Virus record (IMG/VR): IMGVR_UViG_3300022744_000022
Location: 144,487 to 208,486 of that record
Reading direction: 5' to 3' (one strand)
Length of the DNA stretch: 64,000 bases
Made by a program: the position numbers and the translations under genes. This document shows, one piece after another, positions 1-64,000 of this stretch. The notes under the pieces were generated by a model. That model did not search any database and had not been told where the DNA came from. It saw only the letters and a program-made list of their open reading frames with translations. Each line of letters begins with the position of its first letter. The first letter of the stretch is position 1.

Positions 1-1035
1 CTGATCACTCTTGAACGAGACGCCCTCGTCACGAACATGTTCCAGGTAACCGCGAACCGTCTTCGTGAGGCTCACCGTGGGAAAGGGCGTCACGGGTCCT
101 GTGGCCTTGGAATCGGGGAAACGGTGGCGGATGCTCTCCAGCACCCGGATCAAGCGTTGCGTATCGGTGACCTCCAGGATCGCGAGCTGACCCGCAAGAA
201 GCTCACGTTTTCCCGTGACCTAAAGTTCGCCGAGTTCGGTGGACGAGGACCTTCTGTAGATCACCCCTTCAGCGATCAGCGTCTTGAATTCTACCTAGAC
301 CTCTACGCGGACTTCGCCAAACGCTATCAAATCGTGGACCGGCAGTACCTTGAGCAGCAGCTCAAGCAAGAAGGCACCGTGATCTTCGAGGGGGCTCAGG
401 GCGTCCTATTGGATCAGGACTACGGATTCCACCCGTACACAACGTGGTCCGACACGACCTTCGGCAATGCCCACGACCTGCTCCAAGGGTTCGATGGGCC
501 GGTACGTAAGATTGGCGTGCTCCGGGGCTACATGACCCGGCACGGTGCGGGACCTTTCCCGACCGAGCTACCTGACGACGTTCGATTGGACTGCGACATC
601 CAAACGGACCTGCACAACAAGTGGGGTGAATTTCAACGGCACTTCAGGGTCGGGCATTTCGATGCCGTGTTGGCCCGTTACGCCTTGGAAGTCATTGGGG
701 GTGTGGACGAGTTGGCGATCACCAACCTCGATAAGCTCGGGGCAAAGCCGCAGATCTGCCCAAGCTACCGTGACGACTTCGGTCGCAAAGTTCACCGCAT
801 CGCGCCCAAGAAGCTCGATGACTTCATGTTGGAACAAGGTGCCCACCACTGGACGCGGATCTTACCCACCTTGAAGCCCAACTACGTGACGCTGCCTGAT
901 CGAGTCAGCATCGTAGACTGCATCGCCGAAGAACTTAGAACCTCTGTGACGCTGTGCTCAGTCGGACCCAAGACCCAGCATAAGTGGCCAACCCGTTACC
1001 TCCGAGACCTACAGGCGAGCCAATGGAACTCCTGA
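1..1035 (+). CDS. Adenylosuccinate synthetase-like protein (divergent PurA family), 5' end outside window
   Basis: Motifs HGSCGLGIGET, VIFEGAQGVLLD-YG-HPYTT-S, YMTRHGAGPFPTE, RVGHFD, LAITNLD; frame is open back to base 1. Confidence 0.85.
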   Translation: MITLERDALVTNMFQVTANRLREAHRGKGRHGSCGLGIGETVADALQHPDQALRIGDLQDRELTRKKLTFSRDLKFAEFGGRGPSVDHPFSDQRLEFYLDLYADFAKRYQIVDRQYLEQQLKQEGTVIFEGAQGVLLDQDYGFHPYTTWSDTTFGNAHDLLQGFDGPVRKIGVLRGYMTRHGAGPFPTELPDDVRLDCDIQTDLHNKWGEFQRHFRVGHFDAVLARYALEVIGGVDELAITNLDKLGAKPQICPSYRDDFGRKVHRIAPKKLDDFMLEQGAHHWTRILPTLKPNYVTLPDRVSIVDCIAEELRTSVTLCSVGPKTQHKWPTRYLRDLQASQWNS

Positions 1036-2219
1036 CCATCGCCACCAACATCAAGGCTGCCAAGTGCCCTGAGGACATCTTCGGTGGCCCTCCGGATGGC
1101 AGCACCGTTACGCCGGTCTACCGCCAGCTCATCCTCGTGATCCACCCTGATCACTTCGATGGAAAGCCCACAGAGCTGGCCACTGCCACGGAAGCATTCC
1201 GGCTCCTGGCTCAGCTCCGGGGTGAGGCCGAACGCAAGATCAAGGCGGGCAAGTACGGCCAGAAGAAGGTCAAGGCACCGCCACCCAAAGAGCCCTTCCG
1301 CCCCTCAGTGGTTGAGGCCAACGGCAAGCGCTACATCTTGACGGATCAGGTTGCCTCGGGGGACCTGTGCGACATCTTCCTGTGTACGATCTCCAACGGA
1401 TCTGCCGACCACAAAGCCATTTTTAAGATCGTCAAGAACGGGGCTGACAACGATCTCGTTGAAAACGAGATCAAGGTACTTGCGAAGCTCCACGCGCCTG
1501 GGGTCAAGTTCGACGAACGCTTTTTCCCGAAAACGAACGACTCGTTCGTCATCCGGGGACCCGGGTTTCAACGTCAAGTCAACGTCCTGTCGTGGTTTCC
1601 AGAGCACCGAGGACTTGACGAGGTGCTGAGAGTCTTCCCGGACGGCATCGACTACCGTGACATGGTGTGGATGTTCAAACGCATCCTGCACGGCGTAGGG
1701 TTCGCCCACGAGAACCAGATCGTACACGGGGCCCTGATCCCGCCTCACATCCTGATCCACCCGGTGGACCACGGGGCCAAAATCATCGATTGGTCGTATG
1801 CGGTGGACATTACGCCTAAAGTCAAGGCGGTCAAACCCAAGACTCACCGCAGCCTTTACGACCTCTTGGACGCGGACGACATCCTTACTCCAGACCCGCA
1901 CGTCAAGGCAATCAGCGCCGACTACAAGTTGTATTACCCGCCGGAGATCCTTAAGAAAGAGATCCCGACGCCCGCCAGCGACATTTACATGGCAGCCAAG
2001 TGTGCGGTAGCCTTGGTGGGTGGTGACTTGAAAACGAACGCAATGCCCAACGAGATCCCTGGAACTGTCCGGGCCTTCTTTGAGCGTTGCCTTCATGCGG
2101 TTCCGGCCAAGCGTCCGCAGAACATGTGGGACGCCCATGAGGAGCTGGACCGAATCTTGAAAGCAGCCGTGGGCAAACGAACTTACCGACCCTTCCCCAT
2201 GCCTGAGGTACGCCCGTGA
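1023..2219 (+). CDS. J-domain-like (HPD) + Ser/Thr protein-kinase-like fusion
   Basis: YRQLILVIHPDHF; kinase-fold elements FKIVK..NE, IVHGALIPPHILI, IIDWS, YYPPE, SDIYMAA; ATG 1023 overlaps the upstream gene end. Confidence 0.75.
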   Translation: MELLTIATNIKAAKCPEDIFGGPPDGSTVTPVYRQLILVIHPDHFDGKPTELATATEAFRLLAQLRGEAERKIKAGKYGQKKVKAPPPKEPFRPSVVEANGKRYILTDQVASGDLCDIFLCTISNGSADHKAIFKIVKNGADNDLVENEIKVLAKLHAPGVKFDERFFPKTNDSFVIRGPGFQRQVNVLSWFPEHRGLDEVLRVFPDGIDYRDMVWMFKRILHGVGFAHENQIVHGALIPPHILIHPVDHGAKIIDWSYAVDITPKVKAVKPKTHRSLYDLLDADDILTPDPHVKAISADYKLYYPPEILKKEIPTPASDIYMAAKCAVALVGGDLKTNAMPNEIPGTVRAFFERCLHAVPAKRPQNMWDAHEELDRILKAAVGKRTYRPFPMPEVRP

Positions 2220-3418
2220 TGATCCGTTATGAAGACCGCCTCGCACAGCTCCGAGAGCTGCCCGTACGGATCTACTGTGCGGCAGCCGGGGCAGGAGCTG
2301 GGATTCAACAGATCCTCTGGAACCCCGTCGGAGCATCGGCCTATCTGGCTGGGGCTGCCTTCCCGTACTCCAAGGAGTTGTCCACAGACTTCTTGGGTTT
2401 CCAGCCCCCGAGCTTTGTGTGCCTTGATGAAGCCATCGACCTCGCGATCTCGTCCTATCTCAAGGCCGACAACGGGGATCCGACCAAGCAGCCCATCGGC
2501 CTAGGTTTGACCGCTGCGGTCGCCACGGCAGTGCAGCACCGTGGGGATCACCGAGTTCACGCGGTCGTGATCACGAGGGATCGTGTGCTTGCCTCGGAGA
2601 TGACGCTCCCCAAAGAGGGTCCGCACGTTCGTAACCGAGACGGCAGCATCGCGGACACGCTCGGGATCGAATTGATTTTGGCGGCAGCCAACCTGATCCC
2701 CGAGCCCGTCCGAGAGGCATACTTGGAAGCCACCGACGGACAGTGCCTCAAAGACATCACGCAGAGGGCCCGCCAGCACTTCCTGAGCCGACCGCTGTTT
2801 ACCCGGTACGGTCAACGCCTTGAGGCACCTGCGGGGAACCTGACGCTGTTCCCGGGCAACTTCGACCCGCCTCACGAGGGGCACTTCGCCAACGCGGGCG
2901 AAGAAGTGACGTTCCAGATCACCGCGAGCCCGCCGCACAAGCCGGGTTTGAGCCTCACGGACATGTTGGGCCGCGTTCGCCACTTCCGGCACAAGCGGGA
3001 CGTGCTGTTCATGGAAGGCGGGGCACTCTACCTGGAGAAGGCCCGGAGGTTCCCTGGTTCGACTATCATCCTGGGGAGCGATGCCCTCGAACGGATGCTT
3101 GATCCCAAGTGGGGCGTGGAAGTGCTGCCGTTGCTGACCGAGTTCCGCGAGCTGGGGACCAGGTTCAGGGTTGCGACACGTGAGGGGGACGAGTTCGCAC
3201 GGCTCCCGATCCCAGGGACCTTCCGAGACATGTTCACTGAGCTGCCCAAAACCCCGTACGCGGGCTTGAGTTCGACGCAGATCAGAGAGGGCGTATTGGC
3301 CCCCACCTCTCACGCGCCCCCCGGCACGGGCCAAGTGTGTGGTGCCGCTAATGATTGCACCCGGTTCAAAGGACACACAGGGCAGCACGCCAATCTCTAC
3401 AACCAGCGTGTTTGGTAA
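2216..3418 (+). CDS. CinA-like N-terminal domain + HxGH cytidylyltransferase/NMNAT-like nucleotidyltransferase
   Basis: N-terminal GAS..L.....PYS; C-terminal LFPGNFDPPHEGH, IILGSD, LSSTQIR; overlaps kinase stop. Confidence 0.7.
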   Translation: MMIRYEDRLAQLRELPVRIYCAAAGAGAGIQQILWNPVGASAYLAGAAFPYSKELSTDFLGFQPPSFVCLDEAIDLAISSYLKADNGDPTKQPIGLGLTAAVATAVQHRGDHRVHAVVITRDRVLASEMTLPKEGPHVRNRDGSIADTLGIELILAAANLIPEPVREAYLEATDGQCLKDITQRARQHFLSRPLFTRYGQRLEAPAGNLTLFPGNFDPPHEGHFANAGEEVTFQITASPPHKPGLSLTDMLGRVRHFRHKRDVLFMEGGALYLEKARRFPGSTIILGSDALERMLDPKWGVEVLPLLTEFRELGTRFRVATREGDEFARLPIPGTFRDMFTELPKTPYAGLSSTQIREGVLAPTSHAPPGTGQVCGAANDCTRFKGHTGQHANLYNQRVW

Positions 3419-4045
3419 TCACAAGTCGTCTTCGTCCTCTAGAGCAGCCCACAAGCCGCCGCCGCTGCCCCGGAGTTGGTTCTGCATCACACGTTGAAGT
3501 GGTGTGACGGCTTTGAACATGGCCTCCCGTCCAGAGTCATCGGGGACGGTCAGCGTAAAGAGCATCACGGAGTGCGTTTCATCGAGTAGCGTCAGAAGCC
3601 GGGTGCCTTCTTTGGGGCCAGGATCGAAGATGAAGTGGAGCCGCCAAACCCCACCGCCCGCACCCTGCTGGTTCTGGAACCCAGTCACCACGTGGTAGGG
3701 CTCGTCCGAGAGGGGCTCTGCTTGATACTGCGTCCCAATGGCTCGCAACCGAACGGCGAGATCCGACGAGTTTGCCAGCCCGAGGTTCCGCTCTCTAGTT
3801 TCTTGTATCACCTGCTCGGGGGTCTTCTTCACGGGGACGTGCAGGATCGTCTCCATGTATTCGTGGACACCCTGCGTCACTTTCGCTTTTGGGGTGGCCG
3901 TGTAGCTGATCGTCCGATTCCGTGGGTGCTCTTGGTGTAGTAACCCATTAGCCTTGCCCTGGACCCCCATGGTCCGGATCACGATCACCGTCGGACATTC
4001 CTCAGGGTTCAACCGAATCGGCCTACGTGTGACATCGATGAGCAC
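3419..4045 (-). CDS. Hypothetical protein with C-terminal LWAALEDEDDL tag
   Basis: 208-aa ORF; GGTGTA 9 nt before GTG. Confidence 0.65.
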   Translation of the reverse strand: MLIDVTRRPIRLNPEECPTVIVIRTMGVQGKANGLLHQEHPRNRTISYTATPKAKVTQGVHEYMETILHVPVKKTPEQVIQETRERNLGLANSSDLAVRLRAIGTQYQAEPLSDEPYHVVTGFQNQQGAGGGVWRLHFIFDPGPKEGTRLLTLLDETHSVMLFTLTVPDDSGREAMFKAVTPLQRVMQNQLRGSGGGLWAALEDEDDL

Positions 4046-4069
4046 CCCCTGTACTACACCGAACGGACT

Positions 4070-4624
4070 ATGAAAGACCTCCGGACAACCGAATTTGTGC
4101 GCGCCTGGGGCGTCAAGGATGTGCCCACGGCGTCAGTCTCCCACGGGGCTGTACGTCCAGGCAGTTACCCGGCGTTCGCCTTGCTGGGCTGGGTGGAGCA
4201 GCGGAAAGCGGGCTGGCCCGTCGTGGGGCTCCGCCTGACCTTGCTCCAGAACGAGCTAGACGAGCCTGCTGGCGGGCTCACGATGGGCCTACCGCTCACG
4301 CCAAAGAGCGAGCGGCACGTCTGCTGCTTCTTGCAGGACCTAGGCTGGGATGGCCGCGTGTGGCCGTACAAGGACCATGGGTGGCCCGAGGGTACGCCCG
4401 ATGAGGACGGCTTGCTACTCCTACTCAAGGCATCCAAGCTCGGGGCCACCCTGACGTTCCCCTCGGACCCCGAGAAGGGTACCCCGACAGTCAGGATCCC
4501 AGTGCTGCAACGAACCGGGACCTTCTCGGTGGCACCCTTCGGCGAAGAAATCGTGCCCCGGTACCTCGATGCTCTCAGGACCCTTGCGGCAAACCCCACA
4601 CCATTCAAATCGGATTGGGCATGA
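4070..4624 (+). CDS. Hypothetical protein
   Basis: 184-aa ORF, ATGA-coupled to the NADAR gene. Confidence 0.55.
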   Translation: MKDLRTTEFVRAWGVKDVPTASVSHGAVRPGSYPAFALLGWVEQRKAGWPVVGLRLTLLQNELDEPAGGLTMGLPLTPKSERHVCCFLQDLGWDGRVWPYKDHGWPEGTPDEDGLLLLLKASKLGATLTFPSDPEKGTPTVRIPVLQRTGTFSVAPFGEEIVPRYLDALRTLAANPTPFKSDWA

Positions 4625-5127
4625 CCATCAGCTTCTATGGGGAGACCAACGAGCGGTACAGTTGGCTCTCGAACTTCCACGTGGCGATCTTCACACTCCA
4701 AGGGCACCAATGGGCTTCGACGGAACACTTCTACCAAGCCATGAAGTCTGAGGACCCCGAGGTTCAGCTCCAGATCAGGAGCGCCGCGACCCCGGGACAG
4801 GCTAAGCGGTTGGGTTCCAAGTGTGAACGGCGTGCTGATTGGGAAGAACCCGTAGGTACCCCTGCGTTGCACGACATTTTTCGAGATGACCGGGGGATCG
4901 TGGTGGAACTCGTGAAGGACCACTTCATGTACCAAGCGCTCACCGCGAAGTTCACGCAACGTCCCGAGCTACGTGAGGCGTTGATCTTGACGGGCACTGA
5001 GGAGCTGCAAGAAGCCTCACCCAAGGACTACTACTGGGGCGTGGGAGCCGACGGTTCGGGGCAGAACAAGCTCGGTCGAATGCTCCAGCTCGTGCGGGCT
5101 CAACTACCGAACCGCTGGTCACCGTAG
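4621..5127 (+). CDS. NADAR (YbiA-like) family N-glycosidase
   Basis: LSNF, TEHFYQAMK, AKRLG, AKFTQ, EASP.D.YWG, GQNKLGRML. Confidence 0.9.
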   Translation: MTISFYGETNERYSWLSNFHVAIFTLQGHQWASTEHFYQAMKSEDPEVQLQIRSAATPGQAKRLGSKCERRADWEEPVGTPALHDIFRDDRGIVVELVKDHFMYQALTAKFTQRPELREALILTGTEELQEASPKDYYWGVGADGSGQNKLGRMLQLVRAQLPNRWSP

Positions 5128-5394
5128 GCGTTGAGCCGTGAAACCGTTCAGGTAGACTTTCGCCTGAGCCCCGCCAAGTGTCCCGATTTGAATGTACGCC
5201 TTGCAGCAAGGGACCGCGACGATCTCTGCTTCGCGCAAAATCCCGCGAGACGCCACATCGATCAAAACCTCTACGGGTTGAGTGAACCCCGAGGGCCATC
5301 GGATGTAGAGGCGATCCCCGGCCTTGAGTGTTACCCCATCGAGGCTGTCATGGTACCCATCGTCCTGTTGGACAGTCACGACCTTGCTCGCCAA
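5119..5394 (-). CDS. Hypothetical protein
   Basis: 91-aa ORF in minus-strand block. Confidence 0.5.
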   Translation of the reverse strand: MASKVVTVQQDDGYHDSLDGVTLKAGDRLYIRWPSGFTQPVEVLIDVASRGILREAEIVAVPCCKAYIQIGTLGGAQAKVYLNGFTAQRLR

Positions 5395-5396
5395 AA

Positions 5397-5768
5397 CTAG
5401 CCCTCGTCATCATCTCGCCGCCGGTCTTTGACACGGGGCATTGGCGTAGTGCTACGGGGTCTGGGTTGTGGGGTTGGGATCCGTTGCGTGGGCTGGGACG
5501 GGGTGCGAGGCCGAACAACAGGCATCGGCCCGGCCGGTGTCGGGGTTCTGACTGCCTGCATACCACGTGGGGGTGTCAACGAGCGTACTGGGGGTTCGGT
5601 GGGGCGATCATGCTCGTGTTCACCCCCACGCTTGAACGCCTCCAGCAAACCCCGGGTGACGACGGACTCGACCTCAACCGACAGATGCTCCTGCGTGGTG
5701 CGCGCCTCTTGAGCCACCGCGTTGAGCACGATCTCGATCAGGTCTGCGATGTGACTGTGGGCAGTCAT
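5397..5768 (-). CDS. Pro/Thr-rich low-complexity protein
   Basis: Helical N-terminus, then repeated TP/PTP tail. Confidence 0.5.
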   Translation of the reverse strand: MTAHSHIADLIEIVLNAVAQEARTTQEHLSVEVESVVTRGLLEAFKRGGEHEHDRPTEPPVRSLTPPRGMQAVRTPTPAGPMPVVRPRTPSQPTQRIPTPQPRPRSTTPMPRVKDRRRDDDEG

Positions 5769-5858
5769 AGCCGGTCTTTCCCGGCGGTCAGGCACGGACT
5801 TGAGTCGTCGGTATGGCCGCTCGACTTACCAGACGCGACCGTGCCAGGGGCGTGCTGG

Positions 5859-7043
5859 TTACGCTTTGCCTCCGAACCGTGCTTTGGCTTGTTCTTCAAC
5901 TTGCGACTCCAACTCACGGGGATTCAGGGCTAACTCAGGGTTTTGCAGAAGCAGCGACCGGGCCATGGGTACAAGCGCTCCGCGATCTTGCCCCTTAAGC
6001 TGATACACCTCAAACAGACGCACCTGATCGATCTCCGGCTTCTTTAGCATCTCAAGAAAACGCTTCTCGAAGGCGGGATCATCTGCGTGGGACAACAGAA
6101 CTTCCCTGAGTCGCGCAAGCCCGTCCTGCGACAAGAATGACACAGGCGTGCGAACGGTCCACCCCAGATCCAGCAGGTCCAGTAGTAGGTGGATTTCTTG
6201 TTCGGGCAGCCCACGGCTGAGCGCTGTGGCGAACCCGGGTTCTTCCGCGAGCATTTCCTTGAGCACTTCTCCGAGCCCCAAGTCATGTAGCAGCTCTACT
6301 GAGCGGCGAGGCTGTGGCGACTCCAAGATGTCCTCGACAAGGATTTTGCGAACCGCATCCCAAGGCATCTGTTTAAGCTTGTGCGCGTTCTGCTGAATGC
6401 TCGTCCGCACATCGGGCGAGATTTTGAACCCGTACTTCGCCACGAACTTGACAGCACGAAGCATCCGGGTCGGGTCATCCGAGAACGTCTTGTCGGGGTC
6501 CACCGGCGTGGTGAGCAGGCGATCCTCAAGGTGCTGTCGGCCGTTGCCGAGAAGGTCCAGCACTTCGGCACGATCAGGTCCGTGCTCCAGGTCTAGAAGC
6601 CGCCAGAGTAGCGTGTTGAACGTGAACTCGCGACGCTGCAAGTCTTCTTGGATGGTCGCAGGTTCGACCATGTGCGGCTTGTAACCTTTGCCCGAGGGAT
6701 CGCCGTAGCTCTCTTTGCGAGCGTTGGCGATCTCCAGGACTTCACCCTTGAGATCATGCCCGTCAAGGACCCACGAGTCCGCGACGGTGAGGATCGCCAC
6801 CCCATATTGGTTAGTCGTCAAATTCGTGCGGGTCGGAATGATCCGTTGGAGCTGCTCCGCGAACCACGCAGAGTCCTTCCTACCCCCGAGAGCTACGGAA
6901 TCGACCACTACGTCCACGTCTTTAGGCGCAAGGCCCATCAAGTGGTTTCGTACTGCGCCACCGACGATGTAGACGTGTTCTCCAACGCCAAGGCGCTTGG
7001 TGGCCAAGGACAAGAAACGTAGGAGTGCCGTTATTTTTGTCAT
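5859..7043 (-). CDS. cca: Class II tRNA nucleotidyltransferase (CCA-adding/poly(A) polymerase family)
   Basis: YIVGGAVR..KDVDVV, EDLQRREFTFN, DDPTRMLRAVKF; no PAP-specific (L/I)VGRRF signature seen. Confidence 0.8.
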   Translation of the reverse strand: MTKITALLRFLSLATKRLGVGEHVYIVGGAVRNHLMGLAPKDVDVVVDSVALGGRKDSAWFAEQLQRIIPTRTNLTTNQYGVAILTVADSWVLDGHDLKGEVLEIANARKESYGDPSGKGYKPHMVEPATIQEDLQRREFTFNTLLWRLLDLEHGPDRAEVLDLLGNGRQHLEDRLLTTPVDPDKTFSDDPTRMLRAVKFVAKYGFKISPDVRTSIQQNAHKLKQMPWDAVRKILVEDILESPQPRRSVELLHDLGLGEVLKEMLAEEPGFATALSRGLPEQEIHLLLDLLDLGWTVRTPVSFLSQDGLARLREVLLSHADDPAFEKRFLEMLKKPEIDQVRLFEVYQLKGQDRGALVPMARSLLLQNPELALNPRELESQVEEQAKARFGGKA

Positions 7044-7071
7044 GCTAGCGCTTTACTGAAAAGGAAACGAC

Positions 7072-7269
7072 ATGCCCCCAAAGCCACCGCCGATACCGCT
7101 ACAAGCCGTTGCTTGGGAGTACAAGGCCTTGTCCTTGGATCCTAAGTACGTGGCAGACTACGAGCGTACCCTAAACAATCTGGGCGAACAAGGCTGGGAA
7201 CTGGTTTCAATGGTCCCTGATTCGGGGAAAGCCATCGCGACCCTGAAGCGTAGGAAGCGAGTTACTTGA
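7072..7269 (+). CDS. DUF4177-like small protein
   Basis: WEYK...LNNLGEQGWELVS. Confidence 0.75.
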   Translation: MPPKPPPIPLQAVAWEYKALSLDPKYVADYERTLNNLGEQGWELVSMVPDSGKAIATLKRRKRVT

Positions 7270-7978
7270 CCTTTGCCTCAAGCTGCTGAAACGCTTTCCC
7301 GAGAGCCCCGTTGCCGCCCTTGTCCCCCATCGCGTAAGGGACATCCTTGACTTTGCAGGCGGCTGAGATCTTCCGAAAATCCTTGTGGGTCATGAGCCCT
7401 TCGAGGATGATCACCGCCCCGACTTTGCCGTTCTTGATTCGAGCCTCAATGGAGTCGATGATGCGAGGACTCCCCTTCTCGAAGACCACCCAATCCAGGT
7501 GGATCCCGTAGTTTGCGACGATAGACTCCAACTTGCCCGGGACCTTGAAGCCACCGACCATCATGATTCCCTTGGTTGGGAAAGCCTTTTGAAGTCTGGG
7601 GTAGGGGGAAGACTTGGGGACCACCACCGGCTTGGGGGCTTCCACCTTGGGAGCCGCCTCCGGTTTAGGGTTAGGCGGGGTGGGGTCCAGAATCCGGGGC
7701 TCGGTTCTTTCAACCCGTTCCGCTGCCTCCGTCTGATCCAACAGGCCCAAAGCCCGTGTCAGAGCTTGCTTGAACGCTTGCCGTTCAAAACTCAGGTCCA
7801 CGACGGGATCAGGCCCCAGGCCCAGGCGGACCGCCATCGGGGCCTCTACGACCTGCTGGCACTGCGCCAGGAATGCACCTTCGTAGTCCTGGAGCGTTCT
7901 GCGCAGCGCCTCCAGGACCTCCCGGGTTGGACGTGACGCCGTTTCAACTTTGCCTTGAATTACCGCCGAAATGCTCAT
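7262..7978 (-). CDS. Protein with C-terminal DUF2325-like domain
   Basis: IMMVGG..., VIILEGLMTH...ACKVKDVPY; start moved to ATG 7978 (AGGAG SD and GGTGTA upstream). Confidence 0.65.
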   Translation of the reverse strand: MSISAVIQGKVETASRPTREVLEALRRTLQDYEGAFLAQCQQVVEAPMAVRLGLGPDPVVDLSFERQAFKQALTRALGLLDQTEAAERVERTEPRILDPTPPNPKPEAAPKVEAPKPVVVPKSSPYPRLQKAFPTKGIMMVGGFKVPGKLESIVANYGIHLDWVVFEKGSPRIIDSIEARIKNGKVGAVIILEGLMTHKDFRKISAACKVKDVPYAMGDKGGNGALGKAFQQLEAKVK

Positions 7979-8114
7979 GTCTCCTTGTACTACACCGACA
8001 AGCCAAGGGCTAGGGGCAAACGGGCAAGAAACGATTCCCTGGACGCCACAGGACGATCCGGTGTAAAGCAGAAACAGGGAACCCATCGCTAGCTGTGGGT
8101 GAGGTGCGTACAGA

Positions 8115-8543
8115 GTGGCCCGGACCAGACAACGATTCACGAGCAAGGTGACGGTTAGGACAACGCTGCCGTTAGGTCGTAGTGAAACGCTCGGTTCGGT
8201 GCAGAACAAGCAAATCCGGCGTCCCGATGCCCCCGGGTACATCACGGGGATGCTGGGTAAGTGGTTCCTCGTGTTGCATGAGGGGGAAACGACCCCCGCT
8301 ATCTACAACCCAGAGGAACTCAGGCTTGAGCCGCACGCCTACTGGCGGGTCACCCACACCCTGGCAGGACAGCCCTACTTCAAGGAATTCGGAACCTACC
8401 GCGAGGTCGAGAAGCATTTGAAAGCGCTGGGCAAGTTGGGCGGTGTAGCCCTTGGTATCGAAGGCCCTTTCTACTCCGCAAAGGAGTTGGAAGAGGGGCC
8501 TGTCCCCACCCGAAATCTTTTTGATCATTTGAACGACGCATGA
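8115..8543 (+). CDS. Hypothetical protein with C-terminal RNLFDHLNDA tag
   Basis: 142-aa ORF, GAGGTG SD, coupled to next gene. Confidence 0.6.
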   Translation: MARTRQRFTSKVTVRTTLPLGRSETLGSVQNKQIRRPDAPGYITGMLGKWFLVLHEGETTPAIYNPEELRLEPHAYWRVTHTLAGQPYFKEFGTYREVEKHLKALGKLGGVALGIEGPFYSAKELEEGPVPTRNLFDHLNDA

Positions 8544-8923
8544 CCCAACCCTCAACGAATTGTGCCTTTCATTGTGGGCGTCCAGCCTATCGAGGAAAGC
8601 GCTTGTGCAAGACGCATCTGGAGCACCAGCGCCAAAAAATGGCGGAGTACCGCCTCAAGCGAAAGCAAGAGGGGCTTTGTTCGAGATGCGATAACCCGGC
8701 TCGCGTCATGCCCAACGGGACCGTCAGTACGTTGTGCGAGAGGTGCCGAACTCGTGTCCGTACGTTGGAGCAGCTTGAGCGTAACAAGGTAAGTCGCTTG
8801 GTACGGTCTATCCTCAAGGCCAAGGCTGAGGGCAAGACGCTCAAAGAAATCGGAGCCCGCAAGAAGCTCACCGTCGAGCAGATACGGCAACTGCTTGCAG
8901 ACGCAAAAGCTAAGACCGACTGA
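8540..8923 (+). CDS. Cys-rich Zn-ribbon + C-terminal HTH-like protein
   Basis: CxxxC, CxxH, CSRC, CERC; KTLKEIG...LTVEQIRQ. Confidence 0.6.
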   Translation: MTQPSTNCAFHCGRPAYRGKRLCKTHLEHQRQKMAEYRLKRKQEGLCSRCDNPARVMPNGTVSTLCERCRTRVRTLEQLERNKVSRLVRSILKAKAEGKTLKEIGARKKLTVEQIRQLLADAKAKTD

Positions 8924-8955
8924 TCCCGTACGCACGCCCGGTGTACTGGCCCGGG

Positions 8956-9351
8956 ATGCCGCACAACAAAGGGATGGATTGGGTACGGCTGCCGAAAAGG
9001 ATGTCGGTCTATTTTCGCGACTCCTTTGACTGCGTATGGTGCCGGGGTGTGTTCCCCTTGGACCATCTCGGGTATGGCTTGACCCTGGATCACGTGGACC
9101 CTACCCAAGGGCATGACGCGGCCAATCTCGTGACCTGCTGTGGGCCTTGCAACAGCGCCAAAAAAGATCTGTCGCCCGACGAGTGGTACAAACGTCTGGC
9201 TGAGCGGGGCTACAACACTCGACGCATCAAAGAACGGGTGGCTCGGCTAACACGCAAAACCCTGAACCTGCATGCCGGTGCTTGGCTCGCAAGTCTTCGC
9301 CGTCCGAACTACAAGAACTACGCCACCCCTAAGAAAAACCGTAAGCCATGA
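8956..9351 (+). CDS. HNH endonuclease
   Basis: RD...CVWC, LTLDHV, NLVTCCGPCNSAK; GGTGTA (8940-8945) 10 nt before ATG. Confidence 0.85.
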   Translation: MPHNKGMDWVRLPKRMSVYFRDSFDCVWCRGVFPLDHLGYGLTLDHVDPTQGHDAANLVTCCGPCNSAKKDLSPDEWYKRLAERGYNTRRIKERVARLTRKTLNLHAGAWLASLRRPNYKNYATPKKNRKP

Positions 9352-9731
9352 ACGATGATTACGTTGATGACGACCCTGAGGGGGTACTGGACGAGGCCGA
9401 CCTACTGCTTGAGGTAGTCCGATCTATCGTGCGTAACCCTCAGAAGGTTGAGGTCTCAGCCAAACGCGGCCCCACCACCACCGTGCTCACAATCACCGTG
9501 GATCCTTCGGATCGCGGTCATGTGATCGGCCGAGATCGCAAGACGATGGACGCGCTCATTCACCTTTTCTGTAAATCTGCTACTATTGAAGGCCGCCGAA
9601 CCCTCATCCATCTGGGCGGTGCCGACCTTCGACCCCGGCATCCGCAGCAGCGCGGCCCCCAACAGCGCTCTCAACGTGATGGCCGTCCAGACCAAACCAG
9701 GCCGCCCCAGCAGCCCAGACACCGACGATAG
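9348..9731 (+). CDS. KH-domain RNA-binding protein (KhpA-like)
   Basis: IVRNPQKVEV, VDPSDRGHVIGRDRKT; the GxxG loop reads GRDR. Confidence 0.8.
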   Translation: MNDDYVDDDPEGVLDEADLLLEVVRSIVRNPQKVEVSAKRGPTTTVLTITVDPSDRGHVIGRDRKTMDALIHLFCKSATIEGRRTLIHLGGADLRPRHPQQRGPQQRSQRDGRPDQTRPPQQPRHRR

Positions 9732-9734
9732 AAC

Positions 9735-10712
9735 ATGCGACTCCTTTGGGCCACAGACATCCATCTGAACTTCTTGAAGGCCCCCGGAGCTGCTCAAACC
9801 TTCGGAGCGTATCTCGGGGTTGAGCAAGAGTTCGACGCTGTGGTGGTCACAGGGGACATCGCGGAAGCCCCTTCGGTCCGGGTGCTCCTGGAGAGCTTCG
9901 CTCGCGGGGTGGGTAAACCGATCTACTTCGTGCTGGGCAACCACGACTTCTACTTCGGCAGCATCGCGGGTGTCGAGAAAGAGCTGAGCGAGATTCTGTT
10001 GCCCAACCTCGTGTGGTTGGACCAGGCCCCCGATCCCATTCTGCTTGATCCTGACACGGCACTTGTTGGGCAGGGCGGGTGGTACGACGGCCTTTTGGGT
10101 GACGCTGAAAAGTCTAGGGTCTTGCTGTCGGACTTCGAGCTGATCCGAGACTTCAAGCCGCTGTTTCACGAGCAGACCTGGCTCTTTGAGTACGGGGGCC
10201 GTGCGGACCTGTTGGACAAGATCAGGACGCTGAGCAAGCAGCACGCCGGGGCAGCCAGAGCCAAGCTGCTTGAGGCCGTGAAGCTCCGCAAACACGTGAT
10301 CCTAGCCACCCACTACCCACCGTTCGCGGGGGCGTGCTGGCACGAGGGCAAAATCTCGGACCAACACTGGATGCCCTGGTTCACCTCGGGGGCCATGGGG
10401 GCGATGCTTGGGGAGGTGGCGGCAGAGCACCCGGACCATCGCTTCCTGGTTCTCTGCGGGCACACGCACAGCCCTGGGGTCTACGAGCACCTGCCCAACC
10501 TGCTTGTATTGACCGGCAAAGCGGTCTACGGGGCTCCCGATGTGGCTGGCCTACTGGAACTGCCCCTAGACCCCCTCTGGGCTAGACCTGAGCGTTGTGA
10601 TCGCTGCGACACCGCTGACTTCCGAAGCTCGGCAACGATCATGGAATGCAAGCTCTGCACCAGGGTCTGGGAGCGGGTCGGTGGGGCTTGGGTCCTTGAC
10701 CCCAAGTCATGA
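9735..10712 (+). CDS. Calcineurin-like metallophosphoesterase
   Basis: TDIH, TGDI, GNHD, THYPP, GHTH. Confidence 0.9.
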   Translation: MRLLWATDIHLNFLKAPGAAQTFGAYLGVEQEFDAVVVTGDIAEAPSVRVLLESFARGVGKPIYFVLGNHDFYFGSIAGVEKELSEILLPNLVWLDQAPDPILLDPDTALVGQGGWYDGLLGDAEKSRVLLSDFELIRDFKPLFHEQTWLFEYGGRADLLDKIRTLSKQHAGAARAKLLEAVKLRKHVILATHYPPFAGACWHEGKISDQHWMPWFTSGAMGAMLGEVAAEHPDHRFLVLCGHTHSPGVYEHLPNLLVLTGKAVYGAPDVAGLLELPLDPLWARPERCDRCDTADFRSSATIMECKLCTRVWERVGGAWVLDPKS

Positions 10713-10951
10713 GCTACCAGGCTCAGTACCGCTGCGTTCGCTGCCAGCAGCGGTTCGAGGTCACACAGGGCGTCTTCGGGTGCCCTCCGGGGCACCAAGC
10801 AGACCCTGATAGCCCGTGCGGGCGTAGCCAGCGCCAGTACCGTTGTGCGAGCTGCGCCAAAGCCCAGAGGTGCCCCCAATGCGAACACCTCTGGGTCGAG
10901 TGGCTCAACTACCAGACCCTCGTGGCAACGCATAAACTTCCTGTGCTGTAG
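10709..10951 (+). CDS. Small Zn-ribbon protein
   Basis: Multiple CxxC. Confidence 0.5.
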   Translation: MSYQAQYRCVRCQQRFEVTQGVFGCPPGHQADPDSPCGRSQRQYRCASCAKAQRCPQCEHLWVEWLNYQTLVATHKLPVL

Positions 10952-10958
10952 CCAAGGT

Positions 10959-12677
10959 ATGCTCCCCGAACGAGTGCTTCGCAGGTACCTGCGAGCGAAA
11001 AGCACCAAGAAGCGCATGGTCGTCATGATGGGCCCACCCGCAGCGGGTAAAGGCTTCTTCTTGGGCGAGCCGCCGCCGAAGTTCGGCTGGAAACTCCCCA
11101 AGATGCTCGTGGACGACAAGGGCAACCCGCTCTTGACCGAGGACGACATCCCGGAACGTCCGCACTCAGAGGAATCCGACAACCACCTGCGAGCTATCCA
11201 GTTCGAGGAAGCAAAGAAGCACTTCGACACGCTCAAGGCGGCACACGAAGAAGGTCCGGAAGCCTTCAAGAAGGCGCTCTCCGACCACTGGTACGCGACC
11301 AAGGATGGGGATCGCGTAGACCTCAGCAAGACGGTCAACTACGACGATTTCCCTGAGACCTTGAAGGACTACCACGCCAAGACGAACAAGGATTTCTACG
11401 TCTCGATGCGGGGTTGGCACGACGACGCGAAAGAAAAGAACGAGGTTACGGGTAAGCCCAAGGAGCGCTTCAAGGACGAGGCGAGGCACCGCTTCGAGGA
11501 GACGCTGCACAAGAAGATCGAAGAAATCGAGGACATGTTGATCGTGGACTCGGCAGGCGAGGACATCGACGCCCAAGACTACAAGGGCCAGATCGCTGCC
11601 GCCAAAGAGGCTGGATACGAAGTTACGGTCATCTTCCTGCATCCTGAGCAAGCCGACACCGAGCTGTCCAACCTGGCTCGCGGTAAGGTGCAGGGCAAGC
11701 GCATGGTGGACCAGTCGGATATCTCGAACTGGTACGAGAAGAACGCTGAGGCTCTCAAGGACATCCAAGAAGCAGCCCCCGACAACTTCGTGCATTACCG
11801 GAAAGGGCCGCCTGACGCGGACCCCAAGAAGGCGGCTGAGTTGCGGGCCAAGGCTCGCGACATGATGAACAAGCTCTCGGGCCTAGAGGGCGAAGAAAAA
11901 GAGAAGGCCAAGCAGGAGATCAATCAAGTCTTGTACGGGGCTGCTTCGTACAAGCTGCACAAGCCTACGTCGTACGGCTCGGCTGTGAGCGGGCTTCCTG
12001 AGAAGCCCGAGGAAAGTAGCATCGCCGACGCCGTAGAGGCCATGAACACCGAGGCTGAGAAGCGATCAGGTTCAGGCCAGCCCAAGAAGGTCAAGCCTGA
12101 GGGTGAGCAGACTCCGGAGAAGCAGACTCCGGAGAAGCAGCCTCCGGAGAAGCCCGAGGGTAAAGCCAAACCGGAGGCCGGGTCGGAGAAAACCCGGATG
12201 AACTTCCTACGGGAGCTGGGGGATCAGAAGGTCAAGAACCCCAACCCGGAGTCGCGGGATCGCTTCCCTCAAATTAAGATCAGGTCGCTACCCTGGACAT
12301 ACCAGAAGCCCTACTACGAAAAGTGGCGGGGCAAACAGGCAGCGCAACGTGTGGCAAAACGCTACCTGGAGGCAACGATGGCTGGTAAGGGATGGCTCGC
12401 AGGTTGGATGCATGAGCTTGCGGACGAGCTTGGGAAGACCAAGGTCGAGGGCTACAAAGTTTCTGCTGAGGCCGGTAAAGGTCCGCTGGTCCTGGTGACC
12501 ATCAAGGGTGCTACCGAGGACTCAACGACTGCCCGCAAGGCCAAACAATCGATCGAGAAGGTGATGGAGCACTCCATCAAGAAGCACTCAGAGGGTGTCC
12601 CCGGGTTCAAGCACCGCGTCAAGAGCTTCAACAAAGGTGCGGATCTCATACTTGAGTGCGAGGTCTTGTTTCCTTGA
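10959..12677 (+). CDS. Zeta-toxin-like/AAA_33 P-loop kinase with charged C-terminal extension
   Basis: VVMMGPPAAGKG, LIVDSAG, GYEVTVIFL, R....KRMV; start moved to ATG 10959. Confidence 0.65.
   Translation: MLPERVLRRYLRAKSTKKRMVVMMGPPAAGKGFFLGEPPPKFGWKLPKMLVDDKGNPLLTEDDIPERPHSEESDNHLRAIQFEEAKKHFDTLKAAHEEGPEAFKKALSDHWYATKDGDRVDLSKTVNYDDFPETLKDYHAKTNKDFYVSMRGWHDDAKEKNEVTGKPKERFKDEARHRFEETLHKKIEEIEDMLIVDSAGEDIDAQDYKGQIAAAKEAGYEVTVIFLHPEQADTELSNLARGKVQGKRMVDQSDISNWYEKNAEALKDIQEAAPDNFVHYRKGPPDADPKKAAELRAKARDMMNKLSGLEGEEKEKAKQEINQVLYGAASYKLHKPTSYGSAVSGLPEKPEESSIADAVEAMNTEAEKRSGSGQPKKVKPEGEQTPEKQTPEKQPPEKPEGKAKPEAGSEKTRMNFLRELGDQKVKNPNPESRDRFPQIKIRSLPWTYQKPYYEKWRGKQAAQRVAKRYLEATMAGKGWLAGWMHELADELGKTKVEGYKVSAEAGKGPLVLVTIKGATEDSTTARKAKQSIEKVMEHSIKKHSEGVPGFKHRVKSFNKGADLILECEVLFP
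12107..12152 (+). repeat. 15-bp tandem repeat x3 (QTPEK/QTPEK/QPPEK)
   Basis: cagactccggagaag cagactccggagaag cagcctccggagaag, in frame. Confidence 0.8.
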
Positions 12678-12682
12678 AATGA

Positions 12683-12712
12683 ACAGGGGCCCTGGTTGCC
12701 CAAGGCCCCTGT
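12683..12712. terminator. Hairpin between convergent genes, probable terminator
   Basis: ACAGGGGCC...GGCCCCTGT 9-bp stem; no strong U-tract. Confidence 0.5.
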
Positions 12713-12719
12713 CGCTCAC

Positions 12720-12887
12720 CTAGTTCTTGGAACGCTTACGTTCGAGCGCTACGAGGTAGCGTTCGTTGCGTTCAACGAGGCCCGGGAGCTTCTGGATTAC
12801 GGCCAGCACCACAGCAAGCTGGCCGTTCAAGGCGTGGTTGTGCTTGGCCCAAGTCTGAGCCAAACCGTTCGATTTTACCCCAGGCAT
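12720..12887 (-). CDS. Small hypothetical protein (55 aa, not in ORF track)
   Basis: MPGVKSNG...RKRSKN*, starts 3 nt after the upstream stop. Confidence 0.5.
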   Translation of the reverse strand: MPGVKSNGLAQTWAKHNHALNGQLAVVLAVIQKLPGLVERNERYLVALERKRSKN

Positions 12888-12890
12888 GGT

Positions 12891-13736
12891 TCACCCGGAA
12901 ACCGTGCAGCCGTGGGGCAAGGAAGGATCGAACATGACGCGCCGCTGGTTGATCTGCTTCCACGACCTCGGGTCCTTCGGGTCCATCAACTCCGAAATGA
13001 AGAGACGGACCGTGGTCCCCAGCGTGAGGTGGAAGGCACGGACGTAGTAGGTACGCCCGTCACCAACGTGATCGTAGCTCTCCACGACCACGCTATCGTT
13101 CTCGAACAACAAGTGATCAGGACCGAGCTTGTTGAGCGTGATGCTGCCAATAGCGCAGTTGAGGTTGGTCTTCTCGCCCGTAGCCTTGGCGGTACCCACA
13201 CTGGTGGGGATCAACATGACCGTAGGGTTAGCGACTGACCGACGAACGAAAAACGGCTTGTCCTTCGTCCACTTCGAGGCAACGTCTCGCACGTAAGCGT
13301 GCATCTCAGCACGAAGTGGGGACGGGGCGGCCGTAGGCTTTTCCGCCGCAGACGGAGGGGCCTCGTTGAGATCCAGGTCATCCAAGAACCCGAAGTCGAT
13401 CTCAGCCGCCGCTTGCTGCGTCACGTTGGGCTCAGCAGCCACCTGCGTAGTCTCTTGACGAGCAGCCGCTTGAAGCGAAAGCGCCTTGCTAAGCTGCTTG
13501 CACGCTGCGATCACTTCCGGTTTAGCGCCGGACAAGGTAAGCACCTGGTCCACCGTCTCTCGGAACTCGCTCATCCCAATCTGGGGCTTGTCGTAGTAGT
13601 GCAGGGAGTAGTCCCCGTGCATCCGGGTAATCTCCGCAGGCCAAGCATCGGGGCCCAACAGTTGAAAGTGCCGCAAATGGCTCGGCATCAGACTCTGGGC
13701 GTACTTGGACCGCGAACCCACAGGTTCTCTGGGCAT
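12891..13736 (-). CDS. Hypothetical protein
   Basis: 281-aa ORF with AGGAGAG SD. Confidence 0.7.
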   Translation of the reverse strand: MPREPVGSRSKYAQSLMPSHLRHFQLLGPDAWPAEITRMHGDYSLHYYDKPQIGMSEFRETVDQVLTLSGAKPEVIAACKQLSKALSLQAAARQETTQVAAEPNVTQQAAAEIDFGFLDDLDLNEAPPSAAEKPTAAPSPLRAEMHAYVRDVASKWTKDKPFFVRRSVANPTVMLIPTSVGTAKATGEKTNLNCAIGSITLNKLGPDHLLFENDSVVVESYDHVGDGRTYYVRAFHLTLGTTVRLFISELMDPKDPRSWKQINQRRVMFDPSLPHGCTVSG

Positions 13737-13901
13737 TGTCAGCTCTCCTTCGCGCTAGAACGCGCTTTCGTTTTCAGTTCGCTTCGTTCGCATTGGCGGG
13801 GGTTACCCCTCGCCAACAACCCCCCGTACACCAACGAAATGCGAATCTCGGACGAAAACGACCAAGCCCGTACGAATTCGGAAAGCCTTTGTACCAGCCC
13901 T

Positions 13902-14123
13902 TCAAGCCTTTAAGGTTGAAGGGAATCCGTTGACGCTGATCCGGAAAGCCGCAGTCAAGATGGCGGCTTGCACCGCCTGGGGAACCGCGATATCTAGGGC
14001 CCGCATGGCTTGGTCCAAGGCATCCCCGTAACGAAGTCCGGGGTCCTTTGAGACCAGATCAACCACCCGCTCCAGGACGGGCGCATAGCGCTGCATGTCA
14101 GCATCAGACATCGAGGTCTCCAC
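13902..14123 (-). CDS. Hypothetical protein
   Basis: 73-aa ORF; true start may be ATG 14111 (GGAG SD). Confidence 0.5.
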   Translation of the reverse strand: METSMSDADMQRYAPVLERVVDLVSKDPGLRYGDALDQAMRALDIAVPQAVQAAILTAAFRISVNGFPSTLKA

Positions 14124-14143
14124 CTTGAAAGGGTAGGGCTAGC

Positions 14144-14422
14144 ATGAAACTTACAGGACGTATCCCCGCACTCCAGACTTGCATAACCCAACAATGGACC
14201 GCTGGGCAACAGTTGGGTAGCAAGAGCTGGAAGACGCCTCGCAAATTGATGGGGTCCATCACATTCGATGCGAAGGCCGCCAAGGACTCGACTCAAGCCG
14301 TACGGGTCGTGGTTTTGAAACCTGACGGGACCATGCTGCGAGAAGAATTCCTCTATACCCTCCCTGAGGATGTCTACCCTCTCCCACTAAAGGGAACCAA
14401 TGGCATCGGCTCAATGGCGTGA
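14144..14422 (+). CDS. Hypothetical protein
   Basis: 92-aa ORF. Confidence 0.45.
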   Translation: MKLTGRIPALQTCITQQWTAGQQLGSKSWKTPRKLMGSITFDAKAAKDSTQAVRVVVLKPDGTMLREEFLYTLPEDVYPLPLKGTNGIGSMA

Positions 14423-14708
14423 AGTCCTCAAGGATAAAGTGTACGCGCTCTATGTGTACGAGCATCATCGCGTAGCGATTGCGCAACTCCTGGATCAGAA
14501 TTGGGTCGTCACACTACCCGACGATCCCACAACCAAGCATTCGGCTAAAGATCAAGAGGACGCCTTCAAAATCGGGCGTCGGATCTCGGTCGCTTGGTTG
14601 CAGGGTGCCCTCAAACAGCTCGCCCCCGAGGTTGTCCCCCGACGCGACCTAACCCCAACCGAGGCCCAGGCCGAAATCAAGCGGCGGCAGAGGCGTTCAA
14701 AAAACTAG
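14400..14708 (+). CDS. Hypothetical protein
   Basis: 102-aa ORF. Confidence 0.55.
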   Translation: MASAQWREVLKDKVYALYVYEHHRVAIAQLLDQNWVVTLPDDPTTKHSAKDQEDAFKIGRRISVAWLQGALKQLAPEVVPRRDLTPTEAQAEIKRRQRRSKN

Positions 14709-14745
14709 CGTTTCCGGCGATTTACCTGGGGCAGATCAGAGACTC

Positions 14746-14786
14746 TTGACGTTCTGCGGTCATCCGGTGTAATAGTGGACGGTGTA
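14746..14786 (+). promoter_or_regulatory. Putative promoter TTGACGTT-N12-GGTGTAAT plus a second GGTGTA
   Basis: sigma70-like TTGACG in the slot where other copies have CTAGAG. Confidence 0.6.
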
Positions 14787-14821
14787 GTAGTAACCGTTCA
14801 CCTAACTCGAAGGGACCGCCT

Positions 14822-15307
14822 GTGACCGTCAAAGCCACTCTTGCTACGAAGCTGAAAGACATCCGTGACCTCAAGTCCAAAGGGGCGGGCTTTGAGGTTC
14901 AGGCCATGTACGAGGTCCTCGCCCTGGAGAAAGCCTCGGTGTTGTGGCGTCGAGACGGTACCGAGACGTTCACCACCGTGCTCAAGGAAGAGGTCGGGGT
15001 CTGCACCCCGACACGGTTCAAGGCCTTCAAGAAGGCCGCCGAATACTTCACGCAGGACACCATCGAGAAGCTCGGTGTTCCGTGCGTGTGCCTGATCGCC
15101 ACGCAGAACCAAAGCGTCCGGCAACGGATGCTCAAGGACGCGCTCACGTACCGGAAGGATCACGGGTCTGAGCCCACCTACCAATACTTCTCGCGCTTCT
15201 TGCGCAAGCCTGGAAAGGCCGTGTCACGGACCCGGCTTCTCAAGTACGTCGAAGTGCTCAAGGCCGAGATCAAGAGCCTCGGTGGGCGCGTTCCGGTGAT
15301 GGAGTAA
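14822..15307 (+). CDS. Hypothetical basic protein
   Basis: 161-aa ORF, AAGGGA SD. Confidence 0.65.
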   Translation: MTVKATLATKLKDIRDLKSKGAGFEVQAMYEVLALEKASVLWRRDGTETFTTVLKEEVGVCTPTRFKAFKKAAEYFTQDTIEKLGVPCVCLIATQNQSVRQRMLKDALTYRKDHGSEPTYQYFSRFLRKPGKAVSRTRLLKYVEVLKAEIKSLGGRVPVME

Positions 15308-15345
15308 CCGACCCGATCTCGGGTCCCAGATGAAAGACAGATCAG

Positions 15346-15894
15346 ATGAAAAAGAGCAAGCTACGGTTCCTGTTGAGTCTGCACGAGAACATCAATCAAG
15401 GCTGCGAGATCCTCGCCGTCGATCGTGCCACCTTCATGCCGACTCTGGATCGCTTCTTCGAGACCGTCAGTCTCGGCATCGAGATGGGACTCAAGATGAA
15501 GGGCTCGAAGTCCTCACTGGCCGCCAAGAAGCCGGTGGCCGCCAAGGGGAAGGCCAAGAAGTCGGTGGCCGCCAAGGGGGAGGCCAAGGCCAAGAAGTCA
15601 GGGAAGGGCGGCAGCAGGAAGCACGACCCTCAACGAACCCTCAACGTGCTGACGGCCGTCAAGACCCACCTGGGGAAGACTTCCCCGATGCGTTTGAAGG
15701 ACATCATCGAGGCGGTCAAGCCGCTCTTGAAGGGGATCAAGGACCCGCAGCAAGCCGTCTGGAAGATGCTCACGGACTGCCCTGAGATCGAGAGCGTCCC
15801 CAAGCAGCGTGGCTTCTACCGTTTGAAGCCCTCGAAGAAGGTCTTGAACGGCAAAGCCAATGGCAAGGCGACGCACGCCGTTGCCTTGAACTAG
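15346..15894 (+). CDS. Lys/Ala-rich histone-H1-like linker + probable winged-helix DNA-binding protein
   Basis: AAKKPVAAKGKAKKSVAAKG repeats; C-terminal ...RGFYRL wing. Confidence 0.6.
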   Translation: MKKSKLRFLLSLHENINQGCEILAVDRATFMPTLDRFFETVSLGIEMGLKMKGSKSSLAAKKPVAAKGKAKKSVAAKGEAKAKKSGKGGSRKHDPQRTLNVLTAVKTHLGKTSPMRLKDIIEAVKPLLKGIKDPQQAVWKMLTDCPEIESVPKQRGFYRLKPSKKVLNGKANGKATHAVALN

Positions 15895-16970
15895 GTTCGG
15901 GACGCGAGATAGCGGCTCACCACAGCGGCGGCAGTTTTCTTGTCCTTTGCTTCCGCTCCCATGGAGTTGAGGACTTCTTGGAAGTCCTCATCGGTGAGCT
16001 GCTCGATCTCTTTGGCCACCGCTGCCATCATGAACTTGGCCATTGCGTCCTCGGCAGAGTCGCCTTTTGCGTCCTTGTCCTCGGAAGCGATGTGCTGAAT
16101 CAGGTGGGCCACGCCATGTCCAACGTGCCCCAGCTCTTCTAGCATGTGCAGGTCCCCAAGGTGTTTAGACACCGACTTCATCGCCACATGCCTAGCCAGA
16201 TTTTTGGCGAACACCCCAGCGGCCATCAACGGGCCTGACGCAGCAAACGCAGCGGCAGCTCCGCCAATCGCCATGTGGGTGGCTACTTCCTTGAAGGCGG
16301 ATTTCTGCTTCTTGGTCATCTTGCCGCCCTGCATCACGGCCTTGACGCCCTCTGCGGCAGTTTTGAACTCGTGAACCTCGTGCTTGGCGGTAGTCACGAG
16401 GTTCGTGATCATCTTCTTGGGGGCGTTCACCAGGGCGTCTTTCGCTTCACCCAACGCCTTCTTGCGGAACTCATCGTCCCCGAAGAAGTGCTTGACCGCT
16501 TTCGGGGCTGCCTCCACGAACTTCGTGGCTGACTCAGAGAGGCCTTTGAACCGGGCCTTCCAAGCGTCGAACTTGCCCGCAGGCTTGGCGGTCTCCTTGG
16601 GGGCCTCGGGAGCCTTGGCTTTGGCGGGCGGGGCCTTGGGCTGAGGCTTGGCCTCTGGCTTGGACTCAGGCTTCTTCTTGGCCTTGTCCGGGATGGGCGG
16701 CGGGGTGCTCTTAGGAGCCTTAGGCGGAGTGCTCTTGGGGCCAGCCGGGGGCGGGGGCTTGGGGGGCGTCTTACCGCCCGCTGGCGGGGGTGCTTTGGGC
16801 TTCTTGACCCCGGGCTTCTCAGCCGGGCCGCCTTTGGCCTTGTTCTCGTTGACCGAGTGCTGGGTCCTGTCGGCGTCCGGGTGTTCCTTGAGGTACTCGT
16901 TCAAGGCCTTCTCGGAGGGGAACTCCTTGGCTTGACGGTACCTGGACGCGACTCGTGCTGCTAGACCCAT
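15891..16970 (-). CDS. Pro/Lys-rich protein, possible virion-associated; RVAxRY-like motif at both ends
   Basis: 359-aa ORF; MGLAARVASRY...AAAVVSRYLAS. Confidence 0.7.
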   Translation of the reverse strand: MGLAARVASRYRQAKEFPSEKALNEYLKEHPDADRTQHSVNENKAKGGPAEKPGVKKPKAPPPAGGKTPPKPPPPAGPKSTPPKAPKSTPPPIPDKAKKKPESKPEAKPQPKAPPAKAKAPEAPKETAKPAGKFDAWKARFKGLSESATKFVEAAPKAVKHFFGDDEFRKKALGEAKDALVNAPKKMITNLVTTAKHEVHEFKTAAEGVKAVMQGGKMTKKQKSAFKEVATHMAIGGAAAAFAASGPLMAAGVFAKNLARHVAMKSVSKHLGDLHMLEELGHVGHGVAHLIQHIASEDKDAKGDSAEDAMAKFMMAAVAKEIEQLTDEDFQEVLNSMGAEAKDKKTAAAVVSRYLASRT

Positions 16971-17002
16971 GCAGACGCGAGATCATCGAAGGATCTTTTG
17001 GA

Positions 17003-17281
17003 TCAGTCCCGGATCACGCTCAGCGTCAAGTCCGCCGGGGCCTTGCAATGCACGGCCCGCTCCACCTTCCGGATCGCCACCACCGCCTCCCCTGACCACC
17101 CCCGAGGCAACACCTGCCCTCGACCGCACAGGTTGAAGCGAGTGTCCTGACGAGACGATGTGGCCCAAGAGCCTGGCGCGAGGTTCCCTAATTCGGATTC
17201 AGGGGGCCGTGGGACAGGGTACGCCACCATCATAAACAGCTCACCCGTAGGCAAAACAGGAAGTTCATCGCTTTCAGACAT
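17003..17281 (-). CDS. Hypothetical protein
   Basis: ORF; GGTGTA 12 nt before ATG 17281. Confidence 0.45.
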   Translation of the reverse strand: MSESDELPVLPTGELFMMVAYPVPRPPESELGNLAPGSWATSSRQDTRFNLCGRGQVLPRGWSGEAVVAIRKVERAVHCKAPADLTLSVIRD

Positions 17282-17301
17282 GATGGACCAGATTACACCA
17301 G

Positions 17302-17733
17302 TCACGCCGCAACGTGTCGCACACCCTCGGCAATAGCCCGCTCAATGTCTTCTTCGGTCAACTCCCACCCATCGTAGGGTAGCCGGGCCACCACTCTGGT
17401 CTTGAACTTCTGGAAGTAACGGATCGCTAGGTACTCATGAAGTTGGAGCCCCAGCCACTCATCTTCGGGCGGCAGCACACTGATCCCCAGAGCGGCCAGC
17501 ACGATCCGATGGTTCTCGGGATCGATCAGGTGCGAGACCAAGATGGCCAACGCGGTTTGTCCGGGACCCGATCCATGATACCCCCACTCGAAACCCGTCG
17601 GACTTTTGGTCAAGAGGTCGAGCCTGGGATTCAGAGCCCACCCACTGCCCGAGTTCAGATCCTCGACAGTAATCGAACAGACCTTCGTCTCGGGGTCACG
17701 GCGACCCGTGTACTTGAAGTAAGCTCTAGACAT
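17302..17733 (-). CDS. DUF6166-like protein
   Basis: SPTGFEWGYHGSGPGQTALAIL...FK..VVA.LP..GW. Confidence 0.75.
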   Translation of the reverse strand: MSRAYFKYTGRRDPETKVCSITVEDLNSGSGWALNPRLDLLTKSPTGFEWGYHGSGPGQTALAILVSHLIDPENHRIVLAALGISVLPPEDEWLGLQLHEYLAIRYFQKFKTRVVARLPYDGWELTEEDIERAIAEGVRHVAA

Positions 17734-18133
17734 TCTTCAACGTCCCTTCGATCAACTTGAGGCACCGTTTGCAGGTAACCTCCGCTTCGTTGGAGGTCAA
17801 ATTCTTGTACGAGACGTGCGGCGTCTCGCAGATCTGTGCTGACCTGCCGTTGACCTTATGGGCCATGTGAATCTTGCGAGGAAGGATCGAGAGCAGTTCC
17901 TCTTGCGTCATAGGCTTCACGAGCCCGGCCCGCATGTAGAGCTTGAAGCCCTCTTTCGCAAAACGCTTCTCCAGGTCCAGGATGGCCTTTTCGATGACTT
18001 GCTCCAAGACACCCGCCTCCGAGATCTTGGCACTCGTTGCAAACGACAGCTCAACCGACATTGGGACATTCAGGTCTTGAATGTCCTCATCGGGTTGAAG
18101 CCGTTTCAGCAAGGGTCGGGGCCGATCAGGCAT
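17726..18133 (-). CDS. Hypothetical protein with C-terminal Zn finger
   Basis: H...C...VTCKRC. Confidence 0.55.
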   Translation of the reverse strand: MPDRPRPLLKRLQPDEDIQDLNVPMSVELSFATSAKISEAGVLEQVIEKAILDLEKRFAKEGFKLYMRAGLVKPMTQEELLSILPRKIHMAHKVNGRSAQICETPHVSYKNLTSNEAEVTCKRCLKLIEGTLKNV

Positions 18134-18368
18134 TCAGCAACTCACGCAGATGCGCTGCAAGAAAGCGCCCGGTGGGCTGGTTCTCCATGCTCGCCGCTGA
18201 CTGCTCGATGCGTTCCTTCAGCGCTACGAACGCTCGCAGTTCCTCGATCGCAGCCTTGAACGCATCCCCGTCAACCTCAAAGTAGGTTGGGCTCATGTCC
18301 TCGGTTGCCGACCCGTCTTGAAGCTCAGTGACTTGTTCAAGACGATCCAGAAGTTGTTGCGTGGTCAT
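18126..18368 (-). CDS. Hypothetical protein
   Basis: Coupled ORF. Confidence 0.55.
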   Translation of the reverse strand: MTTQQLLDRLEQVTELQDGSATEDMSPTYFEVDGDAFKAAIEELRAFVALKERIEQSAASMENQPTGRFLAAHLRELLNA

Positions 18369-18556
18369 GTGCGCGTTGCTCCCGTGAACTTGCGATCCAA
18401 GTAGTCCCCATCATCCTCGGGCTCGGGGGTCGGTTCCTCCGCCACCTTGGGCATCCGCTGCTTGAGCCAATCGGCGGCATCGTAGAGGCCGTTCTGGTTG
18501 GCCAACCCCAAAAGGGTCTGGAGTTGGTCGGTGACTGAACGTTGGTCGGGCATCAT
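18365..18556 (-). CDS. Hypothetical protein
   Basis: First gene after bipartite promoter. Confidence 0.6.
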   Translation of the reverse strand: MMPDQRSVTDQLQTLLGLANQNGLYDAADWLKQRMPKVAEEPTPEPEDDGDYLDRKFTGATRT

Positions 18557-18564
18557 GCGGGTAC

Positions 18565-18590
18565 TACACCGGGGCTTGGGAAAACTCTAG
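18565..18590 (-). promoter_or_regulatory. Bipartite motif CTAGAGTT-N12-GGTGTA
   Basis: Reverse complement ctagagtt ttcccaagcccc ggtgta. Confidence 0.7.
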
Positions 18591-18610
18591 AAACGGGTTA
18601 CGCTTCTCAG

Positions 18611-18895
18611 GTGAAAACCTTACGCGAACGCCTTCAAGACTGGCACGATTGCGATGTTGCCGAATATGAACTCGGCGTAACTCTTGGGCTTTGGCCAGAA
18701 TGGGGCGGCGGGCCTCCTGGGGAAGACCCTTGGCATGGGCACAAAGGCGTCTTTTGGACCGCCAACCCCCTGGGGACCATGCTTCACGAGACCTTGGTGA
18801 GCCTGACTACACTCGGGATGCTGGAATCGAGGGAAGACGGGTTGAGCTTCCGGTGGAACCCTGCTTGGGACTCGAATTCGTTGAAGGGTGCCTAG
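18611..18895 (+). CDS. Hypothetical protein
   Basis: ORF from GTG 18611 (KTLRERLQDW...FRWNP). Confidence 0.55.
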   Translation: MKTLRERLQDWHDCDVAEYELGVTLGLWPEWGGGPPGEDPWHGHKGVFWTANPLGTMLHETLVSLTTLGMLESREDGLSFRWNPAWDSNSLKGA

Positions 18896-18917
18896 AGTTT
18901 CTCTGCTCTCCGGTGTA
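18892..18917 (+). promoter_or_regulatory. Bipartite motif CTAGAGTT-N12-GGTGTA
   Basis: ctagagtt tctctgctctcc ggtgta; ATG 8 nt downstream. Confidence 0.7.
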
Positions 18918-18925
18918 GTACCAAC

Positions 18926-19210
18926 ATGTACCGCACCGTCGAAGAACTGGCAACAGACCTCGTGGACGACGACCGTACCTCTTTCACGTTCGCGGAAGCG
19001 GACGAGCTGGCGGAGACGCTTCAAGTCACGACCGCCAAGGTGATCCGTGACCTCAAGGCGTATGGGCTGACTTACGAAGGCCGTCCGAACGAGAAGTCGG
19101 TTCGCGGGTTCACCTCAAACCCGCATGACCGTTGGTACGGTCCGGGCTCAAGTCCCACGCATGGCGGCTCGGGCTGGGAACAGATCGCTGGTTTCGGAGG
19201 TCGGGAATGA
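18926..19210 (+). CDS. Hypothetical protein
   Basis: 94-aa ORF after promoter motif. Confidence 0.65.
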   Translation: MYRTVEELATDLVDDDRTSFTFAEADELAETLQVTTAKVIRDLKAYGLTYEGRPNEKSVRGFTSNPHDRWYGPGSSPTHGGSGWEQIAGFGGRE

Positions 19211-19536
19211 AACTCCGGATGTTCACTCGGGTTGGGGTCATCAGTGCGACCGGGAAGCGCCGAAGCCGCAATGTGAGCGCTCGCAAGTGCGTCTCGATCG
19301 AAGACCTCGTTCGATGCTTTGAGCACAACCTCCGGTTCGTGACGGACCCTACGATTCAATCCATCCGTATCGATGTTCGCCGTCCGAGCAGCAACCCCGA
19401 ACTGAAAGAGTTCGAGAACGACCCGGACGGGGACTTCTCCTGGCAGCACGACGCAAAGCTTTCGGCAGAAGTGGCCGGTGTGCTCAAGAACAAGTACCCC
19501 GAGCTGCCCGTGACCATCGGGTACATTTTCGTATGA
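19207..19536 (+). CDS. Hypothetical protein
   Basis: ATGA-coupled on both sides. Confidence 0.55.
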   Translation: MKLRMFTRVGVISATGKRRSRNVSARKCVSIEDLVRCFEHNLRFVTDPTIQSIRIDVRRPSSNPELKEFENDPDGDFSWQHDAKLSAEVAGVLKNKYPELPVTIGYIFV

Positions 19537-21104
19537 AGCGCAAACCTAAAGAGACCAAGAAAGAGCGCAAGCAGCGCCTGGTCCAAGGGATCAAGGCGGC
19601 TCGCAACGCCCAGCCCGCAGCACCCCTGCACTTGGCCGATTCCGCCTACGTGGAAGCGATGCTGGACGGTTCCACTCGTCTGAATGTGGCTGCCGAAGTG
19701 GCGGCCGATCCCCGAGTCTCGATCTGGCTGCAACAGCTCGACAAGCGCATGGACCTGATCGCGAGTCGGGGCAGCGTTACCCGCAAGCAGTGTGACGTGA
19801 TCCTGAGCATCGTCCAAGAGTGGGAGAACGCCAACGCCACCAATCGGTTCAAGTCCAAGGCGGAGGCCTCTGTCTCGGTGGCCCGGATGCTCGATAGCGT
19901 GATCAAAGCGCTCCCGAAATCCAAAGTCCCGCTCACCCCTGAGCAGATACGACGCGAGGCCGAAGACATCGGAGAGCTGTCTGACGCGATCCTAGACACC
20001 AAGTCCAACTTCGTGAAGACCGCCGGTCGGGTTGTACTCCCCGAGGGTCAAGCTGCCGTTGAAACTTACCTCTACTGCATGCAGAAGCTCATGGAGGGGG
20101 CCAACGGCATCGTCAAGGACTTGGACGACAAGGGTAAGCGTGCAGGTATCGAGGCAGCCCGGCAGATTTGGGCTCAAGCTCGGGACGCGAGGGTGTTCGA
20201 GATCCCCGCTCAGATCTGGCAGAGCCAGCACCGCATTCACGAACAGCACTTCATGATGGCGATTGCCAAGCAACAGATCCCCCAAGAGGAAGCGCTGGAA
20301 TTCCTGCGTGTGAACGCACAGGTCCAACCCTTCCCGGAGAAGCTCCCGTTCGACTACTGCTACATCGGGCTCGGGGCTGGGGTCATGCTCGACTTGGCGC
20401 TGGCGAAGATGCGGATCTCCGGTTCGGACAAGAAAGAGAACGTGGTGGGGGTGTGCTTACTCGGGTACCTGATCTGCGGTCCGAACAAGCAAGTCTACGA
20501 GATGCTCCACGTCATCTTGGAGGACACCGACTTCTTTCTGCCGTTGGCCCAGCGCTACGATGGTTCATGGCCTTTCGGTGAGACTCTCGCGGCATGGCTC
20601 GTGGCTCAGATGGTGGACCTGATCAACGAGCACAACACCGTGGTAATCAACCACGAGCCCTCGCAGAAGATGAAGGCCGCTTACCGTAAGACCGGCAAAG
20701 GCGCTCCAGGCTTCCTCCCCCGGCCCTACTACACACTGCACCTGAAGCACTCGATCATTGACGAGTCCGAGCTTGAGCCCCGGAGCGAGAACGGTTTTGG
20801 CCGGACCCTGGCGTACCGCTACGACCGACGGGGGCATGAACGCTGCTACGTGGCACGCGGCCCTCTACCCATTGACGAGAAGACCGAGAAGAAGCTGCTC
20901 AAGTACGGGTACCGCTTCATCGTGGGCAAGCCTGACGCTGAGGATGCCGCTCGGCTGGCCTACCGCAACTTCCCACCCAAACGCTCGGACGAGTGGATGG
21001 CGGTCAAGGTTCGCTGGATCGAAGACGTAGTGGTGGGAGACGAGAAGCTACCGTACATCCCGGCGGTCAGAGTTCCCGAGAAGCCTCAGGTGCTAGCCCC
21101 ATGA
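19533..21104 (+). CDS. Large hypothetical protein
   Basis: 523-aa ORF with GC3-biased codons. Confidence 0.75.
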   Translation: MKRKPKETKKERKQRLVQGIKAARNAQPAAPLHLADSAYVEAMLDGSTRLNVAAEVAADPRVSIWLQQLDKRMDLIASRGSVTRKQCDVILSIVQEWENANATNRFKSKAEASVSVARMLDSVIKALPKSKVPLTPEQIRREAEDIGELSDAILDTKSNFVKTAGRVVLPEGQAAVETYLYCMQKLMEGANGIVKDLDDKGKRAGIEAARQIWAQARDARVFEIPAQIWQSQHRIHEQHFMMAIAKQQIPQEEALEFLRVNAQVQPFPEKLPFDYCYIGLGAGVMLDLALAKMRISGSDKKENVVGVCLLGYLICGPNKQVYEMLHVILEDTDFFLPLAQRYDGSWPFGETLAAWLVAQMVDLINEHNTVVINHEPSQKMKAAYRKTGKGAPGFLPRPYYTLHLKHSIIDESELEPRSENGFGRTLAYRYDRRGHERCYVARGPLPIDEKTEKKLLKYGYRFIVGKPDAEDAARLAYRNFPPKRSDEWMAVKVRWIEDVVVGDEKLPYIPAVRVPEKPQVLAP

Positions 21105-21388
21105 TCTCTCATGCCCGCAAGCTTCATATCAACGGAGAGACCTACCACTGGACGGGCTCCAAAAACGGGATTGTGCTCGATCTCGGGGCACACGGTCGGT
21201 TCGAGGTCGGGCTCGAAGTGATCAATCCCGAGAATTACTGCTGGAGCGGCTGTTGCGATCCGGCCCCTCATCCGACACCTGGCCTCGCAAGTCACATCGC
21301 ACGCATTCAACTGGCAACGGATCTCGTGTTGGAACCTGGTGTCGAGATTGACCACGTGTGGAAAGTCACATCCGTGAGGAAGCTGTGA
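21101..21388 (+). CDS. Hypothetical protein
   Basis: Coupled ORF. Confidence 0.5.
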   Translation: MISHARKLHINGETYHWTGSKNGIVLDLGAHGRFEVGLEVINPENYCWSGCCDPAPHPTPGLASHIARIQLATDLVLEPGVEIDHVWKVTSVRKL

Positions 21389-21837
21389 CGGTACGGATCC
21401 TCACGAACTTCCTGACTCAAGTGGACATTGAGCAGCTCTTGCTCTTTGCTGAACAAGGTAACTTCGAGCCCGGCCGTCAAGGCACTGGCTACGTCAAGGC
21501 GTGCATCCCGCCCCAACTCTTTCCCGAGCTACGCAAAGACTCGCTCAAGCAGCTCGGGGCAACCCTGGACGTTGGGCACGACTGCTATCTCGTACGGTAC
21601 GGGGTGAACACCTGGATCCCGTCTCACAAGGATGATGCCCCGCTTGCTCAAGAGCACCACCGCCTCAATGCCATGGTCACGATGCCCGAACGAGGTGGCC
21701 AGCTCATCGTGGAAGGCCAGTCCATCGAGCTTGCAGTCCGCGATGCCTACGTTTTCCGACCGGACCTTCAGGAGCACGAGGTGCAACGTGTCGAAGCCGG
21801 TGTACGGCTCATTTGGTCCGTTGGCGTTCTGGTCTAA
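21385..21837 (+). CDS. 2OG-Fe(II) oxygenase superfamily protein
   Basis: YLVRY..IPSHKD, GGQL, FRPD...HEV..V..GVR. Confidence 0.8.
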   Translation: MTVRILTNFLTQVDIEQLLLFAEQGNFEPGRQGTGYVKACIPPQLFPELRKDSLKQLGATLDVGHDCYLVRYGVNTWIPSHKDDAPLAQEHHRLNAMVTMPERGGQLIVEGQSIELAVRDAYVFRPDLQEHEVQRVEAGVRLIWSVGVLV

Positions 21838-21851
21838 CCCCTGAGCCCTTC

Positions 21852-22241
21852 ATGAAACCCAACCAACTCTTGGTTCACCGTCTCTGGTCCCTCTGGAACC
21901 CCGTGGCAGCCCTGGGCTTACGCCCCAAGGACGTAGGGCGCTTTGGCCAAGTAGAGCCTCTGACGACCTTCCGAGAAGACCGCCGGGGCATCAAGTACCA
22001 TCAGGGCCGGATCCACTACTTCGTGCAGTGTCTCCGAGACGGCATCGAGTTGGATCCGATTTCCATCGACAACGATTGTGGGCACAACCTGATCCTGCCT
22101 ATCCCCGTTGTGCTCGACGGCAACCACAGATTCATCGCGCACATCCTCCTGGGGATCCCCCGGATCCCCGCCCATTACGGAGGTCGAGTGGACCTTCTGC
22201 GCTACCTGGAGGGGAAGCGGATGACGCCCCCGAAAGACTAG
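21852..22241 (+). CDS. ParB/Srx-like N-terminal domain protein
   Basis: LDPISID...VVLDGNHRFIA...LG. Confidence 0.6.
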   Translation: MKPNQLLVHRLWSLWNPVAALGLRPKDVGRFGQVEPLTTFREDRRGIKYHQGRIHYFVQCLRDGIELDPISIDNDCGHNLILPIPVVLDGNHRFIAHILLGIPRIPAHYGGRVDLLRYLEGKRMTPPKD

Positions 22242-22465
22242 CCAGCGTGGCAGTCGTAAGCGCCCGAGAATGTGGCGAGAATTCGTTCCGTGAATGTGGT
22301 GGGACGCCCTTCGGGGCACTGTGCCAAGGGGATGGGCAGGCTTTTCACTTGCTCGGCATCGAGCCCAACAGAGCTACCGCATGCCTCACAACGATACATT
22401 GACCAGCGGTAACCCTCGGTCTGAATCTGCGAATCTAGCTTGAACAGGTGTACTCGTTTGGCCAC
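22238..22465 (-). CDS. Small Zn-ribbon protein
   Basis: YRCEACG; GGTGTA 9 nt before GTG 22465. Confidence 0.55.
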   Translation of the reverse strand: MAKRVHLFKLDSQIQTEGYRWSMYRCEACGSSVGLDAEQVKSLPIPLAQCPEGRPTTFTERILATFSGAYDCHAG

Positions 22466-22524
22466 AGACAAGACTACACCAAAAGCGCTTGGATCTGGTG
22501 CTGCCGTGCGCTACAGAGCACAGA

Positions 22525-22607
22525 AGGTGGGTTTGAGGCGGGATAGCGCCCCACGGTCGAGACTCCCCAGTCCTTGGCCCGGCCGCTATTCCGCCTCAAA
22601 CCCATCT
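22525..22607 (+). ncRNA. Candidate structured RNA: 24-bp stem with inner hairpin
   Basis: AGGTGGGTTTGAGGCGGGATAGCG / CGCTATTCCGCCTCAAACCCATCT; both mismatches are G-U on + strand. Confidence 0.45.
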
Positions 22608-22696
22608 AGACGCTTGACGCCTCGTTCTGGACCGTGTTAGGCAGGGAACACGGATCGCGCCCTACGGGCCCCGTCCGCACAACCTAAGGACACCAG

Positions 22697-23248
22697 ATGG
22701 GCCACCCCGCAGGTAGCTTCTGTTCCCTTTGTCTCAAATCTGAGTCAGAGGTCCCCCGCTTGATTGTGAGCGGCACGATGGCAGCGGTTTGCACCGAGTG
22801 CATTCAGCTCTGCAACGAGATTTTGGAGGGGGACGACGAGCCTTTCACAGAGGAACCCCCGCCCCGCTACGTGGGTGGCGAGAGACCCCCTGTGCTCCCC
22901 GATACGCTCTCGATCGAGCTGTTCTACCACGCCACCGAGGTGATGCTGAACACGTTGGTGCTCTCGGGAGAACCCCAGCCCTATAGTACGGTGGCCCCCA
23001 TCGTGGGCTACCACCACCGGGACCGGAACTTCTATCGCATGCTCGGGCGGTCCCTACGTGAGGACCACGCCGCTGGACGCCCCCTCAGGGCCTCCATGGT
23101 CATCAACAAGGCTCTGGGGATGCCTGGGCAGGCCTACTTCATGGTCTGCCGTGAGCTGGGCCTGGAAGTCCCCAAGGGCGGTGAAGCGGCCTTCTGGACT
23201 GCCCAGCTCGACCGCCTCGCCCTAGAGTTTTCCGAAGTCCAAGTGTAG
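22697..23248 (+). CDS. ClpX-type C4 zinc-finger domain protein
   Basis: FCSLC.KSESEV.RLI......VCTECIQLCNEIL; no AAA+ domain. Confidence 0.7.
   Translation: MGHPAGSFCSLCLKSESEVPRLIVSGTMAAVCTECIQLCNEILEGDDEPFTEEPPPRYVGGERPPVLPDTLSIELFYHATEVMLNTLVLSGEPQPYSTVAPIVGYHHRDRNFYRMLGRSLREDHAAGRPLRASMVINKALGMPGQAYFMVCRELGLEVPKGGEAAFWTAQLDRLALEFSEVQV
23222..23247 (+). promoter_or_regulatory. Bipartite motif CTAGAGTT-N12-AGTGTA
   Basis: ATG 23257 is 9 nt downstream. Confidence 0.7.
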
Positions 23249-23256
23249 TACCCTCC

Positions 23257-23475
23257 ATGAAAGCCCTCTTGAACACGGTCTTTGCAGACGCCGCCAAGTG
23301 CCTGCACCCCAAGGCTCAGACCAAGAAGTACGTGGGCTCCACCGAGACCTACCACTACTGTCCGGACTGCATGACGACCTGGGGCGGCGAAGAGGGCCCC
23401 CGGAAGGTTGCGTTGATCGCGGCGGCGGCCCGGTACGAAGAAAGCCTTCCGATCTGGGAGTCGAGTCTGCTCTAG
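23257..23475 (+). CDS. Small Zn-binding protein
   Basis: CLH...YCPDC. Confidence 0.55.
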   Translation: MKALLNTVFADAAKCLHPKAQTKKYVGSTETYHYCPDCMTTWGGEEGPRKVALIAAAARYEESLPIWESSLL

Positions 23476-23511
23476 GTGCGGATTTAGGGCGGCGGCGGTG
23501 TAGCCTAAAGG

Positions 23512-23913
23512 ATGAGCACAGGCGTCAAACAAGTGATCGTGGTCCGTAAAGACCTCAACATGCGCAAGGGTAAAATTGCTGCCCAGGTTGCGCACGCGGC
23601 CATGATGTTCCTGATCAAGCCCGCCGAGGTCTACTGGGCTACAGACACTGTGGCTTCGTTCAAGACCCTGGTGACCCCACACCAACACGCTTGGCTCACC
23701 GGGTCCTTCACGAAGGTCGTGCCTTACTGCAACTCCGAGGCCGAGTTACGCGACCTAATCCAGAAAGCCCGAGATGCAGGAGTTGTGGTTCACGAGTGTA
23801 CAGACAACGGTCTCACCGAGTTCCACGGGGTCAAGACGCTCACCTGTGCCGCTTTTGGTCCCGATCTACCGGCAGTTCTCGACCCGATCACCGGCCACCT
23901 GTCCTTGTTGTGA
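23512..23913 (+). CDS. pth2: Peptidyl-tRNA hydrolase, Pth2 type
   Basis: KQVIVVRKDLNMRKGKIAAQVAHA, KVV, DNGLTEF, TLTC.AFGP, DPITGHLSLL. Confidence 0.92.
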   Translation: MSTGVKQVIVVRKDLNMRKGKIAAQVAHAAMMFLIKPAEVYWATDTVASFKTLVTPHQHAWLTGSFTKVVPYCNSEAELRDLIQKARDAGVVVHECTDNGLTEFHGVKTLTCAAFGPDLPAVLDPITGHLSLL

Positions 23914-23923
23914 TCAGAAACCC

Positions 23924-23949
23924 CTAGAGTTCTACCCTTCCCATGTGTA
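23924..23949 (+). promoter_or_regulatory. Bipartite motif CTAGAGTT-N12-TGTGTA
   Basis: Upstream of the RNA ligase gene, which also has a GGAGAGG SD. Confidence 0.65.
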
Positions 23950-23970
23950 GTACCGGGAGAGGTTACGGCC

Positions 23971-24618
23971 ATGTCTCCCAAGTACCCCCGCACCTTTCAT
24001 CTCCCGTACAGCCCTGGCGGCACGTCGGATGACCGTCGCCTGACGGACACCCGGTCGCTGATCGGTCGTCCGTTGGTCATCACTGAGAAAATGGACGGAT
24101 CCAACGTGTCGATGGAGCGCCAAGGGTGCTTCGCTCGAAGCCACGCTTCGGCTCCGAACCACCCGAGCTTCGATGCCTTCAAGGCGTCCCATGCAGCGGT
24201 CAAACACCTGATCCCGGAAGGGGTCCAGGTGTTCGGTGAGTGGCTGTACGCCCTGCACAGCATCGGCTACCAGGCTCTCCCGAGCTACTTCCAGGTGTTC
24301 GGAGTGCGGGCCAACGGGCTGTGGGCCTCGTGGGCGGAAGTCGAGCTGTGGGCTCAAGAGCTGGGCACCGTGACGGCCCCGCTGCTAGTCGGTCCCCGCT
24401 GCTTCGAGAACCAGAACGACCTTCAGGACTGCGTAGAGCAGTTGGTCCGCAAGCCCTCGGCCTGCGGGGGCGAGCGGGAAGGCTGTGTGGTTCGCCTGGC
24501 TGGCGAGTTCGCGGATCAGGACTTCGGTACCTCGGTAGCGAAGTGGGTCCGAAAAGATCACGTCAACACGGACGACCACTGGAGCACCCAAGAGATCGTC
24601 AAGAACCGCTTGGGGTAA
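23971..24618 (+). CDS. ATP-dependent RNA ligase (Rnl2-like nucleotidyltransferase)
   Basis: KYPRT.HL, TEKMDGSN (motif I), FGEW, FQVFGV, EGCVVR, AKWVR. Confidence 0.85.
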   Translation: MSPKYPRTFHLPYSPGGTSDDRRLTDTRSLIGRPLVITEKMDGSNVSMERQGCFARSHASAPNHPSFDAFKASHAAVKHLIPEGVQVFGEWLYALHSIGYQALPSYFQVFGVRANGLWASWAEVELWAQELGTVTAPLLVGPRCFENQNDLQDCVEQLVRKPSACGGEREGCVVRLAGEFADQDFGTSVAKWVRKDHVNTDDHWSTQEIVKNRLG

Positions 24619-24643
24619 AAACAACGAAACACCGGAGAGGGGG

Positions 24644-24669
24644 CTAGAGTTTAGCCTCTCTCCGGTGTA
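24644..24669 (+). promoter_or_regulatory. Bipartite motif CTAGAGTT-N12-GGTGTA inside an inverted repeat
   Basis: ATG 24679 is 9 nt downstream; ACACCGGAGAG...CTCTCCGGTGT stem. Confidence 0.7.
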
Positions 24670-24678
24670 GTAGTAATC

Positions 24679-25077
24679 ATGGGCCTGCCGCAACACCGCG
24701 TCGTTCACATTCTGCACCAAGGGCTTGCGCTCTGCGGCGCTGGACTGCCCAACAGTTGGCCCACAGCTCACCGCTGGGTGTCGATTGCGGACTACCCGAA
24801 CGAGATCGGCAAGAACAGCTTCTGTCACGAGTGTGAGGCGGTCATGACCATCCCGATCAAACAGCAAGAAGACCCTGAGCCCCCTTTCGAGGAGTGCTGC
24901 TTCTGCTTCAAATCCACACGGTTCTGGACCGTGCTGCCGGACCGCAAGGGCGGGGAGCAGGTAGCGTGCTGCCAACCGTGTTCCAAGCTCCACATCCCGT
25001 CGCAGGTGCCCTCAAAGCCCGACTGGTGTGCGGAAGCGCGTAAGAGGCGTCCCAGACTCTACCCGGGGCAACCATGA
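24679..25077 (+). CDS. Cys-rich hypothetical protein
   Basis: Several CxxC. Confidence 0.6.
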   Translation: MGLPQHRVVHILHQGLALCGAGLPNSWPTAHRWVSIADYPNEIGKNSFCHECEAVMTIPIKQQEDPEPPFEECCFCFKSTRFWTVLPDRKGGEQVACCQPCSKLHIPSQVPSKPDWCAEARKRRPRLYPGQP

Positions 25078-25367
25078 CCCGCCGTTCCGCAGTCATGCAG
25101 ATCAGCTCGCAAGAGGTCTTCTGGGTCCCTGAGTCCAAGTGTGTGGACCTACCGGGGAAGCCGCTCAGGGTGTGGACCCTGGCGTCCCACTCGGACCCCA
25201 ACACGAAGCCGAAGTTACCCATCACCCCACAGCACGGGTTCAACGCCTTCCTCGAAGACGAGAGGCATGACTGGACCTACCACATGCTCGGGGGAGAGCC
25301 TTGGCTCAGGTACAACAGCCGAGTGCGAGATCACTCGGTCTGGATCCTCTGCGAGTTCAAGCCGTGA
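25074..25367 (+). CDS. Hypothetical protein
   Basis: Coupled ORF. Confidence 0.5.
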   Translation: MTRRSAVMQISSQEVFWVPESKCVDLPGKPLRVWTLASHSDPNTKPKLPITPQHGFNAFLEDERHDWTYHMLGGEPWLRYNSRVRDHSVWILCEFKP

Positions 25368-25789
25368 CCCCACAAGCCATCGATCAGGAACTCCGCCACC
25401 TTCGCTTGAAGTTCGAGCGCGAGCCCTCGGAGTTTCTCAAAGGACGCATCGCCCTCATGGAGCGGGTCCAAGAGGCGTGCCGAGCAGTCCAACCCGCTTC
25501 GATTCTAGAGGGGAGTTTGGCTGAGTGCCGTGATTGCAAAGGTTATGTGCCTGGCTTCATGGTCTTTGATTGGGTGTGGTTGGAGGGGTGGCCCTCGTAC
25601 CCAGCCGAAAAGAACGCTTTGGAGGAACGCTTTGGGAGTGGGGATCTCAGGGCAATTCTAGAGTTGTGTGTGCCTTGCCTAGAGGCTCGTTTGAAGCGCC
25701 CCCTCAGGACAGAGGATGTCTTGGCGATCCCTTTCAACGCTTGGCTTCTTACTCGACTTTATATCGCGAAATTGGGGCAAAATGATTGA
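25364..25789 (+). CDS. Hypothetical Zn-binding protein
   Basis: CRDC...FMVFDWVW...LCVPCLEARL.RPL. Confidence 0.55.
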   Translation: MTPQAIDQELRHLRLKFEREPSEFLKGRIALMERVQEACRAVQPASILEGSLAECRDCKGYVPGFMVFDWVWLEGWPSYPAEKNALEERFGSGDLRAILELCVPCLEARLKRPLRTEDVLAIPFNAWLLTRLYIAKLGQND

Positions 25790-26102
25790 CCCTCACCTGT
25801 TCACGGTCGAGAGCTTGCTCAAAGCGTTGCTTGACGACGCATACGGCAACCGCGACATGTGGCGGCAGTTGGCAGAGATCATTCCGAACTACTTCCCGCC
25901 AAGCCCAAGACCTGAGGTCGAGGTTCAGCAAGTCCTACCTGAGTTGCAACCTAAATGCGTGGTGCGGGTAGGATCGTCGTTCTTGCGTTACTCAAAAGGG
26001 CCCCGCCAGGGTTTCTTTTGGGACCTATACGGGGACGACTTCCAGACTCCTGAACTGGCATTGCTTGCCCTTCTACAAGCGCCCGTTCCACCTATGCCTT
26101 AG
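25782..26102 (+). CDS. Hypothetical protein
   Basis: ORF from ATG 25782. Confidence 0.5.
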   Translation: MIDPHLFTVESLLKALLDDAYGNRDMWRQLAEIIPNYFPPSPRPEVEVQQVLPELQPKCVVRVGSSFLRYSKGPRQGFFWDLYGDDFQTPELALLALLQAPVPPMP

Positions 26103-26133
26103 AGATTCGTGAGGCGCGAGCCAGAGCCCTACG

Positions 26134-26493
26134 ATGAGCTACTCGTACACAGAACCACCCCCGTGTAACGAGTGCGGGATCTGTTGCACCACCAACCTGG
26201 AGTTTGGGCGAGGGGGCTACGTCCAGCTCACCGAAGCAGACTACGCACGGTTGCCTGAGAAGTATCGGCTCAAGGTCGTTCTTGAATCCGACCTCAATGT
26301 GGACCGGCTAGGGATCAAAGGAACGCCTGAGACGGGGTACCGTTGCACGGCCCTCAAAGGGATCCCTAATCACAAGACTTCGTGCGACATTTACGAACAG
26401 CGCCCTACGGTTTGCCGGACCTTCGAGCGAGGATCACCGGATTGCCGTAAAGAACGTGCCAACTGGCTCTTCAACGATCGGAATCGTCCATGA
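26134..26493 (+). CDS. YkgJ-like CxxCxxCC cysteine-cluster protein
   Basis: CNECGICC, RCTAL, CDIYEQRPTVCRTF. Confidence 0.85.
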   Translation: MSYSYTEPPPCNECGICCTTNLEFGRGGYVQLTEADYARLPEKYRLKVVLESDLNVDRLGIKGTPETGYRCTALKGIPNHKTSCDIYEQRPTVCRTFERGSPDCRKERANWLFNDRNRP

Positions 26494-26981
26494 CCACTGA
26501 CACCAAACCTCGGATCAACACCATCCACAATCTCGGGCCCATCGACCCCGTGGAGCCCGGACACACGTACGAGTTCCTGTTTGGCATGAGCACACGAGCC
26601 GGTCACGTACACGAGCGGGGCTCGCTCCTGCACGTCGAAGACCGCACCACCCGAACCCCGCATGGGGAGATCAGTGAATCCGGAAGCAACTGGGTGTGCC
26701 GAACCCAGCACGGCACGTCCGTGTGGGCTACTCTTGAGCAGTGCCTGTCCCGGGGCATGCTCAAACGCCTGAGGGACTACACGGTTTACTTCTGGAACGG
26801 GGAGCTGGGGGCAGACCCCAAGGACCGTCGGGGACGCCCTCTCGTACACAACACCGTCATGGGCTTCACAGCCGACGACCTCGAAAATCTGACGGGCCAC
26901 TACGACGTGATGATCACGACGAGCACTTGCCCGCCCGTCCTATACCTCAACAAGGTCGGTGGGAAATTCGGCCAGCGCTAG
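26490..26981 (+). CDS. Hypothetical protein
   Basis: 163-aa coupled ORF. Confidence 0.6.
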   Translation: MTTDTKPRINTIHNLGPIDPVEPGHTYEFLFGMSTRAGHVHERGSLLHVEDRTTRTPHGEISESGSNWVCRTQHGTSVWATLEQCLSRGMLKRLRDYTVYFWNGELGADPKDRRGRPLVHNTVMGFTADDLENLTGHYDVMITTSTCPPVLYLNKVGGKFGQR

Positions 26982-27460
26982 TCGTCTGCCAGATGATCCC
27001 AAAGGGTCACTGGCTTAGCAGCGGTCTCCGGCGTAGGGGTGTCTCGCCTGTAGAGACGACGCTGATACAGGGGTTGCAGATCAGGCTCAACCCGTTCCCC
27101 AAACCGGGTGAGCGCTTCGATCATCCCACGTGAGATCCTGGCATCCGAACGTATACGGATCCTGACCCTGGAGGGGTGGACTTCCACACCGTGAAATCCG
27201 ATCTCGGCGGCGAGCGCTTGGATCGTTTGAACGAGGTGCCGATCCAGATCCCGTTCACCGGCCACGTGATCCTCGACCTCAAGCCACCCTTCACGATCTC
27301 GGGAGCGTGCAGGGTTCACGATGAGCCGACGCAGGTAGCTTAGCGCCAAGACCGTGGAACGCCCTGTACGGCGGTAGTCCTCGGTCCCATCATGGAGCCA
27401 GTCCAAGGCTTCCAGAGCCCTGCGTTGAGGCGGCGTGAGCGAGAAGACGGGTGGGGGCAC
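26978..27460 (-). CDS. Hypothetical protein with C-terminal VTLWDHLADD tag
   Basis: GGTGTA 9 nt before GTG; RTGRST degenerate P-loop-like. Confidence 0.65.
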   Translation of the reverse strand: MPPPVFSLTPPQRRALEALDWLHDGTEDYRRTGRSTVLALSYLRRLIVNPARSRDREGWLEVEDHVAGERDLDRHLVQTIQALAAEIGFHGVEVHPSRVRIRIRSDARISRGMIEALTRFGERVEPDLQPLYQRRLYRRDTPTPETAAKPVTLWDHLADD

Positions 27461-27479
27461 TCTGTAGAGTACACCGGGT

Positions 27480-27713
27480 TCAGTCGAGCAGCCGGTGGGC
27501 GCTCAGCACCGATCCATCCGGCTTGAAGACAACGAGCACGGGGGTCCCATTCTCAATCGCCCGTTTGGAGTGCCCGTTTGCGTACACGACCAACGGGAAA
27601 CGAACCGAGGTATCGTCGTCCAGCCGCACCTGTATCGAGAGCGACCTCGGGTAGACGTTGAGGATCACGCCTCGCTGGGTCTTGACCTCAGGGGTTTTCG
27701 GCTTCTTTGCCAC
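27480..27713 (-). CDS. Small OB-fold-like hypothetical protein
   Basis: 77-aa beta-rich ORF. Confidence 0.45.
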   Translation of the reverse strand: MAKKPKTPEVKTQRGVILNVYPRSLSIQVRLDDDTSVRFPLVVYANGHSKRAIENGTPVLVVFKPDGSVLSAHRLLD

Positions 27714-27753
27714 CCCTACGCCTGTGCCTTATGAAGTGTGTCCACCAAAGGGC

Positions 27754-27939
27754 CTACACCACCAAAAGCCAGTAGGCGATCCCTGCGAAGACCGCGACGG
27801 TGATTCCAAACAACGCCCCCACAACCAGCCGATCCCCAAGCTGCAAGCTACGCCCCACAGGACAGACGCAGTAGCGGTACCGATCATCATCTGGTCCCAC
27901 AGGAAGCGAGCCCGAATCTTGGCACCAGCGGCATGTCAT
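27754..27939 (-). CDS. Small Zn-ribbon membrane protein
   Basis: CRWC..CVC plus C-terminal TM. Confidence 0.5.
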   Translation of the reverse strand: MTCRWCQDSGSLPVGPDDDRYRYCVCPVGRSLQLGDRLVVGALFGITVAVFAGIAYWLLVV

Positions 27940-28274
27940 GTGTGCCTGGTCTTGATATCCGTAGCCACAACCTGCACGAACCGCTGGTACGCCTCAGGGT
28001 CCTTTTCTTTGAAGAGTTCCAGGGCGCGATAGAGATTCATGTACGCGGGGTTGAACACGGGGACCCCCTGCACCTCAACCAAGATAGCGGCCATCACCGT
28101 GTGGTTCCCGAGGATGCGAATGTCTGTCGCATCCTCAAGAACTTGACGACTTGTCCACACTCTTGTGTCCCCAGGGAGGGCTTCAACCCGAGTGGCGGGG
28201 TACCGCTCTGCGATAGCTTCCTCGGCCTGTACTTGCTCTCTGGAGTGTTGGAGCCCCTCTTGGATCGTGGTCAT
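27936..28274 (-). CDS. Hypothetical protein
   Basis: Coupled ORF. Confidence 0.55.
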   Translation of the reverse strand: MTTIQEGLQHSREQVQAEEAIAERYPATRVEALPGDTRVWTSRQVLEDATDIRILGNHTVMAAILVEVQGVPVFNPAYMNLYRALELFKEKDPEAYQRFVQVVATDIKTRHT

Positions 28275-28627
28275 GACGCAACCGCCCACTTGAGGTTGCT
28301 GAATCGAACCTCGATAGACGAGGTAAGGTGATGCCGCAACACCTTATCCTCACTGACCTGGAGTTCCCGGTTGGACATCTTCGATAGGTACTCGAAGATG
28401 TTACCGTCCTGATCAAGAAGCTTGAGCACCGTTCCAGGGTCGGGATCCGCAGGCAAGTCCACCGTGATCTCATCGTGCGTCATCATCACGATACGGGGCT
28501 CTTGGAGCGAGAACCCGAGCGGTGCAACAGGGGCCTTTGCGGAAATCTTGCGACGGGGCGCTTGGCCCACAACAAGGCCAACAGCCACTGCGCCCAAGGC
28601 GGTCAAGAATCGTCTTCGCGTGGTCAT
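28271..28627 (-). CDS. Protein with Tat-like signal peptide
   Basis: MTTRRRFLTALGAVAVGLVVG. Confidence 0.55.
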   Translation of the reverse strand: MTTRRRFLTALGAVAVGLVVGQAPRRKISAKAPVAPLGFSLQEPRIVMMTHDEITVDLPADPDPGTVLKLLDQDGNIFEYLSKMSNRELQVSEDKVLRHHLTSSIEVRFSNLKWAVAS

Positions 28628-29151
28628 AGGGTGTCCCTTTTCATGTCAGGCCCACGCGGGGTTTCGACTGCTTTCAACCACGGGGTAATGCACTGCCCCT
28701 CAGCAAGATCTTCTGTGTCTGGGGGGACCCAACAAGCCCAAAAGCTGTCTAGGGTAGCGGCACCGCCCACCCCCTCGGTGATGCAGCTCGTCTCCCACTC
28801 TTTACCGCAGCAGGCATACGCGAAGAGCGTTGTTCTTTGTTCCGCAGCTAGAATGCGAAGGGGGCGACACGGTTTTTGACAACTAGGGCAAAATCGACAG
28901 TATTGGTTCCAAGCACGACGTACATACAGGTAAGCACGTCGTAGGATCCCCCAGTTGTCCTCCATCCGTCCGATCGTTTGATTGCACCGGCCACAAAGCA
29001 AACCCCGCACCTGCCCCGTTTGATGATCGTGATCTACAGCGAGCGAACGGTTTTCAACCCGTTCTGGTTTCAAACAGATCCAACAGCGATCACCGCTGAT
29101 CTCAACCATTTGAGCACGATCATCCTTGGACACTTTAGCCTGTACCCTCAC
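28624..29151 (-). CDS. Endonuclease VII-family (His-Me) nuclease
   Basis: CWIC...LAVDHDHQTGQVRGLLCGRCNQTIG. Confidence 0.85.
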   Translation of the reverse strand: MRVQAKVSKDDRAQMVEISGDRCWICLKPERVENRSLAVDHDHQTGQVRGLLCGRCNQTIGRMEDNWGILRRAYLYVRRAWNQYCRFCPSCQKPCRPLRILAAEQRTTLFAYACCGKEWETSCITEGVGGAATLDSFWACWVPPDTEDLAEGQCITPWLKAVETPRGPDMKRDTL

Positions 29152-29957
29152 AGCGACACCTCGTGAAAGCCGTTGGGGAAGATCCGCTTAGGCTTGGATC
29201 CCTGACGAACCCAGAAGTCGCCGTTCGGTTGCTGTCCGTTGGGACGTAGCGCACTCAACCTCGGAACGATCAAGGGCAAGATAGTCGGGGGCAACGGTTG
29301 ACGCTGGCTCGGGGCTTGGTTCATCGGGCCCACAAGGTTCGACTCGAACTCGCCCGCTGGGTCGCCCCAGATCAACGTGTGGTCTACTCGAACATCACCG
29401 GGGACAGGCGGCCGACCATCATGGGCATCGACCGTCGGGAAGAACAACCACTTCGGGAACCGGGGCCGGTACCACCAAAGCAAGGGTTCAGCCTTGATCG
29501 TGCCCGACCAGCAGCACACCGCGATGGGCCACCCCGGGTAAAGCTTCTGGTACTCCGTGAAGAAGCCGGGGGCCACCGTCGGGCGCTTGTGCTCCGCCAC
29601 GTACCCGAGGGCCTGCGGGATCGCTTCAGCGTCGGTCGCGAGCACCACTGTGTACGAACCTGAATCGAAGATCTGGACCCCAGCCCCAATGAGCGGGCCA
29701 CCCTTGGTCATCGACCGGGACCGCATCCGGCACATCATGTCCATGTCTTCGAGAAGCCAAGGGGTCGCCCGAGTGTCCACGAGGTTGTGGGGCCCCATGG
29801 CCTCAAGAGTCGGGATCGGGAGGATCATCGCGTTGGGTCCGCGAGAGTTGGCCCGGTTCTGGTACCCGAGCACATGGGCCTCAGCCCCCTCGTGCTGGAC
29901 AGAGGCCGTGTAGATGATGGTGCCGGAGAGGGTGGCTTGGCCGAGCGTGACGCACAT
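29148..29957 (-). CDS. Hypothetical protein
   Basis: 269-aa ORF; GGTGTA 10 nt before ATG. Confidence 0.7.
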   Translation of the reverse strand: MCVTLGQATLSGTIIYTASVQHEGAEAHVLGYQNRANSRGPNAMILPIPTLEAMGPHNLVDTRATPWLLEDMDMMCRMRSRSMTKGGPLIGAGVQIFDSGSYTVVLATDAEAIPQALGYVAEHKRPTVAPGFFTEYQKLYPGWPIAVCCWSGTIKAEPLLWWYRPRFPKWLFFPTVDAHDGRPPVPGDVRVDHTLIWGDPAGEFESNLVGPMNQAPSQRQPLPPTILPLIVPRLSALRPNGQQPNGDFWVRQGSKPKRIFPNGFHEVSL

Positions 29958-30047
29958 GGCTCTTATCTACACCGGCTGGCTCTGTTGAAAAAGGCTCTTG
30001 ACGCCCCACTAGGTCTTCTGTCAGTCTCCTGCCTGTAGTGGGCTCAG

Positions 30048-30166
30048 TGGCTGCTGGCCCGGTACGCAACGAAAAGTGGTCTCCGTTCGGCCTCCCGAAC
30101 TGGATCTGACCGCTCGCCCTGTCGTGCGTCCTGAAACTGCCGGTGAACCCGGCTTGCCAGTAGCCA
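30048..30166 (+). ncRNA. Candidate structured RNA / 5' leader of rtcB
   Basis: Nested stems TGGCTGCTGGC/GCCAGTAGCCA, CCGGTA/TGCCGG, GTGGTC/GACCGC, GTTCGG/CCGAAC. Confidence 0.45.
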
Positions 30167-30169
30167 AAA

Positions 30170-31588
30170 ATGTCCAAGACCCTTGGGGCCCTGCGTGCCC
30201 TGTTGCGTGAGGGGTTGTCCGTCGAACAAGACGGCAACCTCGTGTGTGTTCGGCCTCTAAACCACCCTGACGGCCTCCCGGCGGAAGTGCTGCTTCCCCG
30301 GGATCACCCGCTCGAACCGAAGGCTCTCAAACAGCTCTCGGATTTCGCACAGGTGCGTCACCCGGCAGGCGGGGAGGTCCTGCAAGCGTTCGCCACCCCG
30401 GACTTCCACCCGGGATCCGTGGTGCCGATCGGGTGCGTCTTGGCCACCAGCCAAGACATCGTGATCCCCGATGCCATTGGGACCGATATCAACTGCGGAA
30501 TGCGTATGCATATTGCGGACTTGACGGTCGATCAGCTCATGGCCAAAAAGCCCGAGTGGCTCAAGGCCATGAAGGGCGACCTGTTGATGAGCACTCGGGA
30601 CCTTCCGATGTCGGTGGCTCAGATCAGGGCGATGTTCCGCACAGGACCGTTTGGGTGGCTCGAAGAAGTCGGGAAGCGGCCCTTGGGTATGCTGGGGCGC
30701 TCGGACCTCAGGCAGCTCCAGGGGGAGCTAGACCAGAGCTTCGGGCTCGGGAGCCTCGATGGGGATGACCGTTACGCCCCACAGGAAATGATGCCGGAGG
30801 ACCGGGACACCATCCGGGACTGCTTCATCGGCACCATTGGGGGCGGCAACCACTTCGTGGAACTCCAGGTTGTCGAGGAGATCTTGGACAAGGGTTGGGC
30901 GTTCCGGTGGGGGATCAGGAAGAACCAGATCGCCGTGATGGCCCACTCAGGGTCCCGTCGAGTTGGCATCATCGTGGGGCAGTCCTGGATGCAGCATGCC
31001 CGGGAGCGGTGGCCCCAAGGAGTCCCGCACCCTGAGAACGACATCTTCGCCCTGCACGGCAAGGATGCCTTGGCCTACGTGACCGCGATGAACACGGCAG
31101 CCAATTACGCGGCGGTGAACCGGCTCTTGCTTGTGGAGATGGTCCGGGACCGGCTCCGCCAGAGCTTCCCCGGGCTTGAGCTACCGCTGGTGTTCGACGC
31201 CCCGCACAACATCGTGACCCAAGAGAACGGGTTCATGATCCACCGGAAGGGCGCTACGCCTGCCCACCTGAATCAGCCGGTCCTGATCCCGGGCTCCATG
31301 GGACAACCGAGCTTCTTGATGGTCGGGCACGGCAACCAACGCTTTCTACAGTCAGCCTCGCACGGGGCGGGTCGGAAACTGTCCAGGCGAGACATGCACC
31401 GGCTCGACAAGCAAGGCCTGGACCTTGGGCTCGATGCCGTGGAGTGCATCACGCTCAAGAATGAGCGGCTCGTGCAAGAAGCGCCCGCTGCCTACAAGGA
31501 CATCGGTCCCGTGGTGCAGGTGCAGGCTGAGGCGGGGATTGCTTCGCCGGTAGCGAGGATGCGGCCGTTGCTGACGTTCAAGGGGTAA
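30170..31588 (+). CDS. rtcB: RtcB family 3'-5' RNA ligase
   Basis: PDFHPG, GTDINCG, GTIGGGNHF, HSGSR, HN, HRKGA, PGSMG, SHGAGR, EAPAAYK. Confidence 0.95.
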   Translation: MSKTLGALRALLREGLSVEQDGNLVCVRPLNHPDGLPAEVLLPRDHPLEPKALKQLSDFAQVRHPAGGEVLQAFATPDFHPGSVVPIGCVLATSQDIVIPDAIGTDINCGMRMHIADLTVDQLMAKKPEWLKAMKGDLLMSTRDLPMSVAQIRAMFRTGPFGWLEEVGKRPLGMLGRSDLRQLQGELDQSFGLGSLDGDDRYAPQEMMPEDRDTIRDCFIGTIGGGNHFVELQVVEEILDKGWAFRWGIRKNQIAVMAHSGSRRVGIIVGQSWMQHARERWPQGVPHPENDIFALHGKDALAYVTAMNTAANYAAVNRLLLVEMVRDRLRQSFPGLELPLVFDAPHNIVTQENGFMIHRKGATPAHLNQPVLIPGSMGQPSFLMVGHGNQRFLQSASHGAGRKLSRRDMHRLDKQGLDLGLDAVECITLKNERLVQEAPAAYKDIGPVVQVQAEAGIASPVARMRPLLTFKG

Positions 31589-31592
31589 GCAC

Positions 31593-31814
31593 ATGAACTG
31601 CATTGTTAAATGGACTGGCTGGGTCATGAACGAAGAAAAACGGTGGCTTCGTGTTGAGTACCGCCACACGCAAGTGAGCGTACGCTTGGTGTCGCAACAG
31701 GAGGCCACCGTCTTTCCCATGCGCCGCGATGCTACGGCATTCTGCAAAAAGCACATACGCAAAGGGCGGTTCGGCGGTGATCTCAAGGGGCTAGAGTTTC
31801 TCCCGGCCGGGTGA
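31593..31814 (+). CDS. Hypothetical protein
   Basis: 73-aa ORF. Confidence 0.45.
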   Translation: MNCIVKWTGWVMNEEKRWLRVEYRHTQVSVRLVSQQEATVFPMRRDATAFCKKHIRKGRFGGDLKGLEFLPAG

Positions 31815-31855
31815 TCGGGATTGCTTCTATCGGGAACCCTCAGTGGAGGTCCCCG

Positions 31856-32041
31856 ATGGTGAACCTGTTCAACTTCAACCCCGCTCAACCCGCGACCCCG
31901 CCATCTGCGCCCCAACCCGCAGCCCCTGGGGACACGCCCCCACTCATGGCTCAGGACGAGAACGGGAAGTGGAAGTTCCACCGTAACCCTGTGAGCGCTT
32001 TGTTCTGGGATCGCCTCCCCGCCTCTTTGAAACACGAGTGA
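31856..32041 (+). CDS. Small Pro-rich hypothetical protein
   Basis: GGAGG SD before ATG 31856. Confidence 0.5.
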   Translation: MVNLFNFNPAQPATPPSAPQPAAPGDTPPLMAQDENGKWKFHRNPVSALFWDRLPASLKHE

Positions 32042-32084
32042 ATCTCGCCAGACAGCAGCAGCGCCTTACGCCGGAGAAAGCCTC

Positions 32085-34019
32085 ATGGGACTTAAAAAGT
32101 ACGTTGTTGAGAACCTGATCAGCAACACCACGGAATTTCACCTCTACATCCATGAGGCACACGCTAACGCGAGTGACAGCAACTCAGGTCTAGATCCTAA
32201 CTTCCCGTTAGCCTCCTGGGCGGCGGCAGAAGCCAAGACCCCGCTCGACACCAAAGCCCATTTGTTCTGGCACATGGGCCCCCACTCGGGAAGCGGCTAC
32301 ACCCTGACCCCGTGCCGACAGCGCATCCTACGCAACTGCAACTGGTACATCCTGGGTGACGGCGGCGGAAACGATGCACTGGCCCGTAACGTCTTGACCA
32401 GCGGCTCCGTAGCCAGTTCGGCAGACAATGCAATCTTCATCCCCGTCAGTGTTCCGGCGGCCCACGCTTGGAAGGGTAAGTCGCTGCGTTGGACCTCAGG
32501 CGCTAACTCGGGGGCCGGGTTCGATCAAGAACTGCGAACCATCACATCACAGACGGGTGGCATCATTTTGGCCAACCCGGTCGCGAATACGATCCAACCG
32601 GGCGACACCTTCGAGGTCTTCATCGGGACCACGAACCTGTTGCTGCTCGATAGTAGCGCAAACCCGCCGAGCGCCGACCTAGAACCTATATTCAACGCAA
32701 CAGGGCTCATCCCGTCTCAAGCTCCCCGAGATATCAGTGCCCCGCCAACCCCCAACTACGTTTCGCAAGACAACTCTACGGGACGTATCGTTCTAGTGAA
32801 CGTCAATTTGCTGGGCACCCTGGCGCTACCCAGCTCGCACTTCTTGGTCATCCGCGAGAGCGCTCTTGTCATGTACGGCGTCACCAACATGACAGGGCTT
32901 GGGGACGATACTGGAGGTTCGTACCAAGGCTTCTATCAAGGGGCGGACATCTTGATGGGGTACGATACGGTGCTCACTTACGTCGGAGCAACATTCTCCG
33001 CCAAAAACGGACCCTTTACAGGTTTGGCCTCAACGGACTCACAGTGGGTGGGCTGGGGACGTGGCCACGGTCACGGAAATCAAGCGGTCAGCCAAGATAC
33101 CCCTTTCCTACTGTGTCTCGGTGGAAACCACCGGGGCTTCGTATCCTCACCTTCCTTTGTCATCACCAACGGTAGATTGGGTCTCTATGGGAACTCGATC
33201 GTTGAGCCCGGAAGCATCATGGGCTTTGGGGTATCCGGTTTGGGTGGGGTGCTTGAACTCGGCCTGTTTGCCGGAGGGATTTGGGACTACACAACGATCA
33301 CTGGCGACGGCCCCTTGGCGTTGGACCTCAGCTCTGCTGTTAACGCAGGGTTTGATTTGGTGAGCAACTTATCTGGTTCCCCTGCGTTGGAGCTGGGAAG
33401 TGGGAGCCACGTCCTTTGGTTGGGAGGCGACATCACTTGTACCCCCGCCACGGCCAACACCGAAGTAGTGCGCCTCTTAGAGGGGTCGAGCTTCACCACT
33501 AGCGCCAATCTTAGCATCACCGACGGTAATGGAGCGCAAGACGTGATGACCATCGGGGGTATCACCAGGTTGACTCAAATCCCGGGCATAAATTATGCCG
33601 ATGCAGGGTGCAGGTGGACCACAGAAGTGGGTACACCTGCTGGGGGTACAATCGCGGACTACTCAGACTCCCGTACCGTCCAGACCACGGACGCCACGGT
33701 CACCACTATCCTGACCTACACAACCCGTTCAGATCTCAGCGTGATCTCAATTCACGCAACCGTCTGGGGCATCGCAACTGGAACAGGGGACGCCGCCAAG
33801 TACGTGATCGAAGCCACGTTCTACCGCGATGGGTCCAGTGTGGTAACCCAGAAAAACGTGGCCTTCCTCTCGACCTACGAATCGCAAGCCGCTTGGAACG
33901 CGAGTTTCACCATCTCGGGGCAAGACATTTGGATGCAAGTGCAAGGCGACGTTGGAACAGTCGTTGACTGGCGCTGCAAAGCCACCATCGATGAGAGCGT
34001 CGGCACGGGTGGTGCCTAA
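32085..34019 (+). CDS. Probable virion structural / tail-associated protein
   Basis: 644 aa, Gly/Ser/Thr-rich beta-type composition; C-terminal TVQTTDATVTT domain. Confidence 0.55.
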   Translation: MGLKKYVVENLISNTTEFHLYIHEAHANASDSNSGLDPNFPLASWAAAEAKTPLDTKAHLFWHMGPHSGSGYTLTPCRQRILRNCNWYILGDGGGNDALARNVLTSGSVASSADNAIFIPVSVPAAHAWKGKSLRWTSGANSGAGFDQELRTITSQTGGIILANPVANTIQPGDTFEVFIGTTNLLLLDSSANPPSADLEPIFNATGLIPSQAPRDISAPPTPNYVSQDNSTGRIVLVNVNLLGTLALPSSHFLVIRESALVMYGVTNMTGLGDDTGGSYQGFYQGADILMGYDTVLTYVGATFSAKNGPFTGLASTDSQWVGWGRGHGHGNQAVSQDTPFLLCLGGNHRGFVSSPSFVITNGRLGLYGNSIVEPGSIMGFGVSGLGGVLELGLFAGGIWDYTTITGDGPLALDLSSAVNAGFDLVSNLSGSPALELGSGSHVLWLGGDITCTPATANTEVVRLLEGSSFTTSANLSITDGNGAQDVMTIGGITRLTQIPGINYADAGCRWTTEVGTPAGGTIADYSDSRTVQTTDATVTTILTYTTRSDLSVISIHATVWGIATGTGDAAKYVIEATFYRDGSSVVTQKNVAFLSTYESQAAWNASFTISGQDIWMQVQGDVGTVVDWRCKATIDESVGTGGA

Positions 34020-34381
34020 TGCAGTAGGCGCTGGACCTCGGTGAAACGCACCGTACCCTCGTGGGTACGGTGCAGGTCCAGGATCACTTTCACGTTGGGC
34101 CGTTCGTAGATAGAAGCGAGGAACGTGGCCTCGTCTTGGATCTGCTTGATCGTCTCCCACGTAATGTTCCCCGCCTCCAGCACTTCCCTGAGCTTCTCAG
34201 CGGATGAAAAGCACGGGAGGTACAGGTCAGGGCTACCCGGCAGCTTGAGAAAAACGGGCTCTGTCCCGGCCCAAGGAAAGACAGCGCCCGTAAGTGTGAT
34301 AACACTGGGCTCTCTACCTGTGGGCTGTGGGCCATCGCCTTCGTTCACACTTGCCGCCTTCTCGTGATAGCCGTGGATCAA
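34016..34381 (-). CDS. Hypothetical protein (start uncertain)
   Basis: ORF; LYLPCFSSAEKL. Confidence 0.45.
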   Translation of the reverse strand: MIHGYHEKAASVNEGDGPQPTGREPSVITLTGAVFPWAGTEPVFLKLPGSPDLYLPCFSSAEKLREVLEAGNITWETIKQIQDEATFLASIYERPNVKVILDLHRTHEGTVRFTEVQRLLH

Positions 34382-34545
34382 AAAGTTCGCGATCGTAAGA
34401 CGCTATATCGTAAAGCCCGCTCATGGGCGCGTCACCATAAAAGCGCTGCAAGCTTCGAGGATTTCATCCGCAGCCGCTGGCCCACAGTAATCGAACGGCT
34501 TGGCGAGGTTGAGTTCCAGCACCTGATCGCCTACGTGTGGAAGCT

Positions 34546-34941
34546 CTAACGTTTGGGGAGCGCTGCAACAAGAACCCGAAGGGCCTCACGGGCCCGCTTC
34601 CCGGGCTTGAGCCCCAGCTCGGTATCCTCGAAGTCTTCGATGAACTCCCCGCAAGGACGATCTGGGAAGAACCCGATCGCCACATAGGACTCGGGATCCG
34701 CGTAGAACTGAACCGCGTGGATCAGGAGCCCTTGTTGATCCGCCACGATCGTGTGGACCAACGCTGCATCGAGCGCCCTGATTTCGCTCAACAGGCCTTT
34801 GCACAAGGTTCTGAGCCCGCTGGTCCGAACCCCTGCGGTCCTCAGCCCTAAAGCGTCCTGGAGGGCCTTGTACCGTTGATCACGCAACGCCTGAAGCACC
34901 TGAACGTGCTTCGATTGCGGACCGGCAGTCGTGTCCCCCAT
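34546..34941 (-). CDS. Hypothetical protein
   Basis: GAGG SD before ATG 34941. Confidence 0.55.
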   Translation of the reverse strand: MGDTTAGPQSKHVQVLQALRDQRYKALQDALGLRTAGVRTSGLRTLCKGLLSEIRALDAALVHTIVADQQGLLIHAVQFYADPESYVAIGFFPDRPCGEFIEDFEDTELGLKPGKRAREALRVLVAALPKR

Positions 34942-34954
34942 GGCGGTACCTCGC

Positions 34955-35245
34955 TTATGCTTTTGGAATGAAGCTTTCCACGTCAAGCATTTGGATGTCT
35001 TCCACTGAGGCCAAACCGAGCTGAACCAGTGAGCCTTCGATGAACCCAAGCCAACGTGCGGCTCGCTCCAAACGACCTTGCTCCAGCACGCTTCGCGTTT
35101 CAGCGATCATCCACCGCAGGTGGCTCGCTTCTCCCAAGATAGGGATCACGGCATCGGGCTTCCGAGAAACAGTGGCGCTAGGGAACGTCGCGATTAACCG
35201 CGAGTCGTAGTGGTCCAGAAGGCGGCGGATGTGAGGGGCGTTCAT
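34955..35245 (-). CDS. Hypothetical protein, paralog of 57788-58051
   Basis: HLRWM...RAARWLGFIEGSL. Confidence 0.65.
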   Translation of the reverse strand: MNAPHIRRLLDHYDSRLIATFPSATVSRKPDAVIPILGEASHLRWMIAETRSVLEQGRLERAARWLGFIEGSLVQLGLASVEDIQMLDVESFIPKA

Positions 35246-35446
35246 GGTTTGCCCTTACACCGTCGCAGCCACTGATCGACCCAGAGTGTCCACCGTGTCA
35301 GGCGCGAGAGATCCCCGTGGGCTTGCAGCCACTTGGCATTCTCGACGTGGTACACCCACACCCAGGGCAACCAGATCGTGAAGAAAAAAGCCACGACGCC
35401 CAGGCAACCAAGCAGGATAAGGGCACCGCCGAACGCTTCCATCAAC

Positions 35447-35632
35447 TTAGCTCTGTCCACCGGCGGCCCTCCAGGCATCCCGAGCCATCGCGACGAAGCC
35501 TTCGGCAGTGATGTCCGCTTCGGTTTCAGCGAACCGGACGATACCGCGAAGCGCTTCAAGGACTGCCTCAGCAGGCGGGCATTCCGAATTGAGCAACGCG
35601 GCCTCGACCTCTTGGTACACGGGATGCGCCAT
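35447..35632 (-). CDS. Small hypothetical protein
   Basis: GGTGTA 9 nt before ATG 35632. Confidence 0.55.
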   Translation of the reverse strand: MAHPVYQEVEAALLNSECPPAEAVLEALRGIVRFAETEADITAEGFVAMARDAWRAAGGQS

Positions 35633-35656
35633 CCCCTGCACTACACCAACCCGTAA

Positions 35657-36202
35657 TCAGTCCCCGCTGGATCCGCCACTGCCCCCGTCGTAACCCCCAC
35701 CGCCGCTATCGTGAGACGAATAGGACGACGAATCGTGGGAGTGGCTTGGGGTGTCGTGGTGATAGGACGGTTCATGATGATGCACCGCCGGAGTATGCGG
35801 CGCAGGCTCGTAATGGTGGTGCGTCGCGACAGGGTGCTGCCGCACAGGTTCAGGGTCGTTAGAGAAGGCACTGAGGGGCACCAAATCCACCGCATCGGGC
35901 AGCGAATAGGGCAACGGATCCTCGACTGGTTGTGCCAGAGGCCGCGCCGACGAGTACAAGGGCTTTGAGGGTCTCGCCCTCTGTACACTCAAAGCTAGCG
36001 TAAGAGCTTGCGGAGTCCCCGAAGGCCGAACTGCGAAAGAGCTGCCCTGATCTTCGTCCTGATCCTCGTCCCCCTCCGCAGGATCTTCCGTGAAGGGTTG
36101 CTCAAGGTTGCGTCGGCGAGTCCGCTGATACAGCGCAAACCCGCCAAAGATTACGGTCACTAGAGTTACGAGTAGAACGACGTTTTCCATCAAGCCCCTC
36201 AA
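35657..36202 (-). CDS. Membrane-anchored protein with His/Ser/Gly-rich tail
   Basis: N-terminal TM; HHHEPSYHHD...SGGGGYDGGSGG. Confidence 0.6.
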   Translation of the reverse strand: MRGLMENVVLLVTLVTVIFGGFALYQRTRRRNLEQPFTEDPAEGDEDQDEDQGSSFAVRPSGTPQALTLALSVQRARPSKPLYSSARPLAQPVEDPLPYSLPDAVDLVPLSAFSNDPEPVRQHPVATHHHYEPAPHTPAVHHHEPSYHHDTPSHSHDSSSYSSHDSGGGGYDGGSGGSSGD

Positions 36203-36384
36203 TCAAGATCAATGTCGATATCTGAGACTGCATCCGCGACGGCTTCGATTACAGCCACCGCACCATCCGCCACAACGTCCGCCCCCAGGTCAGCGGCCAC
36301 GGAATTCTTGGACGAACGCCTGGTACTGGCGATCAAGATCCAGGTCACTACGCCAATGCCGAGAAGCCACCACACCCACGCCAT
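36199..36384 (-). CDS. Small membrane protein
   Basis: N-terminal TM, acidic tail. Confidence 0.55.
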   Translation of the reverse strand: MAWVWWLLGIGVVTWILIASTRRSSKNSVAADLGADVVADGAVAVIEAVADAVSDIDIDLD

Positions 36385-36393
36385 AGCCTAACC

Positions 36394-37083
36394 TCAACGT
36401 TGCAAGAACGGTTGCAGTGCTGCGAGGCGCTGGAACATCTCAGCCTCACGTTTCTCAATCCCATGGTAGTGCTCACGCCACTTCTTGGACAGAGCCTCAT
36501 ACAGCTCTTGGTCACGAGCATCGCCAGCCTTCCGCATCTCGGCGGACATCAAGTTGTCAGCCTCGTGCTCAGCTTTCCGCTCTACCGTCCAGTAGCGATA
36601 GAGCGCTTGAGCTTCATCGTAACGAGCCTTGTCCTCTGCGTACCAGGGCTCCGCCTTATCCTCATCGGTGAAACCCCTGAGTGCCGGATCCTTGGGCTTT
36701 TCCTGCTCGATGTAGAGCATGAGCGCTTTCCAGGATGCGAGCCACATGACAGCGGAAGGGAGCAAGTGATCGTACTCGTACGGCCACAGGTTATCCACAC
36801 CCCTCAGGTCCACCAAATGGTCCCGGTAGATCCAACGCGACTTGAACCGACGAAACCGATGCCCCGCGAAGCTGGCTTGAAGGGAGAGCCACTTCCCGAC
36901 TCGCTCAGACAGGAAGTAACGGACCGGGTACTCTCGCTTCACCCGTTCATCCCAGTCTTCCCACGTCGGACCTTCTTGGAACGGCGTCAGTCTGCGACAC
37001 CCGAGGGCGTCACAATCGGACATCCCGAGCGCTTGAGGGCCCGGGACTTCGAGCAGCTTGCGAATCTTGAGGCGAAGACTCAT
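36394..37083 (-). CDS. Hypothetical protein
   Basis: Start moved to ATG 37083 (GGTGTA 11 nt upstream), which removes the overlap with the HD gene. Confidence 0.65.
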   Translation of the reverse strand: MSLRLKIRKLLEVPGPQALGMSDCDALGCRRLTPFQEGPTWEDWDERVKREYPVRYFLSERVGKWLSLQASFAGHRFRRFKSRWIYRDHLVDLRGVDNLWPYEYDHLLPSAVMWLASWKALMLYIEQEKPKDPALRGFTDEDKAEPWYAEDKARYDEAQALYRYWTVERKAEHEADNLMSAEMRKAGDARDQELYEALSKKWREHYHGIEKREAEMFQRLAALQPFLQR

Positions 37084-37094
37084 TGGCCCCTTTG

Positions 37095-37131
37095 TACACC
37101 GAAAGCTAGAAGTTTTCTGCCAGTTGGTGTA
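37095..37131. promoter_or_regulatory. Back-to-back divergent GGTGTA elements
   Basis: TACACC 37095-37100; CTAGAAGT-N12-GGTGTA 37106-37131. Confidence 0.6.
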
Positions 37132-37145
37132 ATGTTTATTCAGCC

Positions 37146-37922
37146 ATGACTTTGACTCGCCACGACTGGGACATGCTCTTGATTGCTCAAGATGCCGACG
37201 TGCGTCTTGAGGCGATTCAGCAAGAGGGCCTTCTCCAGGCCACATTCCCGGCATTACAGACTCTTGTGGGCTTTGGGGGCCAGGATTCCGGGCATAAAGA
37301 CCTCTGGGCACACACCAAGCAAGTGGTGATCCAAACGGTCCCTCAGGTGTTGTGTCGGTGGGCAGCCCTGTTTCACGATGTAGGGAAGCCACAGTCGTTC
37401 ACTCGCGTGGACGGTAAGATCGCCTTCCACCATCACGAGGAAACGTCGGCTCGCATTTTCAAGCGGGTTGCACGTGAAACCGCGCTATTTCAGCCCGGAG
37501 AGCTTGACGAGATCACGTTCGTGATCCGGCATTTGGGGCATGTAGAGGCCTACGAGTCTGATTGGACCGATTCGGCGATCCGGCGGCTCACCCGCGAACT
37601 CGGTACCCACCTTGATTCTGTGTTTGCGGTGGCAAGGGCGGACTGCACAACTGCCCGACCTGAGAAGCGGCAACGGCAGCTCAAGCGAGTTCACGAGCTT
37701 CGGACGCGCATCGACACTCTTGCGGCCTTGGACGCAGTGCCACCGGCGCTCCCCACGGGGCTTGGGGACGTGCTGATGCAGCGGTTGGGCATGCAGCCCG
37801 GCCCCGAGTTTGGAGCCGTCATGCGGGGGCTCAAGGCCCGTGTCGAGGCTGGGGAACTGCCCCGCAACGCGGACTTTGAAGTTTACCTCGCGACCTTGGA
37901 CAAGCAACGTGGCGGACTCTAG
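37146..37922 (+). CDS. HD-domain protein resembling the C-terminal half of multifunctional CCA-adding enzymes
   Basis: FPAL..L.G..Q...HKDLWAHT, WAALFHDVGKP, FHHHE..SA, ADCT, TG..LM..LG..PGP.FG. Confidence 0.8.
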   Translation: MTLTRHDWDMLLIAQDADVRLEAIQQEGLLQATFPALQTLVGFGGQDSGHKDLWAHTKQVVIQTVPQVLCRWAALFHDVGKPQSFTRVDGKIAFHHHEETSARIFKRVARETALFQPGELDEITFVIRHLGHVEAYESDWTDSAIRRLTRELGTHLDSVFAVARADCTTARPEKRQRQLKRVHELRTRIDTLAALDAVPPALPTGLGDVLMQRLGMQPGPEFGAVMRGLKARVEAGELPRNADFEVYLATLDKQRGGL

Positions 37923-38243
37923 GCACTGGCGTCGTATTGGACGCAACCTGATCTTCCGCGTGATCCTTGATCGACGGGACTTCGCGTGGGAGTCCCGCAT
38001 GACTGTCCGGGGCTGGCTCCGCACGTGGGCGGCCCCGGACATCACGCTCTTGGGCTGGCCCGGGAAACGGTTCTGGCACGCCCACCTACGGTACCGGCTT
38101 CTCTACGGTGATGCAGATTGGCAGCACCACCGAGAGTACGCTCAGAAGCGTCACGCCGAGTGGGTTCAGAAGGCCAAGCCTCTGGAGCTACGGCGCAACG
38201 GCCTGGGATCGCTCTACGTGCATGCCCCTCAAGACGACGCCCG

Positions 38244-38432
38244 CTAACCGTTCGTGAAGCGCTTCCAGAGTGTCTGGGGCTGTACGCCGACCGCTTCGGC
38301 GTCGTTTGGTCCTGGGGTTGGGATCAAACGCCCGTGCTCGATGGCGAGGTAGACCACCTTACCGCTGGGATCCAGGGTGCAGAGGCGATCTTCCTCATCG
38401 ACGTACAGGTTCAACACTCGTAGCTCGGGCAT
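38244..38432 (-). CDS. Small protein, paralog of 47777-48115
   Basis: [21 protein letters not shown]. Confidence 0.6.
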   Translation of the reverse strand: MPELRVLNLYVDEEDRLCTLDPSGKVVYLAIEHGRLIPTPGPNDAEAVGVQPQTLWKRFTNG

Positions 38433-39036
38433 GCTCTTGCGCTACACCATCGGCCATGGCCTGCGCTTGGAAGAAAGCCCGCTTCTTAGCACAAGAGGTG
38501 CCTTCCAAGGGACATGTAGGTCCCGTTCGCTTAGCCCAATTACAATTTGCGCACAAAGTCTGAAAGCCTGGGGGAAATTTCTGCGCCACCAACCAAGAAA
38601 AAATCTGCGTGACTTTCTTACGGTGCTCTCTACCCCCACCGGCTACATGATCAATTTGCAGTAACCTCTCTTCTGGCTCTCCACAACAAGCACAAGCCTT
38701 CCCGTAATGTGCAAAGCATGCTAAACGGTCACGTTCGTAACGAGCTGTGGCCCAACGTCGAGCAGCAAATCGGTGATCCGCGTAATACCTGTTGTTGTAG
38801 TCAAAACACCTAGGGCATTTCCGATACCCCTCTTTGACTGGACGCCCGCACTCGCAAATCCCGCGATCCCGTAGTTTCTTCTTGCGGTTAGCCCGGTATT
38901 CATTCTGGACCAGATTACAAGGGTCACAATGATTCTTGGATACGCCCGGCTGAAATGGCTGGCGGCACTTCATACAGAGCCCCGCCTCTTTGAAGCGTTT
39001 TCTACGTGCCTTCTCTGCTTCAGATGCGGCTGACAT
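38395..39036 (-). CDS. Cys-rich HNH-like endonuclease
   Basis: CxxC repeats, [27 protein letters not shown]; visibly more AT-rich. Confidence 0.7.
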
Positions 39037-39577
39037 TCTCCTGAAGCATCTTTATAAATAGTTCCCCCTGTTCCTGTGCATCGGACAGGGCGACATGGGT
39101 ATGGGGGTTCTTGGAAAACCAACGCTTGGGCATGTTCCGCTTAGTAGCCTTTCGGAAGTCGCTCTTGAGCATGCACATGGCGAACGTCTTGATGTCTAGG
39201 CCGGAGAACGAGAAGGGGCTCTCGCCCGCGAACCTGATCAAGTACCAGTACACGAACATGAAGTCGTACGTGGCGGGGTACCCGACGAACACAGGCTTGC
39301 CAGGAAGGCCCTTGAGCCACTCTAGGTAGCCCTTCATGGCATCCACGGGGGTCACAAGGCCTTGACGGCACGCTGCCCAAGCCTCGGGCTGCCCCGCCCA
39401 CCATTCGGCGGTTTTGGGGTCTGCGGAGGCCCCTGGTAGCGTTTCTAGATTCCGCGTGAAGGTGTCGAGCAACGTGCCCTCTGACGAGAAGGCAGCGGAT
39501 CCGAAGCTCAGCATCGAGTTGGGGCCGGGGATTGGGCCGTCGGATTTAATGTCTGTGGAGACGTAGATTTCTTGCAT
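39020..39577 (-). CDS. DEDDh 3'-5' exonuclease (RNase AS-like); ExoI Glu reads Lys
   Basis: [33 protein letters not shown]. Confidence 0.8.
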
Positions 39578-39586
39578 CCTGGCCGC

Positions 39587-39603
39587 TACACCAAGCCGGT
39601 GTA
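39587..39603. promoter_or_regulatory. Divergent pair of GGTGTA elements
   Basis: TACACC-aagcc-GGTGTA; starts 9 nt (39577) and 10 nt (39614) away. Confidence 0.65.
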
Positions 39604-39613
39604 CTCTGCCCGG

Positions 39614-40036
39614 GTGCTCATCAACCTACTCGGCCCGATCATCCTTGCACCGTACGCGGATCGGGATGAACTCAGCTTCTTGACCAAGGACACGCGCCCT
39701 AAGGGCCTCGTGACTGTGATCCACGACGGCCTTGTGTACAAACAGCAAGGGGGCGAGCGGCAGGTCTTGGTTGAGGCGTACTGGCAAGTCCAAGAAGGTG
39801 TGATCCGAACCGCAATCCCGCTCAACCAAGCCTGTGGGCATAAGTTCTACTGTGGACACGTCTGGACCTCAGAACACGGCGAGTTCAACGTCAACAACCG
39901 CATCGTCTCAGTGTGCCTCAATGACGACATCTTGATCGTTACCCCTACGGGCGGGCAACCGCTGATGCTTGACCTTGGGCTAAAGATGGAAATCACGCAG
40001 GAAAAGCGAACCCTCTGGGATCTCTTGGCTGACTAG
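39614..40036 (+). CDS. Hypothetical protein with C-terminal RTLWDLLAD tag
   Basis: GTG 39614. Confidence 0.65.
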
Positions 40037-40058
40037 GACGCCTGGTGTATAGAGCGCC

Positions 40059-40439
40059 ATGCCAGATATCAATCCAGGGATCCGCCTTACCGTCGGGATG
40101 TTGAACGCAGCCGGACACAAAACCACTGACTCGGGGGATGGCGAAACCCGCGACTTCACGTGCGATCGTGAAAAACCCTACGTGGTCGTGGTTTCGACCC
40201 CCGAGCGCCTCGTTCAAGAAGCTCAAGAGATCGTCCAACTCTTGAAGGCCAACGGGATCTTGGTTTCGCCCATCGGGGACGACGAAGCCGGTGGCGTACA
40301 AATCCAAGCTACCTACGACCCCAGCATGGGGCAGGAACACGGCGCAGCACTGATCGATCTTTCCGGGATTCACGACCGGATGCTGCCGCCGGTCATCATT
40401 TTCATGGGGCCCTGCGTGCCCTTTTGCACAGGCAGTTGA
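40059..40439 (+). CDS. Hypothetical protein
   Basis: GGTGTA 9 nt before ATG; INPGIR..V..LN..G..T.DSGDG. Confidence 0.65.
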   Translation: MPDINPGIRLTVGMLNAAGHKTTDSGDGETRDFTCDREKPYVVVVSTPERLVQEAQEIVQLLKANGILVSPIGDDEAGGVQIQATYDPSMGQEHGAALIDLSGIHDRMLPPVIIFMGPCVPFCTGS

Positions 40440-40537
40440 AAACAAGCCTTGCGCCCTTCTCGGTCGGTGTAGTAGAACCGGGTGTCCTTGAATCGGTGTA
40501 GTAAGGGGACCCGGACTACCCGGCGAGAAAGAGTCGA

Positions 40538-41221
40538 ATGACGAACGCATTCTGGAAGGGTCTGGCCAAGGTCGGACTTGTTGAGATCAACGAAGACGCC
40601 CCCGCCGCCTCTCAAGGCGAGACGGCTGCACAGCATACGGCGGTCACGGCTCGCCCTGCGGCCACACCGGCGGCACCTCCTGTCGGCGACCCTGGGCTCG
40701 TGGCAACCCTAGACGAGTCATCCAGGGCACAGCTCGTGGCTTCGATGGAGGCATCGGGGGCACAGCTCGTAGAAGACCTGATGGACATGCTCGGGACGCT
40801 CCGGGAGAACATCACCGATGAAGCGGCGCTCTACAAGGCGGCGCTCAAGATCCTGATCAAGCAGGGCAACACAGTCCTGGCGATTCGTCAGGACTTCGAC
40901 AAGTGCATCGGGGCCCTCGAAACCACAAACCGCGAGTTTGCGGCTCAACTCAAGAGCCAACTTGACAAGCGGGTGGGTGGTAAGCTCAAGACCGCTCAAG
41001 ACTGCAAGGCTCAGATAGCTGCCAAGCAGCAACAGATCGAAGCACTTCAGAACGAAGTGGCCAACCTTGCGGCCCAAGCTCACGAAGCTGAGGGCAGTGT
41101 GGCCGATGAACAGGCCAAGCTCGATCTCGCTCAACAGCGGTTCACACACAACTACACAGCGATTCGCGGAGAAATTGAAGCCAACTGCGCGAAGGTCGCC
41201 CAGTACGGGGAGAAGCTATGA
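40538..41221 (+). CDS. Coiled-coil protein (operon gene 1)
   Basis: Long heptad-like C-terminal half; coupled to next gene. Confidence 0.75.
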   Translation: MTNAFWKGLAKVGLVEINEDAPAASQGETAAQHTAVTARPAATPAAPPVGDPGLVATLDESSRAQLVASMEASGAQLVEDLMDMLGTLRENITDEAALYKAALKILIKQGNTVLAIRQDFDKCIGALETTNREFAAQLKSQLDKRVGGKLKTAQDCKAQIAAKQQQIEALQNEVANLAAQAHEAEGSVADEQAKLDLAQQRFTHNYTAIRGEIEANCAKVAQYGEKL

Positions 41222-42282
41222 ACGAGATCACGACCAGTCAGCCAAAGAAGTGGTACGAGAAGCCGGAGAACGTCCTGGTCTACGGCGTGCTTGGGGGCGT
41301 GGCTGTCTACAGCATCAAGCACATCGAGTCGATCGTTGCCTCGATCGTCCACATCATCGAGATGGGGGTCTGGGGGCTCGCGTTGCTGCTGGTGGGTTCC
41401 GTGCTGGGCTTCATGCTCGTCAACGGCGACTTCCACCGTGCCGCATGGCTGCTGTACGAAAACGCCATGCGTAAGGTTACGGGCCTGATCGTTGAGCTGG
41501 ACCCTATTGGGTCCATGAAGTCCTTCCTCAAGAGCTTAGGCAAGTACCAACAACAGCTCAAGACGAGTTTGCAAGCCATGCGTGGGCAGGCTGAGAAGCT
41601 CACGGACAAGCTCTCTCGTTCGGATCAGGCACAAGAGCACAGCCTCAAGCTGATGTCGCAGGCTCAGTCCCGTTCAACCGAAAAGGGCATGGCCCTTGAG
41701 ATGCGCAAGCAAGGTCGGAAAGCCTCTCGCGCCGAAGATCTCTCGATCACGTACCAAGGCCTACTCAACAAGGTCCGCATGATGATCGCGGTCATGGAGA
41801 AGGTCGAGGAAGCCACGGACTTCATGGTCGTGGACATCGCGGAAACCATCGAGACGGAATCCGAAAAGCGGGAGACCATCAACGAAGCTTGGAAGGCTAT
41901 GAACGCCGCCAAGCGTATCCTTGCCAAGAACAAGCAGCGTGAGATCTACGACATGGCGTTGGAAGCGACGCAGCGTGACTACGCCTTCAAGGTCGGCGAG
42001 ATCAAACAGTTCATGCGGGACACCGAGAGCTTCATCAACACGATGGATCTCGAAAACGGTGTGGCAGACGCCGATGCCCTCAAGATGCTTGAGCGTTGGG
42101 AGCAACGTTCCCTTGCTCTGCTCGAAGGCGGCTCGGGTAAGACCAAGTACCGTGTGGCCCCCGTCACAGCGGGCAGCTCACGCATGCTCGTGTCCAGCAC
42201 CGGCGCTCAAGTGATCGATGCCGAGATAGTTGAAGGCGACCGGCCTTCGTTCGCCACTCTCTTCGACAAGCTCGACAAGTAG
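41218..42282 (+). CDS. Membrane-anchored PspA/IM30-like coiled-coil protein
   Basis: Two N-terminal hydrophobic helices, then ELDPIGSMK.. and a long coiled coil. Confidence 0.6.
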   Translation: MNEITTSQPKKWYEKPENVLVYGVLGGVAVYSIKHIESIVASIVHIIEMGVWGLALLLVGSVLGFMLVNGDFHRAAWLLYENAMRKVTGLIVELDPIGSMKSFLKSLGKYQQQLKTSLQAMRGQAEKLTDKLSRSDQAQEHSLKLMSQAQSRSTEKGMALEMRKQGRKASRAEDLSITYQGLLNKVRMMIAVMEKVEEATDFMVVDIAETIETESEKRETINEAWKAMNAAKRILAKNKQREIYDMALEATQRDYAFKVGEIKQFMRDTESFINTMDLENGVADADALKMLERWEQRSLALLEGGSGKTKYRVAPVTAGSSRMLVSSTGAQVIDAEIVEGDRPSFATLFDKLDK

Positions 42283-42306
42283 ACCTCAGGAAAGAAGGCT
42301 ATTGTT

Positions 42307-44142
42307 ATGAAAGACGTTACGTTCAAGAAAGGCCCACTTTTTACCCTACTCGGTATCCTGGGGGCAGGTTTCGGGCTCTACTACGCCTACAACCACGGCT
42401 ACCTCGGGCCCTCCAGTGCTGGTCCCGCTTCGATCCCTCAGGTGGCGGCCCTTCCGGATGCCCCCGAAGCGGTGATCCCGCAGGTGGCGGTCCCGATTGC
42501 TCCACTACCGTCGGCCACCCCGGCGGCCGTTCCTGGACCTAGCGTCCGGTTCCTCGGGATGGCGTGGAACTCGCAGATGGGTCTGGCGTTCGCCAATGGC
42601 GGCCCCAAGACCACCGTGGGCAGTCTCATGGAGCAGCACAAGGTCAACCTGACCTTCACCCGTGAGGATGACTGCGGCAAGATGCAGACGCAGCTCATTG
42701 CGTTCGCCAAGTCCCTCAAGGACGGGGATCCCAACCCTACGGACGGCGCTCACTTCGTCGCTGTGATGGGCGATGGTTCCGCAGCCTTCATTGCAGGCAT
42801 GTGGGACGAGTTGAAGAAGCTCGGTCCCGAGTACCTGCCCGAAGTGATCGGCTCCGCTGGTTACTCGCGTGGCGAAGACAAGCTCATGGGGCCCGCCGCA
42901 TGGAAGCAAACCCCCAAGCTCATGCGGGGCAGCCTGATCGCTGGCTACCTGCGGGATGGTGACTGGAACATCGCCCTCAAGTTCGGTGCGGACAACGGGG
43001 TCAAGAACAACCCGGATGAACGGACCTGGGACCCGGATGCCATGAACTGGTACTCCACCAGCGACTTTATCGCGGCGGGTGACGCCTACATCAACGGCGT
43101 TTGCGAAGATCGTCCTGTAGTCCGTGACGGCAAGCGTACGGGCGAGACCAAGCACATTTGCGTCAACGGTGTCGTGACGTGGACCCCGGGTGACGTGAAC
43201 ATCGCGACTCAAAAGGGTGGCCTCGTCTCGATCGTCTCGACGGCTGACGGTCGTTTTGGCCCAGGGTCAATCGGTTACCGTTCGCAGATGCCCAACACCA
43301 TCATCGGTATCAAGAAGTGGAACCAGGCCAATCGTAAGACGGTCGAGAACTTCCTGGCCGCCATGTACGAAGGCGGAGATCAGGTGAAGGCCAGCCCGGC
43401 GGCTTTGACCCGGGGTGCTCAGGCCTCAGCGGTCATCTACCACGACAAGGATGCAGCGTACTGGGAGAAGTATTTCAAGGGCGTCGTGGAGAACGACAAG
43501 ACGGGTGTGCCGGTCGAGCTTGGCGGTTCCTCTGTCAACAACCTGCAAGACGCGGGCCGCCTCTACGGTCTTACCCAAGGTGCTCCGAATCTCTTTGCCG
43601 CCACCTACACGGTGTTCGGTGACCTCGTGAAGCAACAGTACCCGAAGCTTGTCCCGAGCTACCCGCCGGTCCAGGACGTGCTCAACGCGAGCTACACCCA
43701 AAACCTACTGCAAGCGCAACAGGCGTCGGGCGTGGCCGTGGTAGCAGCGGACAAGCCGGTGTTCGAGGCCAAGACCGAAGTCACGCAAGTCGTCTCAAAG
43801 CGTGAGTGGCCCATCAACTTCGAGACGGGCAAGGCCACCTTTACCCCTGAGACACTGACGCAACTAAACGAGCTGTACAACGGCCTCTTGGTTGCGGAGG
43901 AATTGGGGATCGTGATTGAGGGCCACACGGACTCCACGGGTGACCCCATCAAGAACCAGACCCTCAGTCAGATGCGTGCCGATGCGGTTCGTGACTGGCT
44001 CATGCAGCAAGGTGCATCGAGCTTCCCTCGTGACCGCTTCATCAAGGTCAAGGGGCTCGGGGACACCAAGCCGGTGGCCACCAACGATACCGACACAGGG
44101 CGGGCCAAGAACCGTCGTGTGGTCGTCATCTTGGGCACCTGA
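42307..44142 (+). CDS. Periplasmic substrate-binding (SsuA/NMT1-like) domain fused to OmpA-like peptidoglycan-binding domain
   Basis: N-terminal TM; SAGYSRGED; C-terminal INFETGKA, IEGHTDSTG, N.TLS..RA.AV, G.G..KP, GRAKNRRV. Confidence 0.85.
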   Translation: MKDVTFKKGPLFTLLGILGAGFGLYYAYNHGYLGPSSAGPASIPQVAALPDAPEAVIPQVAVPIAPLPSATPAAVPGPSVRFLGMAWNSQMGLAFANGGPKTTVGSLMEQHKVNLTFTREDDCGKMQTQLIAFAKSLKDGDPNPTDGAHFVAVMGDGSAAFIAGMWDELKKLGPEYLPEVIGSAGYSRGEDKLMGPAAWKQTPKLMRGSLIAGYLRDGDWNIALKFGADNGVKNNPDERTWDPDAMNWYSTSDFIAAGDAYINGVCEDRPVVRDGKRTGETKHICVNGVVTWTPGDVNIATQKGGLVSIVSTADGRFGPGSIGYRSQMPNTIIGIKKWNQANRKTVENFLAAMYEGGDQVKASPAALTRGAQASAVIYHDKDAAYWEKYFKGVVENDKTGVPVELGGSSVNNLQDAGRLYGLTQGAPNLFAATYTVFGDLVKQQYPKLVPSYPPVQDVLNASYTQNLLQAQQASGVAVVAADKPVFEAKTEVTQVVSKREWPINFETGKATFTPETLTQLNELYNGLLVAEELGIVIEGHTDSTGDPIKNQTLSQMRADAVRDWLMQQGASSFPRDRFIKVKGLGDTKPVATNDTDTGRAKNRRVVVILGT

Positions 44143-44151
44143 AATAGCCCC

Positions 44152-44931
44152 ATGACCAACGCCTTTCGACCCAACCGAAGCCTCACCGGACAAGCCTGGA
44201 CCATCCTCTTGGGTGTGGAGGCCGCTGCGTTCCTGCTTATCTGGACCTTCGGGGACGCCTACTCGATCCCGGGGCCCTACGAGGTGCTGCAAGCTCTCGG
44301 AAGGGCTATCCGGGACGACGGGCTGCTCTACGAGCTAGGGGTCAGCTTCCGGATCAACGTGGAGGCCTTGGCGATCTCCACGTTGATCTCGGTAGGGCTC
44401 GCATGGCTCTCTGTCCTGGCTGCCGTACGCCCCATCGTGGCCGTGCTGTCTAGGGCCAGGTTTCTCAGTCTCGCGGGATTCGTGACCGTGTTCACGTTTG
44501 CCTTTGGGGGCGGCCATGCCCTCAAGGTGTCGCTCCTGACCTTCGGTATCTCGGTCTTCTTTCTCACGTCGATGGCCTCGGTGATCGCTTCGATCCCCCG
44601 AGCCGACTGGGATCAGGCCCGGTCCCTGAGAATGTCGGACTGGCGGAGTGTCTGGGAGATCGCTGTGCTCGGGAAGGCCGACGAAACGTTCGAGATGTTC
44701 CGCCAGAACGCTGCGATCGGCTGGGTGATGCTCACCATGGTCGAGGGTTTGGTCCGCTCTGAGGGCGGCGTGGGTGGCATCCTGCTCAACTCCACCCGCT
44801 ACCGAAACTTCGCCGCCGTGTTCGCAGTGCAAATTGCCGTGGCTCTCTTGGGTGCCGGACAAGACCGCCTGATCGCGTACCTCAAGCACAAGGTGTGCCC
44901 TTACAGTGCCCTCACGTTGGAGCGTAACTAA
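44152..44931 (+). CDS. ABC transporter permease (SsuC/TauC-like)
   Basis: About 6 TM segments; IP....DQARSL.MS.W, E......GGVG. Confidence 0.85.
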   Translation: MTNAFRPNRSLTGQAWTILLGVEAAAFLLIWTFGDAYSIPGPYEVLQALGRAIRDDGLLYELGVSFRINVEALAISTLISVGLAWLSVLAAVRPIVAVLSRARFLSLAGFVTVFTFAFGGGHALKVSLLTFGISVFFLTSMASVIASIPRADWDQARSLRMSDWRSVWEIAVLGKADETFEMFRQNAAIGWVMLTMVEGLVRSEGGVGGILLNSTRYRNFAAVFAVQIAVALLGAGQDRLIAYLKHKVCPYSALTLERN

Positions 44932-44933
44932 TC

Positions 44934-45878
44934 ATGGGTTTCAACGATCTTGCCAACCAAGCTCTAGAGGGCGCTTCCGTACGAGCCCCCGAGACCCGGC
45001 ACTCTAAAGTGGGGCAATACTCTCTCGGGGAAGTGCTGGTACGAGTCACGGACGTGACGCTCAGCTTCCAGAACAAAGACAACCCGGATGAGCCTCCGAA
45101 AGTTGTGCTCAAGCCTACGAGCATCGAGGTTCGGAACATCAGCCGTCCGAGTCTTGAGCAGGGACAGGTTGTGGGGCTGCTCGGGCCCTCGGGCATCGGC
45201 AAGTCGCAATTCAGCCGCATCCTCGCGGGGCTCCAGAAGCCTACGAGTGGCCAAGTGCTGGTCAGTGACTTCGAGGCGGACAAGACAGGGGCTCAGCTTC
45301 GCCCTGTCGAAGCCGGGCACGTCGGGATGGTCGCTCAGGACTACCCGTTGTTTCGGTGGCGTACTGTGCTCGGGAACCTGATCGTCGCGTTGGAGCACAC
45401 CACGCTGTCCAAGAAGGACAAGATCGAGAGGGCTCAAGAGTACCTCAGGCTGTTTGACGTTCAAGAGCTGGCCCCCAAGTACCCGGCTCAGCTCTCGGGT
45501 GGGCAACGTCAACGGATCGCGATCATCCGGCAACTCTTGTGTGCCGAGCACTTCATCGTGATGGACGAGCCCTTCACGGGTCTAGACCCGATCTCGAAGG
45601 ACATCGTGTGCGAAGTGATCAACAAGGTCGCGACACTGCACGAGCACAACACCATCTTCGTGGTGGCTCACGACATCACCGCGTTGTGCCAAATTTCCGA
45701 TCAGCTCTGGCTCTTTGGCCGGGACCGTGACGAAGAAGGCAAGGTGATCCCCGGTGCTACGGTCAAGACCAAGTTCGACCTCATCGAGCGAGGGCTAGCG
45801 TGGCAGCCCGGCATCTACGAGACGCAGCCTTTCACGGATTTCGTGCGTGAGGTTCGTTCGGAATTCAGGCACCTCTAG
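44934..45878 (+). CDS. ABC transporter ATP-binding protein (SsuB/TauB-like)
   Basis: GPSGIGKS, Q-loop, LSGGQRQR, IVMDEPF, AHD. Confidence 0.95.
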   Translation: MGFNDLANQALEGASVRAPETRHSKVGQYSLGEVLVRVTDVTLSFQNKDNPDEPPKVVLKPTSIEVRNISRPSLEQGQVVGLLGPSGIGKSQFSRILAGLQKPTSGQVLVSDFEADKTGAQLRPVEAGHVGMVAQDYPLFRWRTVLGNLIVALEHTTLSKKDKIERAQEYLRLFDVQELAPKYPAQLSGGQRQRIAIIRQLLCAEHFIVMDEPFTGLDPISKDIVCEVINKVATLHEHNTIFVVAHDITALCQISDQLWLFGRDRDEEGKVIPGATVKTKFDLIERGLAWQPGIYETQPFTDFVREVRSEFRHL

Positions 45879-45887
45879 GAGTAAATT

Positions 45888-46898
45888 ATGCACACCTTCA
45901 CCGTTGGCACCGAGAAGATGGCCGAGTGGTTCCTTCAGTCGCTCACGGAGGGGCACCGCTACGGTCCTCAACCCTTCGTTAAAGCGCTGGAGGGGTCGAG
46001 TATCTTGAGTGAGCCGACGGGACCGCTCTTGGGCACGACGGCTCGCAATGCCTTCTACTGGGGGCTGACGACGGCGTTCAGCCAACACGTGCCGCTTCGG
46101 ATCTCTCCCGACGCGGTGTGGCTGACGATCTTGAACGGGCTTACGCAGCACATCGACGAGAACCCCGAGGGGCTCCGGCACCACTTCGTGGAGCATGCGG
46201 GTAAGGAAACCTTGCAGGTTTCGGTCGAAGGCTCGCGGTGGGCCGAGCAAGGCGTGCAGCTCATGTCGGCGGCGTTGAAAGAGCGCCTTGGCAAGCGTCA
46301 CGACCTGATCGTGTCGTCGTTTTCGACAACGGCGGACGTGGATCGTGTTGCCTCGGAGATCATGCTCATGGGGGCGATGAAGCACTACTTCGAGTATCGT
46401 ATGATGCTCTGCTGCGGCTTGACCAACGTGACGATCTTGGGCGAGCCCGCCGACTGGGAGAACATCAAAGTTCGGCTCGGGGCAATGAGCGAGTTCGATC
46501 TCAAGTGGTGGACCGATCACTTGATCCCGATCGTGGACCAATTCAAGTCCGCCTGTGAGGGCAACCCAGACGTGGACTTTTGGAAGCGTCTGTACGTTCG
46601 CGAAGGCTACGGCTCGGGCGGCCAGCATGGTTTCACGGGGTGGCTGACGGCGTTCTACCCGTACTTGCAGGCTGCTCGCGGGGCCCGCGAGCGCAACCCG
46701 AAGGTCAACTGGGCTGCGGCTGGCCGTGTGGATGCGGACGACCTTCCTTCAGGGCTGGCGTTTGCTCCAGTGACCGTCGTATACCCAGACGGCTCGGAGC
46801 ACCCTCACAAGTTCTACGGGGGCGTCGTGGGCTGTACGTTCGAGGAAGGGGCCATTCGGCCGATCTCAGGCTGGTCAGCGCAAGAGCAACCAGCGTAG
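45888..46898 (+). CDS. DUF4419-like protein
   Basis: AFSQHVPLRISPDAVWLTI, FSTT, LMGAMKHYFEY....CG...VT..G...DW. Confidence 0.8.
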   Translation: MHTFTVGTEKMAEWFLQSLTEGHRYGPQPFVKALEGSSILSEPTGPLLGTTARNAFYWGLTTAFSQHVPLRISPDAVWLTILNGLTQHIDENPEGLRHHFVEHAGKETLQVSVEGSRWAEQGVQLMSAALKERLGKRHDLIVSSFSTTADVDRVASEIMLMGAMKHYFEYRMMLCCGLTNVTILGEPADWENIKVRLGAMSEFDLKWWTDHLIPIVDQFKSACEGNPDVDFWKRLYVREGYGSGGQHGFTGWLTAFYPYLQAARGARERNPKVNWAAAGRVDADDLPSGLAFAPVTVVYPDGSEHPHKFYGGVVGCTFEEGAIRPISGWSAQEQPA

Positions 46899-46899
46899 A

Positions 46900-47199
46900 T
46901 CACCCCAGGATCTCTTTCACTCGCTCGTCCAGGGTCTCTTTACCGTGGACGATTTCGATGATGTGCAGCGAGCCCCGCCAACGATTCAGGCCGTCGTCCT
47001 TCGGATCCTTGACGCCCAGGCCCGTCAGATCGTCGTCAAGCCCGCGTTGGACCTTGGCTTCGGCTTCAACGCGCCCCATCTCGTCACGGCAGACTTCGAG
47101 CGCTTCCTCTTCGGTCATCCCGTAGTGCGTGAAATCGTCCACGACGGTGGAGAATCTGGCCAACAGACCGTTGGGTTGTTTCACGATCCGGGATGGCAT
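46900..47199 (-). CDS. Hypothetical protein
   Basis: KQPNGL.ARFSTVVD.FTHY.MTEEE. Confidence 0.65.
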   Translation of the reverse strand: MPSRIVKQPNGLLARFSTVVDDFTHYGMTEEEALEVCRDEMGRVEAEAKVQRGLDDDLTGLGVKDPKDDGLNRWRGSLHIIEIVHGKETLDERVKEILG

Positions 47200-47441
47200 G
47201 TCTCTTTCGCTTTCCAGCCCTCTTTACGGGCCTTCTCTAACAAGTCGAGGGTGTCGTCGGGCCTGGAAACCGAGACCCGAGTGTGTGGGATCCCGGCGGA
47301 CTCCAGGTCATCCAATTCGATGCGATGGACCTCGCCGTCCTCTTGGTCGCCCATCTCGAAGTAGCCTTCAAGCGGTCGCCAAGTCCAGAGCCAACCGCAG
47401 CGTTCCTTACCGTCCTTGGTTCGGATCACCAGGTCATGCAT
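47181..47441 (-). CDS. Hypothetical protein
   Basis: Overlapping ORF in block. Confidence 0.55.
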   Translation of the reverse strand: MHDLVIRTKDGKERCGWLWTWRPLEGYFEMGDQEDGEVHRIELDDLESAGIPHTRVSVSRPDDTLDLLEKARKEGWKAKETCHPGS

Positions 47442-47823
47442 TGGGCTTTTTCTGGTCCGCCTTGAACCCGCGAGTTTTGGCCCGGGTGATCCGCTTGATC
47501 CGCTTCTCGACCAGCTCTTGGATCACTTCCTCGCGAGCCTTTGTACAAGCCTGTACCAAGAGCGTGTCTTCGTAGAGCCGCAGCTTTCGCAACGCTTCCT
47601 CAGGCGTGTAGTCGGGGTAGACCTTCGTGGGCTCGTCCGTGTCGTGAAGCCAAACGCGACCCTCACGTGGGTTGCACATGACCACGAACATACCGCCAGA
47701 GCTGAGGCTCAGAATGCCGCGAGCCTTCGTGACGGAGTGCCCCGTCTCTGGGTAGCTCGCGTACTGCCCCAGCCGATCAATCCGCCGAGCCGTGTCCTGA
47801 ATCTTTTGCAGTAGAGTTGCCAC
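47434..47823 (-). CDS. Hypothetical protein
   Basis: GGTGTA 10 nt before GTG. Confidence 0.6.
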   Translation of the reverse strand: MATLLQKIQDTARRIDRLGQYASYPETGHSVTKARGILSLSSGGMFVVMCNPREGRVWLHDTDEPTKVYPDYTPEEALRKLRLYEDTLLVQACTKAREEVIQELVEKRIKRITRAKTRGFKADQKKPNA

Positions 47824-48115
47824 GCCCTACTGTTACACCGGGCTCATCTTCTTTCAAGTGATCCCAGAGCGTCCTGAGGCTACGAGCAGGGGGCTCCAGC
47901 AATTTGGACGGTTCGACCGGGGATTCTAACTTGTACTCAGGGGGCGAGATCAGTGCCCCCTGTACAGGCGGGGTGGTGGTCGCGACCAAGTACGTGATGG
48001 TACCCCGGGAGTCCATCAAGCAGAGGCGGCCCAGCTCATCTAGGAACATGGAAGCGTACCCCCTAGGCGGGGTCTGAACGCTACTCGTTGAGGCACGTCG
48101 GAAGCGTAGCGCCAT
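47777..48115 (-). CDS. Small protein with RTLWDHLKEDE tag; paralog of 38244-38432
   Basis: MFLDELGRLCLMDSRGTITYL; GGTGTA 10 nt before ATG. Confidence 0.65.
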   Translation of the reverse strand: MALRFRRASTSSVQTPPRGYASMFLDELGRLCLMDSRGTITYLVATTTPPVQGALISPPEYKLESPVEPSKLLEPPARSLRTLWDHLKEDEPGVTVGRGNSTAKDSGHGSAD

Positions 48116-48134
48116 ACCCGAGGCCTACACCGCA

Positions 48135-48437
48135 CTAGCGGTGTCGAGCAACGGTTTGACTCAACTCATGAACCGCCCGAGCTTGTTCATTTGTCCGGGC
48201 CACGAGTTGAGTCAGCACTGCGTTTTGGGCCTCAGCCGCCCGAGCCTGGCGCTCTTGAGCCAGGGCTTGACGCTGGCTCCAGTAGACGAGCTTCCACTGA
48301 GCGTCTGAGGAGCTTTTCGCGGAGCCCGCGATCTTGTAAAGGGCCTCCGCCACGTTGGAGAAATTGTAGTAGCCCGCCTGTACCGGGACCGCGATCGTGA
48401 GCACAACCCCGAGGGCAAAACCGAATAGTACGCGCAT
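48135..48437 (-). CDS. Secreted coiled-coil protein
   Basis: Signal peptide ending VQA; GGTGTA 10 nt before ATG. Confidence 0.6.
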   Translation of the reverse strand: MRVLFGFALGVVLTIAVPVQAGYYNFSNVAEALYKIAGSAKSSSDAQWKLVYWSQRQALAQERQARAAEAQNAVLTQLVARTNEQARAVHELSQTVARHR

Positions 48438-48470
48438 GGGGTACTATTACACCGAATCAGGACACGGCGT

Positions 48471-48875
48471 CTAGTTCACCCCCGAAGGGGTCTTACCCGC
48501 CTTCGGCACCGTGGGGTCCAACCGACACCCGTGTCCCGTGTGATCGGCAGCTTCCTGCTCATGGGCTTCTCGATGGGAAGCCATGGCGAGCAAGCGTAGC
48601 GCGATGGCCTGTAGGCGGCCCCCCATCTCGAACAAGACCGCCGCTGGTACCTCGGGATGCACCAACCAGTCCTCCATGAGCGTGTCGTCACCCAAGGTCA
48701 CGAGCACCGAACACACGGGGTCATCGGAAACGACGGCTTCCAGAGCAGCGGTCAACGCCCCGGCGATCCCCGTGGCGGCTTCACGCAAGGGTTCTGTCTT
48801 GATCGCTTTCACGATCCCCTTGAGCTGTTGTGCCAACTCTTGTTCAAATGTCTCGTCTTCGGCGGCCATCGTCAC
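48471..48875 (-). CDS. Hypothetical protein
   Basis: Coupled ORF. Confidence 0.55.
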   Translation of the reverse strand: MTMAAEDETFEQELAQQLKGIVKAIKTEPLREAATGIAGALTAALEAVVSDDPVCSVLVTLGDDTLMEDWLVHPEVPAAVLFEMGGRLQAIALRLLAMASHREAHEQEAADHTGHGCRLDPTVPKAGKTPSGVN

Positions 48876-49159
48876 CCCACCAATTGGATCGAAAGCAAGG
48901 CATTCTCTGCAATGTCCTGCCAGAACTCCACCGCGATCTGCTCATGAGCGAAATGCCGCTCCTCGAACGTGACCTCACGGACTTGGTTGTTCGGTCCGTG
49001 GCCCCAGATCGTCACGGTCACCACCACAACGAACAGATCGAAAGACAGTTGTCCAGGTCTCGCGACTTTCTTCTGCGTGACCCGAACGTCACACCCAAGC
49101 CCAGGAGCCGCTTTCTTGATAGCGGTAGTGAGACGCATTGCACGAACCGACCAGTCCAT
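48872..49159 (-). CDS. Hypothetical protein
   Basis: Coupled ORF. Confidence 0.5.
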   Translation of the reverse strand: MDWSVRAMRLTTAIKKAAPGLGCDVRVTQKKVARPGQLSFDLFVVVVTVTIWGHGPNNQVREVTFEERHFAHEQIAVEFWQDIAENALLSIQLVG

Positions 49160-49162
49160 AGA

Positions 49163-49351
49163 TTAGCGAGCATCCAGCCTTTCAGTGAACTTGTCGATAC
49201 GTGCCCGCACCGCACGATCCTCACCATCGGGCAAAAACCCGTGGATGTGCAAGAAGGCCCGAGCTTCCCGCGCCCTCTTGGCAACGCTGACTTCTCGGAC
49301 CCGCTTTTCTTTGGCAAGGATCTGCTTGGGAGAAGCCGCCATCAGGCGCAA
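49163..49351 (-). CDS. Small basic protein
   Basis: ORF following HU. Confidence 0.5.
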   Translation of the reverse strand: MRLMAASPKQILAKEKRVREVSVAKRAREARAFLHIHGFLPDGEDRAVRARIDKFTERLDAR

Positions 49352-49635
49352 GCGTCCTTGATGGCCTTGGCAGGCGATGCCTTGACCTTCGTGGACTCCG
49401 GCTTGGCGGCGATCGTCACCGCTTGCTTGGTGAAGGGGTTGATGCCCTGGCGCTCTGCCTGAGCAGCCTTCTTGACCGCCTTGAGCTTAACGATGCCCGG
49501 GATGGCAGCTTCGCCTGCGGTCTTGAGGCCCTCGGTCACGACCTCCGCCATCGAATCGAGCACCCCCGTAAGGTCGTGCTTGGTGAGGGTGGGGTTCTTG
49601 GCTTGCAGTGCTGCGAGAAATTCAGTCTTAGTCAT
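49342..49635 (-). CDS. hup: HU/IHF-family DNA-binding protein
   Basis: MTKTEF, IPGIVKL, ERQGINPFT....IAAKP....VKA. Confidence 0.9.
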   Translation of the reverse strand: MTKTEFLAALQAKNPTLTKHDLTGVLDSMAEVVTEGLKTAGEAAIPGIVKLKAVKKAAQAERQGINPFTKQAVTIAAKPESTKVKASPAKAIKDACA

Positions 49636-49690
49636 TGGTTCCCTTTTCGTGACCGTCCTGGCGACGGCGTAGTCCTGGTTACACCAAAAA

Positions 49691-50161
49691 TCAGCGCTTT
49701 GGTCCGCCGCCAAACAAGCGAGCAAAAAACTCTGCGCCCTCTGCTCGCTTGGCATCTCCCCGCCCGGCTAGCATCTTGACCCGCTCTTTACGCGCCATCT
49801 TTTGAGCCATACAAGCGAGGCAGGTCCCCCCGTGAAGCAGCTTGGTTCCGCAGGCCTTACACACAGGGGCCCACCATGAAGCGTAACGGAACCACAGGCC
49901 GCCGACCCGATACTGGATAGCCCACCACCATTCGGAATTACGAACCCGGTACCAGGTGAACATCAGCACCCGGAACCGCCAGTGCATGAACCGAGGGTAC
50001 CGCCGGTACAGCTCTACCCCGAACTCACGTTGACGTTCCCGCATCCGCCAATGCTGGTACCATAGGAATTGCAGGAATGCCCTGGTCCGGCTGAACTGCC
50101 AGCGGGCAACCAACACGGACCCGGCGAAGATCCCGAACACTACCCAAGCAATAGTCCTCAT
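49691..50161 (-). CDS. Trp/Arg-rich membrane-anchored hypothetical protein
   Basis: N-terminal TM, C-terminal CxxC pairs. Confidence 0.45.
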   Translation of the reverse strand: MRTIAWVVFGIFAGSVLVARWQFSRTRAFLQFLWYQHWRMRERQREFGVELYRRYPRFMHWRFRVLMFTWYRVRNSEWWWAIQYRVGGLWFRYASWWAPVCKACGTKLLHGGTCLACMAQKMARKERVKMLAGRGDAKRAEGAEFFARLFGGGPKR

Positions 50162-50352
50162 ACCCGGGCGTTCCAGATTTCGGCCGCCAACGATCCGTCC
50201 TGATCCCCCATCACGATCTTGGTCCGTGATTCACACCCGCTACACTCAACCCTCGCATACGGACGCAGGCGATCCAGAGACACAACGATCTTGCCGGGTG
50301 CCCCACAAAACGGACAAGGCTTAAGATGCTGACTCACCTTCCAGACAACCAC
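50158..50352 (-). CDS. Lar-like restriction-alleviation Zn-ribbon protein
   Basis: LKPCPFCG...VECSGC...AAEIWNAR. Confidence 0.75.
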   Translation of the reverse strand: MVVWKVSQHLKPCPFCGAPGKIVVSLDRLRPYARVECSGCESRTKIVMGDQDGSLAAEIWNARV

Positions 50353-50993
50353 TCGTGGAAGCGATCCTCAACTCGCTTCTTGGCCACTGCCATCGTGTGC
50401 TGCCCCGGGATGTGCTCCTGTCTTGAGCCCACCTGAGACCCAAAGGTAGCGTCATAGAGGCCGCCCCCACCATCATCCGCCACCCGCACGATCGAAACGG
50501 TGCCGATCACGACCGGGCCCACCCAACACTCTTCCGACATCGGGCTGCGGGACACCCAAGAGAACAGGGAGCCGCTCTTGTAGGGAGGGTTCGTAGGCGG
50601 GTTGGTTAGCACCTTGGCGAGCACTGGGGACTTGGCCGAGAGTTTGGCGACGATCAATTCCTCGATCGCGTGTACGACCTGATCCGCTGCATCGTCAGTA
50701 GTGTCTTCGGACCCGAAAACCAAATCCCGTAACCGCATGGCCAAGAGATCGTGGGCGTGAGACTCGGGTGGCCCCGACATCGCCTGCATCGACCTCAAGA
50801 CCCCCTGGACCCGGGTCAGCCGGGCGCTCTGCCGCAGCTTCCGGAACTTCCTCAGCGCTTCTTCGGCAGCGGTACCGTAGTCAGGCCCCCGGTACTTCTC
50901 GCACGAAAGGGAATCCGTGACCACGTGGGCCGAACTAGACCCCACTTCCCGAGCTTGACGCCGGATCAACTCATCGACGGTCCAGTTCACCAT
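50334..50993 (-). CDS. Hypothetical protein
   Basis: GGTGTA 9 nt before ATG. Confidence 0.6.
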   Translation of the reverse strand: MVNWTVDELIRRQAREVGSSSAHVVTDSLSCEKYRGPDYGTAAEEALRKFRKLRQSARLTRVQGVLRSMQAMSGPPESHAHDLLAMRLRDLVFGSEDTTDDAADQVVHAIEELIVAKLSAKSPVLAKVLTNPPTNPPYKSGSLFSWVSRSPMSEECWVGPVVIGTVSIVRVADDGGGGLYDATFGSQVGSRQEHIPGQHTMAVAKKRVEDRFHEWLSGR

Positions 50994-51024
50994 GGCTTCT
51001 ACTACACCGAAAACCGGGATCGAT

Positions 51025-51525
51025 TCAAGAGTCGTTCAATTTGTCCCACAGGGAAGTGGGCGGCGGTTCTTCCCGGGGCTCATCGAACATCGCCTCATCG
51101 CTCAACTGGACCAGCACCGGGGCGTTCCGCAGGGGGCACCAATCGGGAGTTCCGCTCTGAGGTACCGGCCGTTCCGCCAACCTGGTGCATCTCTGGATAG
51201 AGCAGAACGGGCAGCTCTGGCACCCGTCCACCGACTGGGATCCGACTTGCAGGGTCCTCAGGGACGGTTCTTCGGTGTCCCAGCACGCCATGCAGGCCGA
51301 ACGCATCCGCCCATCCGCAGAGATACTCGCGGAGAACCGTTCTCCACAGGACACGCAAGCGTGTGTCCACACGGGGGTGTCGTCTTCCTCAGGTGCCGCC
51401 ATGGGTTGAACGTAGTCTTCAAGGTGAAGCGGTTCCATCGCGTACACACGGCAGTCCGAGCACTCGCCCCTTCTCAGACGCAGCTCATCTTCGACTTCAA
51501 CACCGCAGCCGGTACAAGTGGGCAC
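51025..51525 (-). CDS. Cys-rich protein with C-terminal TSLWDKLNDS tag
   Basis: Multiple CxxC, PDWCPL; GGTGTA 9 nt before GTG. Confidence 0.65.
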   Translation of the reverse strand: MPTCTGCGVEVEDELRLRRGECSDCRVYAMEPLHLEDYVQPMAAPEEDDTPVWTHACVSCGERFSASISADGRMRSACMACWDTEEPSLRTLQVGSQSVDGCQSCPFCSIQRCTRLAERPVPQSGTPDWCPLRNAPVLVQLSDEAMFDEPREEPPPTSLWDKLNDS

Positions 51526-51628
51526 CCGGAAGCCTACACCACCCGAAGGTAGCTAATCTTGATACCCCTGTGAATCCACCTATGCCCGCAGCTCTACAGA
51601 AGGCCCTTTCGCCTCCCGTGGAGCGTTC

Positions 51629-54600
51629 ATGGCAACCAGATACACCCAAGTTGGACCCACCCCCTCTCCGGCGGCAGGCGGTGCCTCAGAGCTGGCGACC
51701 ACCACGAACCCGGTCGTAATCTCAGGTGCCTCTGCCCCCTCGGTGGGGCAAGTGCTCACTGCCACGAGCGCTACGGCGGCTAACTGGCAGAGCCCTGGGG
51801 GTGGAAGCCTGACGGGTCAGACCCAAGGGGCCACGCAGTACAACGTTGCGCTGGGTGTCGCGGCCCTCACGGCGTTGACATCCGGCAACTTCAACACCGC
51901 GATCGGCAGCAGTGCGCTCGATGTCCTCACCTCAGGGTCGGACAACGTGGCGGTGGGTTACAACGCTCTTGGGGCTAACGTTACGGGTGGCGAGAACGTT
52001 GCGATCGGTAACTCGGCGCTATTGGGTTTCAACCAAACGCCCGGAGTCGGACAGAACGTAGCGGTGGGGCATCAGGCGCTCTCCGCTAGCATGAGTGGCT
52101 CTAGCAACACGGCGATCGGTTACCGGGCTCTCCAAGTCAGCACTGCGTCTAACTTGACCGCCGTAGGTGCTGGTGCTCTCGACGCCAATACTTCGGGCAC
52201 TGGAAACACTGCTGTTGGATCCGACGCCCTTGGTGCCAACTCCACAACGAGCAGGAATACTGCGGTCGGAGCGAGTGCCCTCGCAGCCACCAACGGCGAC
52301 GACAATACCGCAGTTGGGTACAACGCGCTCACTGCGAACAACTCAGGTTCCAACAAGAACACAGCAGTGGGCTCTACCGCCCTCGATGCCAACACCTCAG
52401 GGACGAATAACACTGCTGTTGGATACAACGCGCTAGGGGCCAACACCTCAAACGGAAATAATACCGCCGTCGGTTCTGACGCTCTCGCAGTGTCTGGGGG
52501 TACGGCAAACACCGCGATCGGTAGACAGGCACTCCTGTCCCTCACGATCGGTGGCCACAATACAGCTCTAGGCGCAGGAGCCGGTGCTGGGCTTACGACG
52601 ACCGACCACAACGTGGCAATTGGTTCCAACACCAGCAACGCGGTTGGAGGCGGAGATACCGTAGCGGTCGGTTATCAAGCGTTGATTTTGAATACAGCTT
52701 CAGGAAGCGTAGCCATTGGCTCACAAGCCCTCGACGCTAACACCTCAGGACTTCGTAATACTGCGGTCGGCACCGAAGCCCTCGGTGCCAACACCACTTC
52801 CGCAAACAGTACAGCGGTCGGCTACAACGCTCTCCTGCTCAGCACGGGGAGTCAGAACACTGCTGTCGGCTCTCAAGCTTTAGATGCTAACACTTCGGGA
52901 CTCAGTAATACCGCCGTAGGTTTTGACGCTCTAGGACTCAACTCGTCAGGCGGTGCCAACACCGCCGTCGGGAACGAAGCCCTACGATCGGTCACCACTG
53001 CAAATGATGGGACAGCGGTTGGTTGGCGGGCTCTTTACCTAACTACAGGCTCAGACAATACAGCCGTAGGATACAACGCCGGATCTCAACTCTCTACGGG
53101 CACCAACAACACGGCGCTAGGGTCCGGTACTTTTGCTACCTCCGTAGCCAGCTCGGGATCGTTCAATACGGCGATTGGTTCGTTAGCGATGGCGGCCCAC
53201 ACCACGGGTAGCAGCAACACGAGCGTTGGTGTTCAGGCCCTCAATACCACAACCGGATCCCAAAACGTAGCCGTCGGGCGTTCCGCTTTGGCCGTACCTC
53301 TTACGGCTAACGATAACGTGGCGGTGGGCTACCAGGCTCTCACTGTCAATACTGCCGCAGGTAGCGTAGCTGTGGGTGCTCGCGCTCTCGATGCCAACAC
53401 CACAGGTACAGGGAACACCGCCGTTGGAACCGATGCTCTTGGAGCAAACACAACGGCTGCGGATTCCACGGCGGTTGGTTACAACGCTCTCTTGGTCAGC
53501 ACGGGGGCAGGTAATACTGCGGTCGGTTCCGCTGCCCTCGATGCCAACACCACCGGCACAGACAACGTAGCGCTGGGCCGCAATGCAGGCGGAGCAGTCA
53601 CCACAGGTGCCAACAACACGCTCATCGGCACGGGCACGGGTAGCACCCTCACCACAGGCTCCGACAACCTCGTTATCGGTCGTAACCAAGACGTTCCGAC
53701 CGCCGGGACCTCGAACTACCTCAACATCGGTGGAGCCATCACCGGCGAGACTTCAACCGGCAATGGTCAGATCCAGTTCCGCCTCACCACCACCGCTGGA
53801 ATCACCGCCTCGACCACGCAGACACAAGGCAACGGGGCGCTCACTTCTAGAGTGAACCAAGTCTCAGTGGTCGCCAACGCTAATGACGTGGTGACCCTCC
53901 CGGCTGCGGCTGCGGGCCTAGAAGTGTTGGTCACGAACAATGGAGCGAATACGCTTCAAGTGTTCCCGGCTTCTGGCGATAACCTTGGAGCAGGCGTCAA
54001 CACTTCAACTACGCTTGCGGCTGGCGATACAGTTCGTTTTACAGCGTACGACGCTACCACCTGGACCCCTCAGACTGAGGGTGGTGGGGGTAACTTTGTA
54101 CCTACTGACACAGGCAGCGCAGGTACCGCAGGTGAGAATGCGGCCCAGCTCGCTTGGACAAGCCAAGATGGTGGAAGTAACACCGGGGGTGCAGCGGGCA
54201 ATGGCGGTACTCTACTCCGTCAAGGGGGCAACGGCGGCCTTGGTGATACGGGCGGTGGTGCTGGTGGTGACGCGGTTACCTATGGCGGCAATGGTGGCAA
54301 TTCCAGCACGTCAGGTAACGGTGGTAACGGCGGCGATGCAGACCTCATTGCAGGTACAGGTGGTGTTGCCCTAGGTGGCGCTGGTAATGGCGGTGACGGT
54401 GGTCGCGCGTACATCAGCCCTGGTAATGGTGGTAACAGCACATCGGGTAATGGCGGCAACGGTGGCTTCACCCAAATCTACTCCGGTAGTGGCGGTTCCG
54501 GACCTACCGGGGACGGTGACGCGGGCTACATCCAGATCATCGGTGGCAACGGTGGCACCTACCAAGGTGGCGGTGGTGGCGGTGCTCGCATCTCCATCAA

Positions 54601-55384
54601 GGCAGGTGACAACTCCGACCCTGCACTCAACCCTTTCGCCAATCAACTCACCTCGGGCAACCTGTTCCTGATCTCAGGTAACGGTGCCCCCAATGCCGCA
54701 GGCGCTGGCGGTGCTGCGGGTTTCTACGCCGTACAGGGCGGCACTGGCGGTAACGGAACCTCCGGCAACAACGGTGGCGCTGGCGGCCTGGGCATCGTGG
54801 GCGGAGGCCAAGGCGGCACCTCGGACTCTGCCACTGGAGGCGCTGGCGGCATGTCAGCAATCAGTGGCGGTCTTGGTGGAACCAGTGGAGGCACCGGAGG
54901 TACGGGCGGCGATGTTGCCTTGGAAGGCGGCAATGGTGGATCTGGTGCAAACGCTGGTCGCGTCCTCATCGGCACCAACCAACCTCTCCTTGCTGCGTTC
55001 GGTTCTAGAACGCGAACCATCGAGATGGGCAACACGACGCACTACCCGCCGATCACACAGGTGGGCTCTGTGCGTCAGCCCAAGGCAACCTTAACGCCTG
55101 GCGCAAACATCGACGTAAATCTCGCGCAAGTTACCAACGCAGAAGTTACGCTCGATCAAAACAGCACGCTCGACTTCAGCAATCTGGCAAACGGCGTTCG
55201 CGGGTCCATCGTCGTGAAGCAAGACGGCACGGGTGGCTGGACCCTCTCGAATGGCACAAACATGAAGACGCCAGGCGGGACCGCTCCAGCGATCAGCACG
55301 GCTGCTAGTAGTGTCAGTGTGCTCGACTACTACTGCGATGGCACAGACGTGTTCGTGACGCTTCGTGGGGCAAACTTCTCGTAG
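51629..55384 (+). CDS. Tail fibre / adhesin-like protein with YadA-head-like ~14-aa repeats and Gly-rich region
   Basis: GQVLTAT....WQ; dozens of NTAVG.xAL..NT.G repeats; GGxGGxGG stretches. Confidence 0.75.
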   Translation: MATRYTQVGPTPSPAAGGASELATTTNPVVISGASAPSVGQVLTATSATAANWQSPGGGSLTGQTQGATQYNVALGVAALTALTSGNFNTAIGSSALDVLTSGSDNVAVGYNALGANVTGGENVAIGNSALLGFNQTPGVGQNVAVGHQALSASMSGSSNTAIGYRALQVSTASNLTAVGAGALDANTSGTGNTAVGSDALGANSTTSRNTAVGASALAATNGDDNTAVGYNALTANNSGSNKNTAVGSTALDANTSGTNNTAVGYNALGANTSNGNNTAVGSDALAVSGGTANTAIGRQALLSLTIGGHNTALGAGAGAGLTTTDHNVAIGSNTSNAVGGGDTVAVGYQALILNTASGSVAIGSQALDANTSGLRNTAVGTEALGANTTSANSTAVGYNALLLSTGSQNTAVGSQALDANTSGLSNTAVGFDALGLNSSGGANTAVGNEALRSVTTANDGTAVGWRALYLTTGSDNTAVGYNAGSQLSTGTNNTALGSGTFATSVASSGSFNTAIGSLAMAAHTTGSSNTSVGVQALNTTTGSQNVAVGRSALAVPLTANDNVAVGYQALTVNTAAGSVAVGARALDANTTGTGNTAVGTDALGANTTAADSTAVGYNALLVSTGAGNTAVGSAALDANTTGTDNVALGRNAGGAVTTGANNTLIGTGTGSTLTTGSDNLVIGRNQDVPTAGTSNYLNIGGAITGETSTGNGQIQFRLTTTAGITASTTQTQGNGALTSRVNQVSVVANANDVVTLPAAAAGLEVLVTNNGANTLQVFPASGDNLGAGVNTSTTLAAGDTVRFTAYDATTWTPQTEGGGGNFVPTDTGSAGTAGENAAQLAWTSQDGGSNTGGAAGNGGTLLRQGGNGGLGDTGGGAGGDAVTYGGNGGNSSTSGNGGNGGDADLIAGTGGVALGGAGNGGDGGRAYISPGNGGNSTSGNGGNGGFTQIYSGSGGSGPTGDGDAGYIQIIGGNGGTYQGGGGGGARISIKAGDNSDPALNPFANQLTSGNLFLISGNGAPNAAGAGGAAGFYAVQGGTGGNGTSGNNGGAGGLGIVGGGQGGTSDSATGGAGGMSAISGGLGGTSGGTGGTGGDVALEGGNGGSGANAGRVLIGTNQPLLAAFGSRTRTIEMGNTTHYPPITQVGSVRQPKATLTPGANIDVNLAQVTNAEVTLDQNSTLDFSNLANGVRGSIVVKQDGTGGWTLSNGTNMKTPGGTAPAISTAASSVSVLDYYCDGTDVFVTLRGANFS

Positions 55385-55386
55385 CC

Positions 55387-55629
55387 CTACCCTCTAGGTC
55401 GGGCCAAGAAACCGTGATAGCCACGTCCCTTGGCCTTTTTGATCGAACACACCCTGCACTTCTCGGGCGTCTGGTGGACCCAACGTGACAACGGGATCTC
55501 CACGGTTCGCCCGCACCCACAAAGAAGCCTTACCATCCGTTGCCGGTAAGGCCTCTCGTCACGCATGACCATGACCGAGAACTCTTCCACGAGAGTCAAG
55601 GTCCCTGAGCTTTGCCGTATCTCAGTCAC
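55387..55629 (-). CDS. Small Zn-ribbon protein
   Basis: CGCG...CRVC. Confidence 0.5.
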   Translation of the reverse strand: MTEIRQSSGTLTLVEEFSVMVMRDERPYRQRMVRLLCGCGRTVEIPLSRWVHQTPEKCRVCSIKKAKGRGYHGFLARPRG

Positions 55630-56081
55630 TAGACCAACCCGTACCCTTTGGCCCAGTTACGGACCGCAACATCCGAGACGCCGAACTGAGCCCCGAGCTG
55701 AACCCACGTTACCCGCCCAACCAGCGGGGCCAGTTCCTCACGTGGGGGCTTGACGCCCTTCTTGGTCAACCTAGGGAGCTTCAAGGCCGCAAGTTTCGCT
55801 TTTCGTGCCTGGTTGTACTCTCTGGCACACACGCGACAGGTCCTCGCCAGGTACCTCCCGTACGGCGTATGGTGCTTGTATCGCCGCTCGTTCTGCTTCG
55901 TGAGCGGGTGTCCCTTGCTGCACACCCGCTTCTGCGGGGCCACCAGTTTGTAGTCAGTCACGGTGTCGCACCTGACACAGAAGCGGCTCAGAGTGGTAGC
56001 CCCCACACATCTCACAGAAGTCAGGTTGCTTCCGAGCCCACTCCAACCACTCGGGAGTGTAGGGCGGATCCGGCTCAACAT
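55629..56081 (-). CDS. Zn-finger + HTH protein
   Basis: CSKGH...RTCRVC; WVQLGAQFGVSDVAVRNW. Confidence 0.6.
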   Translation of the reverse strand: MLSRIRPTLPSGWSGLGSNLTSVRCVGATTLSRFCVRCDTVTDYKLVAPQKRVCSKGHPLTKQNERRYKHHTPYGRYLARTCRVCAREYNQARKAKLAALKLPRLTKKGVKPPREELAPLVGRVTWVQLGAQFGVSDVAVRNWAKGYGLV

Positions 56082-56117
56082 CCTCGGTGGGATCAGGATT
56101 CGAGGGTAACTCAGGCA

Positions 56118-56510
56118 TCAATCATCCCCGCCCAACAAGCCCCAAAGTAAATCAGGGGTCTTGGGGTAGTGCAAGAACGGTTCCGGTAGCAAATCACCGT
56201 GACGGTTCTTAAGGTACCCCATCATGACACCTTGACCCATCACGAAGCCCGTGGTGATCAAGTCGGCCATCTTCGCCGCATCATCGGGAACGTCCCGAAC
56301 ATGAAAATGTCCAGCGTTGCGTTGAGCACTCCTGAGCACCGAACCACTGGCCCGGATCTCCAGCAGCACCACGATCTTTTCCTCAAGGGCCCGATGCTTG
56401 GCCGCCCACGCATCCCCTTTCATGACCACGAGGTTTGCAGGGAACAGCTCTAGGGGCCGTTGCCCCAGGTGGACCCAAAGATCCCCTGGTTTTAGCTCGA
56501 AATGGAACAC
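56118..56510 (-). CDS. Hypothetical protein with C-terminal LLWGLLGGDD tag
   Basis: GGTGTA 9 nt before GTG 56510. Confidence 0.6.
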   Translation of the reverse strand: MFHFELKPGDLWVHLGQRPLELFPANLVVMKGDAWAAKHRALEEKIVVLLEIRASGSVLRSAQRNAGHFHVRDVPDDAAKMADLITTGFVMGQGVMMGYLKNRHGDLLPEPFLHYPKTPDLLWGLLGGDD

Positions 56511-56645
56511 GCCACAGTCTACACCGAAACAGCATCGGTGTGCAGCAGCCCCGTGAGACGCTGCACTTCTTGCCGTAAAGCATCTCGGTCTGCACGGCAC
56601 AGGTCAGCGCAGCCTTTGGCGCAAACCTTTCCGGTCGTCGGGCAA

Positions 56646-57779
56646 CTATTGCTCATAGGTGACTTGGAATAGGGTCGGGTTGATCACCGAGACGTAGCTG
56701 CTCACGTCGCAGTGATCATCGGACTGGAAGGCGTACGCGAGGCCGTCTTGGCAATTCGCGTGGATCTCTTTCGAGTAGTGGTTGGTGATCGGGTCCTGGT
56801 AAAAACCAGCCTTGTCCTTGCACCACTGGCAGTCCGAGGAATTGGCGAGCGTCTGGACCGTGAGCATAACCGAGCGGTTGAACGCGGCACAGAGCGTACC
56901 CATGAGCTGGTTCGCGTAGTTCTCTTGCAGCGACCCCGGTGCCCCGCGTCCCGAAAAGCAGAAGCGGAAGTTGTTCTCGAACAGGTCCTGGGTCGAAGGG
57001 ACGCTCAAGACGATCGGCTCCAGGGGCAGATCGCTCGTCTTGAACACGAACAGGCCCTCTTGAACTCGCCCCACCCACTGCACGAAGGTGTTGGAACCTG
57101 GGGGCGGATCGCCCACGAAGGTCAAGTCAGCGCTCTCGAAACGATCCCAAACCTGATCGCAGTACATCTTGAGGTACTGGGCATCGATCAAAGGCTTGGG
57201 GATCACCCCCTGCTTGAACGCCGTGATCGCGGTTCCCGGAGCGAGCACTCGTTCAGGGAGTATGAGTCCACGGAAGTCCGGGTTGGCCTGCATGGCCTCC
57301 AGGAACTTGCTGTAGCCGCCTGAGAGCCACCCACGCTGGTAGTCCACGGGTTGCCGGGTTGAGGGTTCCTGGCCCGCACAACGGAACGACAGGGGCATGC
57401 CAGCGCTCTGGACGTTCGACAGGTTCAGGTTGAACAGGCCGTCTTGGCCCACCGGGACGTACGTAACCTCGAAAAAGTCCCACCGGGTCCCGTAGTTGAG
57501 ATCCTGAGGATCCTGCGGCCTCGGGGGGATCGCGTTGCCCGCCTGATCCACCGTGAGCCACAGGGGCTTATCCGAGAGATACAGACGGGCTGCCGACAAC
57601 ATGGGAAAGGGCAGGGACCCCGTGACGGGGAACGACAAGGCCTCAGTGGGCTTCTCCGACGGTACCGACGGCACCGCATTACCCTGTGCGTCACAATGGC
57701 GGGGCTTGCCGCTCACGGGATCCAGGCCGTAGTAGGTGAACCACAGGCCTTGGGCGTTCAGGAATTCGAGTTGGAGCAT
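56646..57779 (-). CDS. GH64 beta-1,3-glucanase-like protein
   Basis: DP.D.NY...WDFFEVT, NLSNV, RVLAP, LCAAFNRS, NHYSK.IH, G.AYAF..DD; start ATG 57779. Confidence 0.8.
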   Translation of the reverse strand: MLQLEFLNAQGLWFTYYGLDPVSGKPRHCDAQGNAVPSVPSEKPTEALSFPVTGSLPFPMLSAARLYLSDKPLWLTVDQAGNAIPPRPQDPQDLNYGTRWDFFEVTYVPVGQDGLFNLNLSNVQSAGMPLSFRCAGQEPSTRQPVDYQRGWLSGGYSKFLEAMQANPDFRGLILPERVLAPGTAITAFKQGVIPKPLIDAQYLKMYCDQVWDRFESADLTFVGDPPPGSNTFVQWVGRVQEGLFVFKTSDLPLEPIVLSVPSTQDLFENNFRFCFSGRGAPGSLQENYANQLMGTLCAAFNRSVMLTVQTLANSSDCQWCKDKAGFYQDPITNHYSKEIHANCQDGLAYAFQSDDHCDVSSYVSVINPTLFQVTYEQ

Positions 57780-57787
57780 GGCCCTCT

Positions 57788-58051
57788 TTACACCGTAGGT
57801 GCGTTGTCCCGACGCATCGCATCGATCCCCCGCAGGCCCATCACCCACAGAGCACCTTGAACGAAGCCGAGCCAACGCATCGCCTTGTCGAGATCCTGAG
57901 TCAAGAAGACCTCGATCTCACCGCACATCCAGAGCAAGTGCCGGGCTCGCTCAAGCGGCTCCAGGGCTTCGATGTTGCGGACCGGCCCCAAGTCCGGGTA
58001 AGCGGTCCGGAGCGTCTCTCGGGCCGCCTCGATGGCTCGTAGGGCCTGCAT
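57788..58051 (-). CDS. Hypothetical protein, paralog of 34955-35245
   Basis: HLLWM...KAMRWLGFVQGAL. Confidence 0.65.
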   Translation of the reverse strand: MQALRAIEAARETLRTAYPDLGPVRNIEALEPLERARHLLWMCGEIEVFLTQDLDKAMRWLGFVQGALWVMGLRGIDAMRRDNAPTV

Positions 58052-58368
58052 CACGGCCACCTGATCGTGCAGCCCTTTAGGATGCCGCAGCACAAGGTAC
58101 CTTCGACGGTCACCCGGGTCAGCGGCTTGCCGGGTTCCACGACCTCGGGACGCTTCGCTCGAAAAGACTCGACCCAAACGTCCCCGGTCCCGCACTCAAA
58201 GAAGTCGTAGCCCTTCCTCGACACGTCTTGAAGCCCCTCGGAATGCATGGCCCCTTGAAGCCTAACCTCGGAAGGACTACACCCCCCGTACTTGGCCACC
58301 GTGACGTACAGAAAGATGTAGGCCAGGGGCCAGATCAAGGACCAACCCGAGGATGAAGATCTCGTCAT
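58051..58368 (-). CDS. Membrane-anchored Cys-containing protein
   Basis: TM, F.CG..D...F.A...V.G.LCCG..KGCTIR; GGTGTA 9 nt before ATG. Confidence 0.6.
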   Translation of the reverse strand: MTRSSSSGWSLIWPLAYIFLYVTVAKYGGCSPSEVRLQGAMHSEGLQDVSRKGYDFFECGTGDVWVESFRAKRPEVVEPGKPLTRVTVEGTLCCGILKGCTIRWP

Positions 58369-58387
58369 GGTGCTTAGTACACCGCCG

Positions 58388-60568
58388 CTACTCGACCACC
58401 ACCAAATCACGGGGCTGCATCATCCGGATACACTTCCCGTTTGGCATCTCTTCCCCAGCATCGGTGAGCTGTGAAATCGTCAGCCCACCGCCCGCACAGC
58501 TCGTGACCTCCCAGAGAGAGCCTTCCTCGTACTCAGCGCCACCTTGCGTCGTGACCTTACGGCGGAGCTTCACCTGCTTCCCCACAAGCTGTTGACGCTC
58601 CTTTCGGCGACGATACGCCATCTGCCCCTCGTACGAGGGATTCTGTTTGGACGGTGGGGGCGGCTCCAGGACCGTGCGGTTACCCGCGTGGTATTCCTCA
58701 GCCTCCAAGAGCAAGGGAGCCCACTCCAGGTACTCAGCCCTGGTCCTTGGGTCCGCGAAGAACTGCCGGAAGTCTCCCGGCTTGTAGTCGTCTACGTTGA
58801 GAACCTGATCCACACTGCACGAGAACCGGACCCGAATCTGCTTCCCATAGGTTTCTTGGGTCTCGCCCTCACGGTACCAGGCATACCCGACCCGGCCCTT
58901 AGAGCGCTGGAATTCCGTAACCTGGGCCAAGTACCCGGGCCCAGGATCGTTGTAGTGCTTCTTACGGCTACGGCGCTCCCCATCTTCGTCTTCACCCCCG
59001 AGCTTCCAAGCAAGCCGCTGTCCGACCGTCACTGAGCCCACCTTGAGGCTCTGGTTGAGCCGCTGGCGGTACTGCTCGAAGTCCGGCTTCTCTCCGCCCA
59101 CAAGAGCCCTGGTGGCGTCGTAGACAAGCTCCAAGGCTTGCTCGGACTCGGACCAGATCTTCCACGGCGGGTGAGGGTGCAGCACCACAGAGCGGTCCAA
59201 GAGCCCTTGGATGATCACGGCAATCCGGTTGGACTGCTGGATCTCCGCCGAGATCTTCTTCTGCATGTCGTCGTAGTAGATGTTGTCGGGCTCGTAGGGC
59301 TGGTGCTCGTCAACGGGATCCCGATCAGAGAAACTGAACAGGTAAGGTTCGTGCTCCCGGAACTCGCGGCCTGCCTCTTTGGCCGCCTTCTTGGCCTCAC
59401 GCCACTGCTTGACCGCTAGCTTGTGGGCCGCTTCCTTGACCTTGTGCTGCTGTTTCGCGGCCTCGTAGTCCTCCAAGAGCCCCTGGTACTGTGCGTCCGT
59501 GATGATGCGATCTACGCGACCTGCAAACATCTTGGCCCACAGCTTAGTGCCCAAGGTCAGCTTGTTGTGGTCAGTGTCCGGAAACAGGTGCGGACCGAAC
59601 TCCAACTCGGTGTTCATCCGGTAAAGCCGCTCGCCGTTCCGGATGTACAGGAACGTCAGCTCATCGGTCGCCATTTTGTTGAGCAGCTCTAGGAAGCCAA
59701 TGAGGGACTCGGGGACCGCTCGCCGCTTGGGGTCACGTCGAACTCTGAAAGCCACGATACAACGCGGGAAGGGTAGGATCCGATTCAGGTTCTCCGGTTG
59801 AGCAAGCCACCGATCGAACTCCCCGATGTCTTTGAACTCCATACCGCCCACACGGTACTGGGCCAAGCATTCCTCGTCCATGTAGCAGCGGCGCTGCATG
59901 AGCCGGACCTTCTCGGTCATCCCGGCGGGCTCGCCATCCGTGATCTGCTCGATCGTTTCGGTTAGACCCGCGTACAGCTCAATCGAGAAAATGCGGTTGT
60001 TGATCCGCCCGATCACGTCCTTCATCTGGCCCGTCTGGGCCCGCATGGGAAGGATCTCAGCTTTCATCCAGCGAGCCATCGCCTCGTTGGACTTCTCAAT
60101 CCGCTTGAACAACGCGGGAAGGTCTTCTGACTTGGCCTTTACCAAGTCCGCTTTGTAAGCCTTCACGTCTTGGTTGGGATCCAAGCGTGCAAGAGCGTGG
60201 GTCTCCTGTTGCCCTTGGCTCAAGTACGCGGGTGCTGCCCCTACGCCAAGCCTGGCCGTGATAGCCGAGATTTCCGCCATCAAGGCTCGCACCTCACCTT
60301 GGTGCTTCGTGACCTCGCCCTCGATCACTTGCTTGGCATTGGATTCGAGCCGACACCGCTCCGAGAAACTGTCCAGGTGGATCCGTTCCGAGCCCTCGTA
60401 GAGGTTCTGGATCTCCGCGTAGTTGGACCCCAGGTGCATCAAACACCCGAGCCACTCGCTACCGTCATCGTCCTTGACCCAGTACCACTGGCCAAGCTCA
60501 AGCGAGTCTTGCTCGTGAGGCTCGACCGTTGCGGTCACCACCGTGGGGTTTCGGACAATAGAGGTCAT
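58388..60568 (-). CDS. Large hypothetical protein with coiled coils
   Basis: 726-aa ORF. Confidence 0.75.
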   Translation of the reverse strand: MTSIVRNPTVVTATVEPHEQDSLELGQWYWVKDDDGSEWLGCLMHLGSNYAEIQNLYEGSERIHLDSFSERCRLESNAKQVIEGEVTKHQGEVRALMAEISAITARLGVGAAPAYLSQGQQETHALARLDPNQDVKAYKADLVKAKSEDLPALFKRIEKSNEAMARWMKAEILPMRAQTGQMKDVIGRINNRIFSIELYAGLTETIEQITDGEPAGMTEKVRLMQRRCYMDEECLAQYRVGGMEFKDIGEFDRWLAQPENLNRILPFPRCIVAFRVRRDPKRRAVPESLIGFLELLNKMATDELTFLYIRNGERLYRMNTELEFGPHLFPDTDHNKLTLGTKLWAKMFAGRVDRIITDAQYQGLLEDYEAAKQQHKVKEAAHKLAVKQWREAKKAAKEAGREFREHEPYLFSFSDRDPVDEHQPYEPDNIYYDDMQKKISAEIQQSNRIAVIIQGLLDRSVVLHPHPPWKIWSESEQALELVYDATRALVGGEKPDFEQYRQRLNQSLKVGSVTVGQRLAWKLGGEDEDGERRSRKKHYNDPGPGYLAQVTEFQRSKGRVGYAWYREGETQETYGKQIRVRFSCSVDQVLNVDDYKPGDFRQFFADPRTRAEYLEWAPLLLEAEEYHAGNRTVLEPPPPSKQNPSYEGQMAYRRRKERQQLVGKQVKLRRKVTTQGGAEYEEGSLWEVTSCAGGGLTISQLTDAGEEMPNGKCIRMMQPRDLVVVE

Positions 60569-60690
60569 GGCAAATTCTTATCTAGCCACCGCCCTACCCA
60601 CGGGCGGAACTTGAACAGGATCAGGTAGGAGCCGCCGACAAGCCCGAAGAAGTGGACGGCCACCATGAGCACGCCAAATGCGTCTTCCAT
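60565..60690 (-). CDS. Small membrane protein (41 aa, not in ORF track)
   Basis: MEDAFGVLMVAVHFFGLVGGSYLILF...; ATGA-coupled. Confidence 0.5.
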   Translation of the reverse strand: MEDAFGVLMVAVHFFGLVGGSYLILFKFRPWVGRWLDKNLP

Positions 60691-61404
60691 TCAACCCCTC
60701 ACCAGGTCACGGATCTCGGGAGTCAACCCGTCCACCCTGATCCCCTCAGCCTCCAGGTAGTCCAAGAAGCCTTGGCGGCTATCCTGCGGGCCCAGGTGAA
60801 CGTCGTACCCGAAGCCGTGCCCGTTGGTAGCGTAGAAGCAATGCAGGCCATCGGGGGCCCTCACCACCGCCCAGGGATCGGAGATGTCCCAACCCATGTG
60901 CCAGATCTTGCCTTGAGCGATCACTTCTGACCCGGGCATCGAAGCCAGCAAGTCATCCGTGGTCTTAAGCCGCTCGGGCTTACCCACGAGCTTGTGCTCC
61001 GAGAGTTGAACCGGGATCCCCAGTTCATCGGTCAGCTCTTGGCACGCCGCTTCCAACGCAGCCGGGTCGAAAGGGAACTTGATTCCCTCCAAGAGCTTGT
61101 GCGCGTAGGCGTCACTGCCGCCCAGGTAGCCTTGATACCACGTCCACCGACCCGAGATTTTCGTGAACGTGCGGTCGCCCACATAATGAGCACACACGTA
61201 GACCGAGGGTTCCCACGTCGAAGTGGCGGATCCAGCGTTCAAGCTGCCCAACACCTTGACCTGGAACGCCTTGAGCCGTTCGTCGCAGATCTTCTGGACT
61301 TGACGGCCCAGGCGCTCGATCAACTTCTGGTTGGCCTCAGCTCGGGCCATCAGCTCACGCTGATCCTTGACCAAAGCCTCCAAATTGTCTCTGACGTTGG
61401 TCAC
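60691..61404 (-). CDS. Hypothetical protein
   Basis: ORF, likely GTGA-coupled start. Confidence 0.6.
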   Translation of the reverse strand: MTNVRDNLEALVKDQRELMARAEANQKLIERLGRQVQKICDERLKAFQVKVLGSLNAGSATSTWEPSVYVCAHYVGDRTFTKISGRWTWYQGYLGGSDAYAHKLLEGIKFPFDPAALEAACQELTDELGIPVQLSEHKLVGKPERLKTTDDLLASMPGSEVIAQGKIWHMGWDISDPWAVVRAPDGLHCFYATNGHGFGYDVHLGPQDSRQGFLDYLEAEGIRVDGLTPEIRDLVRG

Positions 61405-61592
61405 GGTCCGTAGCCTTCCGCCTGATCCGCACACTCATCGCACTGGTACCCCAGCGCCTTGTCCTTGGGCGTCAGCCGATTGGGCTGCTTGCAGGTAGGG
61501 CAGGGGAGGTTCCGAGGGTTGCTCTTGGAAGCCGCCCGTAGGGCCGACTTACCCCCTGGATCCGCGAAGTCCATGTCGTTGTCGTCGTCCAT
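61401..61592 (-). CDS. Small Zn-ribbon protein
   Basis: PCPTC..PNRLT..D...GYQCDECAD. Confidence 0.65.
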   Translation of the reverse strand: MDDDNDMDFADPGGKSALRAASKSNPRNLPCPTCKQPNRLTPKDKALGYQCDECADQAEGYGP

Positions 61593-61600
61593 ACCGCTAA

Positions 61601-61626
61601 CACACCTGGGATCTGGAGAACTCTAG
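61601..61626 (-). promoter_or_regulatory. Bipartite motif CTAGAGTT-N12-GGTGTG
   Basis: ATG 61592 is 8 nt downstream. Confidence 0.65.
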
Positions 61627-61815
61627 TCTTTCCACACCGACGGAGAAATTCGCGGTCCACGTTGCGCTCTCTTACCCTTGGGGGACCCCACGATTGCATT
61701 CAGCACGGCCCGTATCGACCTGATCTCTTGCGCTGTCAACTCACCACAACGAAGCCGAAGCGCATCAGCCGAGAGCCCGTGCCACTCCCGGAGACGTTTC
61801 AAAGTAGCGGCGTCA

Positions 61816-62355
61816 TCAGGCTTCTGGGGCATCGACCTCGACCTCGATCTCGGATGTGGATTCCGTAGCGGACAGGACACCCGGTTGGGCACCCTTCAAC
61901 TCTTGAATCTGGTGTGCCAGCTTGGCAGCACGCTCGACCAACTGTTGTTGGTCTGCTTCCAACGCGGCCACCAACGCCTCAGGGGACGTGCGGAGCTGCT
62001 TGGCCCGCAACACCGCCTTCGCCCCTGACTCGCACTTCTCGACCTGGAGAAAGTCATCAGTCTTCGCTGTTACCACCCCGTACCAGCGATCCCGCTTCTT
62101 GTTGCCGAAGCTGGTCGTGTAGTCGGCCGCAAACTCCACGGCGTCGAACAAACCCACCTGCTCCACCACGTATAGGCACTCGCCCTTGCCGCGATTCATG
62201 AACCGCCGCGACAACCCTCCGGGGGACGTGGGGTCGATATCGATCACAGCGAGCCAGTTAGACCCACGGTAATGCGACTCGTACACAGGGGCGTTCAAGA
62301 GTGCCCCGTTCGCGAGCGTACACTTCAAGACAACGGGTTGAGCTGGTTCAGTCAT
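61816..62355 (-). CDS. Hypothetical protein
   Basis: ATG 62355, GGTGTA 14 nt upstream. Confidence 0.6.
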   Translation of the reverse strand: MTEPAQPVVLKCTLANGALLNAPVYESHYRGSNWLAVIDIDPTSPGGLSRRFMNRGKGECLYVVEQVGLFDAVEFAADYTTSFGNKKRDRWYGVVTAKTDDFLQVEKCESGAKAVLRAKQLRTSPEALVAALEADQQQLVERAAKLAHQIQELKGAQPGVLSATESTSEIEVEVDAPEA

Positions 62356-62368
62356 GGTAGGGTCACTA

Positions 62369-62632
62369 TTACACCGGACGGCCAACAGGGTCAACGGCCC
62401 CGGGTGGGGGCGGTGGCGTCCCCGTCTGACGCACCGAGCCTTTGCGGACCCGATGAAGCAAGCAGTATCGAGTCTTGCCCGAGCGCCGAAACAAGGCCTT
62501 GCAGTCCGGATCCCCGCACTCGATCATCACAACCTTGGGCTTGCGGCACTCAAGACAGAGCTTACGGACCCCGTGCCCGGTCCAATCCCCACAGCCCTCG
62601 CACTTGCCTGACTTGAGATCGTGCGGCCTCAT
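62369..62632 (-). CDS. Cys-rich small protein
   Basis: CxxC pairs. Confidence 0.5.
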   Translation of the reverse strand: MRPHDLKSGKCEGCGDWTGHGVRKLCLECRKPKVVMIECGDPDCKALFRRSGKTRYCLLHRVRKGSVRQTGTPPPPPGAVDPVGRPV

Positions 62633-62985
62633 TTGCGAGGTATGTTCGGCCTCGGGTTCATGAGATCAGGAAGCTTCACCTCTTCCCCCTGCTTGAACGA
62701 GTCGGACCGCTCGCACTCCCGAAAGCACCACTTGTTCATCTGAGCGCCGTCCTGATCGGTGAGCGGCACCGCACTCGGCTTCATGTGCCCGCCCTCAGAG
62801 AGCCCTACGGTCTCACCTGGCCCCGGCGCTGTACCCAGCTTGTCGTCAGCCAGATACACGTAATCGTCGAGATCCTCCGACAACATTGTCTTGGGCCGCC
62901 CGTTGTGCCCCCACGCTTTGTCGCAACGCCCGTCACAGGCCATCGTGAGCTGCTGGCCGTACCCCAGGATCTGTTTGGTTGGCAT
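62629..62985 (-). CDS. Hypothetical protein
   Basis: ACDG.C.KAWG...NKWC.RECER; GGTGTA 10 nt before ATG. Confidence 0.65.
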   Translation of the reverse strand: MPTKQILGYGQQLTMACDGRCDKAWGHNGRPKTMLSEDLDDYVYLADDKLGTAPGPGETVGLSEGGHMKPSAVPLTDQDGAQMNKWCFRECERSDSFKQGEEVKLPDLMNPRPNIPRK

Positions 62986-63041
62986 CGAGACAGGTTACAC
63001 CGGCCCCGAGGACTTTGCCTAGCCCGTCGTCACTTGGGGGT

Positions 63042-63323
63042 TCATGGAGCGGGTTCGTCCAACCGCCGACCCAGGTTCCGTTCCTTGGCCTCGACGTACC
63101 GTGACCTGTTGTGCATGATCATGCGGGTCAAGATGCGTTCAGCGATCCCCGCATCGCCAGCCGCGATGCGGGCGGTCACTTCACGTTCGAGCGTCTCGAA
63201 CTCCGCCGTCGTGAGGATGTGTGGATCGTAGGCGCGAAACCGGATGACAGCTTCGAGCTTCTCGGGTTTCTTGTCGTCGGTCATGGCTCTTCTTCTTTTG
63301 GGAGAGGGTAGCGGACCCGCCAC
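63042..63323 (-). CDS. Hypothetical protein
   Basis: ORF after bipartite motif. Confidence 0.5.
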   Translation of the reverse strand: MAGPLPSPKRRRAMTDDKKPEKLEAVIRFRAYDPHILTTAEFETLEREVTARIAAGDAGIAERILTRMIMHNRSRYVEAKERNLGRRLDEPAP

Positions 63324-63335
63324 GCTGTCGGGTAC

Positions 63336-63361
63336 TACACTTGAGGCCCAGGGAACTCTAG
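63336..63361 (-). promoter_or_regulatory. Bipartite motif CTAGAGTT-N12-AGTGTA
   Basis: Reverse complement ctagagtt ccctgggcctca agtgta. Confidence 0.65.
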
Positions 63362-63570
63362 ACTTCCGGGTGGCACTCAGGATCGTGCTCGCAAGTCAGG
63401 CAGTTGCCGCCCACCCCGTCGTCTCGATAGAGCCTACAGACGGGCTGGATCACCCCATGCTTCCAATGCATGGGGTTGCACCGGCACTTGCCAGGTCGGA
63501 CAGCGGGCTCAAAAGCGTGAGGGTGCTCCGACTCCAGGATTCCACAGTGTTTGCAGGGGAGGTCAGGCAC
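63358..63570 (-). CDS. Cys/His-rich small protein
   Basis: CKHC..H, CRC, CLTC.H. Confidence 0.5.
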   Translation of the reverse strand: MPDLPCKHCGILESEHPHAFEPAVRPGKCRCNPMHWKHGVIQPVCRLYRDDGVGGNCLTCEHDPECHPEV

Positions 63571-63838
63571 GGTTCTTCTCCTTGCGAAGCAACCTGATCG
63601 CCTCCCAGACCCACGCCAAGTTGCCCGTGACCAACACGATGCCAGCAGTGAAGCTCACCCACTGCCCCAGGCTCGGGTAGTACCAGAGGTTCCAAAGACC
63701 CCAAAGCGAATAGAACCCGTAGACGGGCCAGTAGACGCCCCGGATGGCCCGGTCCCTGCGGAGCTGCACGTAGTTCTTCCAGGCCGCTACAGCGCCGCCA
63801 GCCTCGAACAAACCGTTGATCAGGTCAGGTATCTGCAC
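63563..63838 (-). CDS. PQ-loop/SemiSWEET-like three-helix membrane protein
   Basis: Three hydrophobic helices with QL.RD....GV loop; GGTGTA 10 nt before GTG. Confidence 0.55.
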   Translation of the reverse strand: MQIPDLINGLFEAGGAVAAWKNYVQLRRDRAIRGVYWPVYGFYSLWGLWNLWYYPSLGQWVSFTAGIVLVTGNLAWVWEAIRLLRKEKNRA

Positions 63839-64000
63839 CCGCAGTCGCTACACCAACTCACGGCATGCACCACAAACTGTGCGAGATTGCCCCCATCCCG
63901 CAACGGGAGCACGAGGCCTCGCTCGAATACTCTGTCTCGTACCCCGGCCCGTCCCACGAGTGCTCGCACGGACCACCCTTGGCACACTCGCATTTGCACT

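Follow-up and report, generated by a model that had tools for sequence, protein, structure and literature searches.

A conserved helical tag at the ends and junctions of unrelated huge-phage proteins: a probable portable address label, possibly for the phage head

Bacteriophage T4 delivers unrelated proteins (IPI-III and Alt) together with its DNA, each bearing a short amphipathic terminal peptide, the capsid-targeting sequence. This peptide is found at the N-terminus only, in the precursor's first 10-20 residues, is weakly conserved, and is necessary and sufficient for prohead incorporation, after which the gp21 protease removes it by cleavage after L/I-x-E. Encapsulin cargo-loading peptides and microcompartment encapsulation peptides are short N- or C-terminal helices on poorly conserved linkers, which dock enzymes to a shell. 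Zeta toxins, a further point of reference for one of the genes treated here, are typically paired with an antitoxin and phosphorylate UDP-GlcNAc or NAD. In phages and conjugative elements, polyvalent proteins carry at least two effector or LPD domains per polypeptide, are linked to virion or packaging genes (MuF, portal) and are predicted to be packaged and ejected (PMC5512222, Iyer et al. 2017); term searches of that study found no mention of a shared terminal or junction peptide.

The window analysed here, 64,000 nucleotides in length, forms the last 64 kb of a 208-kb huge-phage fragment (the contig), which is 44% complete and contains no head genes. A preliminary description had placed four related peptides in two genes of the window, P0001 and P0002, and all four are present as described. 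They belong to a tag which occurs on dozens of unrelated enzymes and modules in one group of uncultured huge phages, at the N-terminus, the C-terminus or both ends via flexible linkers of varying length, and which is kept at the junction where modules are fused. Its core consensus is A-x-R-V-[A/V/L]-x-R-[Y/F]-L-x-A within a putative docking helix of about 12-20 residues, often preceded at C-termini and junctions by W/Y-x-x-K-[T/Q]-A. Like the T4 capsid-targeting sequence, the tag is a short amphipathic terminal peptide on unrelated proteins; unlike it, the tag is strongly conserved and occurs also at C-termini and junctions. Judged from sequence and structure models, it would share the tethered-terminal-helix architecture of encapsulin and microcompartment peptides, whereas its sequence differs and the shells are different ones. 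Literature searches yielded no relevant earlier description of this tag or of a similar capsid-targeting or encapsidation peptide.

P0001 (10959-12677, + strand, 572 aa; AlphaFold pTM 0.78) combines two modules in one polypeptide, with the order tag, zeta-toxin-like P-loop kinase, disordered linker, second tag and small alpha/beta domain, as seen from Pfam, AlphaFold and Foldseek. Its N-terminal tag MLPERVLRRYLRA (10959-10997), recognised by regular expression and family conservation, starts at ATG 10959, which is favoured over the upstream GTG 10845 since over 30 orthologues start 3-9 residues ahead of it. It is conserved in 31 of 67 family members, is separated from the Walker A strand by a variable linker of 6-30 residues, and is modelled as a helix over residues 3-13 with pLDDT below 50 at residues 8-14. 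The kinase domain with its helical extension (about residues 18-371, 11010-12071; Walker A GPPAAGKG at residues 25-32) matches Pfam Zeta_toxin PF06414 with 32.7 bits (cut-off 22.3, E 6e-8, residues 166-273), which on sequence grounds would make P0001 a member of this family, and the best Foldseek matches are PezT/zeta and AvrRxo1 (probability 0.9-1.0, for PezT and zeta 0.99-1.0, E about 4e-3). Unlike these toxins and kinases, P0001 carries tags and an extra C-terminal domain, and its gene adjoins a metallophosphatase gene; among the scanned neighbours no antitoxin family match and no recognisable adjacent epsilon/PezA-type antitoxin was found. Downstream of a Pro/Lys/Glu-rich linker (residues 373-408, 12075-12182, pLDDT below 50) lies the second, composite tag W-R-G-K-Q-A-A-Q-R-V-A-K-R-Y-L-E-A (residues 456-472, 12324-12374; regular expression and family conservation), which includes the internal copy AAQRVAKRYLEA (12339-12374, + strand, residues 461-472 of 572) and occupies the junction before the C-terminal alpha/beta domain (residues 479-572, 12393-12674). 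The latter is an extra module by alignment, missing from some homologues, with weak YajQ and S6-like fold matches in Foldseek. The family as a whole conserves this second tag, and P0109, P0110 and P0129 actually end with it, while in the AlphaFold model of P0001 residues 462-476 fall below pLDDT 50 between well-folded flanks. In P0001 this copy is not at a protein end, as the preliminary description would have it, but at a domain junction.

P0002 (15891-16970, - strand, 359 aa) consists of an N-terminal tag, a mini-domain, a linker, an all-helical core and a C-terminal tag, as derived from its sequence, family alignment and AlphaFold. The N-terminal tag MGLAARVASRYRQA (16929-16970, starting at 16970), also recognised by regular expression and family conservation, is present by strict pattern in 20 of 61 family members, with degenerate forms such as RVARRA in the others, and is modelled as a helix over residues 3-11 with a mean pLDDT of 56 over residues 1-10. 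Directly after it, a conserved mini-domain E-F-P-S-E-x-A-L-x-x-Y-L-K-x-H-P-x-A-D-x-x-x-H-x-V (16836-16928, pLDDT 91-95), in whose alignment Y26, H30, P31, A33, D34 and H38 are nearly invariant, is also found in another locus (L011). A Pro/Lys-rich disordered linker (residues 46-130, 16581-16835, pLDDT about 50) leads to the core (residues 133-336, 15963-16574; alignment and AlphaFold), which features a Gly/Ala-rich hydrophobic helix pair, occurs inside polyvalent proteins of 1375 and 1491 aa (L009 and L010) and is fused to an ART-PolyVal domain (PF18760) in P0026. Both P0001 and P0002 contain Pro/Lys/Glu-rich linkers, in line with their initial characterisation as Pro/Lys-rich proteins. The C-terminal tag D-K-K-T-A-A-A-V-V-S-R-Y-L-A-S-R-T (residues 343-359, 15894-15944), with AAAVVSRYLAS at 15902-15934 (- strand) five residues ahead of the stop codon ending at 15891, is conserved by strict pattern in 25 of 61 family members, typically as K-T/E-A-x-x-R-V-A-x-R-F/Y-L, and is modelled as a helix over residues 345-358 (pLDDT 59-67). 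Foldseek of the P0002 model against the PDB gave no significant fold match, and an ESM Atlas look-up gave weak leads only, to virus clusters carrying LPD22 and LPD38. A PDB sequence search with P0001 found no match, and neither did tblastn of both proteins against 50,697 phage records.

In both proteins AlphaFold models the tags as helices of pLDDT 45-67 beside cores at 85-95, and no packing of the tag helix against its own protein is predicted, so that it would be free to bind a common partner. V, A, Y/F, L and A form its hydrophobic face, flanked by two arginines one helical turn apart. Three other roles were rejected: a Tat signal, because no twin arginine followed by a hydrophobic region is present; a membrane-targeting helix, because its hydrophobic face lacks the length and strength required; and a signal at the nucleic-acid level, because codons differ between phages of 48% and 59% G+C. 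No promoter or ribosome-binding motif common to the upstream regions of tagged genes was evident.

In the six-frame translation of the window the pattern R[VI][AL].R[YF] matches three times, always inside the P0001 and P0002 reading frames. Six matches fall in the 243-gene set of the contig, where shuffled sequences average 0.42 and none of 200 shuffles attains six, and two more lie in ORFs outside this set, giving 6-8 in total and a 15- to 20-fold enrichment over shuffles. A profile search of the contig yielded 16 accepted copies in 10 proteins, mostly at an N- or C-terminus or a domain junction; 11 of 17 profile matches are terminal versus 2.4 expected, or 12 if the N-terminal match of P0001 is placed by its start at ATG 10959. 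The tag is likewise enriched and end-biased in four relatives, recurring across 48-59% G+C with different codons. These observations, together with linkers that vary, tags gained and lost within families and tags retained at fusion junctions, largely refute on sequence grounds that the matches share no function and reflect chance, composition or the ordinary structural helices of each domain. Such an explanation, which we regard as highly improbable, can draw on the P0001 tag occupying a position where zeta toxins too have an N-terminal helix, and on a regular-expression match in the N-terminal region of the SprT-like protein of the contig, which was rejected as a tag since the family alignment identified it as the family's own conserved core helix.

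The families themselves argue for a portable label. In both focal families the tag is conserved in orthologues at 48-70% identity while linkers vary. Within the SprT-like family, some members carry a genuine N-terminal tag and others a YDYDRRF motif in its place; distant members lack both, and the only C-terminal tags are those of this phage and its nearest relative. Tags are retained at the fusion junctions of P0026, P0010, P0017 and P0129, and a 1034-aa carrier (contig 102802-105906) with an HExxH motif, LPD1, Topoisom_I and DUF5661 contains a tandem RLADRF-LLIN-RVAARY between LPD1 and topoisomerase IB. In the relative G004, the same tag, RVAARYK, lies near the start of a 511-residue reading frame, which would fit a stand-alone gene. 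Because one peptide on unrelated domains is conserved while linkers vary, survives at fusion junctions, and within one family is either exchanged or missing, a role of the tag as a portable address or docking label is well supported at the sequence level.

Tags at both ends of many carriers, as in the P0001 and P0002 families, could alternatively pair in trans, chaining modules head to tail into a non-covalent giant polyvalent protein, with pairing in cis in fusions. A C-terminal-type tag does precede an N-terminal-type tag at fusion junctions (P0026 and the tandem of the 1034-aa protein). However, N- and C-terminal tags of the families compared follow the same consensus and are not complementary, the tags of P0001 and P0002 are not confidently placed in the models, which indicates no intramolecular pairing, and most carriers in the relative G001 have an N-terminal tag only. 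We consider such pairing improbable.

Which destination the label would specify was approached through the carriers and their gene neighbourhoods. The module types on the contig comprise the zeta-toxin-like kinase P0001, HExxH peptidases, topoisomerase IB with LPD1 and DUF5661, and the P0002 helical domain, and the carriers include four HExxH proteins and one SprT-like protease. As in polyvalent proteins (PMC5512222), zincin-like HExxH, zeta-toxin-like kinase, LPD1, ART-PolyVal, DUF5661, Topoisom_I and SprT-like domains are found among them, and the 1034-aa carrier is a true multi-domain member of this class; unlike polyvalent proteins, the modules here mostly reside in separate genes, each with its tag. 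Pfam and PHROGs searches assigned few or no families to most tagged proteins of G001 and the contig.

Pfam searches for terminase, gp23 and Peptidase_S77 in the contig and its relatives found no head genes; those of G001, a complete relative of 398 kb, were identified by PHROGs and PDB sequence match, its presumed terminase genes being assigned from sequence features only. G001 has at least 22 tag copies, of which 15 immediately follow the start codon; many other copies of the tag are C-terminal or junctional. In G001, 16 of 22 profile matches are terminal (7.2 expected), and an unbiased count of N-terminal tripeptides places RVA among the over-represented ones (15 versus 3.5 expected). Five tagged genes lie in or beside the terminase-portal-protease-capsid module, namely beside portal, upstream of the presumed terminase genes and downstream of the capsid gene. 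An 899-aa tagged protein directly follows the portal gene; it has no MuF or other family match, and its PDB sequence search was empty. Enrichment in this head module is weak: it makes up 6% of the genome and holds about 5 of the 30 tagged genes.

The other tagged genes of G001 are scattered on both strands, many far from head genes, and two sit inside a small-gene block characterised by a separate tag, TLWDHL, found at the C-termini of about 30 small proteins in the same phages; one of the two bears both tags. This distribution would suit a docking helix for a hub outside the virion, of phage or host origin, such as a chaperonin, protease adaptor, replication/repair platform or subcellular compartment, with two or three tags giving different intracellular addresses. 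Repair-type carriers (the kinase beside a metallophosphatase, a CCA-adding enzyme with HD domain in G001, the SprT-like protease, topoisomerase IB) and the GroEL-like chaperonin and clamp with clamp loader encoded by G001 fit such a hub. Against it, no candidate hub was identified, the carriers overlap strongly with polyvalent proteins thought to be packaged, and the tag alternates with YDRR, an N-terminal motif concentrated in the head module. We judge a non-virion hub rather unlikely.

Tentatively, at a little under an even chance, we favour a tethered docking helix whose partner is most likely a component of the assembling head (scaffold, capsid interior, protease or portal). By this mechanism effector modules of polyvalent-protein type would be brought into the virion by the tag and delivered along with the DNA, similar to the action of the T4 capsid-targeting sequence; among these modules are the zeta-like kinase of P0001, the helical domain of P0002, topoisomerase IB and HExxH peptidases. 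Head loading is favoured since carriers belong to domain types predicted to be packaged and ejected (PMC5512222), since five tagged genes of G001 lie in or beside the head module, and since the SprT-like family exchanges its tag for the head-associated YDRR motif. It is disfavoured by the lack of a T4-type cleavage motif, by the many tagged genes far from head genes, by the two within the TLWDHL block, by carriers such as the CCA-adding enzyme, which would serve equally as ordinary cytoplasmic enzymes, and by Tunturiibacter phage Tunturi_5, the nearest isolate by capsid protein, which has no tag. When the G001 capsid protein was co-folded with the first 40 residues of a tagged DUF5662 protein, the score was 0.00, which counts neither way. 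Of the suggested address label for capsid or prohead protease, the label is supported, while the capsid as its destination is circumstantial.

Among 91 tags compared, no conserved protease cleavage motif flanks the tag, including T4-type L/I-x-E; residues +6 to +8 read L-x-A, with Glu at +7 in 8 of 91, so that the tag differs from the T4 sequence in this respect. Peptidase_S77 searches found none in G001 or G002 and a sub-threshold match only in G004. We give little credence to the view that the tag chiefly serves as a site which the prohead protease or the tagged HExxH peptidases recognise or cut, marking module borders without targeting. It does lie at module borders in fusions, the four HExxH proteins and the SprT-like protease of the contig are themselves carriers, and peptidase processing of polyvalent proteins has been proposed (PMC5512222). 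However, a cut 3-9 residues from the start or about 5 from the end of a single-domain protein frees a tiny peptide only, and the flanks of the helix show no invariant motif for a scissile bond. Cleavage would moreover be compatible with a head-loading docking helix and not exclusive of it.

How large phages pick, among hundreds of proteins, those travelling with their DNA would become testable as one peptide and one receptor. Should the tag prove to be a loading or sorting signal, the proteins which uncultured huge phages deliver or co-localise could be listed from sequence alone, polyvalent effector sets could form non-covalently, and a compact portable peptide would be available to steer foreign proteins to a phage capsid or hub. 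As a more doubtful extension, at least three interchangeable terminal tags may act as a peptide postcode which sorts dozens of proteins, for instance between virion interior and intracellular hubs, with RVAxRYL replacing the covalent linkage of polyvalent proteins and loading separate effectors into the capsid.

The terminal tags of this scheme would number at least three. RVAxR[Y/F]L occurs at N-termini, C-termini and junctions; the N-terminal M..[Y/S]YD[H/R]R, or NRWKTA, is concentrated in the head module; and TLWDHL closes the C-termini of the roughly 30 small proteins.

All four peptides reported in the preliminary description were present where it had placed them: the zeta-toxin-like kinase gene P0001 (window 10959-12677, + strand, 572 aa) bears the tag, a short peptide of consensus A-x-R-V-A-x-R-Y/F-L-x-A, at its N-terminal start and again at residues 461-472, and P0002, a gene with an all-helical core (window 15891-16970, - strand, 359 aa), bears a copy at both ends. 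The strict regex R[VI][AL].R[YF] matched three times in the six-frame translation of the window, only in P0001 and P0002, and six times in a 243-gene set of the contig versus 0.42 expected, a count reached by none of 200 shuffles. A 14-column profile returned 17 sites in 11 open reading frames of the contig, scoring over shuffled decoys, with two reversed-sequence decoys (10.5 and 7.1 bits) inside the score range of these sites. Because the profile was derived from the instances themselves and its seeds are bound to match, the scan serves to list sites and carries no weight as a test; among the 17, a new weak match in an overlapping frame was set aside. After removal of the N-terminal match in the SprT-like protein, which the alignment of its 27-protein family revealed to be a core helix belonging to the family itself, the accepted sites in the contig number 16, in 10 proteins.

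Independent tests of enrichment were provided by huge-phage relatives in IMG/VR, of which G001 (398 kb) and G002 (412 kb) are complete and G003, G004 and G005 are fragments. A degenerate DNA pattern for R-V-A-x-R-Y/F matched 10 times versus 1 in the control in G001, 9 versus 0 in G002, 7 versus 2 in G003 and 6 versus 3 in G004, and read in frame, the majority of these matches lie immediately after a start codon or shortly before a stop codon. In G001, 22 profile sites reached at least 6 bits (best decoy 5.9), 15 of them within the first 30 residues, and an unbiased count of terminal tripeptides found RVA to be one of those over-represented at N-termini (15 versus 3.5 expected). The tag is abundant in G000 to G004, sparse in the uncultured phage LR745208.1 (about 8-10 copies) and absent from the isolate Tunturi_5; it is probably absent from phage G too, where the DNA pattern, the only test applied, was not enriched. 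Upstream of P0001 (window 10940-10958) and of several tagged genes in G000 and G001, neither classical Shine-Dalgarno spacing nor a common promoter box was seen; AAGG(T) stands only 0-3 bases before several start codons, as in ccaaggtATG.

The tag is an appended module, separate from the folds of its carriers. In the P0001 family the N-terminal tag occurs in 31 of 67 proteins, joined to the first kinase strand by a Lys/Glu/Pro-rich spacer of 6 to about 30 residues, and is missing from distant members. Conservation extends to the second tag, which follows W-x-x-K-Q-A and constitutes the C-terminus in some members; this marks the last 100 residues of P0001 as an added module. By the strict pattern, 20 of 61 P0002-family proteins have the N-terminal and 25 the C-terminal copy, and fusions to further domains, including ART-PolyVal, keep the tags at the junction. 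N-terminal tags of the SprT-like family (e.g. ERVLARYL) alternate with YDYDRRF at the same position, distant members have neither, and a C-terminal tag is confined to the contig's phage and its nearest relative. AlphaFold2 models from family alignments (mean pLDDT 76.8 for P0002; 83.7, pTM 0.78, for P0001) render all tags as helices of poor placement (pLDDT 45-67) beside confident cores. Over 91 tags from the three families, the consensus is A at -2, R at 0 (72/91), V/I, A/L/V, x, R, F/Y, L (51/91), x, A (49/91), in which the collecting pattern fixed positions +1, +2, +4 and +5, leaving only the remaining positions informative. Many tags have a K-T-A or W-x-x-K-Q-A piece upstream. We found no description of the peptide in the literature searched.

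Besides P0001 (Pfam Zeta_toxin; best fold matches PezT, zeta and AvrRxo1) and P0002, the carriers in the contig are three HExxH proteins (contig 33255-34721, 85336-86232 and 101831-102796), a protein of 1034 aa that combines HExxH with LPD1, topoisomerase IB and DUF5661 and has two tandem tags between LPD1 and the topoisomerase domain, the SprT-like protease with its C-terminal tag, and 226-, 959- and 94-aa proteins of unassigned function. In other phages the P0002 core lies inside polyvalent proteins of 1375 and 1491 aa. According to the paper defining polyvalent proteins (PMC5512222), their domains include zeta-like kinases and zincin peptidases, and capsid packaging is predicted for the phage versions. 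The majority of G001 carriers belong to no known family; those that do are a DUF5662 protein and a CCA-adding enzyme that also has an HD domain. After the N-terminal tag, the P0002 family has a conserved mini-domain (F-x-[S/T]-x-x-A-L-x-x-Y-L-K-x-H-P-x-A-D-x-x-K-H-x-V; in P0002 at window 16836-16928, - strand) with a confident predicted fold (pLDDT >90) and no Pfam family, which recurs in an unrelated protein at locus L011.

The contig, a single virus record of 208,486 bp (58.7% G+C) whose last 64 kb form the window, is a fragment of about 44% completeness (CheckV) in which terminase, portal and capsid genes were not found; baseplate genes occupy contig 9.7-17 kb, with DNA polymerase and helicases encoded at 64-76 kb. 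A 291-kb contig in the protein collection encodes identical P0001, P0002 and SprT-like proteins, hence a longer version of the genome exists. Head context was taken from G001, whose major capsid protein has a match in gp27 of phage G (PDB 6wkk, E 1e-63) and is 84% identical to that of LR745208.1, 48% to that of Tunturiibacter phage Tunturi_5 and 40% to that of Bacillus phage G. The head region of G001, on the minus strand, starts with a pair of small genes bearing the tag, followed by the small and the large terminase gene, both presumed on sequence features alone. Next come the portal (PHROG, E 2e-31), an 899-aa protein with the tag, several small proteins whose N-termini have a YDRR motif, the head maturation protease, a presumed scaffold rich in Gln, the capsid protein, and more YDRR-type genes with two further RVA-tagged genes. 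About 5 of 30 tagged genes thus fall within 6% of the G001 genome, the others being scattered, which makes the head-region enrichment only weak, and no cleavage motif flanks the tag among the 91 instances. The capsid address label proposed in the preliminary description holds in part: a label in the sense of a conserved, tethered, transferable helix is well established, and the capsid is its putative destination. We tentatively favour the capsid as the best single guess for the destination, at somewhat less than even odds. Given the scattered genes, docking on a hub outside the virion is a live alternative, as is pairing of the tags with one another in trans; a purely processing role is also live, set against the missing cleavage motif.

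The other address label of that description, of LWD type, proved real, with 31 LWD tripeptides versus 2.9 expected in G001. About 30 G001 proteins (28-105 kb), most of them small, have T-L-W-D-H-L 6-10 residues before their C-terminus, and the window holds three such copies (26978-27460, - strand; 39572-40036, + strand; 47777-48115, - strand); LR745208.1 and Tunturi_5 lack the motif. One G001 protein (36201-36884) combines an N-terminal RVA-type with a C-terminal LWDHL tag. A third motif, M-x(0-6)-[Y/S]-Y-D-[H/R/Y]-R with the variant M-D-H-N-R-W-K-T-A, starts 13 G001 proteins, 7 of them in the head-gene module (298-311 kb), and occurs at contig 105903-106160, outside the window. In some SprT-like homologues it stands in the very position that the RVA tag has in others.

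Auxiliary genes are numerous in the window. Unusual for a phage are an adenylosuccinate synthetase, a Ser/Thr protein kinase and an OmpA-domain protein, as well as an ABC ATPase, DUF4419 and a family 64 beta-1,3-glucanase (intervals 37-1035, 984-2219, 42307-46898 and 56646-57875). A CCA-adding/poly(A) polymerase family enzyme (5859-7043, - strand), a calcineurin-like phosphoesterase (9735-10712, + strand) immediately upstream of P0001, the P0001 kinase itself and an RtcB ligase (30170-31588, + strand) resemble an RNA repair set, so P0001 might work on the ends of nucleic acids and not as a cell-wall toxin. The G001 counterpart of this CCA enzyme bears an RVA tag.

What the first reader, a model, noticed from the sequence alone, without database searches (positions are those of the whole stretch)
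18565..63361. Upstream box CTAGAGTT at an invariant 12-nt spacing marks a promoter subclass
Seen: CTAGAGTT-N12-NGTGT(A/G) at 18565-18590(-), 18892-18917, 23222-23247, 23924-23949, 24644-24669, 61601-61626(-), 63336-63361(-), with variant CTAGAAGT at 37106. At 14746 the same slot holds sigma70-like TTGACGTT. The downstream box tolerates mismatches (AGTGTA, TGTGTA, GGTGTG) in copies that have CTAGAGTT, which looks like compensation between two elements. Inference: a non-canonical -35 read by a phage or alternative sigma factor, or an activator site like the T4 MotA box.
Basis: partly seen in the sequence, partly recalled or inferred. Interest (0 to 1): 0.7.

Follow-up and report, generated by a model that had tools for sequence, protein, structure and literature searches.

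The report
Phage promoter class for leaderless genes
The repeated CTAGAGTT box, 13 bases upstream of GTGTAGTACC and about 34 bases upstream of an ATG, is a real, conserved promoter class of an uncultivated freshwater huge phage that launches mRNAs with no leader, most likely read by a sigma factor the phage itself encodes.

Summary
CTAGAGTT occurs 10 times in the window (0.9 expected). Seven copies carry NGTGTR exactly 12 nt downstream (0.01 expected), all pointing at a gene.

- In 5 of these 7 sites (8 of 11 in the contig) an ATG lies 13-14 nt after the first G of the downstream box, so the transcripts should be leaderless.
- The downstream box is a long form of GGTGTA, the general -10-like element of the genome. 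GGTGTA followed 8-10 nt later by ATG occurs 18 times in the window (0.5 expected).
- Promoters without CTAGAGTT need an exact GGTGTA.

The window is the end of a 208-kb fragment of a ~0.4-0.47 Mb freshwater phage. About 55 distinct copies of the module occur in related metagenome contigs. More distant relatives keep the architecture but change the box (CTGGAGTT, CTTGAATT, GCTGAAC).

The clade encodes two tandem ECF-like sigma factors behind a host-type TTGACR-N17-TAG promoter. One such pair lies on a contig from the window's own sample. Two complete relatives gave no hit to RNA polymerase, MotA or AsiA families.

Best reading: a sigma cascade of the SPO1 kind, with CTAGAGTT as the -35 element of a phage sigma. 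No start site has been mapped.

The parts
18554..18590 (-). Two-box promoter plus start codon. Box CTAGAGTT at 18583-18590, GTGTAGTACC at 18560-18569, ATG at 18554-18556. It drives a 63-aa ORFan (18365-18556).
   Evidence: The orthologous site in G001 keeps both boxes.
18892..18928 (+). Two-box promoter, divergent partner of the previous one. Box at 18892-18899, GTGTAGTACC at 18913-18922, ATG at 18926. It drives a 94-aa gene (18926-19210) and probably the operon through 21104.
   Evidence: Conserved in G001 and in L152/L170.
23222..23259 (+). Two-box promoter. Box at 23222-23229, (A)GTGTAGTACC at 23243-23252, ATG at 23257. It drives a 72-aa ORFan (23257-23475). The box overlaps the end of the upstream ORF.
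23924..23973 (+). Two-box promoter with a leader. Box at 23924-23931, (T)GTGTAGTACC at 23945-23954, Shine-Dalgarno-like GGGAGAGG, ATG at 23971. It drives the RNA ligase gene (23971-24618).
   Evidence: RNA_ligase hit in Pfam 4.5e-26 and PHROG 6e-47.
24644..24681 (+). Two-box promoter. Box at 24644-24651, GTGTAGTAGT at 24665-24674, ATG at 24679. It drives a 132-aa gene (24679-25077).
   Evidence: The G001 orthologue has CTAGAGTA and an identical -10.
61590..61626 (-). Two-box promoter. Box at 61619-61626, weakened -10 GTGTGTTAGC at 61596-61605, ATG at 61590-61592. It drives a 63-aa ORFan (61401-61592).
63331..63361 (-). Two-box promoter with a leader. Box at 63354-63361, (A)GTGTAGTACC at 63331-63340. 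The gene is 63042-63323 (GTG start) or starts at the ATG at 63284 behind a purine-rich stretch.
37106..37148 (+). Variant. CTAGAAGT at 37106-37113, exact GGTGTA at 37126-37131 (GTGTAATG), ATG at 37146. The gene is 37146-37922. It is back to back with a GGTGTA site on the other strand (37095-37100).
14746..14791 (+). Same architecture with a host-type -35. TTGACGTT at 14746-14753, GTGTAATAGT at 14767-14776 with the same 13-nt gap, and a second GTGTAGTAGT at 14782-14791. The gene starts at GTG 14822.
   Evidence: TTGACGTT and both GGTGTA copies are conserved in G001.
8940..8958 (+). Promoter of the general class: exact GGTGTA, then ATG with no leader. It drives the HNH endonuclease-like gene 8956-9351.
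23497..23514 (+). General GGTGTA leaderless promoter for the gene 23512-23913, which matches phage peptidyl-tRNA hydrolase genes at the DNA level.
29955..29973 (-). General GGTGTA leaderless promoter for the gene 29148-29957.
35243..35261 (-). General GGTGTA leaderless promoter for the gene 34955-35245.
35630..35647 (-). General GGTGTA leaderless promoter for a 61-codon ORF.
38430..38448 (-). General GGTGTA leaderless promoter for a 62-codon ORF.
39575..39592 (-). General GGTGTA leaderless promoter for the gene 39020-39577.
40044..40061 (+). General GGTGTA leaderless promoter for the gene 40059-40439. Conserved in G001.
48113..48131 (-). General GGTGTA leaderless promoter for the gene 47777-48115.
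48435..48453 (-). General GGTGTA leaderless promoter for the gene 48135-48437.
50991..51030 (-). GGTGTAGTA leaderless promoter with TTGAAT in the -35 slot, for the gene 50334-50993. Conserved in G001.
57777..57794 (-). GGTGTA-N9-ATG. It points to an ATG at 57779 as the start of the gene called 56646-57875.
58366..58383 (-). GGTGTA-N9-ATG upstream of the ORF ending at 58051.
62983..63001 (-). General GGTGTA leaderless promoter for the gene 62629-62985.
31791..31798 (+). Orphan CTAGAGTT in the gap between the RtcB gene and the next gene. It has a typical pyrimidine-rich spacer but no GTGTA box. It may be a decayed promoter.
25658..25665 (+). Orphan CTAGAGTT without the downstream box.
36160..36167 (+). 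Orphan CTAGAGTT without the downstream box.

Best explanation
CTAGAGTT-N12-nGTGTrGTACC-N3-ATG is a two-element promoter class of an uncultivated freshwater huge phage (a 208-kb fragment, 0.4-0.47 Mb expected).

If transcription starts at the A of the ATG, the box lies at -34 to -27 and GTGTrGTACC at -13 to -4. The mRNA then has no 5' leader and no Shine-Dalgarno site. This geometry is inferred, not mapped.

The downstream block is the strong form of GGTGTA, the genome-wide -10-like element. An exact GGTGTA alone serves about 30 other leaderless genes in the contig, mostly for replication and nucleotide metabolism. The CTAGAGTT class serves small ORFans, an RNA ligase, a methyltransferase and a DUF932 protein. 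It tolerates a weaker GGTGTA because the box adds binding energy.

The inferred reader is host core RNA polymerase carrying a phage-encoded ECF-like sigma factor. The clade has two tandem candidates, of about 330 aa and about 252 aa. The variable C-terminal helix-turn-helix of the sigma would contact the box, and its conserved region-2.4-like segment would contact GTGTA.

The sigma genes sit behind a host-type TTGACR-N17-TAG promoter. The program would therefore be a cascade:
1. Host sigma-A transcribes the phage sigma genes.
2. The phage sigma then transcribes the CTAGAGTT and GGTGTA promoters.

Shown:
- the motif, its spacing, orientation, conservation and lineage-specific box changes;
- the existence and fold of the sigma-like proteins.

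Inferred:
- the start site;
- which sigma reads which class;
- the timing.
For: Statistics and geometry:
- An ATG lies 13-14 nt after the first G of the -10 box in 8 of 11 contig sites, and in 41 of 55 distinct sites across the clade.
- There is no conservation outside -34 to +4.

General class:
- 33 of 117 GGTGTA in the contig have an ATG at offset 15 or 16, against 0-1 for control hexamers.
- The same holds in relatives: G011 47 against a control of 3, G013 39 against 7, G015 22 against 0.

Compensation.

Conservation:
- The syntenic relative G001 (~80% nucleotide identity) keeps both boxes while spacers and flanks drift.
- The metagenome scan gave 37 loci, including 9 sites in 11.5 kb of a second contig from the same sample.

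Lineage-specific boxes in the same slot:
- G010: GCTGAAC-N16-GTAGTA in at least 21 sites.
- G013: CTTGAATT in 25 sites.
- G011: yTAGAGwt. G012: CTGGAGTT.

Sigma factors:
- The 330-aa family has 52 homologues, two of them named sigma24 by JGI.
- Sigma70_r2 hits are sub-threshold but fall at the same N-terminal place.
- The AF2 model has pLDDT 82. 17 of the top 18 VIA matches are sigma factors, with sigma-E at Z 7.8 across both domains.
- The 252-aa neighbour also matches ECF sigmas best in an unbiased search of 48,000 chains.
- One gene pair lies on Ga0228700_1000227, from the same sample as the window. Another lies in the sample of G001.
- That contig maps to a part of the complete relative G011 that the window's contig does not cover.

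Promoters of the sigma genes:
- A host-type TTGACR-N17-TAG lies upstream in every lineage.
- G010 also carries its own class promoter there.

Sigma alignment: the region-2.4-like segment is nearly invariant, and the C-terminal recognition helix varies with the box.

Alternatives not found:
- No Rpb2_6 match in two complete relatives. The T7-type search also found nothing, but its control rang nowhere, so it is inconclusive.
- No Rpb1_2 or Rpb2_6 match in G000 or G001.
- No MotCF or AsiA match.
Against: - No transcript 5' end is available. No RNA run holding this DNA was listed, so leaderless initiation and the -35/-10 numbering rest on geometry.
- The sigma genes are not on the window's contig. 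Their link to it rests on the shared sample, the shared motif clade and the map onto a complete relative.
- Sequence evidence for sigma identity is below Pfam's cut-off (12.5-18.8 bits against 24), and a profile search of PDB sequences found nothing.
- Fold Z-scores of 7-7.8 are in the range the tool calls middling for helical proteins.
- Covariation between box and sigma helix rests on a handful of lineages and is descriptive.
- Many small 'early-looking' genes depending on a sigma that must first be made is unusual, unless the sigma is injected or these genes are delayed-early.
- Site collection outside the contig used the motif as bait, so conservation of the baited positions is partly circular.
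Confidence: 0.6

Rival explanations
1. Host sigma-A holoenzyme reads the GTGTA/TAGTAC -10 region, and a phage DNA-binding activator docks on CTAGAGTT in place of the -35 contact. This is sigma appropriation or class-II activation, like T4 MotA/AsiA but with unrelated proteins. One candidate is the Zn-ribbon plus helix-turn-helix protein at window 8540-8923.
For: - The box is centred near -30, where a MotA box sits (geometry).
- TTGACGTT or TTGAAT can occupy the same slot in front of the same -10 element.
- The window encodes a 127-aa protein with a Sigma70_r4-like helix-turn-helix at 21.8 bits.
- The contig also encodes an XRE-type helix-turn-helix protein.
Against: - There is no MotCF or AsiA match in the contig or in two complete relatives.
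- The -10 region lacks the T at the last hexamer position that sigma-A needs (TAGTAC, TAGTAG, TAGTAA).
- The clade has its own sigma-like genes, which makes an adaptor unnecessary.
Confidence: 0.15
2. The module is read by a sigma factor of the unknown host: either an alternative or ECF sigma that the phage exploits, or an unusual housekeeping sigma.
For: - The two rigidly spaced blocks are typical of alternative-sigma promoters.
- The G010 version, TGAAC-N15-CGTA, resembles cellular ECF promoters. This comparison is from my own knowledge of sigma-W and sigma-E type consensus sequences.
Against: - The box differs between closely related phage lineages, including CTAGAGTT against CTGGAGTT. A conserved host sigma would not explain that.
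- The canonical TTGACR -35 is used in front of the sigma genes in every lineage, so the hosts have ordinary sigma-A specificity.
- The host is unknown, so no host genome could be scanned.
Confidence: 0.1
3. A phage-encoded RNA polymerase, virion-borne or early and too divergent to detect, recognises the whole -34 to +1 region without any sigma factor.
For: - Huge phages often carry their own polymerases (PMC7598289, PMC7824862).
- Conservation runs up to -4, and the start is fixed.
- Several proteins of 1,400-2,000 aa in the contig have no family match.
Against: - No Rpb1_2 or Rpb2_6 match in G000 or G001 and no Rpb2_6 match in two complete relatives. The T7-type search found nothing there either, but its control rang nowhere, so it is inconclusive.
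- No convincing DxDGD-type motif in the contig's proteins.
- A two-block layout with a variable spacer is not typical of single-subunit polymerase promoters (my own knowledge).
Confidence: 0.08
4. It is not a promoter. It could be a repeated cassette spread by recombination, an operator for a repressor, or a translation signal.
For: - The exact 8-mer is unusually invariant for a promoter element.
- One copy lies in the loop of a hairpin (24632-24665, read).
Against: - Every copy is oriented toward a gene start at a fixed distance.
- Similarity stops at the edges of the module.
- The box is not palindromic.
- The same -10 block works with other -35 boxes in relatives.
- With the ATG only 3 nt past the -10 block, there is no room for an RNA-level signal upstream of it.
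Confidence: 0.05

Closest known systems
Bacillus phage SPO1 sigma cascade (host sigma-A for early genes, phage gp28 for middle, gp33/34 for late)
   Same: The phage sigma genes lie behind a host-type promoter. Phage-specific two-block promoters with a non-host -35 then take over, using host core enzyme. The SPO1 outline is from the abstract of PMC13401047.
   Different: - The sigma-like proteins here resemble ECF sigmas by fold, and one has a ~130-aa insertion. Neither reaches Pfam's cut-off.
- The promoters fire directly onto the start codon.
- The -35 box differs between sister lineages.
- Nothing here is tested biochemically.
T4 middle promoters (MotA box at -30 plus a sigma-70 -10; MotA and AsiA)
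   Same: A non-canonical box replaces the -35 element at a fixed distance from a -10 element, and it marks a temporal subclass.
   Different: - The box sequence is unrelated.
- There are no MotA or AsiA homologues.
- The -10 is not TAnnnT.
Cellular ECF sigma promoters (for example GGAAC or TGAAC -35 with CGT-type -10, rigid spacing, often autoregulated)
   Same: - Both blocks are highly conserved, the spacer length is rigid, and little degeneracy is tolerated.
- In relative G010 the motif is TGAAC-N15-CGTA, and it precedes the sigma gene itself.
   Different: - In the window's lineage the -35 lacks the AAC core and the -10 is TGTA rather than CGT.
- No anti-sigma factor was identified.
- A second class uses the -10 element alone.
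Extended -10 against -35 compensation at sigma-70 promoters
   Same: An exact, extended -10 (GGTGTA) makes the -35 dispensable, and a good -35 box permits a weaker -10.
   Different: The sequences are different, and so presumably is the sigma factor.
Leaderless genes of Actinobacteria and Deinococcus-Thermus (TANNNT about 10 nt upstream of the start codon; PMC3160421, PMC3898074)
   Same: A -10-like element sits at a fixed short distance from the ATG, with no Shine-Dalgarno site.
   Different: The element is GGTGTA or GTGTAGTAC, not TANNNT. It belongs to a phage program conserved across phages of 44-60% G+C.

Membership tests
Bacterial two-element (-35/-10) sigma-dependent promoter | Two conserved blocks separated by a spacer of fixed length, oriented toward a gene | tested here: met
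   All 11 contig sites share one spacing and point at the next gene. 55 distinct sites occur across the clade.
Bacterial two-element (-35/-10) sigma-dependent promoter | A transcript 5' end 5-9 nt downstream of the -10 block | not testable with these tools
   Only a DNA run holds the sequence, and no RNA run was listed.
Housekeeping sigma-70/sigma-A promoter | TTGACA-like -35 and TAnnnT -10 | tested here: not met
   The consensus scan of 17500-26500 found 0 sites. The box is CTAGAGTT, and the hexamer TAGTAC lacks the final T.
T4 MotA-dependent middle promoter | A MotA box (TGCTT core) at -30 | tested here: not met
   The box is CTAGAGTT. The MotA consensus is from my own knowledge.
T4 MotA-dependent middle promoter | MotA and AsiA proteins encoded by the phage | tested here: not met
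   No MotCF or AsiA match in G000 or in the complete relatives G011 and G013. Analogues without sequence similarity cannot be excluded.
ECF-sigma-type promoter | Rigid spacing and strong conservation of both blocks | tested here: met
ECF-sigma-type promoter | An AAC core in the -35 and a CGT core in the -10 | tested here: inconclusive
   Met in relative G010, which has CTGAAC and CGTAGTA. Not met in the window's lineage, which has CTAGAGTT and GTGTAGTA.
ECF-sigma-type promoter | A cognate sigma gene present and preceded by its own promoter | tested here: inconclusive
   G010's sigma-like gene has the class promoter and also a TTGACA type. In the CTAGAGTT lineage only the host-type promoter was seen upstream.
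Sigma-70 family protein (for the 330-aa protein) | Sigma70_r2 or r4 domains above the curated cut-off | tested here: not met
   Scores are 12.5-18.8 bits against a cut-off of 24. One homologue has a precomputed PF04542 hit, and two carry JGI's sigma24 name.
Sigma-70 family protein (for the 330-aa protein) | A sigma-2 plus sigma-4 fold | tested here: met
   AF2 model with pLDDT 82. Sigma-E 6jbq_F gives Z 7.8 over residues 8-327, and 17 of the top 18 matches are sigma factors. The Z values are middling by the tool's own note.
Sigma-70 family protein (for the 330-aa protein) | Binds core RNA polymerase and directs initiation | not testable with these tools
   The host is unknown, and no complex job was run.
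Leaderless mRNA gene | A -10-like element about 10 nt upstream of the start codon, with no room for a Shine-Dalgarno site | tested here: met
Phage sigma cascade (SPO1 type) | A phage sigma gene under a host-type promoter, and phage-specific promoters elsewhere | tested here: met
   TTGACR-N17-TAG lies upstream of the sigma genes in L146, L193, L194 and G011-G015.

The most novel reading that the evidence does not exclude
A whole clade of uncultivated 0.4-0.5 Mb phages runs most of its pre-late program as leaderless mRNAs. The promoters are read by two phage-encoded, insertion-bearing ECF-like sigma factors. The sigma-4/-35 pairs have diversified between sister lineages (CTAGAGTT, CTGGAGTT, TTTAGrTy, CTTGAATT, GCTGAAC), while the -10 reading (GTGTA) stays fixed. 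That would make the clade a natural series of mutually orthogonal sigma-promoter pairs, perhaps keeping co-infecting relatives from reading each other's genes.
Probability: 0.4. Interest if true: 0.75.

Novelty: new variant of a known kind. Interest (0 to 1): 0.6.

Why it matters
- Transcription programs of uncultivated huge phages are almost unknown. Here a complete, testable regulatory logic can be read from sequence alone: a host-type promoter, then phage sigma genes, then two phage promoter classes.
- The promoters place the start site on the start codon. That fixes gene starts for dozens of ORFans and implies a host that translates leaderless mRNA well.
- The lineage-specific -35 boxes, paired with a variable sigma-4 helix, offer a natural experiment on how sigma-promoter specificity evolves. 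They are also candidate orthogonal parts for synthetic biology.
- The motif is also a practical marker. It recruited other contigs of the same phage and its relatives out of metagenomes.

Tried and rejected
- **RNA evidence.** One DNA run (a freshwater metagenome, probably the source) holds the region, and no RNA run was listed.
- **IMG/VR scan with the 16-base motif.** It returned 43 loci. Almost all are chance or unrelated AT-rich hits, and only L012 (G001) was a true relative.
- **Relatives of the RNA ligase gene.** The 67 loci are spread over many unrelated phages and lack the motif. The search was useful only for leading to G010.
- **Relatives of the 523-aa protein.** None were found.
- **Consensus scan.** It found no sigma-70 promoters and no excess of terminators in 17500-26500.
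- **TTGAC[AGT] in non-coding DNA of the contig.** It is not enriched: 42 of 274 sites in 13% of the sequence.
- **Sigma-like proteins by sequence.** The profile search against PDB sequences found no hit. Foldseek E-values were all above 0.1. hhalign between the two sigma-like families was not significant.
- **PHROGs.** Nothing for the sigma-like proteins or for most promoter-proximal genes.
- **Cultured relatives.** No cultured phage carries the 330-aa protein.
- **Source names.** The cluster look-up added none beyond the two JGI sigma24 labels already seen.
- **Metagenome contigs.** They could not be searched by family.
- **Last script.** My final script failed, so some part coordinates and the hypergeometric p were worked out by hand from earlier outputs.
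- **Complex prediction.** Not run, because a protein-DNA job gives no verdict.
- **Archaeal BRE/TATA reading.** I considered it and dropped it, because Shine-Dalgarno sites, TTGACA promoters and sigma-like proteins all point to a bacterial host.

Full report
**1. What the window is**

The window is the last 64 kb of a single 208,486-bp contig with 58.7% G+C. The contig is an IMG/VR virus record without terminal repeats, rated 44% complete. Its JGI name is Ga0228700_1000016. The only public run that holds it is a freshwater metagenome.

Gene content fits a tailed phage. It includes baseplate J, a 1251-aa virion or tail-spike-like protein, family A DNA polymerase, an intein-bearing DnaB-like helicase, RtcB, an RNA ligase and a peptidyl-tRNA hydrolase-like gene. 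No cultured phage is close, and the polymerase is at most 26% identical to GenBank phages. Complete relatives with terminal repeats are 398 and 412 kb.

**2. The observation**

CTAGAGTT occurs 10 times in the window against 0.89 expected.

The whole contig has 16 boxes. Ten have GTGTAGTA (up to 1 mismatch) starting exactly 13 nt after the box and at no other distance, and an eleventh has GTGTGTTA there. Relaxing the box to 1 or 2 mismatches adds no site at that spacing, so within this genome the 8-mer is essentially invariant. All 11 point at the neighbouring gene.

The CTAGAAGT variant (37106) and the TTGACGTT site (14746) have the same gap. Three further boxes (25658, 31791, 36160) have no downstream partner.

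**3.

In 8 of the 11 sites an ATG that opens the downstream ORF lies 13 or 14 nt after the first G of GTGTAGTACC. If transcription starts on that A, three things follow:
- The box spans -34 to -27.
- The second block spans -13 to -4.
- The mRNA has no leader.

The three exceptions have leaders. At least the RNA ligase gene (GGGAGAGG) and the genome-121203 gene (GGAG) have a Shine-Dalgarno-like stretch.

**4. The downstream box is the general promoter element of the genome**

GGTGTAG, with its neighbours CGGTGTA and TGGTGTA, is the most enriched 7-mer in gene-upstream regions. It occurs in 23 of 107 regions against 1.7 expected.

Of 117 GGTGTA in the contig, 33 have an ATG at offset 15 or 16, and 31 of those open ORFs of at least 50 codons. 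Three control hexamers give 0-4, mostly 0-1. In the window, GGTGTA-N8-10-ATG occurs 18 times against 0.49 expected.

These box-less promoters show no common sequence in the -35 slot. They precede an SNF2 helicase, an AAA ATPase, DUF1848, a deoxyribosyltransferase-like protein, a dNMP kinase, a NUDIX-NrtR protein, the Pth-like gene and an HNH protein. The CTAGAGTT promoters precede small ORFans, the RNA ligase, a methyltransferase and a DUF932 protein.

**5. Compensation**

Candidate first ATGs were used as anchors.
- At offsets 15-16, used by box-less promoters, GGTGTA is exact in 27 sites and off by one in 4. That is the background level seen at irrelevant offsets.
- At offset 14, used by the CTAGAGTT class, it is exact in 2 and off by one in 6.
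- Among the 11 sites themselves, 5 are exact.

The class also sits 1-2 nt closer to the ATG and has its own extension (GTACC), so it is a distinct type rather than the general promoter plus an add-on.

**6. Conservation**

G001 (IMG/VR 3300036760_000306, 116 kb) is collinear with 55-201 kb of the contig at about 80% identity. It has 7 copies of the module against 0 for the reversed control. In orthologous pairs the boxes persist while spacers and flanks change. Single changes give CTGGAGTT and CTAGAGTA.

A metagenome scan with the 18-base form returned 37 loci, nearly all 55-60% G+C. Some are densely packed:
- L157, from a second contig of the same sample: 9 sites in 11.5 kb.
- L164: 6 sites in 5.8 kb.
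- L167: 8 sites in 7 kb.

Across 55 distinct sites the consensus is CTAGAGTT-tccc.g..C.c.g-GTGTaGTAcC-.gc-ATGg. The ATG is 13 nt after G1 in 36 sites and 14 nt after it in 5. Information content outside the module is zero. That rules out spread by duplication of larger segments. The baited positions are of course conserved by construction.

**7. More distant relatives keep the architecture but change the box**

G010 (252 kb, polymerase 60% identical) keeps GGTGTA at offsets 15-16. It also has at least 21 copies of GCTGAAC-N16-GTAGTA(C/G)-N4-5-ATG.

Boxes by lineage:

| Relative | Size and status | Box in the -35 slot |
|---|---|---|
| G013 | 412 kb, complete, 44% G+C | CTTGAATT, 25 copies (CTTGAATT-N13-GTGTAGTAAT-agat-ATG) |
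| G011 | 398 kb, complete | yTAGAGwt, in front of GTGTAATA preceded by a non-G |
| G012 | 133-kb fragment | CTGGAGTT |
| G014 | 323-kb fragment | TTTAGrTy |

Aligned on GTAGTA, all these boxes occupy the same eight positions. GGTGTA-N9-10-ATG is enriched in every one of these genomes.

**8. Who reads it**

Family searches found no RNA polymerase:
- The contig and G001 have no Sigma70_r2, Rpb1_2 or Rpb2_6 match.
- The complete relatives G011 and G013 have no Rpb2_6, MotCF or AsiA match. A T7-type polymerase search there also found nothing, but its control rang nowhere, so it is inconclusive.

G010 has a 290-aa protein with a sub-threshold Sigma70_r2 hit. It sits behind both a TTGACA-N18 promoter and a GCTGAAC-class promoter. 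Its homologue, about 330 aa and 29% identical, is present in CTAGAGTT-clade contigs:
- L146.
- Ga0228700_1000227, from the window's own sample, 84% identical to L146's copy.
- Ga0373620_0000640, from G001's sample.

The family has 52 members on contigs up to 434 kb, and two are named sigma24 by JGI.

An AlphaFold model (pLDDT 82) aligns best to sigma factors. E. coli sigma-E gives Z 7.8 across residues 8-327, and 17 of the top 18 matches are sigma factors. Between sigma-2 and sigma-4 there is an extra, partly beta-strand insertion of about 130 aa.

The gene immediately downstream (about 252 aa) also finds ECF sigmas first in an unbiased search of 48,161 chains, at Z up to 7.0. By the tool's own warning these Z values are middling. 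Sequence-only tests fail or are weak.

On the complete relative G011 the window's contig maps mainly to 100-260 kb, while the sigma contig maps to 380-398 kb. This is what is expected if the sigma contig carries part of the 56% that the window's contig lacks.

**9. Cascade**

In every lineage the sigma pair is preceded by TTGAC(A/G/T), a spacer of mostly 17-18 nt, then TA(G/C)nnn, followed by a long leader with a Shine-Dalgarno-like site in the lineages examined. This is an ordinary bacterial -35.

In the sigma alignment the region-2.4-like stretch (QFxNYL..AVLNHYANFCRT..RRHKER) is almost invariant, even in G010. That matches the invariant GTGTA/GTAGTA element. The C-terminal recognition helix varies, matching the variable box:

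| Lineage box | Recognition helix |
|---|---|
| CTAGAGTT | PPKVRNAVLDTIR |
| CTTGAATT (G013) | PPKICKSIFEMVR |
| GCTGAAC (G010) | TPAKKRICIRAFL |

This is descriptive, not a statistical covariation test. Which of the two sigma-like proteins serves which promoter class is open. One sigma could read both classes, using the box when it is present. Alternatively, each protein could serve one class.

**10. Comparison with known systems**

The logic is that of phage sigma cascades such as SPO1 (PMC13401047). It is not that of T4 MotA/AsiA, whose defining proteins and box are absent.

Sigma factors had been noted in T4-like jumbo phages but not in other groups (PMC7824862). This clade has a family A polymerase and no cultured member.

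The promoter resembles ECF promoters in rigidity and, in G010, in sequence. It resembles actinobacterial leaderless genes (PMC3160421, PMC3898074) only in geometry.

**11. Verdict**

It is a promoter class (confidence about 0.85) that very probably produces leaderless mRNAs. It is most likely read by a phage-encoded ECF-like sigma factor (about 0.6). It is a new variant of a known kind of system, found in a clade where nothing was known.

Noticed in passing
L063:14711-14783 (contig 134711-134783, outside the window): ARAGORN finds a single tRNA in the contig, an amber suppressor with anticodon CTA (labelled Pyl). Long ORFs read well in the standard code (87% coding with table 11), so I saw no sign of TAG recoding in this fragment.
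   Followed up: partly
L060:9165-11936 (contig 69165-71936): The DnaB-like helicase gene carries an intein with a LAGLIDADG homing endonuclease domain.
   Followed up: no
window 18591-18891: The two divergent CTAGAGTT promoters are about 300 bp apart here but only about 40 bp apart in the relative G001. This phage has therefore gained a non-coding insertion of roughly 250-300 bp between them.
   Followed up: partly
window 24632-24665: An 8-bp inverted repeat (CCGGAGAG / CTCTCCGG) encloses the CTAGAGTT box of the 24644 promoter in an 18-nt loop, right after the RNA ligase gene. It might be a terminator-like or regulatory hairpin overlapping the promoter.
   Followed up: no
window 8540-8923 (+): A 127-aa protein with two Cys-rich zinc-ribbon-like motifs and a C-terminal Sigma70_r4-like helix-turn-helix (21.8 bits, just under the cut-off). 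It is conserved in G001 and is a candidate transcription regulator.
   Followed up: partly
window 23512-24618 and 30170-31588: An RNA-repair set lies close together: a peptidyl-tRNA hydrolase-like gene, an RNA ligase and RtcB. This suggests a counter-measure against host tRNA or RNA cleavage.
   Followed up: no
window 984-2219 and 10845-12677: A Ser/Thr kinase-like protein (PHROG 6.6e-44) and a 610-aa protein with a Zeta-toxin-like kinase domain.
   Followed up: no
L062:2793-5906 (contig 102793-105906): A 1037-aa polyvalent-type protein combines an LPD1 domain, a eukaryotic-type topoisomerase I catalytic core and DUF5661.
   Followed up: no
contig 66444-66461 and 80614-80631; G001 about 103650: Some box-less GGTGTA promoters of replication genes have (C)TCGGAAC or TCCGAAC directly upstream of GGTGTA. 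This may be another regulatory site.
   Followed up: no
window 31791-31798: An orphan CTAGAGTT lies in the gap after the RtcB gene. It has the usual pyrimidine-rich spacer but TGATCGGG where GTGTAGTA should be, and looks like a decayed promoter.
   Followed up: no
L070 (IMG/VR 3300028920_000022, 459 kb): An unrelated huge phage with a homologous RNA ligase uses a textbook TTGACA-N17-TATCAT-N6-ATG leaderless promoter. Leaderless starts may be common among huge phages.
   Followed up: no
G011:C1:250258-250377 (-): There is a third weak Sigma70_r2-like hit (E 0.08) in a 257-aa frame of the complete relative. It might be a further, perhaps late, sigma-like gene.
   Followed up: no
L193:2990-5512; L194:12566-15821: The sigma gene pair is followed in every lineage examined by an N6/N4 DNA methyltransferase and an MT-A70 methyltransferase.
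   Followed up: no

What the first reader, a model, noticed from the sequence alone, without database searches (positions are those of the whole stretch)
40466..45878. Five-gene envelope module: coiled coil + TM-PspA-like + SBP-OmpA fusion + ABC permease + ABC ATPase
Seen: a tightly spaced operon behind two GGTGTA boxes (40466, 40495). The binding protein is membrane-anchored and fused to an OmpA-like peptidoglycan-binding domain, which ordinary SsuABC/TauABC importers lack. It sits with two long coiled-coil proteins, one with a PspA-like 'DP' start and TM anchors. Established: PspA/Vipp1 are ESCRT-III-like membrane remodellers. Inference: not a simple nutrient importer but a wall-tethered, ATP-driven membrane sensing, repair or exclusion machine carried by a phage. 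The PspA-like protein also ends in the LFDKL tag.
Basis: partly seen in the sequence, partly recalled or inferred. Interest (0 to 1): 0.75.

Follow-up and report, generated by a model that had tools for sequence, protein, structure and literature searches.

The report
Phage PspA-like protein with wall-tethered ABC importer
A huge phage carries a five-gene envelope cassette: a helical partner protein, a membrane-anchored relative of the membrane-repair protein PspA, and an ABC importer whose binding protein is tied to the cell wall. The bacterial version of this cassette was already noted in the literature, so this is a new phage variant of a known but untested system.

Summary
Five tightly spaced + strand genes (40538-45878) lie behind two GGTGTA boxes in a 208 kb IMG/VR phage fragment.

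- **g3** is a signal-anchored NrtA/TauA/SsuA-type binding protein fused to an OmpA-like peptidoglycan-binding domain.
- **g4 and g5** are its permease and an ATPase with intact catalytic motifs.
- **g2** has no Pfam hit, but it is a membrane-anchored, divergent PspA/IM30. A profile of 41 phage copies aligns to genuine PF04012 proteins (hhalign 94.7%, E 6e-8). Those proteins occupy the same operon slot in Acidobacteriota.
- **g1** is a conserved helical partner with no known family.

The order g1-g2-g3-g4-g5 recurs in 39 of 44 related phage loci with enough upstream sequence; g2 itself is present in 42 of them.

Bacteria (Acidobacteriota, Armatimonadota, Myxococcota) carry g3-g4-g5 with the g1 relative, soluble PspA, a further membrane protein (gX) and a double AAA+ ATPase in various combinations. 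Ravi et al. 2024 already listed that operon. A 2026 preprint noted ABC transporters next to pspA in huge phages.

This is therefore a new phage variant of a known, uncharacterised kind. A role in membrane maintenance coupled to transport is inferred, not shown. The ligand is unknown.

The parts
40464..40503 (+). Two direct copies of TCGGTGTAGTA (GGTGTA boxes at 40466 and 40495) in the gap upstream of g1. Candidate phage promoter or initiation signal.
   Evidence: Sequence read. The hexamer is enriched, 49 copies against 17 expected. In 21 of the 49 sites the motif ends 3-14 nt (19 of them 8-10 nt) before the first start codon of an ORF; random positions give a mean of 2.5. Here the two copies lie 66 and 37 nt from the ATG.
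40538..41221 (+). g1: a 227-aa cytoplasmic helical protein. It has a short conserved N-terminal peptide, a Pro/Ala-rich linker and a helical domain of about 150 aa. It is the conserved partner gene of the cassette and has no known family.
   Evidence: Pfam, NCBIfam and PHROGs give only coiled-coil noise. Iterated search finds homologues directly upstream of g2 or PspA in phage and Acidobacteriota loci, and downstream of gX in Armatimonadota. Its stop codon overlaps the g2 start by 4 nt. hhalign against PspA gives 2.6%.
41218..42282 (+). g2: a 354-aa membrane-anchored, divergent PspA/IM30-like (ESCRT-III superfamily) protein.
   Evidence: No Pfam hit. A broad g2 HMM hits bacterial 243-aa proteins in the same operon slot (E 3e-6 to 5e-3), and those are PF04012 (62-69 bits against a cut-off of 33.9). 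hhalign gives 94.7%, E 6e-8, over 214 columns starting at PspA residue 1. The best PDB hits of the g2 profile are Vipp1, in register. The AF2 helix pattern fits. The top Foldseek hit is Vipp1 7o3w at E 1.4e-3. The family has 1719 clusters at E<=1e-3.
41272..41421 (+). g2 residues 19-68: hydrophobic hairpin, probably two transmembrane helices, with positive charges on both flanks. This would place the PspA-like domain in the cytoplasm (inferred).
   Evidence: Hydropathy scan. AF2 models a helix at 18-68. The bacterial PspA counterparts lack this segment and align from HMM position 75.
41425..42123 (+). g2 residues 70-302: the PspA-like helical domain. It has an alpha0-like helix at 70-94, the LDP motif at 94-96, then helices 96-151, 158-232, 240-275 and 282-302.
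42244..42279 (+). g2 C-terminal short motif (...SFATLFDKLDK) after a disordered linker. The pattern [FY]x[DNE][LM][FL]xK is conserved across phage g2 proteins and absent from the bacterial PspA and gX.
   Evidence: (pLDDT below 50 for 320-337, short helix at 345-348). It is unique in the 208 kb record.
42307..44142 (+). g3: a 611-aa protein made of a signal anchor, a type II periplasmic binding domain and an OmpA-like peptidoglycan-binding domain.
   Evidence: AF2 pLDDT 86.4, pTM 0.84. Foldseek and Pfam results. More than 500 bacterial species genomes and 48 IMG/VR loci hold full-length relatives.
42328..42393 (+). g3 residues 8-29: N-terminal transmembrane helix (signal anchor). No lipobox cysteine.
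   Evidence: AF2 helix at 8-29. Sequence printed.
42541..43731 (+). g3 residues 79-475: binding domain of the NMT1/NrtA/CmpA/TauA/SsuA class, with invariant acidic and aromatic motifs (SRGEDK, RDGDWN, MGDG, W87, W220, W292, Y434, Y445).
   Evidence: Foldseek: NrtA 2g29 E 2e-9, CmpA 2i49, TauA 6ssy (TM 0.71 by target), SsuA 3ksj and 3e4r. Atlas feature neighbours are NMT1/NMT1_2 proteins. A homologue carries a precomputed PF09084 NMT1 hit. No sequence-level PDB or Pfam hit.
43789..44136 (+). g3 residues 495-610: OmpA-like peptidoglycan-binding domain. The TD...N..LS..RA...NRRV motif residues are invariant (D542, R557, N602-R604).
   Evidence: PF00691 at 68.4 bits. PDB hits TagL, OmpA C-terminal domain and YfiB at E 1e-19 to 1e-12. 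Foldseek rmsd about 2 A. Invariant columns.
44152..44931 (+). g4: a 259-aa ABC importer permease, a divergent member of the binding-protein-dependent type (NitT/TauT-like).
   Evidence: BPD_transp_1 E 5e-4, below cut-off. SaoP E 5e-7 and NtrB E 3e-4. PHROG 6743 E 2e-8. NrtB 8w9m at E 0.52 only. Syntenic with g3 and g5 in 72 of 81 bacterial and 47 of 49 viral loci.
44934..45878 (+). g5: a 314-aa ABC ATPase with all catalytic motifs and a family-specific conserved C-terminal extension of about 55 aa.
   Evidence: PF00005 at 94.9 bits. Walker A (G84-K90), Q135, the signature (S188-Q191), D211-E212 and H246 are invariant in 24 homologues, and the tail consensus is conserved.
45888..46898 (+). DUF4419 gene, 9 nt downstream of g5. 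It is adjacent and possibly co-transcribed, but it is not part of the conserved cassette.
   Evidence: PF14388 E 1e-72. No homologue in any of the 48 related viral loci or 80 bacterial loci.

Best explanation
The five genes are a phage-borne, trimmed version of a bacterial envelope system. That system couples ESCRT-III-superfamily membrane proteins (PspA type) to a type I ABC importer whose binding protein is fixed both to the inner membrane and to peptidoglycan.

**Shown**
- g3 is a signal-anchored NrtA/TauA-class binding domain fused to an OmpA-like wall-binding domain.
- g4 and g5 are its permease and an ATPase with intact catalytic motifs.
- g2 is a divergent PspA/IM30 homologue with an N-terminal hydrophobic hairpin.
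- g1 is a conserved helical partner whose stop codon overlaps the g2 start.
- The five genes travel together in huge phages. Their homologues are linked in Acidobacteriota, Armatimonadota and Myxococcota.

**Inferred**
- g2 sits in the inner membrane with its PspA-like domain in the cytoplasm. There it polymerises on, and stabilises, the membrane during the long infection cycle of a huge phage, preserving the proton motive force.
- g1 regulates or adapts g2.
- The wall-tethered importer takes up a small solute of unknown identity at the same sites. This would link solute or turgor balance to membrane maintenance.
- The phage version has the anchor fused to PspA. It lacks the bacterial TM protein gX and the double AAA+ ATPase next to the cassette.
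- The conserved C-terminal motif of g2 may recruit a host or phage remodelling factor instead.
For: **Phage origin**
- The window is the last 64 kb of a 208 kb IMG/VR record, estimated 44% complete.
- It holds RtcB, a CCA-adding enzyme and virion structural proteins.

**Parts**
- Domain hits. g3 model and fold matches. Homologue with a precomputed NMT1 hit.
- ATPase motifs are invariant.

**g2 as PspA**
- HMMER links it to PF04012 proteins in the syntenic slot.
- hhalign gives 94.7%, E 6e-8, over 214 columns. Controls score 2.6% and 0.7%.
- Vipp1 is the top PDB hit by profile (E 0.005, in register) and by Foldseek.
- The helix pattern of the model fits.

**Linkage**
- Phage loci show g1>g2>g3>g4>g5. 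g2 is present in 42 of the 44 loci that have upstream sequence.
- Bryobacterales: g1>PspA>g3>g4>g5>gX>AAA+.
- Thermoanaerobaculia: AAA+<PspA<g1<|g4>g5>gX>g3.
- Armatimonadota: g3>g4>g5>gX>g1.
- Linkage that survives rearrangement argues for a functional unit.

**Stability in phages**
- The g3 tree shows several deep viral clades and one bacterial clade with coherent phyla, so the cassette is long-standing in these phages.
- The g2 family is large, with 901 clusters at E<=1e-30.

**Literature**
- The same bacterial operon is listed, with a proposed link between membrane remodelling and solute transport (PMC11237479).
- Huge-phage pspA genes lie next to ABC transporters, and some phage pspA genes are expressed (10.64898/2026.10.24.761521).
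Against: - g2 does not reach any Pfam PspA score.
- The narrow-alignment hhalign comparison was weak.
- No physical contact between g1, g2 and g5 could be predicted (no answer).
- No RNA data were listed.
- The ligand is unknown, and the binding domain belongs to an ordinary nutrient-uptake class.
- 51 of the 80 bacterial loci show no PspA within the fetched flanks, among them all the Armatimonadota loci. The transporter can therefore stand without an adjacent PspA.
- I could not confirm the published Snf7 assignment of gX.
- Topology, polymerisation, timing of expression and any benefit to the phage are all inferred.
Confidence: 0.6

Rival explanations
1. It is an ordinary auxiliary metabolic gene set: a nutrient importer (nitrate, bicarbonate, taurine, sulfonate or thiamine precursor) that the phage uses to feed the infected cell. 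g1 and g2 are merely neighbouring genes with a separate job.
For: The binding domain matches NrtA, CmpA, TauA, SsuA and a thiamine-binding protein. The ATPase falls in PHROG 293, annotated as ABC transporter under 'moron, auxiliary metabolic gene and host takeover'. Some bacterial loci show g3-g4-g5 without a detectable PspA nearby.
Against: g2 is present in 42 of 44 phage loci and g1 in most of them. PspA, g1, gX and AAA+ stay linked to the transporter in bacteria through three different gene orders. The OmpA fusion is present in every full-length member examined (the 28 aligned; the 120 listed all carry PF00691). g1 and g2 overlap by 4 nt, and g3 follows after 24 nt.
Confidence: 0.15
2. It is a membrane-remodelling device for the phage's own purposes, such as building or maintaining an intracellular compartment, controlling the timing of lysis, or resealing the entry lesion, rather than general stress protection. 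The transporter would serve as a positional anchor to the wall.
For: PspA, Vipp1 and ESCRT-III proteins remodel membranes (established; PMC8281802, listed). g2 is permanently membrane-anchored, unlike the bacterial PspA. The cassette is restricted to very large phages in the sample; 14 of the 48 IMG/VR contigs exceed 200 kb.
Against: The same system is chromosomal in bacteria, and its g3 clades follow bacterial phyla. This argues for a cellular housekeeping or stress role. No lysis or compartment genes are linked to it.
Confidence: 0.1
3. It is a superinfection-exclusion or anti-phage defence module acting at the envelope.
For: It is phage-borne and located in the envelope. The OmpA domain gives domain-level hits to ZorB models, and the ATPase to several defence ATPases, in PADLOC.
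Against: The PADLOC hits cover only generic OmpA and ABC domains. The bacterial homologues sit beside housekeeping genes such as catalase, a methyltransferase and a phosphate-type binding protein, not in defence islands. The g3 clades follow bacterial phyla.
Confidence: 0.05
4. It is not a phage feature at all: bacterial DNA joined to a viral contig, or host DNA flanking a prophage.
For: g3, g4 and g5 are 45-60% identical to bacterial chromosomal genes. One IMG/VR contig (L085) has the bacterial gene order and sits in the Armatimonadota clade of the g3 tree.
Against: The cassette lies 18 kb from the end of a 208 kb viral record, with phage genes on both sides, and G+C is even across the window. 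The g2-type cassette recurs in 42 viral loci, many on contigs of 300-530 kb. The viral g3 sequences form their own deep clades.
Confidence: 0.03

Closest known systems
Bacterial PspA / PBPB+OmpA / ABC / TM-Snf7 / double-AAA+ operon listed by Ravi et al. 2024 (mSystems, PMC11237479; example OGG56892.1, Candidatus Handelsmanbacteria)
   Same: [quoted passage not shown] I found this layout in Bryobacterales loci, with proteins homologous to g1, g3, g4 and g5, and with PF04012 PspA in the g2 slot. The proposed logic is also the same: OmpA binds the wall, the binding domain binds the transported solute, and PspA acts on the membrane.
   Different: The phage version has a transmembrane hairpin fused to a much more divergent PspA that no Pfam model recognises. 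It carries a conserved C-terminal motif. It lacks the TM protein gX (called TM+Snf7 by those authors) and the adjacent double AAA+ ATPase. The published note is a genomic-context observation only, with no experiment.
pspA next to complete ABC transporters in huge phages (Yuan and Chen, bioRxiv 10.64898/2026.10.24.761521)
   Same: The preprint reports huge-phage pspA embedded in membrane-associated modules, including 15 cases beside a complete ABC transporter. It proposes membrane maintenance during infection.
   Different: The preprint mentions neither the OmpA fusion, nor g1, nor a TM-fused PspA. Its IMG/VR screen required proteins of 200-300 aa with a PF04012 hit, which g2 (354 aa, no Pfam hit) would fail. 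I could not check whether their 15 cases belong to this family.
LiaI-LiaH of Bacillus and PspB/PspC-PspA of E. coli (membrane anchors for a PspA-type effector; from general knowledge)
   Same: A PspA-family protein is held at the cytoplasmic face of the membrane by a small transmembrane partner. In g2 the anchor and the effector are one polypeptide.
   Different: I saw no sequence relation to LiaI or PspB/C. No PspF-type regulator is present. The linkage to a transporter is not part of those systems. I did not test this here beyond the absence of Pfam hits.
NrtABCD / CmpABCD, TauABC and SsuABC importers (NitT/TauT family)
   Same: The fold of the binding domain matches. The permease is weakly related to NrtB, NtrB and SaoP. 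It is a three-component type I importer.
   Different: The binding domain is about 100 residues longer, with no detectable sequence similarity to solved members. It is signal-anchored rather than free or lipidated, and always fused to an OmpA-like domain. The conserved pocket candidates are acidic and aromatic rather than anion-binding in character (inference).
OmpA-like wall anchors (Pal, YiaD, YfiB, MotB, TssL/TagL)
   Same: The C-terminal domain matches at E 1e-19 to 1e-12, with the peptidoglycan-binding motif residues conserved.
   Different: Here the domain is attached to a transporter's binding protein. None of the named relatives listed has that arrangement.

Membership tests
PspA/IM30 (PF04012; ESCRT-III superfamily), for g2 | Match to the Pfam PF04012 model at or above its gathering score | tested here: not met
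   No PF04012 hit even at E 0.1. The bacterial proteins in the same operon slot score 62-69 bits against a cut-off of 33.9.
PspA/IM30 (PF04012; ESCRT-III superfamily), for g2 | Profile-level homology to genuine PspA over the whole domain, starting at helix alpha0 | tested here: met
   hhalign of 41 phage g2 sequences against 13 bacterial PF04012 proteins gives 94.7%, E 6e-8, over 214 columns from PspA residue 1. HMMER gives E 3e-6. Coiled-coil controls score 2.6% and 0.7%. The g2 profile's best PDB hits are Vipp1 at E 0.005, in register.
PspA/IM30 (PF04012; ESCRT-III superfamily), for g2 | ESCRT-III-type fold: alpha1-alpha2/3 hairpin followed by alpha4 and alpha5 | tested here: inconclusive
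PspA/IM30 (PF04012; ESCRT-III superfamily), for g2 | Soluble, peripheral membrane protein without a transmembrane segment | tested here: not met
   g2 has a hydrophobic hairpin at residues 19-68 that the bacterial counterparts lack.
PspA/IM30 (PF04012; ESCRT-III superfamily), for g2 | Assembly into rings or rods, with membrane binding and remodelling | not testable with these tools
   Needs purified protein, electron microscopy and liposome assays.
Type I ABC importer, NitT/TauT-like, for g3-g5 | ATPase with Walker A, Q-loop, LSGGQ signature, Walker B plus catalytic Glu, and H-loop | tested here: met
   PF00005 at 94.9 bits. All motif residues are invariant in 24 homologues.
Type I ABC importer, NitT/TauT-like, for g3-g5 | Permease of the binding-protein-dependent (BPD_transp_1) type | tested here: inconclusive
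   PF00528 E 5e-4, at 20.2 bits against a cut-off of 26.4. SaoP E 5e-7 and NtrB E 3e-4, both far below their cut-offs. NrtB at E 0.52 in the PDB.
Type I ABC importer, NitT/TauT-like, for g3-g5 | Binding protein with the type II periplasmic binding fold of the NMT1/NrtA/TauA class | tested here: met
   The model has pLDDT 86. Foldseek gives NrtA E 2e-9, CmpA, TauA (TM 0.71) and SsuA. A homologue carries PF09084. No sequence-level hit for the window protein itself.
Type I ABC importer, NitT/TauT-like, for g3-g5 | Known ligand and direction of transport | not testable with these tools
   Needs binding and uptake assays.
OmpA-like peptidoglycan-binding domain (PF00691), for the g3 C-terminus | Pfam match above cut-off, with conserved wall-binding motif residues | tested here: met
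   68.4 bits against a cut-off of 27.2. D542, R557 and N602-R604 are invariant in 28 homologues. Structural matches have rmsd about 2 A.
PspA, PBPB+OmpA, ABC, TM-Snf7, AAA+ operon (Ravi et al. 2024) | PspA-type gene and an uncharacterised helical gene directly upstream of the PBPB+OmpA gene, followed by permease and ABC ATPase | tested here: met
   Window gene order, compared with the Bryobacterales loci and the published example.
PspA, PBPB+OmpA, ABC, TM-Snf7, AAA+ operon (Ravi et al. 2024) | Membrane-anchored divergent Snf7 gene (gX) after the ABC ATPase | tested here: not met
   gX is present in 59 ORFs, all in bacterial loci except one. It is absent from every phage locus except L085, and from the 208 kb record. 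DUF4419 occupies that position in the window.
PspA, PBPB+OmpA, ABC, TM-Snf7, AAA+ operon (Ravi et al. 2024) | Adjacent double AAA+ ATPase (inactive plus active domain) | tested here: not met
   It is adjacent in about 24 bacterial loci but in only one viral locus. The record has one AAA+ ORF 107 kb away, 29% identical over the AAA domain only.

The most novel reading that the evidence does not exclude
The phage cassette is a self-contained envelope-spanning machine. The wall- and membrane-tethered binding protein reports the state of the periplasm or the wall-to-membrane spacing. The ABC ATPase, through its family-specific C-terminal extension, uses ATP to drive assembly or turnover of the anchored PspA-like polymer. 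It would thus replace the bacterial AAA+ ATPase. The conserved C-terminal motif of g2 and g1 would be the coupling elements. On this reading the transporter fold has been turned into a mechanotransducer for an ESCRT-III-type repair system. That would be a phage-encoded way of keeping a dying cell energised.
Probability: 0.12. Interest if true: 0.8.

Novelty: new variant of a known kind. Interest (0 to 1): 0.45.

Why it matters
PspA, Vipp1 and ESCRT-III proteins are the universal membrane-repair and remodelling family. How the bacterial members are positioned, energised and regulated outside the E. coli Psp system is largely unknown.

This cassette ties such a protein genetically to a wall-tethered ABC transporter. 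The tie holds in three bacterial phyla and in a large group of huge phages, and the phages carry a minimal five-gene form. That makes it a compact system for testing whether membrane maintenance is mechanistically coupled to solute transport.

For phage biology, it would show that very large phages bring their own equipment to keep the host inner membrane working through a long infection.

It also shows that Pfam-based screens for phage pspA miss a large family. The g2 family has at least 900 clusters at 50% identity.

Tried and rejected
- **Nucleotide search of 40400-46900 against 50,697 phage records:** no match. Only one protein-level full-length hit, in LR756500.1.
- **Direct family scans of g1 and g2** (Pfam, NCBIfam, PHROGs, PADLOC): only coiled-coil noise.
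- **Pairwise BLASTP of g1 and g2 against their positional counterparts in LR756500.1:** nothing convincing. Homology appeared only with profiles.
- **Narrow-alignment hhalign of g2 against PspA:** weak. The broad alignment was needed.
- **Structure-based discrimination of PspA from BAR:** not possible.
- **Complex prediction for g1+g5+g2:** no answer, score 0.00, and not usable either way.
- **Sequencing runs:** only the source DNA run (freshwater metagenome) was listed and no RNA run. I therefore did not lay reads.
- **Sigma-70 promoter and terminator scans:** nothing above background.
- **DUF4419 as a sixth member:** rejected, because it is absent from all related loci.
- **The LFDKL tail as a tag shared within the genome:** rejected.
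- **An Hsp70 link suggested by one contig with grpE-dnaK-dnaJ beside the cassette:** not general.
- **gX as the true counterpart of g2:** rejected. hhalign gives only a 34-column match in the transmembrane region at 43%, or 3.5% with another alignment.
- **The published Snf7 assignment of gX:** I could not reproduce it by PDB profile search.
- **Word-indexed profile search with g2:** added little. The exhaustive search gave the family size.

Full report
**Setting**

The window is the last 64 kb of a 208,486-base IMG/VR virus record that CheckV puts at 44% complete. That implies a huge phage of roughly 450-500 kb. The source DNA run is a freshwater metagenome.

G+C is even at 0.57-0.62 across the window. 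Recognisable genes around the finding are typical of large phages:
- RtcB at 30170-31588.
- A CCA-adding enzyme at 5859-7043.
- A kinase at 984-2219.
- A 1251-aa virion structural or tail-spike-like protein at 51629-55384.

**The observation**

Two copies of TCGGTGTAGTA, containing the GGTGTA boxes at 40466 and 40495, lie in the 98-nt gap before g1. GGTGTA occurs 49 times in the window against 17 expected. In 21 of the 49 cases it ends 3-14 nt, mostly 9-10 nt, before the first start codon of an ORF. Random positions give a mean of 2.5. It is therefore a real initiation signal of this phage.

Upstream of g1 the boxes lie 66 and 37 nt from the ATG. A promoter role with a short leader is plausible. 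A DUF4419 gene follows g5 by 9 nt, but no related locus has it.

**The transporter**

- g5 is an ABC ATPase (PF00005, 95 bits). Every catalytic motif is invariant among 24 homologues, and it has a conserved C-terminal extension of about 55 residues.
- g4 is a divergent binding-protein-dependent permease, nearest to SaoP, NtrB and NrtB, and scores below the curated cut-offs.
- g3 has an OmpA domain (68 bits) with the wall-binding motif residues invariant.
- The 400-residue middle part of g3 has no sequence-level family. The AlphaFold model is confident (pLDDT 86, pTM 0.84). It matches NrtA (E 2e-9), CmpA, TauA, SsuA and a thiamine-binding protein.
- The language-model neighbours of that middle part are NMT1-type proteins. 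A homologue on another contig carries a precomputed NMT1 hit plus OmpA.
- Helix 8-29, preceded by basic residues, is a signal anchor.

**g2**

No library recognises g2. It has about 40 close homologues, all on contigs that also carry g3.

A profile of 41 phage copies found g2 directly upstream of g3 in 42 viral loci. At E 3e-6 to 5e-3 it also found 243-aa proteins directly upstream of g3 in Bryobacterales and other Acidobacteriota. Those proteins align from their first residue to position 75 of the g2 profile. They are genuine PspA/IM30 (PF04012, 62-69 bits against a cut-off of 33.9). Their profile hits solved Vipp1 and PspA structures at E 5e-13 to 5e-7.

Profile-profile comparison of g2 with them gives 94.7% probability, E 6e-8, over 214 columns. 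The other helical proteins of the cassette score 2.6% and 0.7% against PspA. The match is therefore not coiled-coil noise. The broad g2 profile's best PDB hits are Vipp1, in register, at E 0.005.

The AlphaFold model (pLDDT 75) shows these elements:
- A hydrophobic hairpin at 18-68.
- An alpha0-like helix at 70-94.
- The LDP motif at 94-96.
- Helices 96-151, 158-232, 240-275 and 282-302.
- A disordered linker and a short terminal helix.

I conclude that g2 is a divergent, membrane-anchored PspA homologue. This rests on sequence profiles and synteny. The fold is consistent but not decisive. The family is large, with 1719 clusters at E<=1e-3 and 901 at E<=1e-30.

**g1 and the wider system**

g1 has a short conserved N-terminal peptide, a proline-rich linker and a helical domain of about 150 residues. 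Iterated searches find it next to g2 or PspA in nearly every locus.

A survey of 130 loci gives these layouts:

| Group | Gene order |
|---|---|
| Phage loci | g1>g2>g3>g4>g5 (g2 present in 42 of 44 loci with upstream sequence) |
| Bryobacterales | g1>PspA>g3>g4>g5>gX>AAA+ |
| Thermoanaerobaculia | AAA+<PspA<g1< then g4>g5>gX>g3 |
| Armatimonadota | g3>g4>g5>gX>g1 |

- gX is a 300-350-aa protein with a transmembrane segment and a helical region. It has no Pfam family. It gave 59 ORF hits, all in bacterial loci except one.
- The AAA+ protein has about 570 residues, with the AAA domain in its second half. It lies next to the module in about 24 bacterial loci.
- Phage loci lack both gX and the AAA+ protein, with one exception each. 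The 208 kb record has no gX.
- The record has a single AAA+ ORF 107 kb away. It is related only through the AAA domain.

**Evolution**

More than 500 bacterial species genomes hold full-length g3 relatives, some on contigs of megabase size.

In a FastTree of 118 g3 proteins, the bacterial sequences form one supported clade with largely coherent phyla. The viral sequences form several deep clades. The root is not known. Only the 80 best bacterial loci were sampled, so I claim no direction of transfer.

Three contigs are worth noting:
- Two short contigs binned with Methylobacter and Chitinimonas MAGs carry the g2-type cassette and fall among the viral sequences. They are probably phage contigs.
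- One IMG/VR contig (L085) has the bacterial order and an Armatimonadota-like g3.

**What is already known**

- Ravi et al. [quoted passage not shown] They suggest that membrane remodelling is linked to solute transport, with OmpA binding the wall.
- Yuan and Chen (bioRxiv 2026) report pspA in 184 huge phages. Fifteen of those genes lie beside complete ABC transporters. They propose membrane maintenance during infection.
- Neither paper describes the TM-fused PspA, g1, the loss of gX and AAA+ in phages, or the tail motif.

**Mechanism**

Shown: the identities of the parts and their linkage.

Inferred:
- g2 is inserted with both ends in the cytoplasm, because positive charges flank the hairpin.
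- Its PspA-like domain coats and stabilises the inner membrane.
- g1, probably translationally coupled to g2 (their coding regions overlap by 4 nt), is its regulator or adaptor.
- The importer, pinned between membrane and wall, takes up a solute.

The invariant acidic and aromatic residues of the binding domain would suit a cationic or quaternary-amine ligand better than an anion. I could not map them onto the cleft, so this remains a guess.

The conserved C-terminal motif of phage g2 ([FY]x[DNE][LM][FL]xK) resembles the short docking tails of other ESCRT-III-family proteins. It could recruit a remodelling ATPase or a chaperone. Nothing here tests that.

Complex prediction gave no answer, and no RNA data were listed.

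**Verdict**

The functional claim is plausible but untested. The system is a phage variant of a bacterial operon already noted in print. Interest is moderate.

Noticed in passing
whole window; examples at 40044, 51003, 57789, 58378: GGTGTA (extended form cGGTGTAg) is enriched about threefold. In 21 of 49 copies it ends 3-14 nt, mostly 9-10 nt, before the first start codon of an ORF. The near-fixed spacing suggests a phage-specific promoter for leaderless or short-leader mRNAs, or an unusual ribosome-binding signal.
   Followed up: partly
45888-46898: A DUF4419 gene (PF14388, E 1e-72) follows g5 by 9 nt, in the position that gX holds in bacterial operons. None of the 128 related loci has it.
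   Followed up: partly
G000:C1:77416-78987 (outside the window): The phage record encodes a 523-aa AAA+ protein with the AAA domain in its second half, like the bacterial module's AAA+. It is only 29% identical, over that domain alone. Whether it serves the cassette is open.
   Followed up: partly
L132:1367-8617: On one JGI metagenome contig, grpE, dnaK and dnaJ lie about 1-2 kb upstream of g1-g2-g3. This was not seen in any other locus. It is of interest because the Vipp1 tail is reported to bind Hsp70 (PMC12798727, title and abstract).
   Followed up: partly
L003, L055 (MAG contigs) and L085 (IMG/VR contig): Two short contigs binned with Methylobacter and Chitinimonas MAGs carry the phage-type cassette and group with the viral g3 sequences. 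They are probably phage DNA in MAG bins, or weak host hints. A 478 kb IMG/VR contig has the bacterial gene order and an Armatimonadota-type g3.
   Followed up: partly
bacterial loci, e.g. L077:9255-10229, L008:9217-10116, L005:4604-5668: gX is a 300-350-aa protein with a transmembrane segment and a helical region, and no Pfam family. It is linked to the transporter in 59 bacterial ORF hits. Ravi et al. call it a membrane-anchored divergent Snf7. I could not confirm that by PDB profile search or hhalign.
   Followed up: partly
30170-31588, 5859-7043, 39020-39577, 37146-37922: RNA-repair and processing genes: RtcB ligase, a CCA-adding tRNA nucleotidyltransferase, an Rv2179c-like 3'-5' exoribonuclease (E 2.6e-5, just below the Pfam cut-off) and an HD-domain protein.
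   Followed up: no
51629-55384: A 1251-aa protein with repeated matches to virion structural and tail-spike PHROGs, 5-7 stretches each.
   Followed up: no
L001 (LR756500.1, 372086-385762): An unannotated 462 kb uncultured phage record holds the same five-gene layout at 28-38% identity for g3-g5. Its g1 and g2 are detectable only by profiles.
   Followed up: yes
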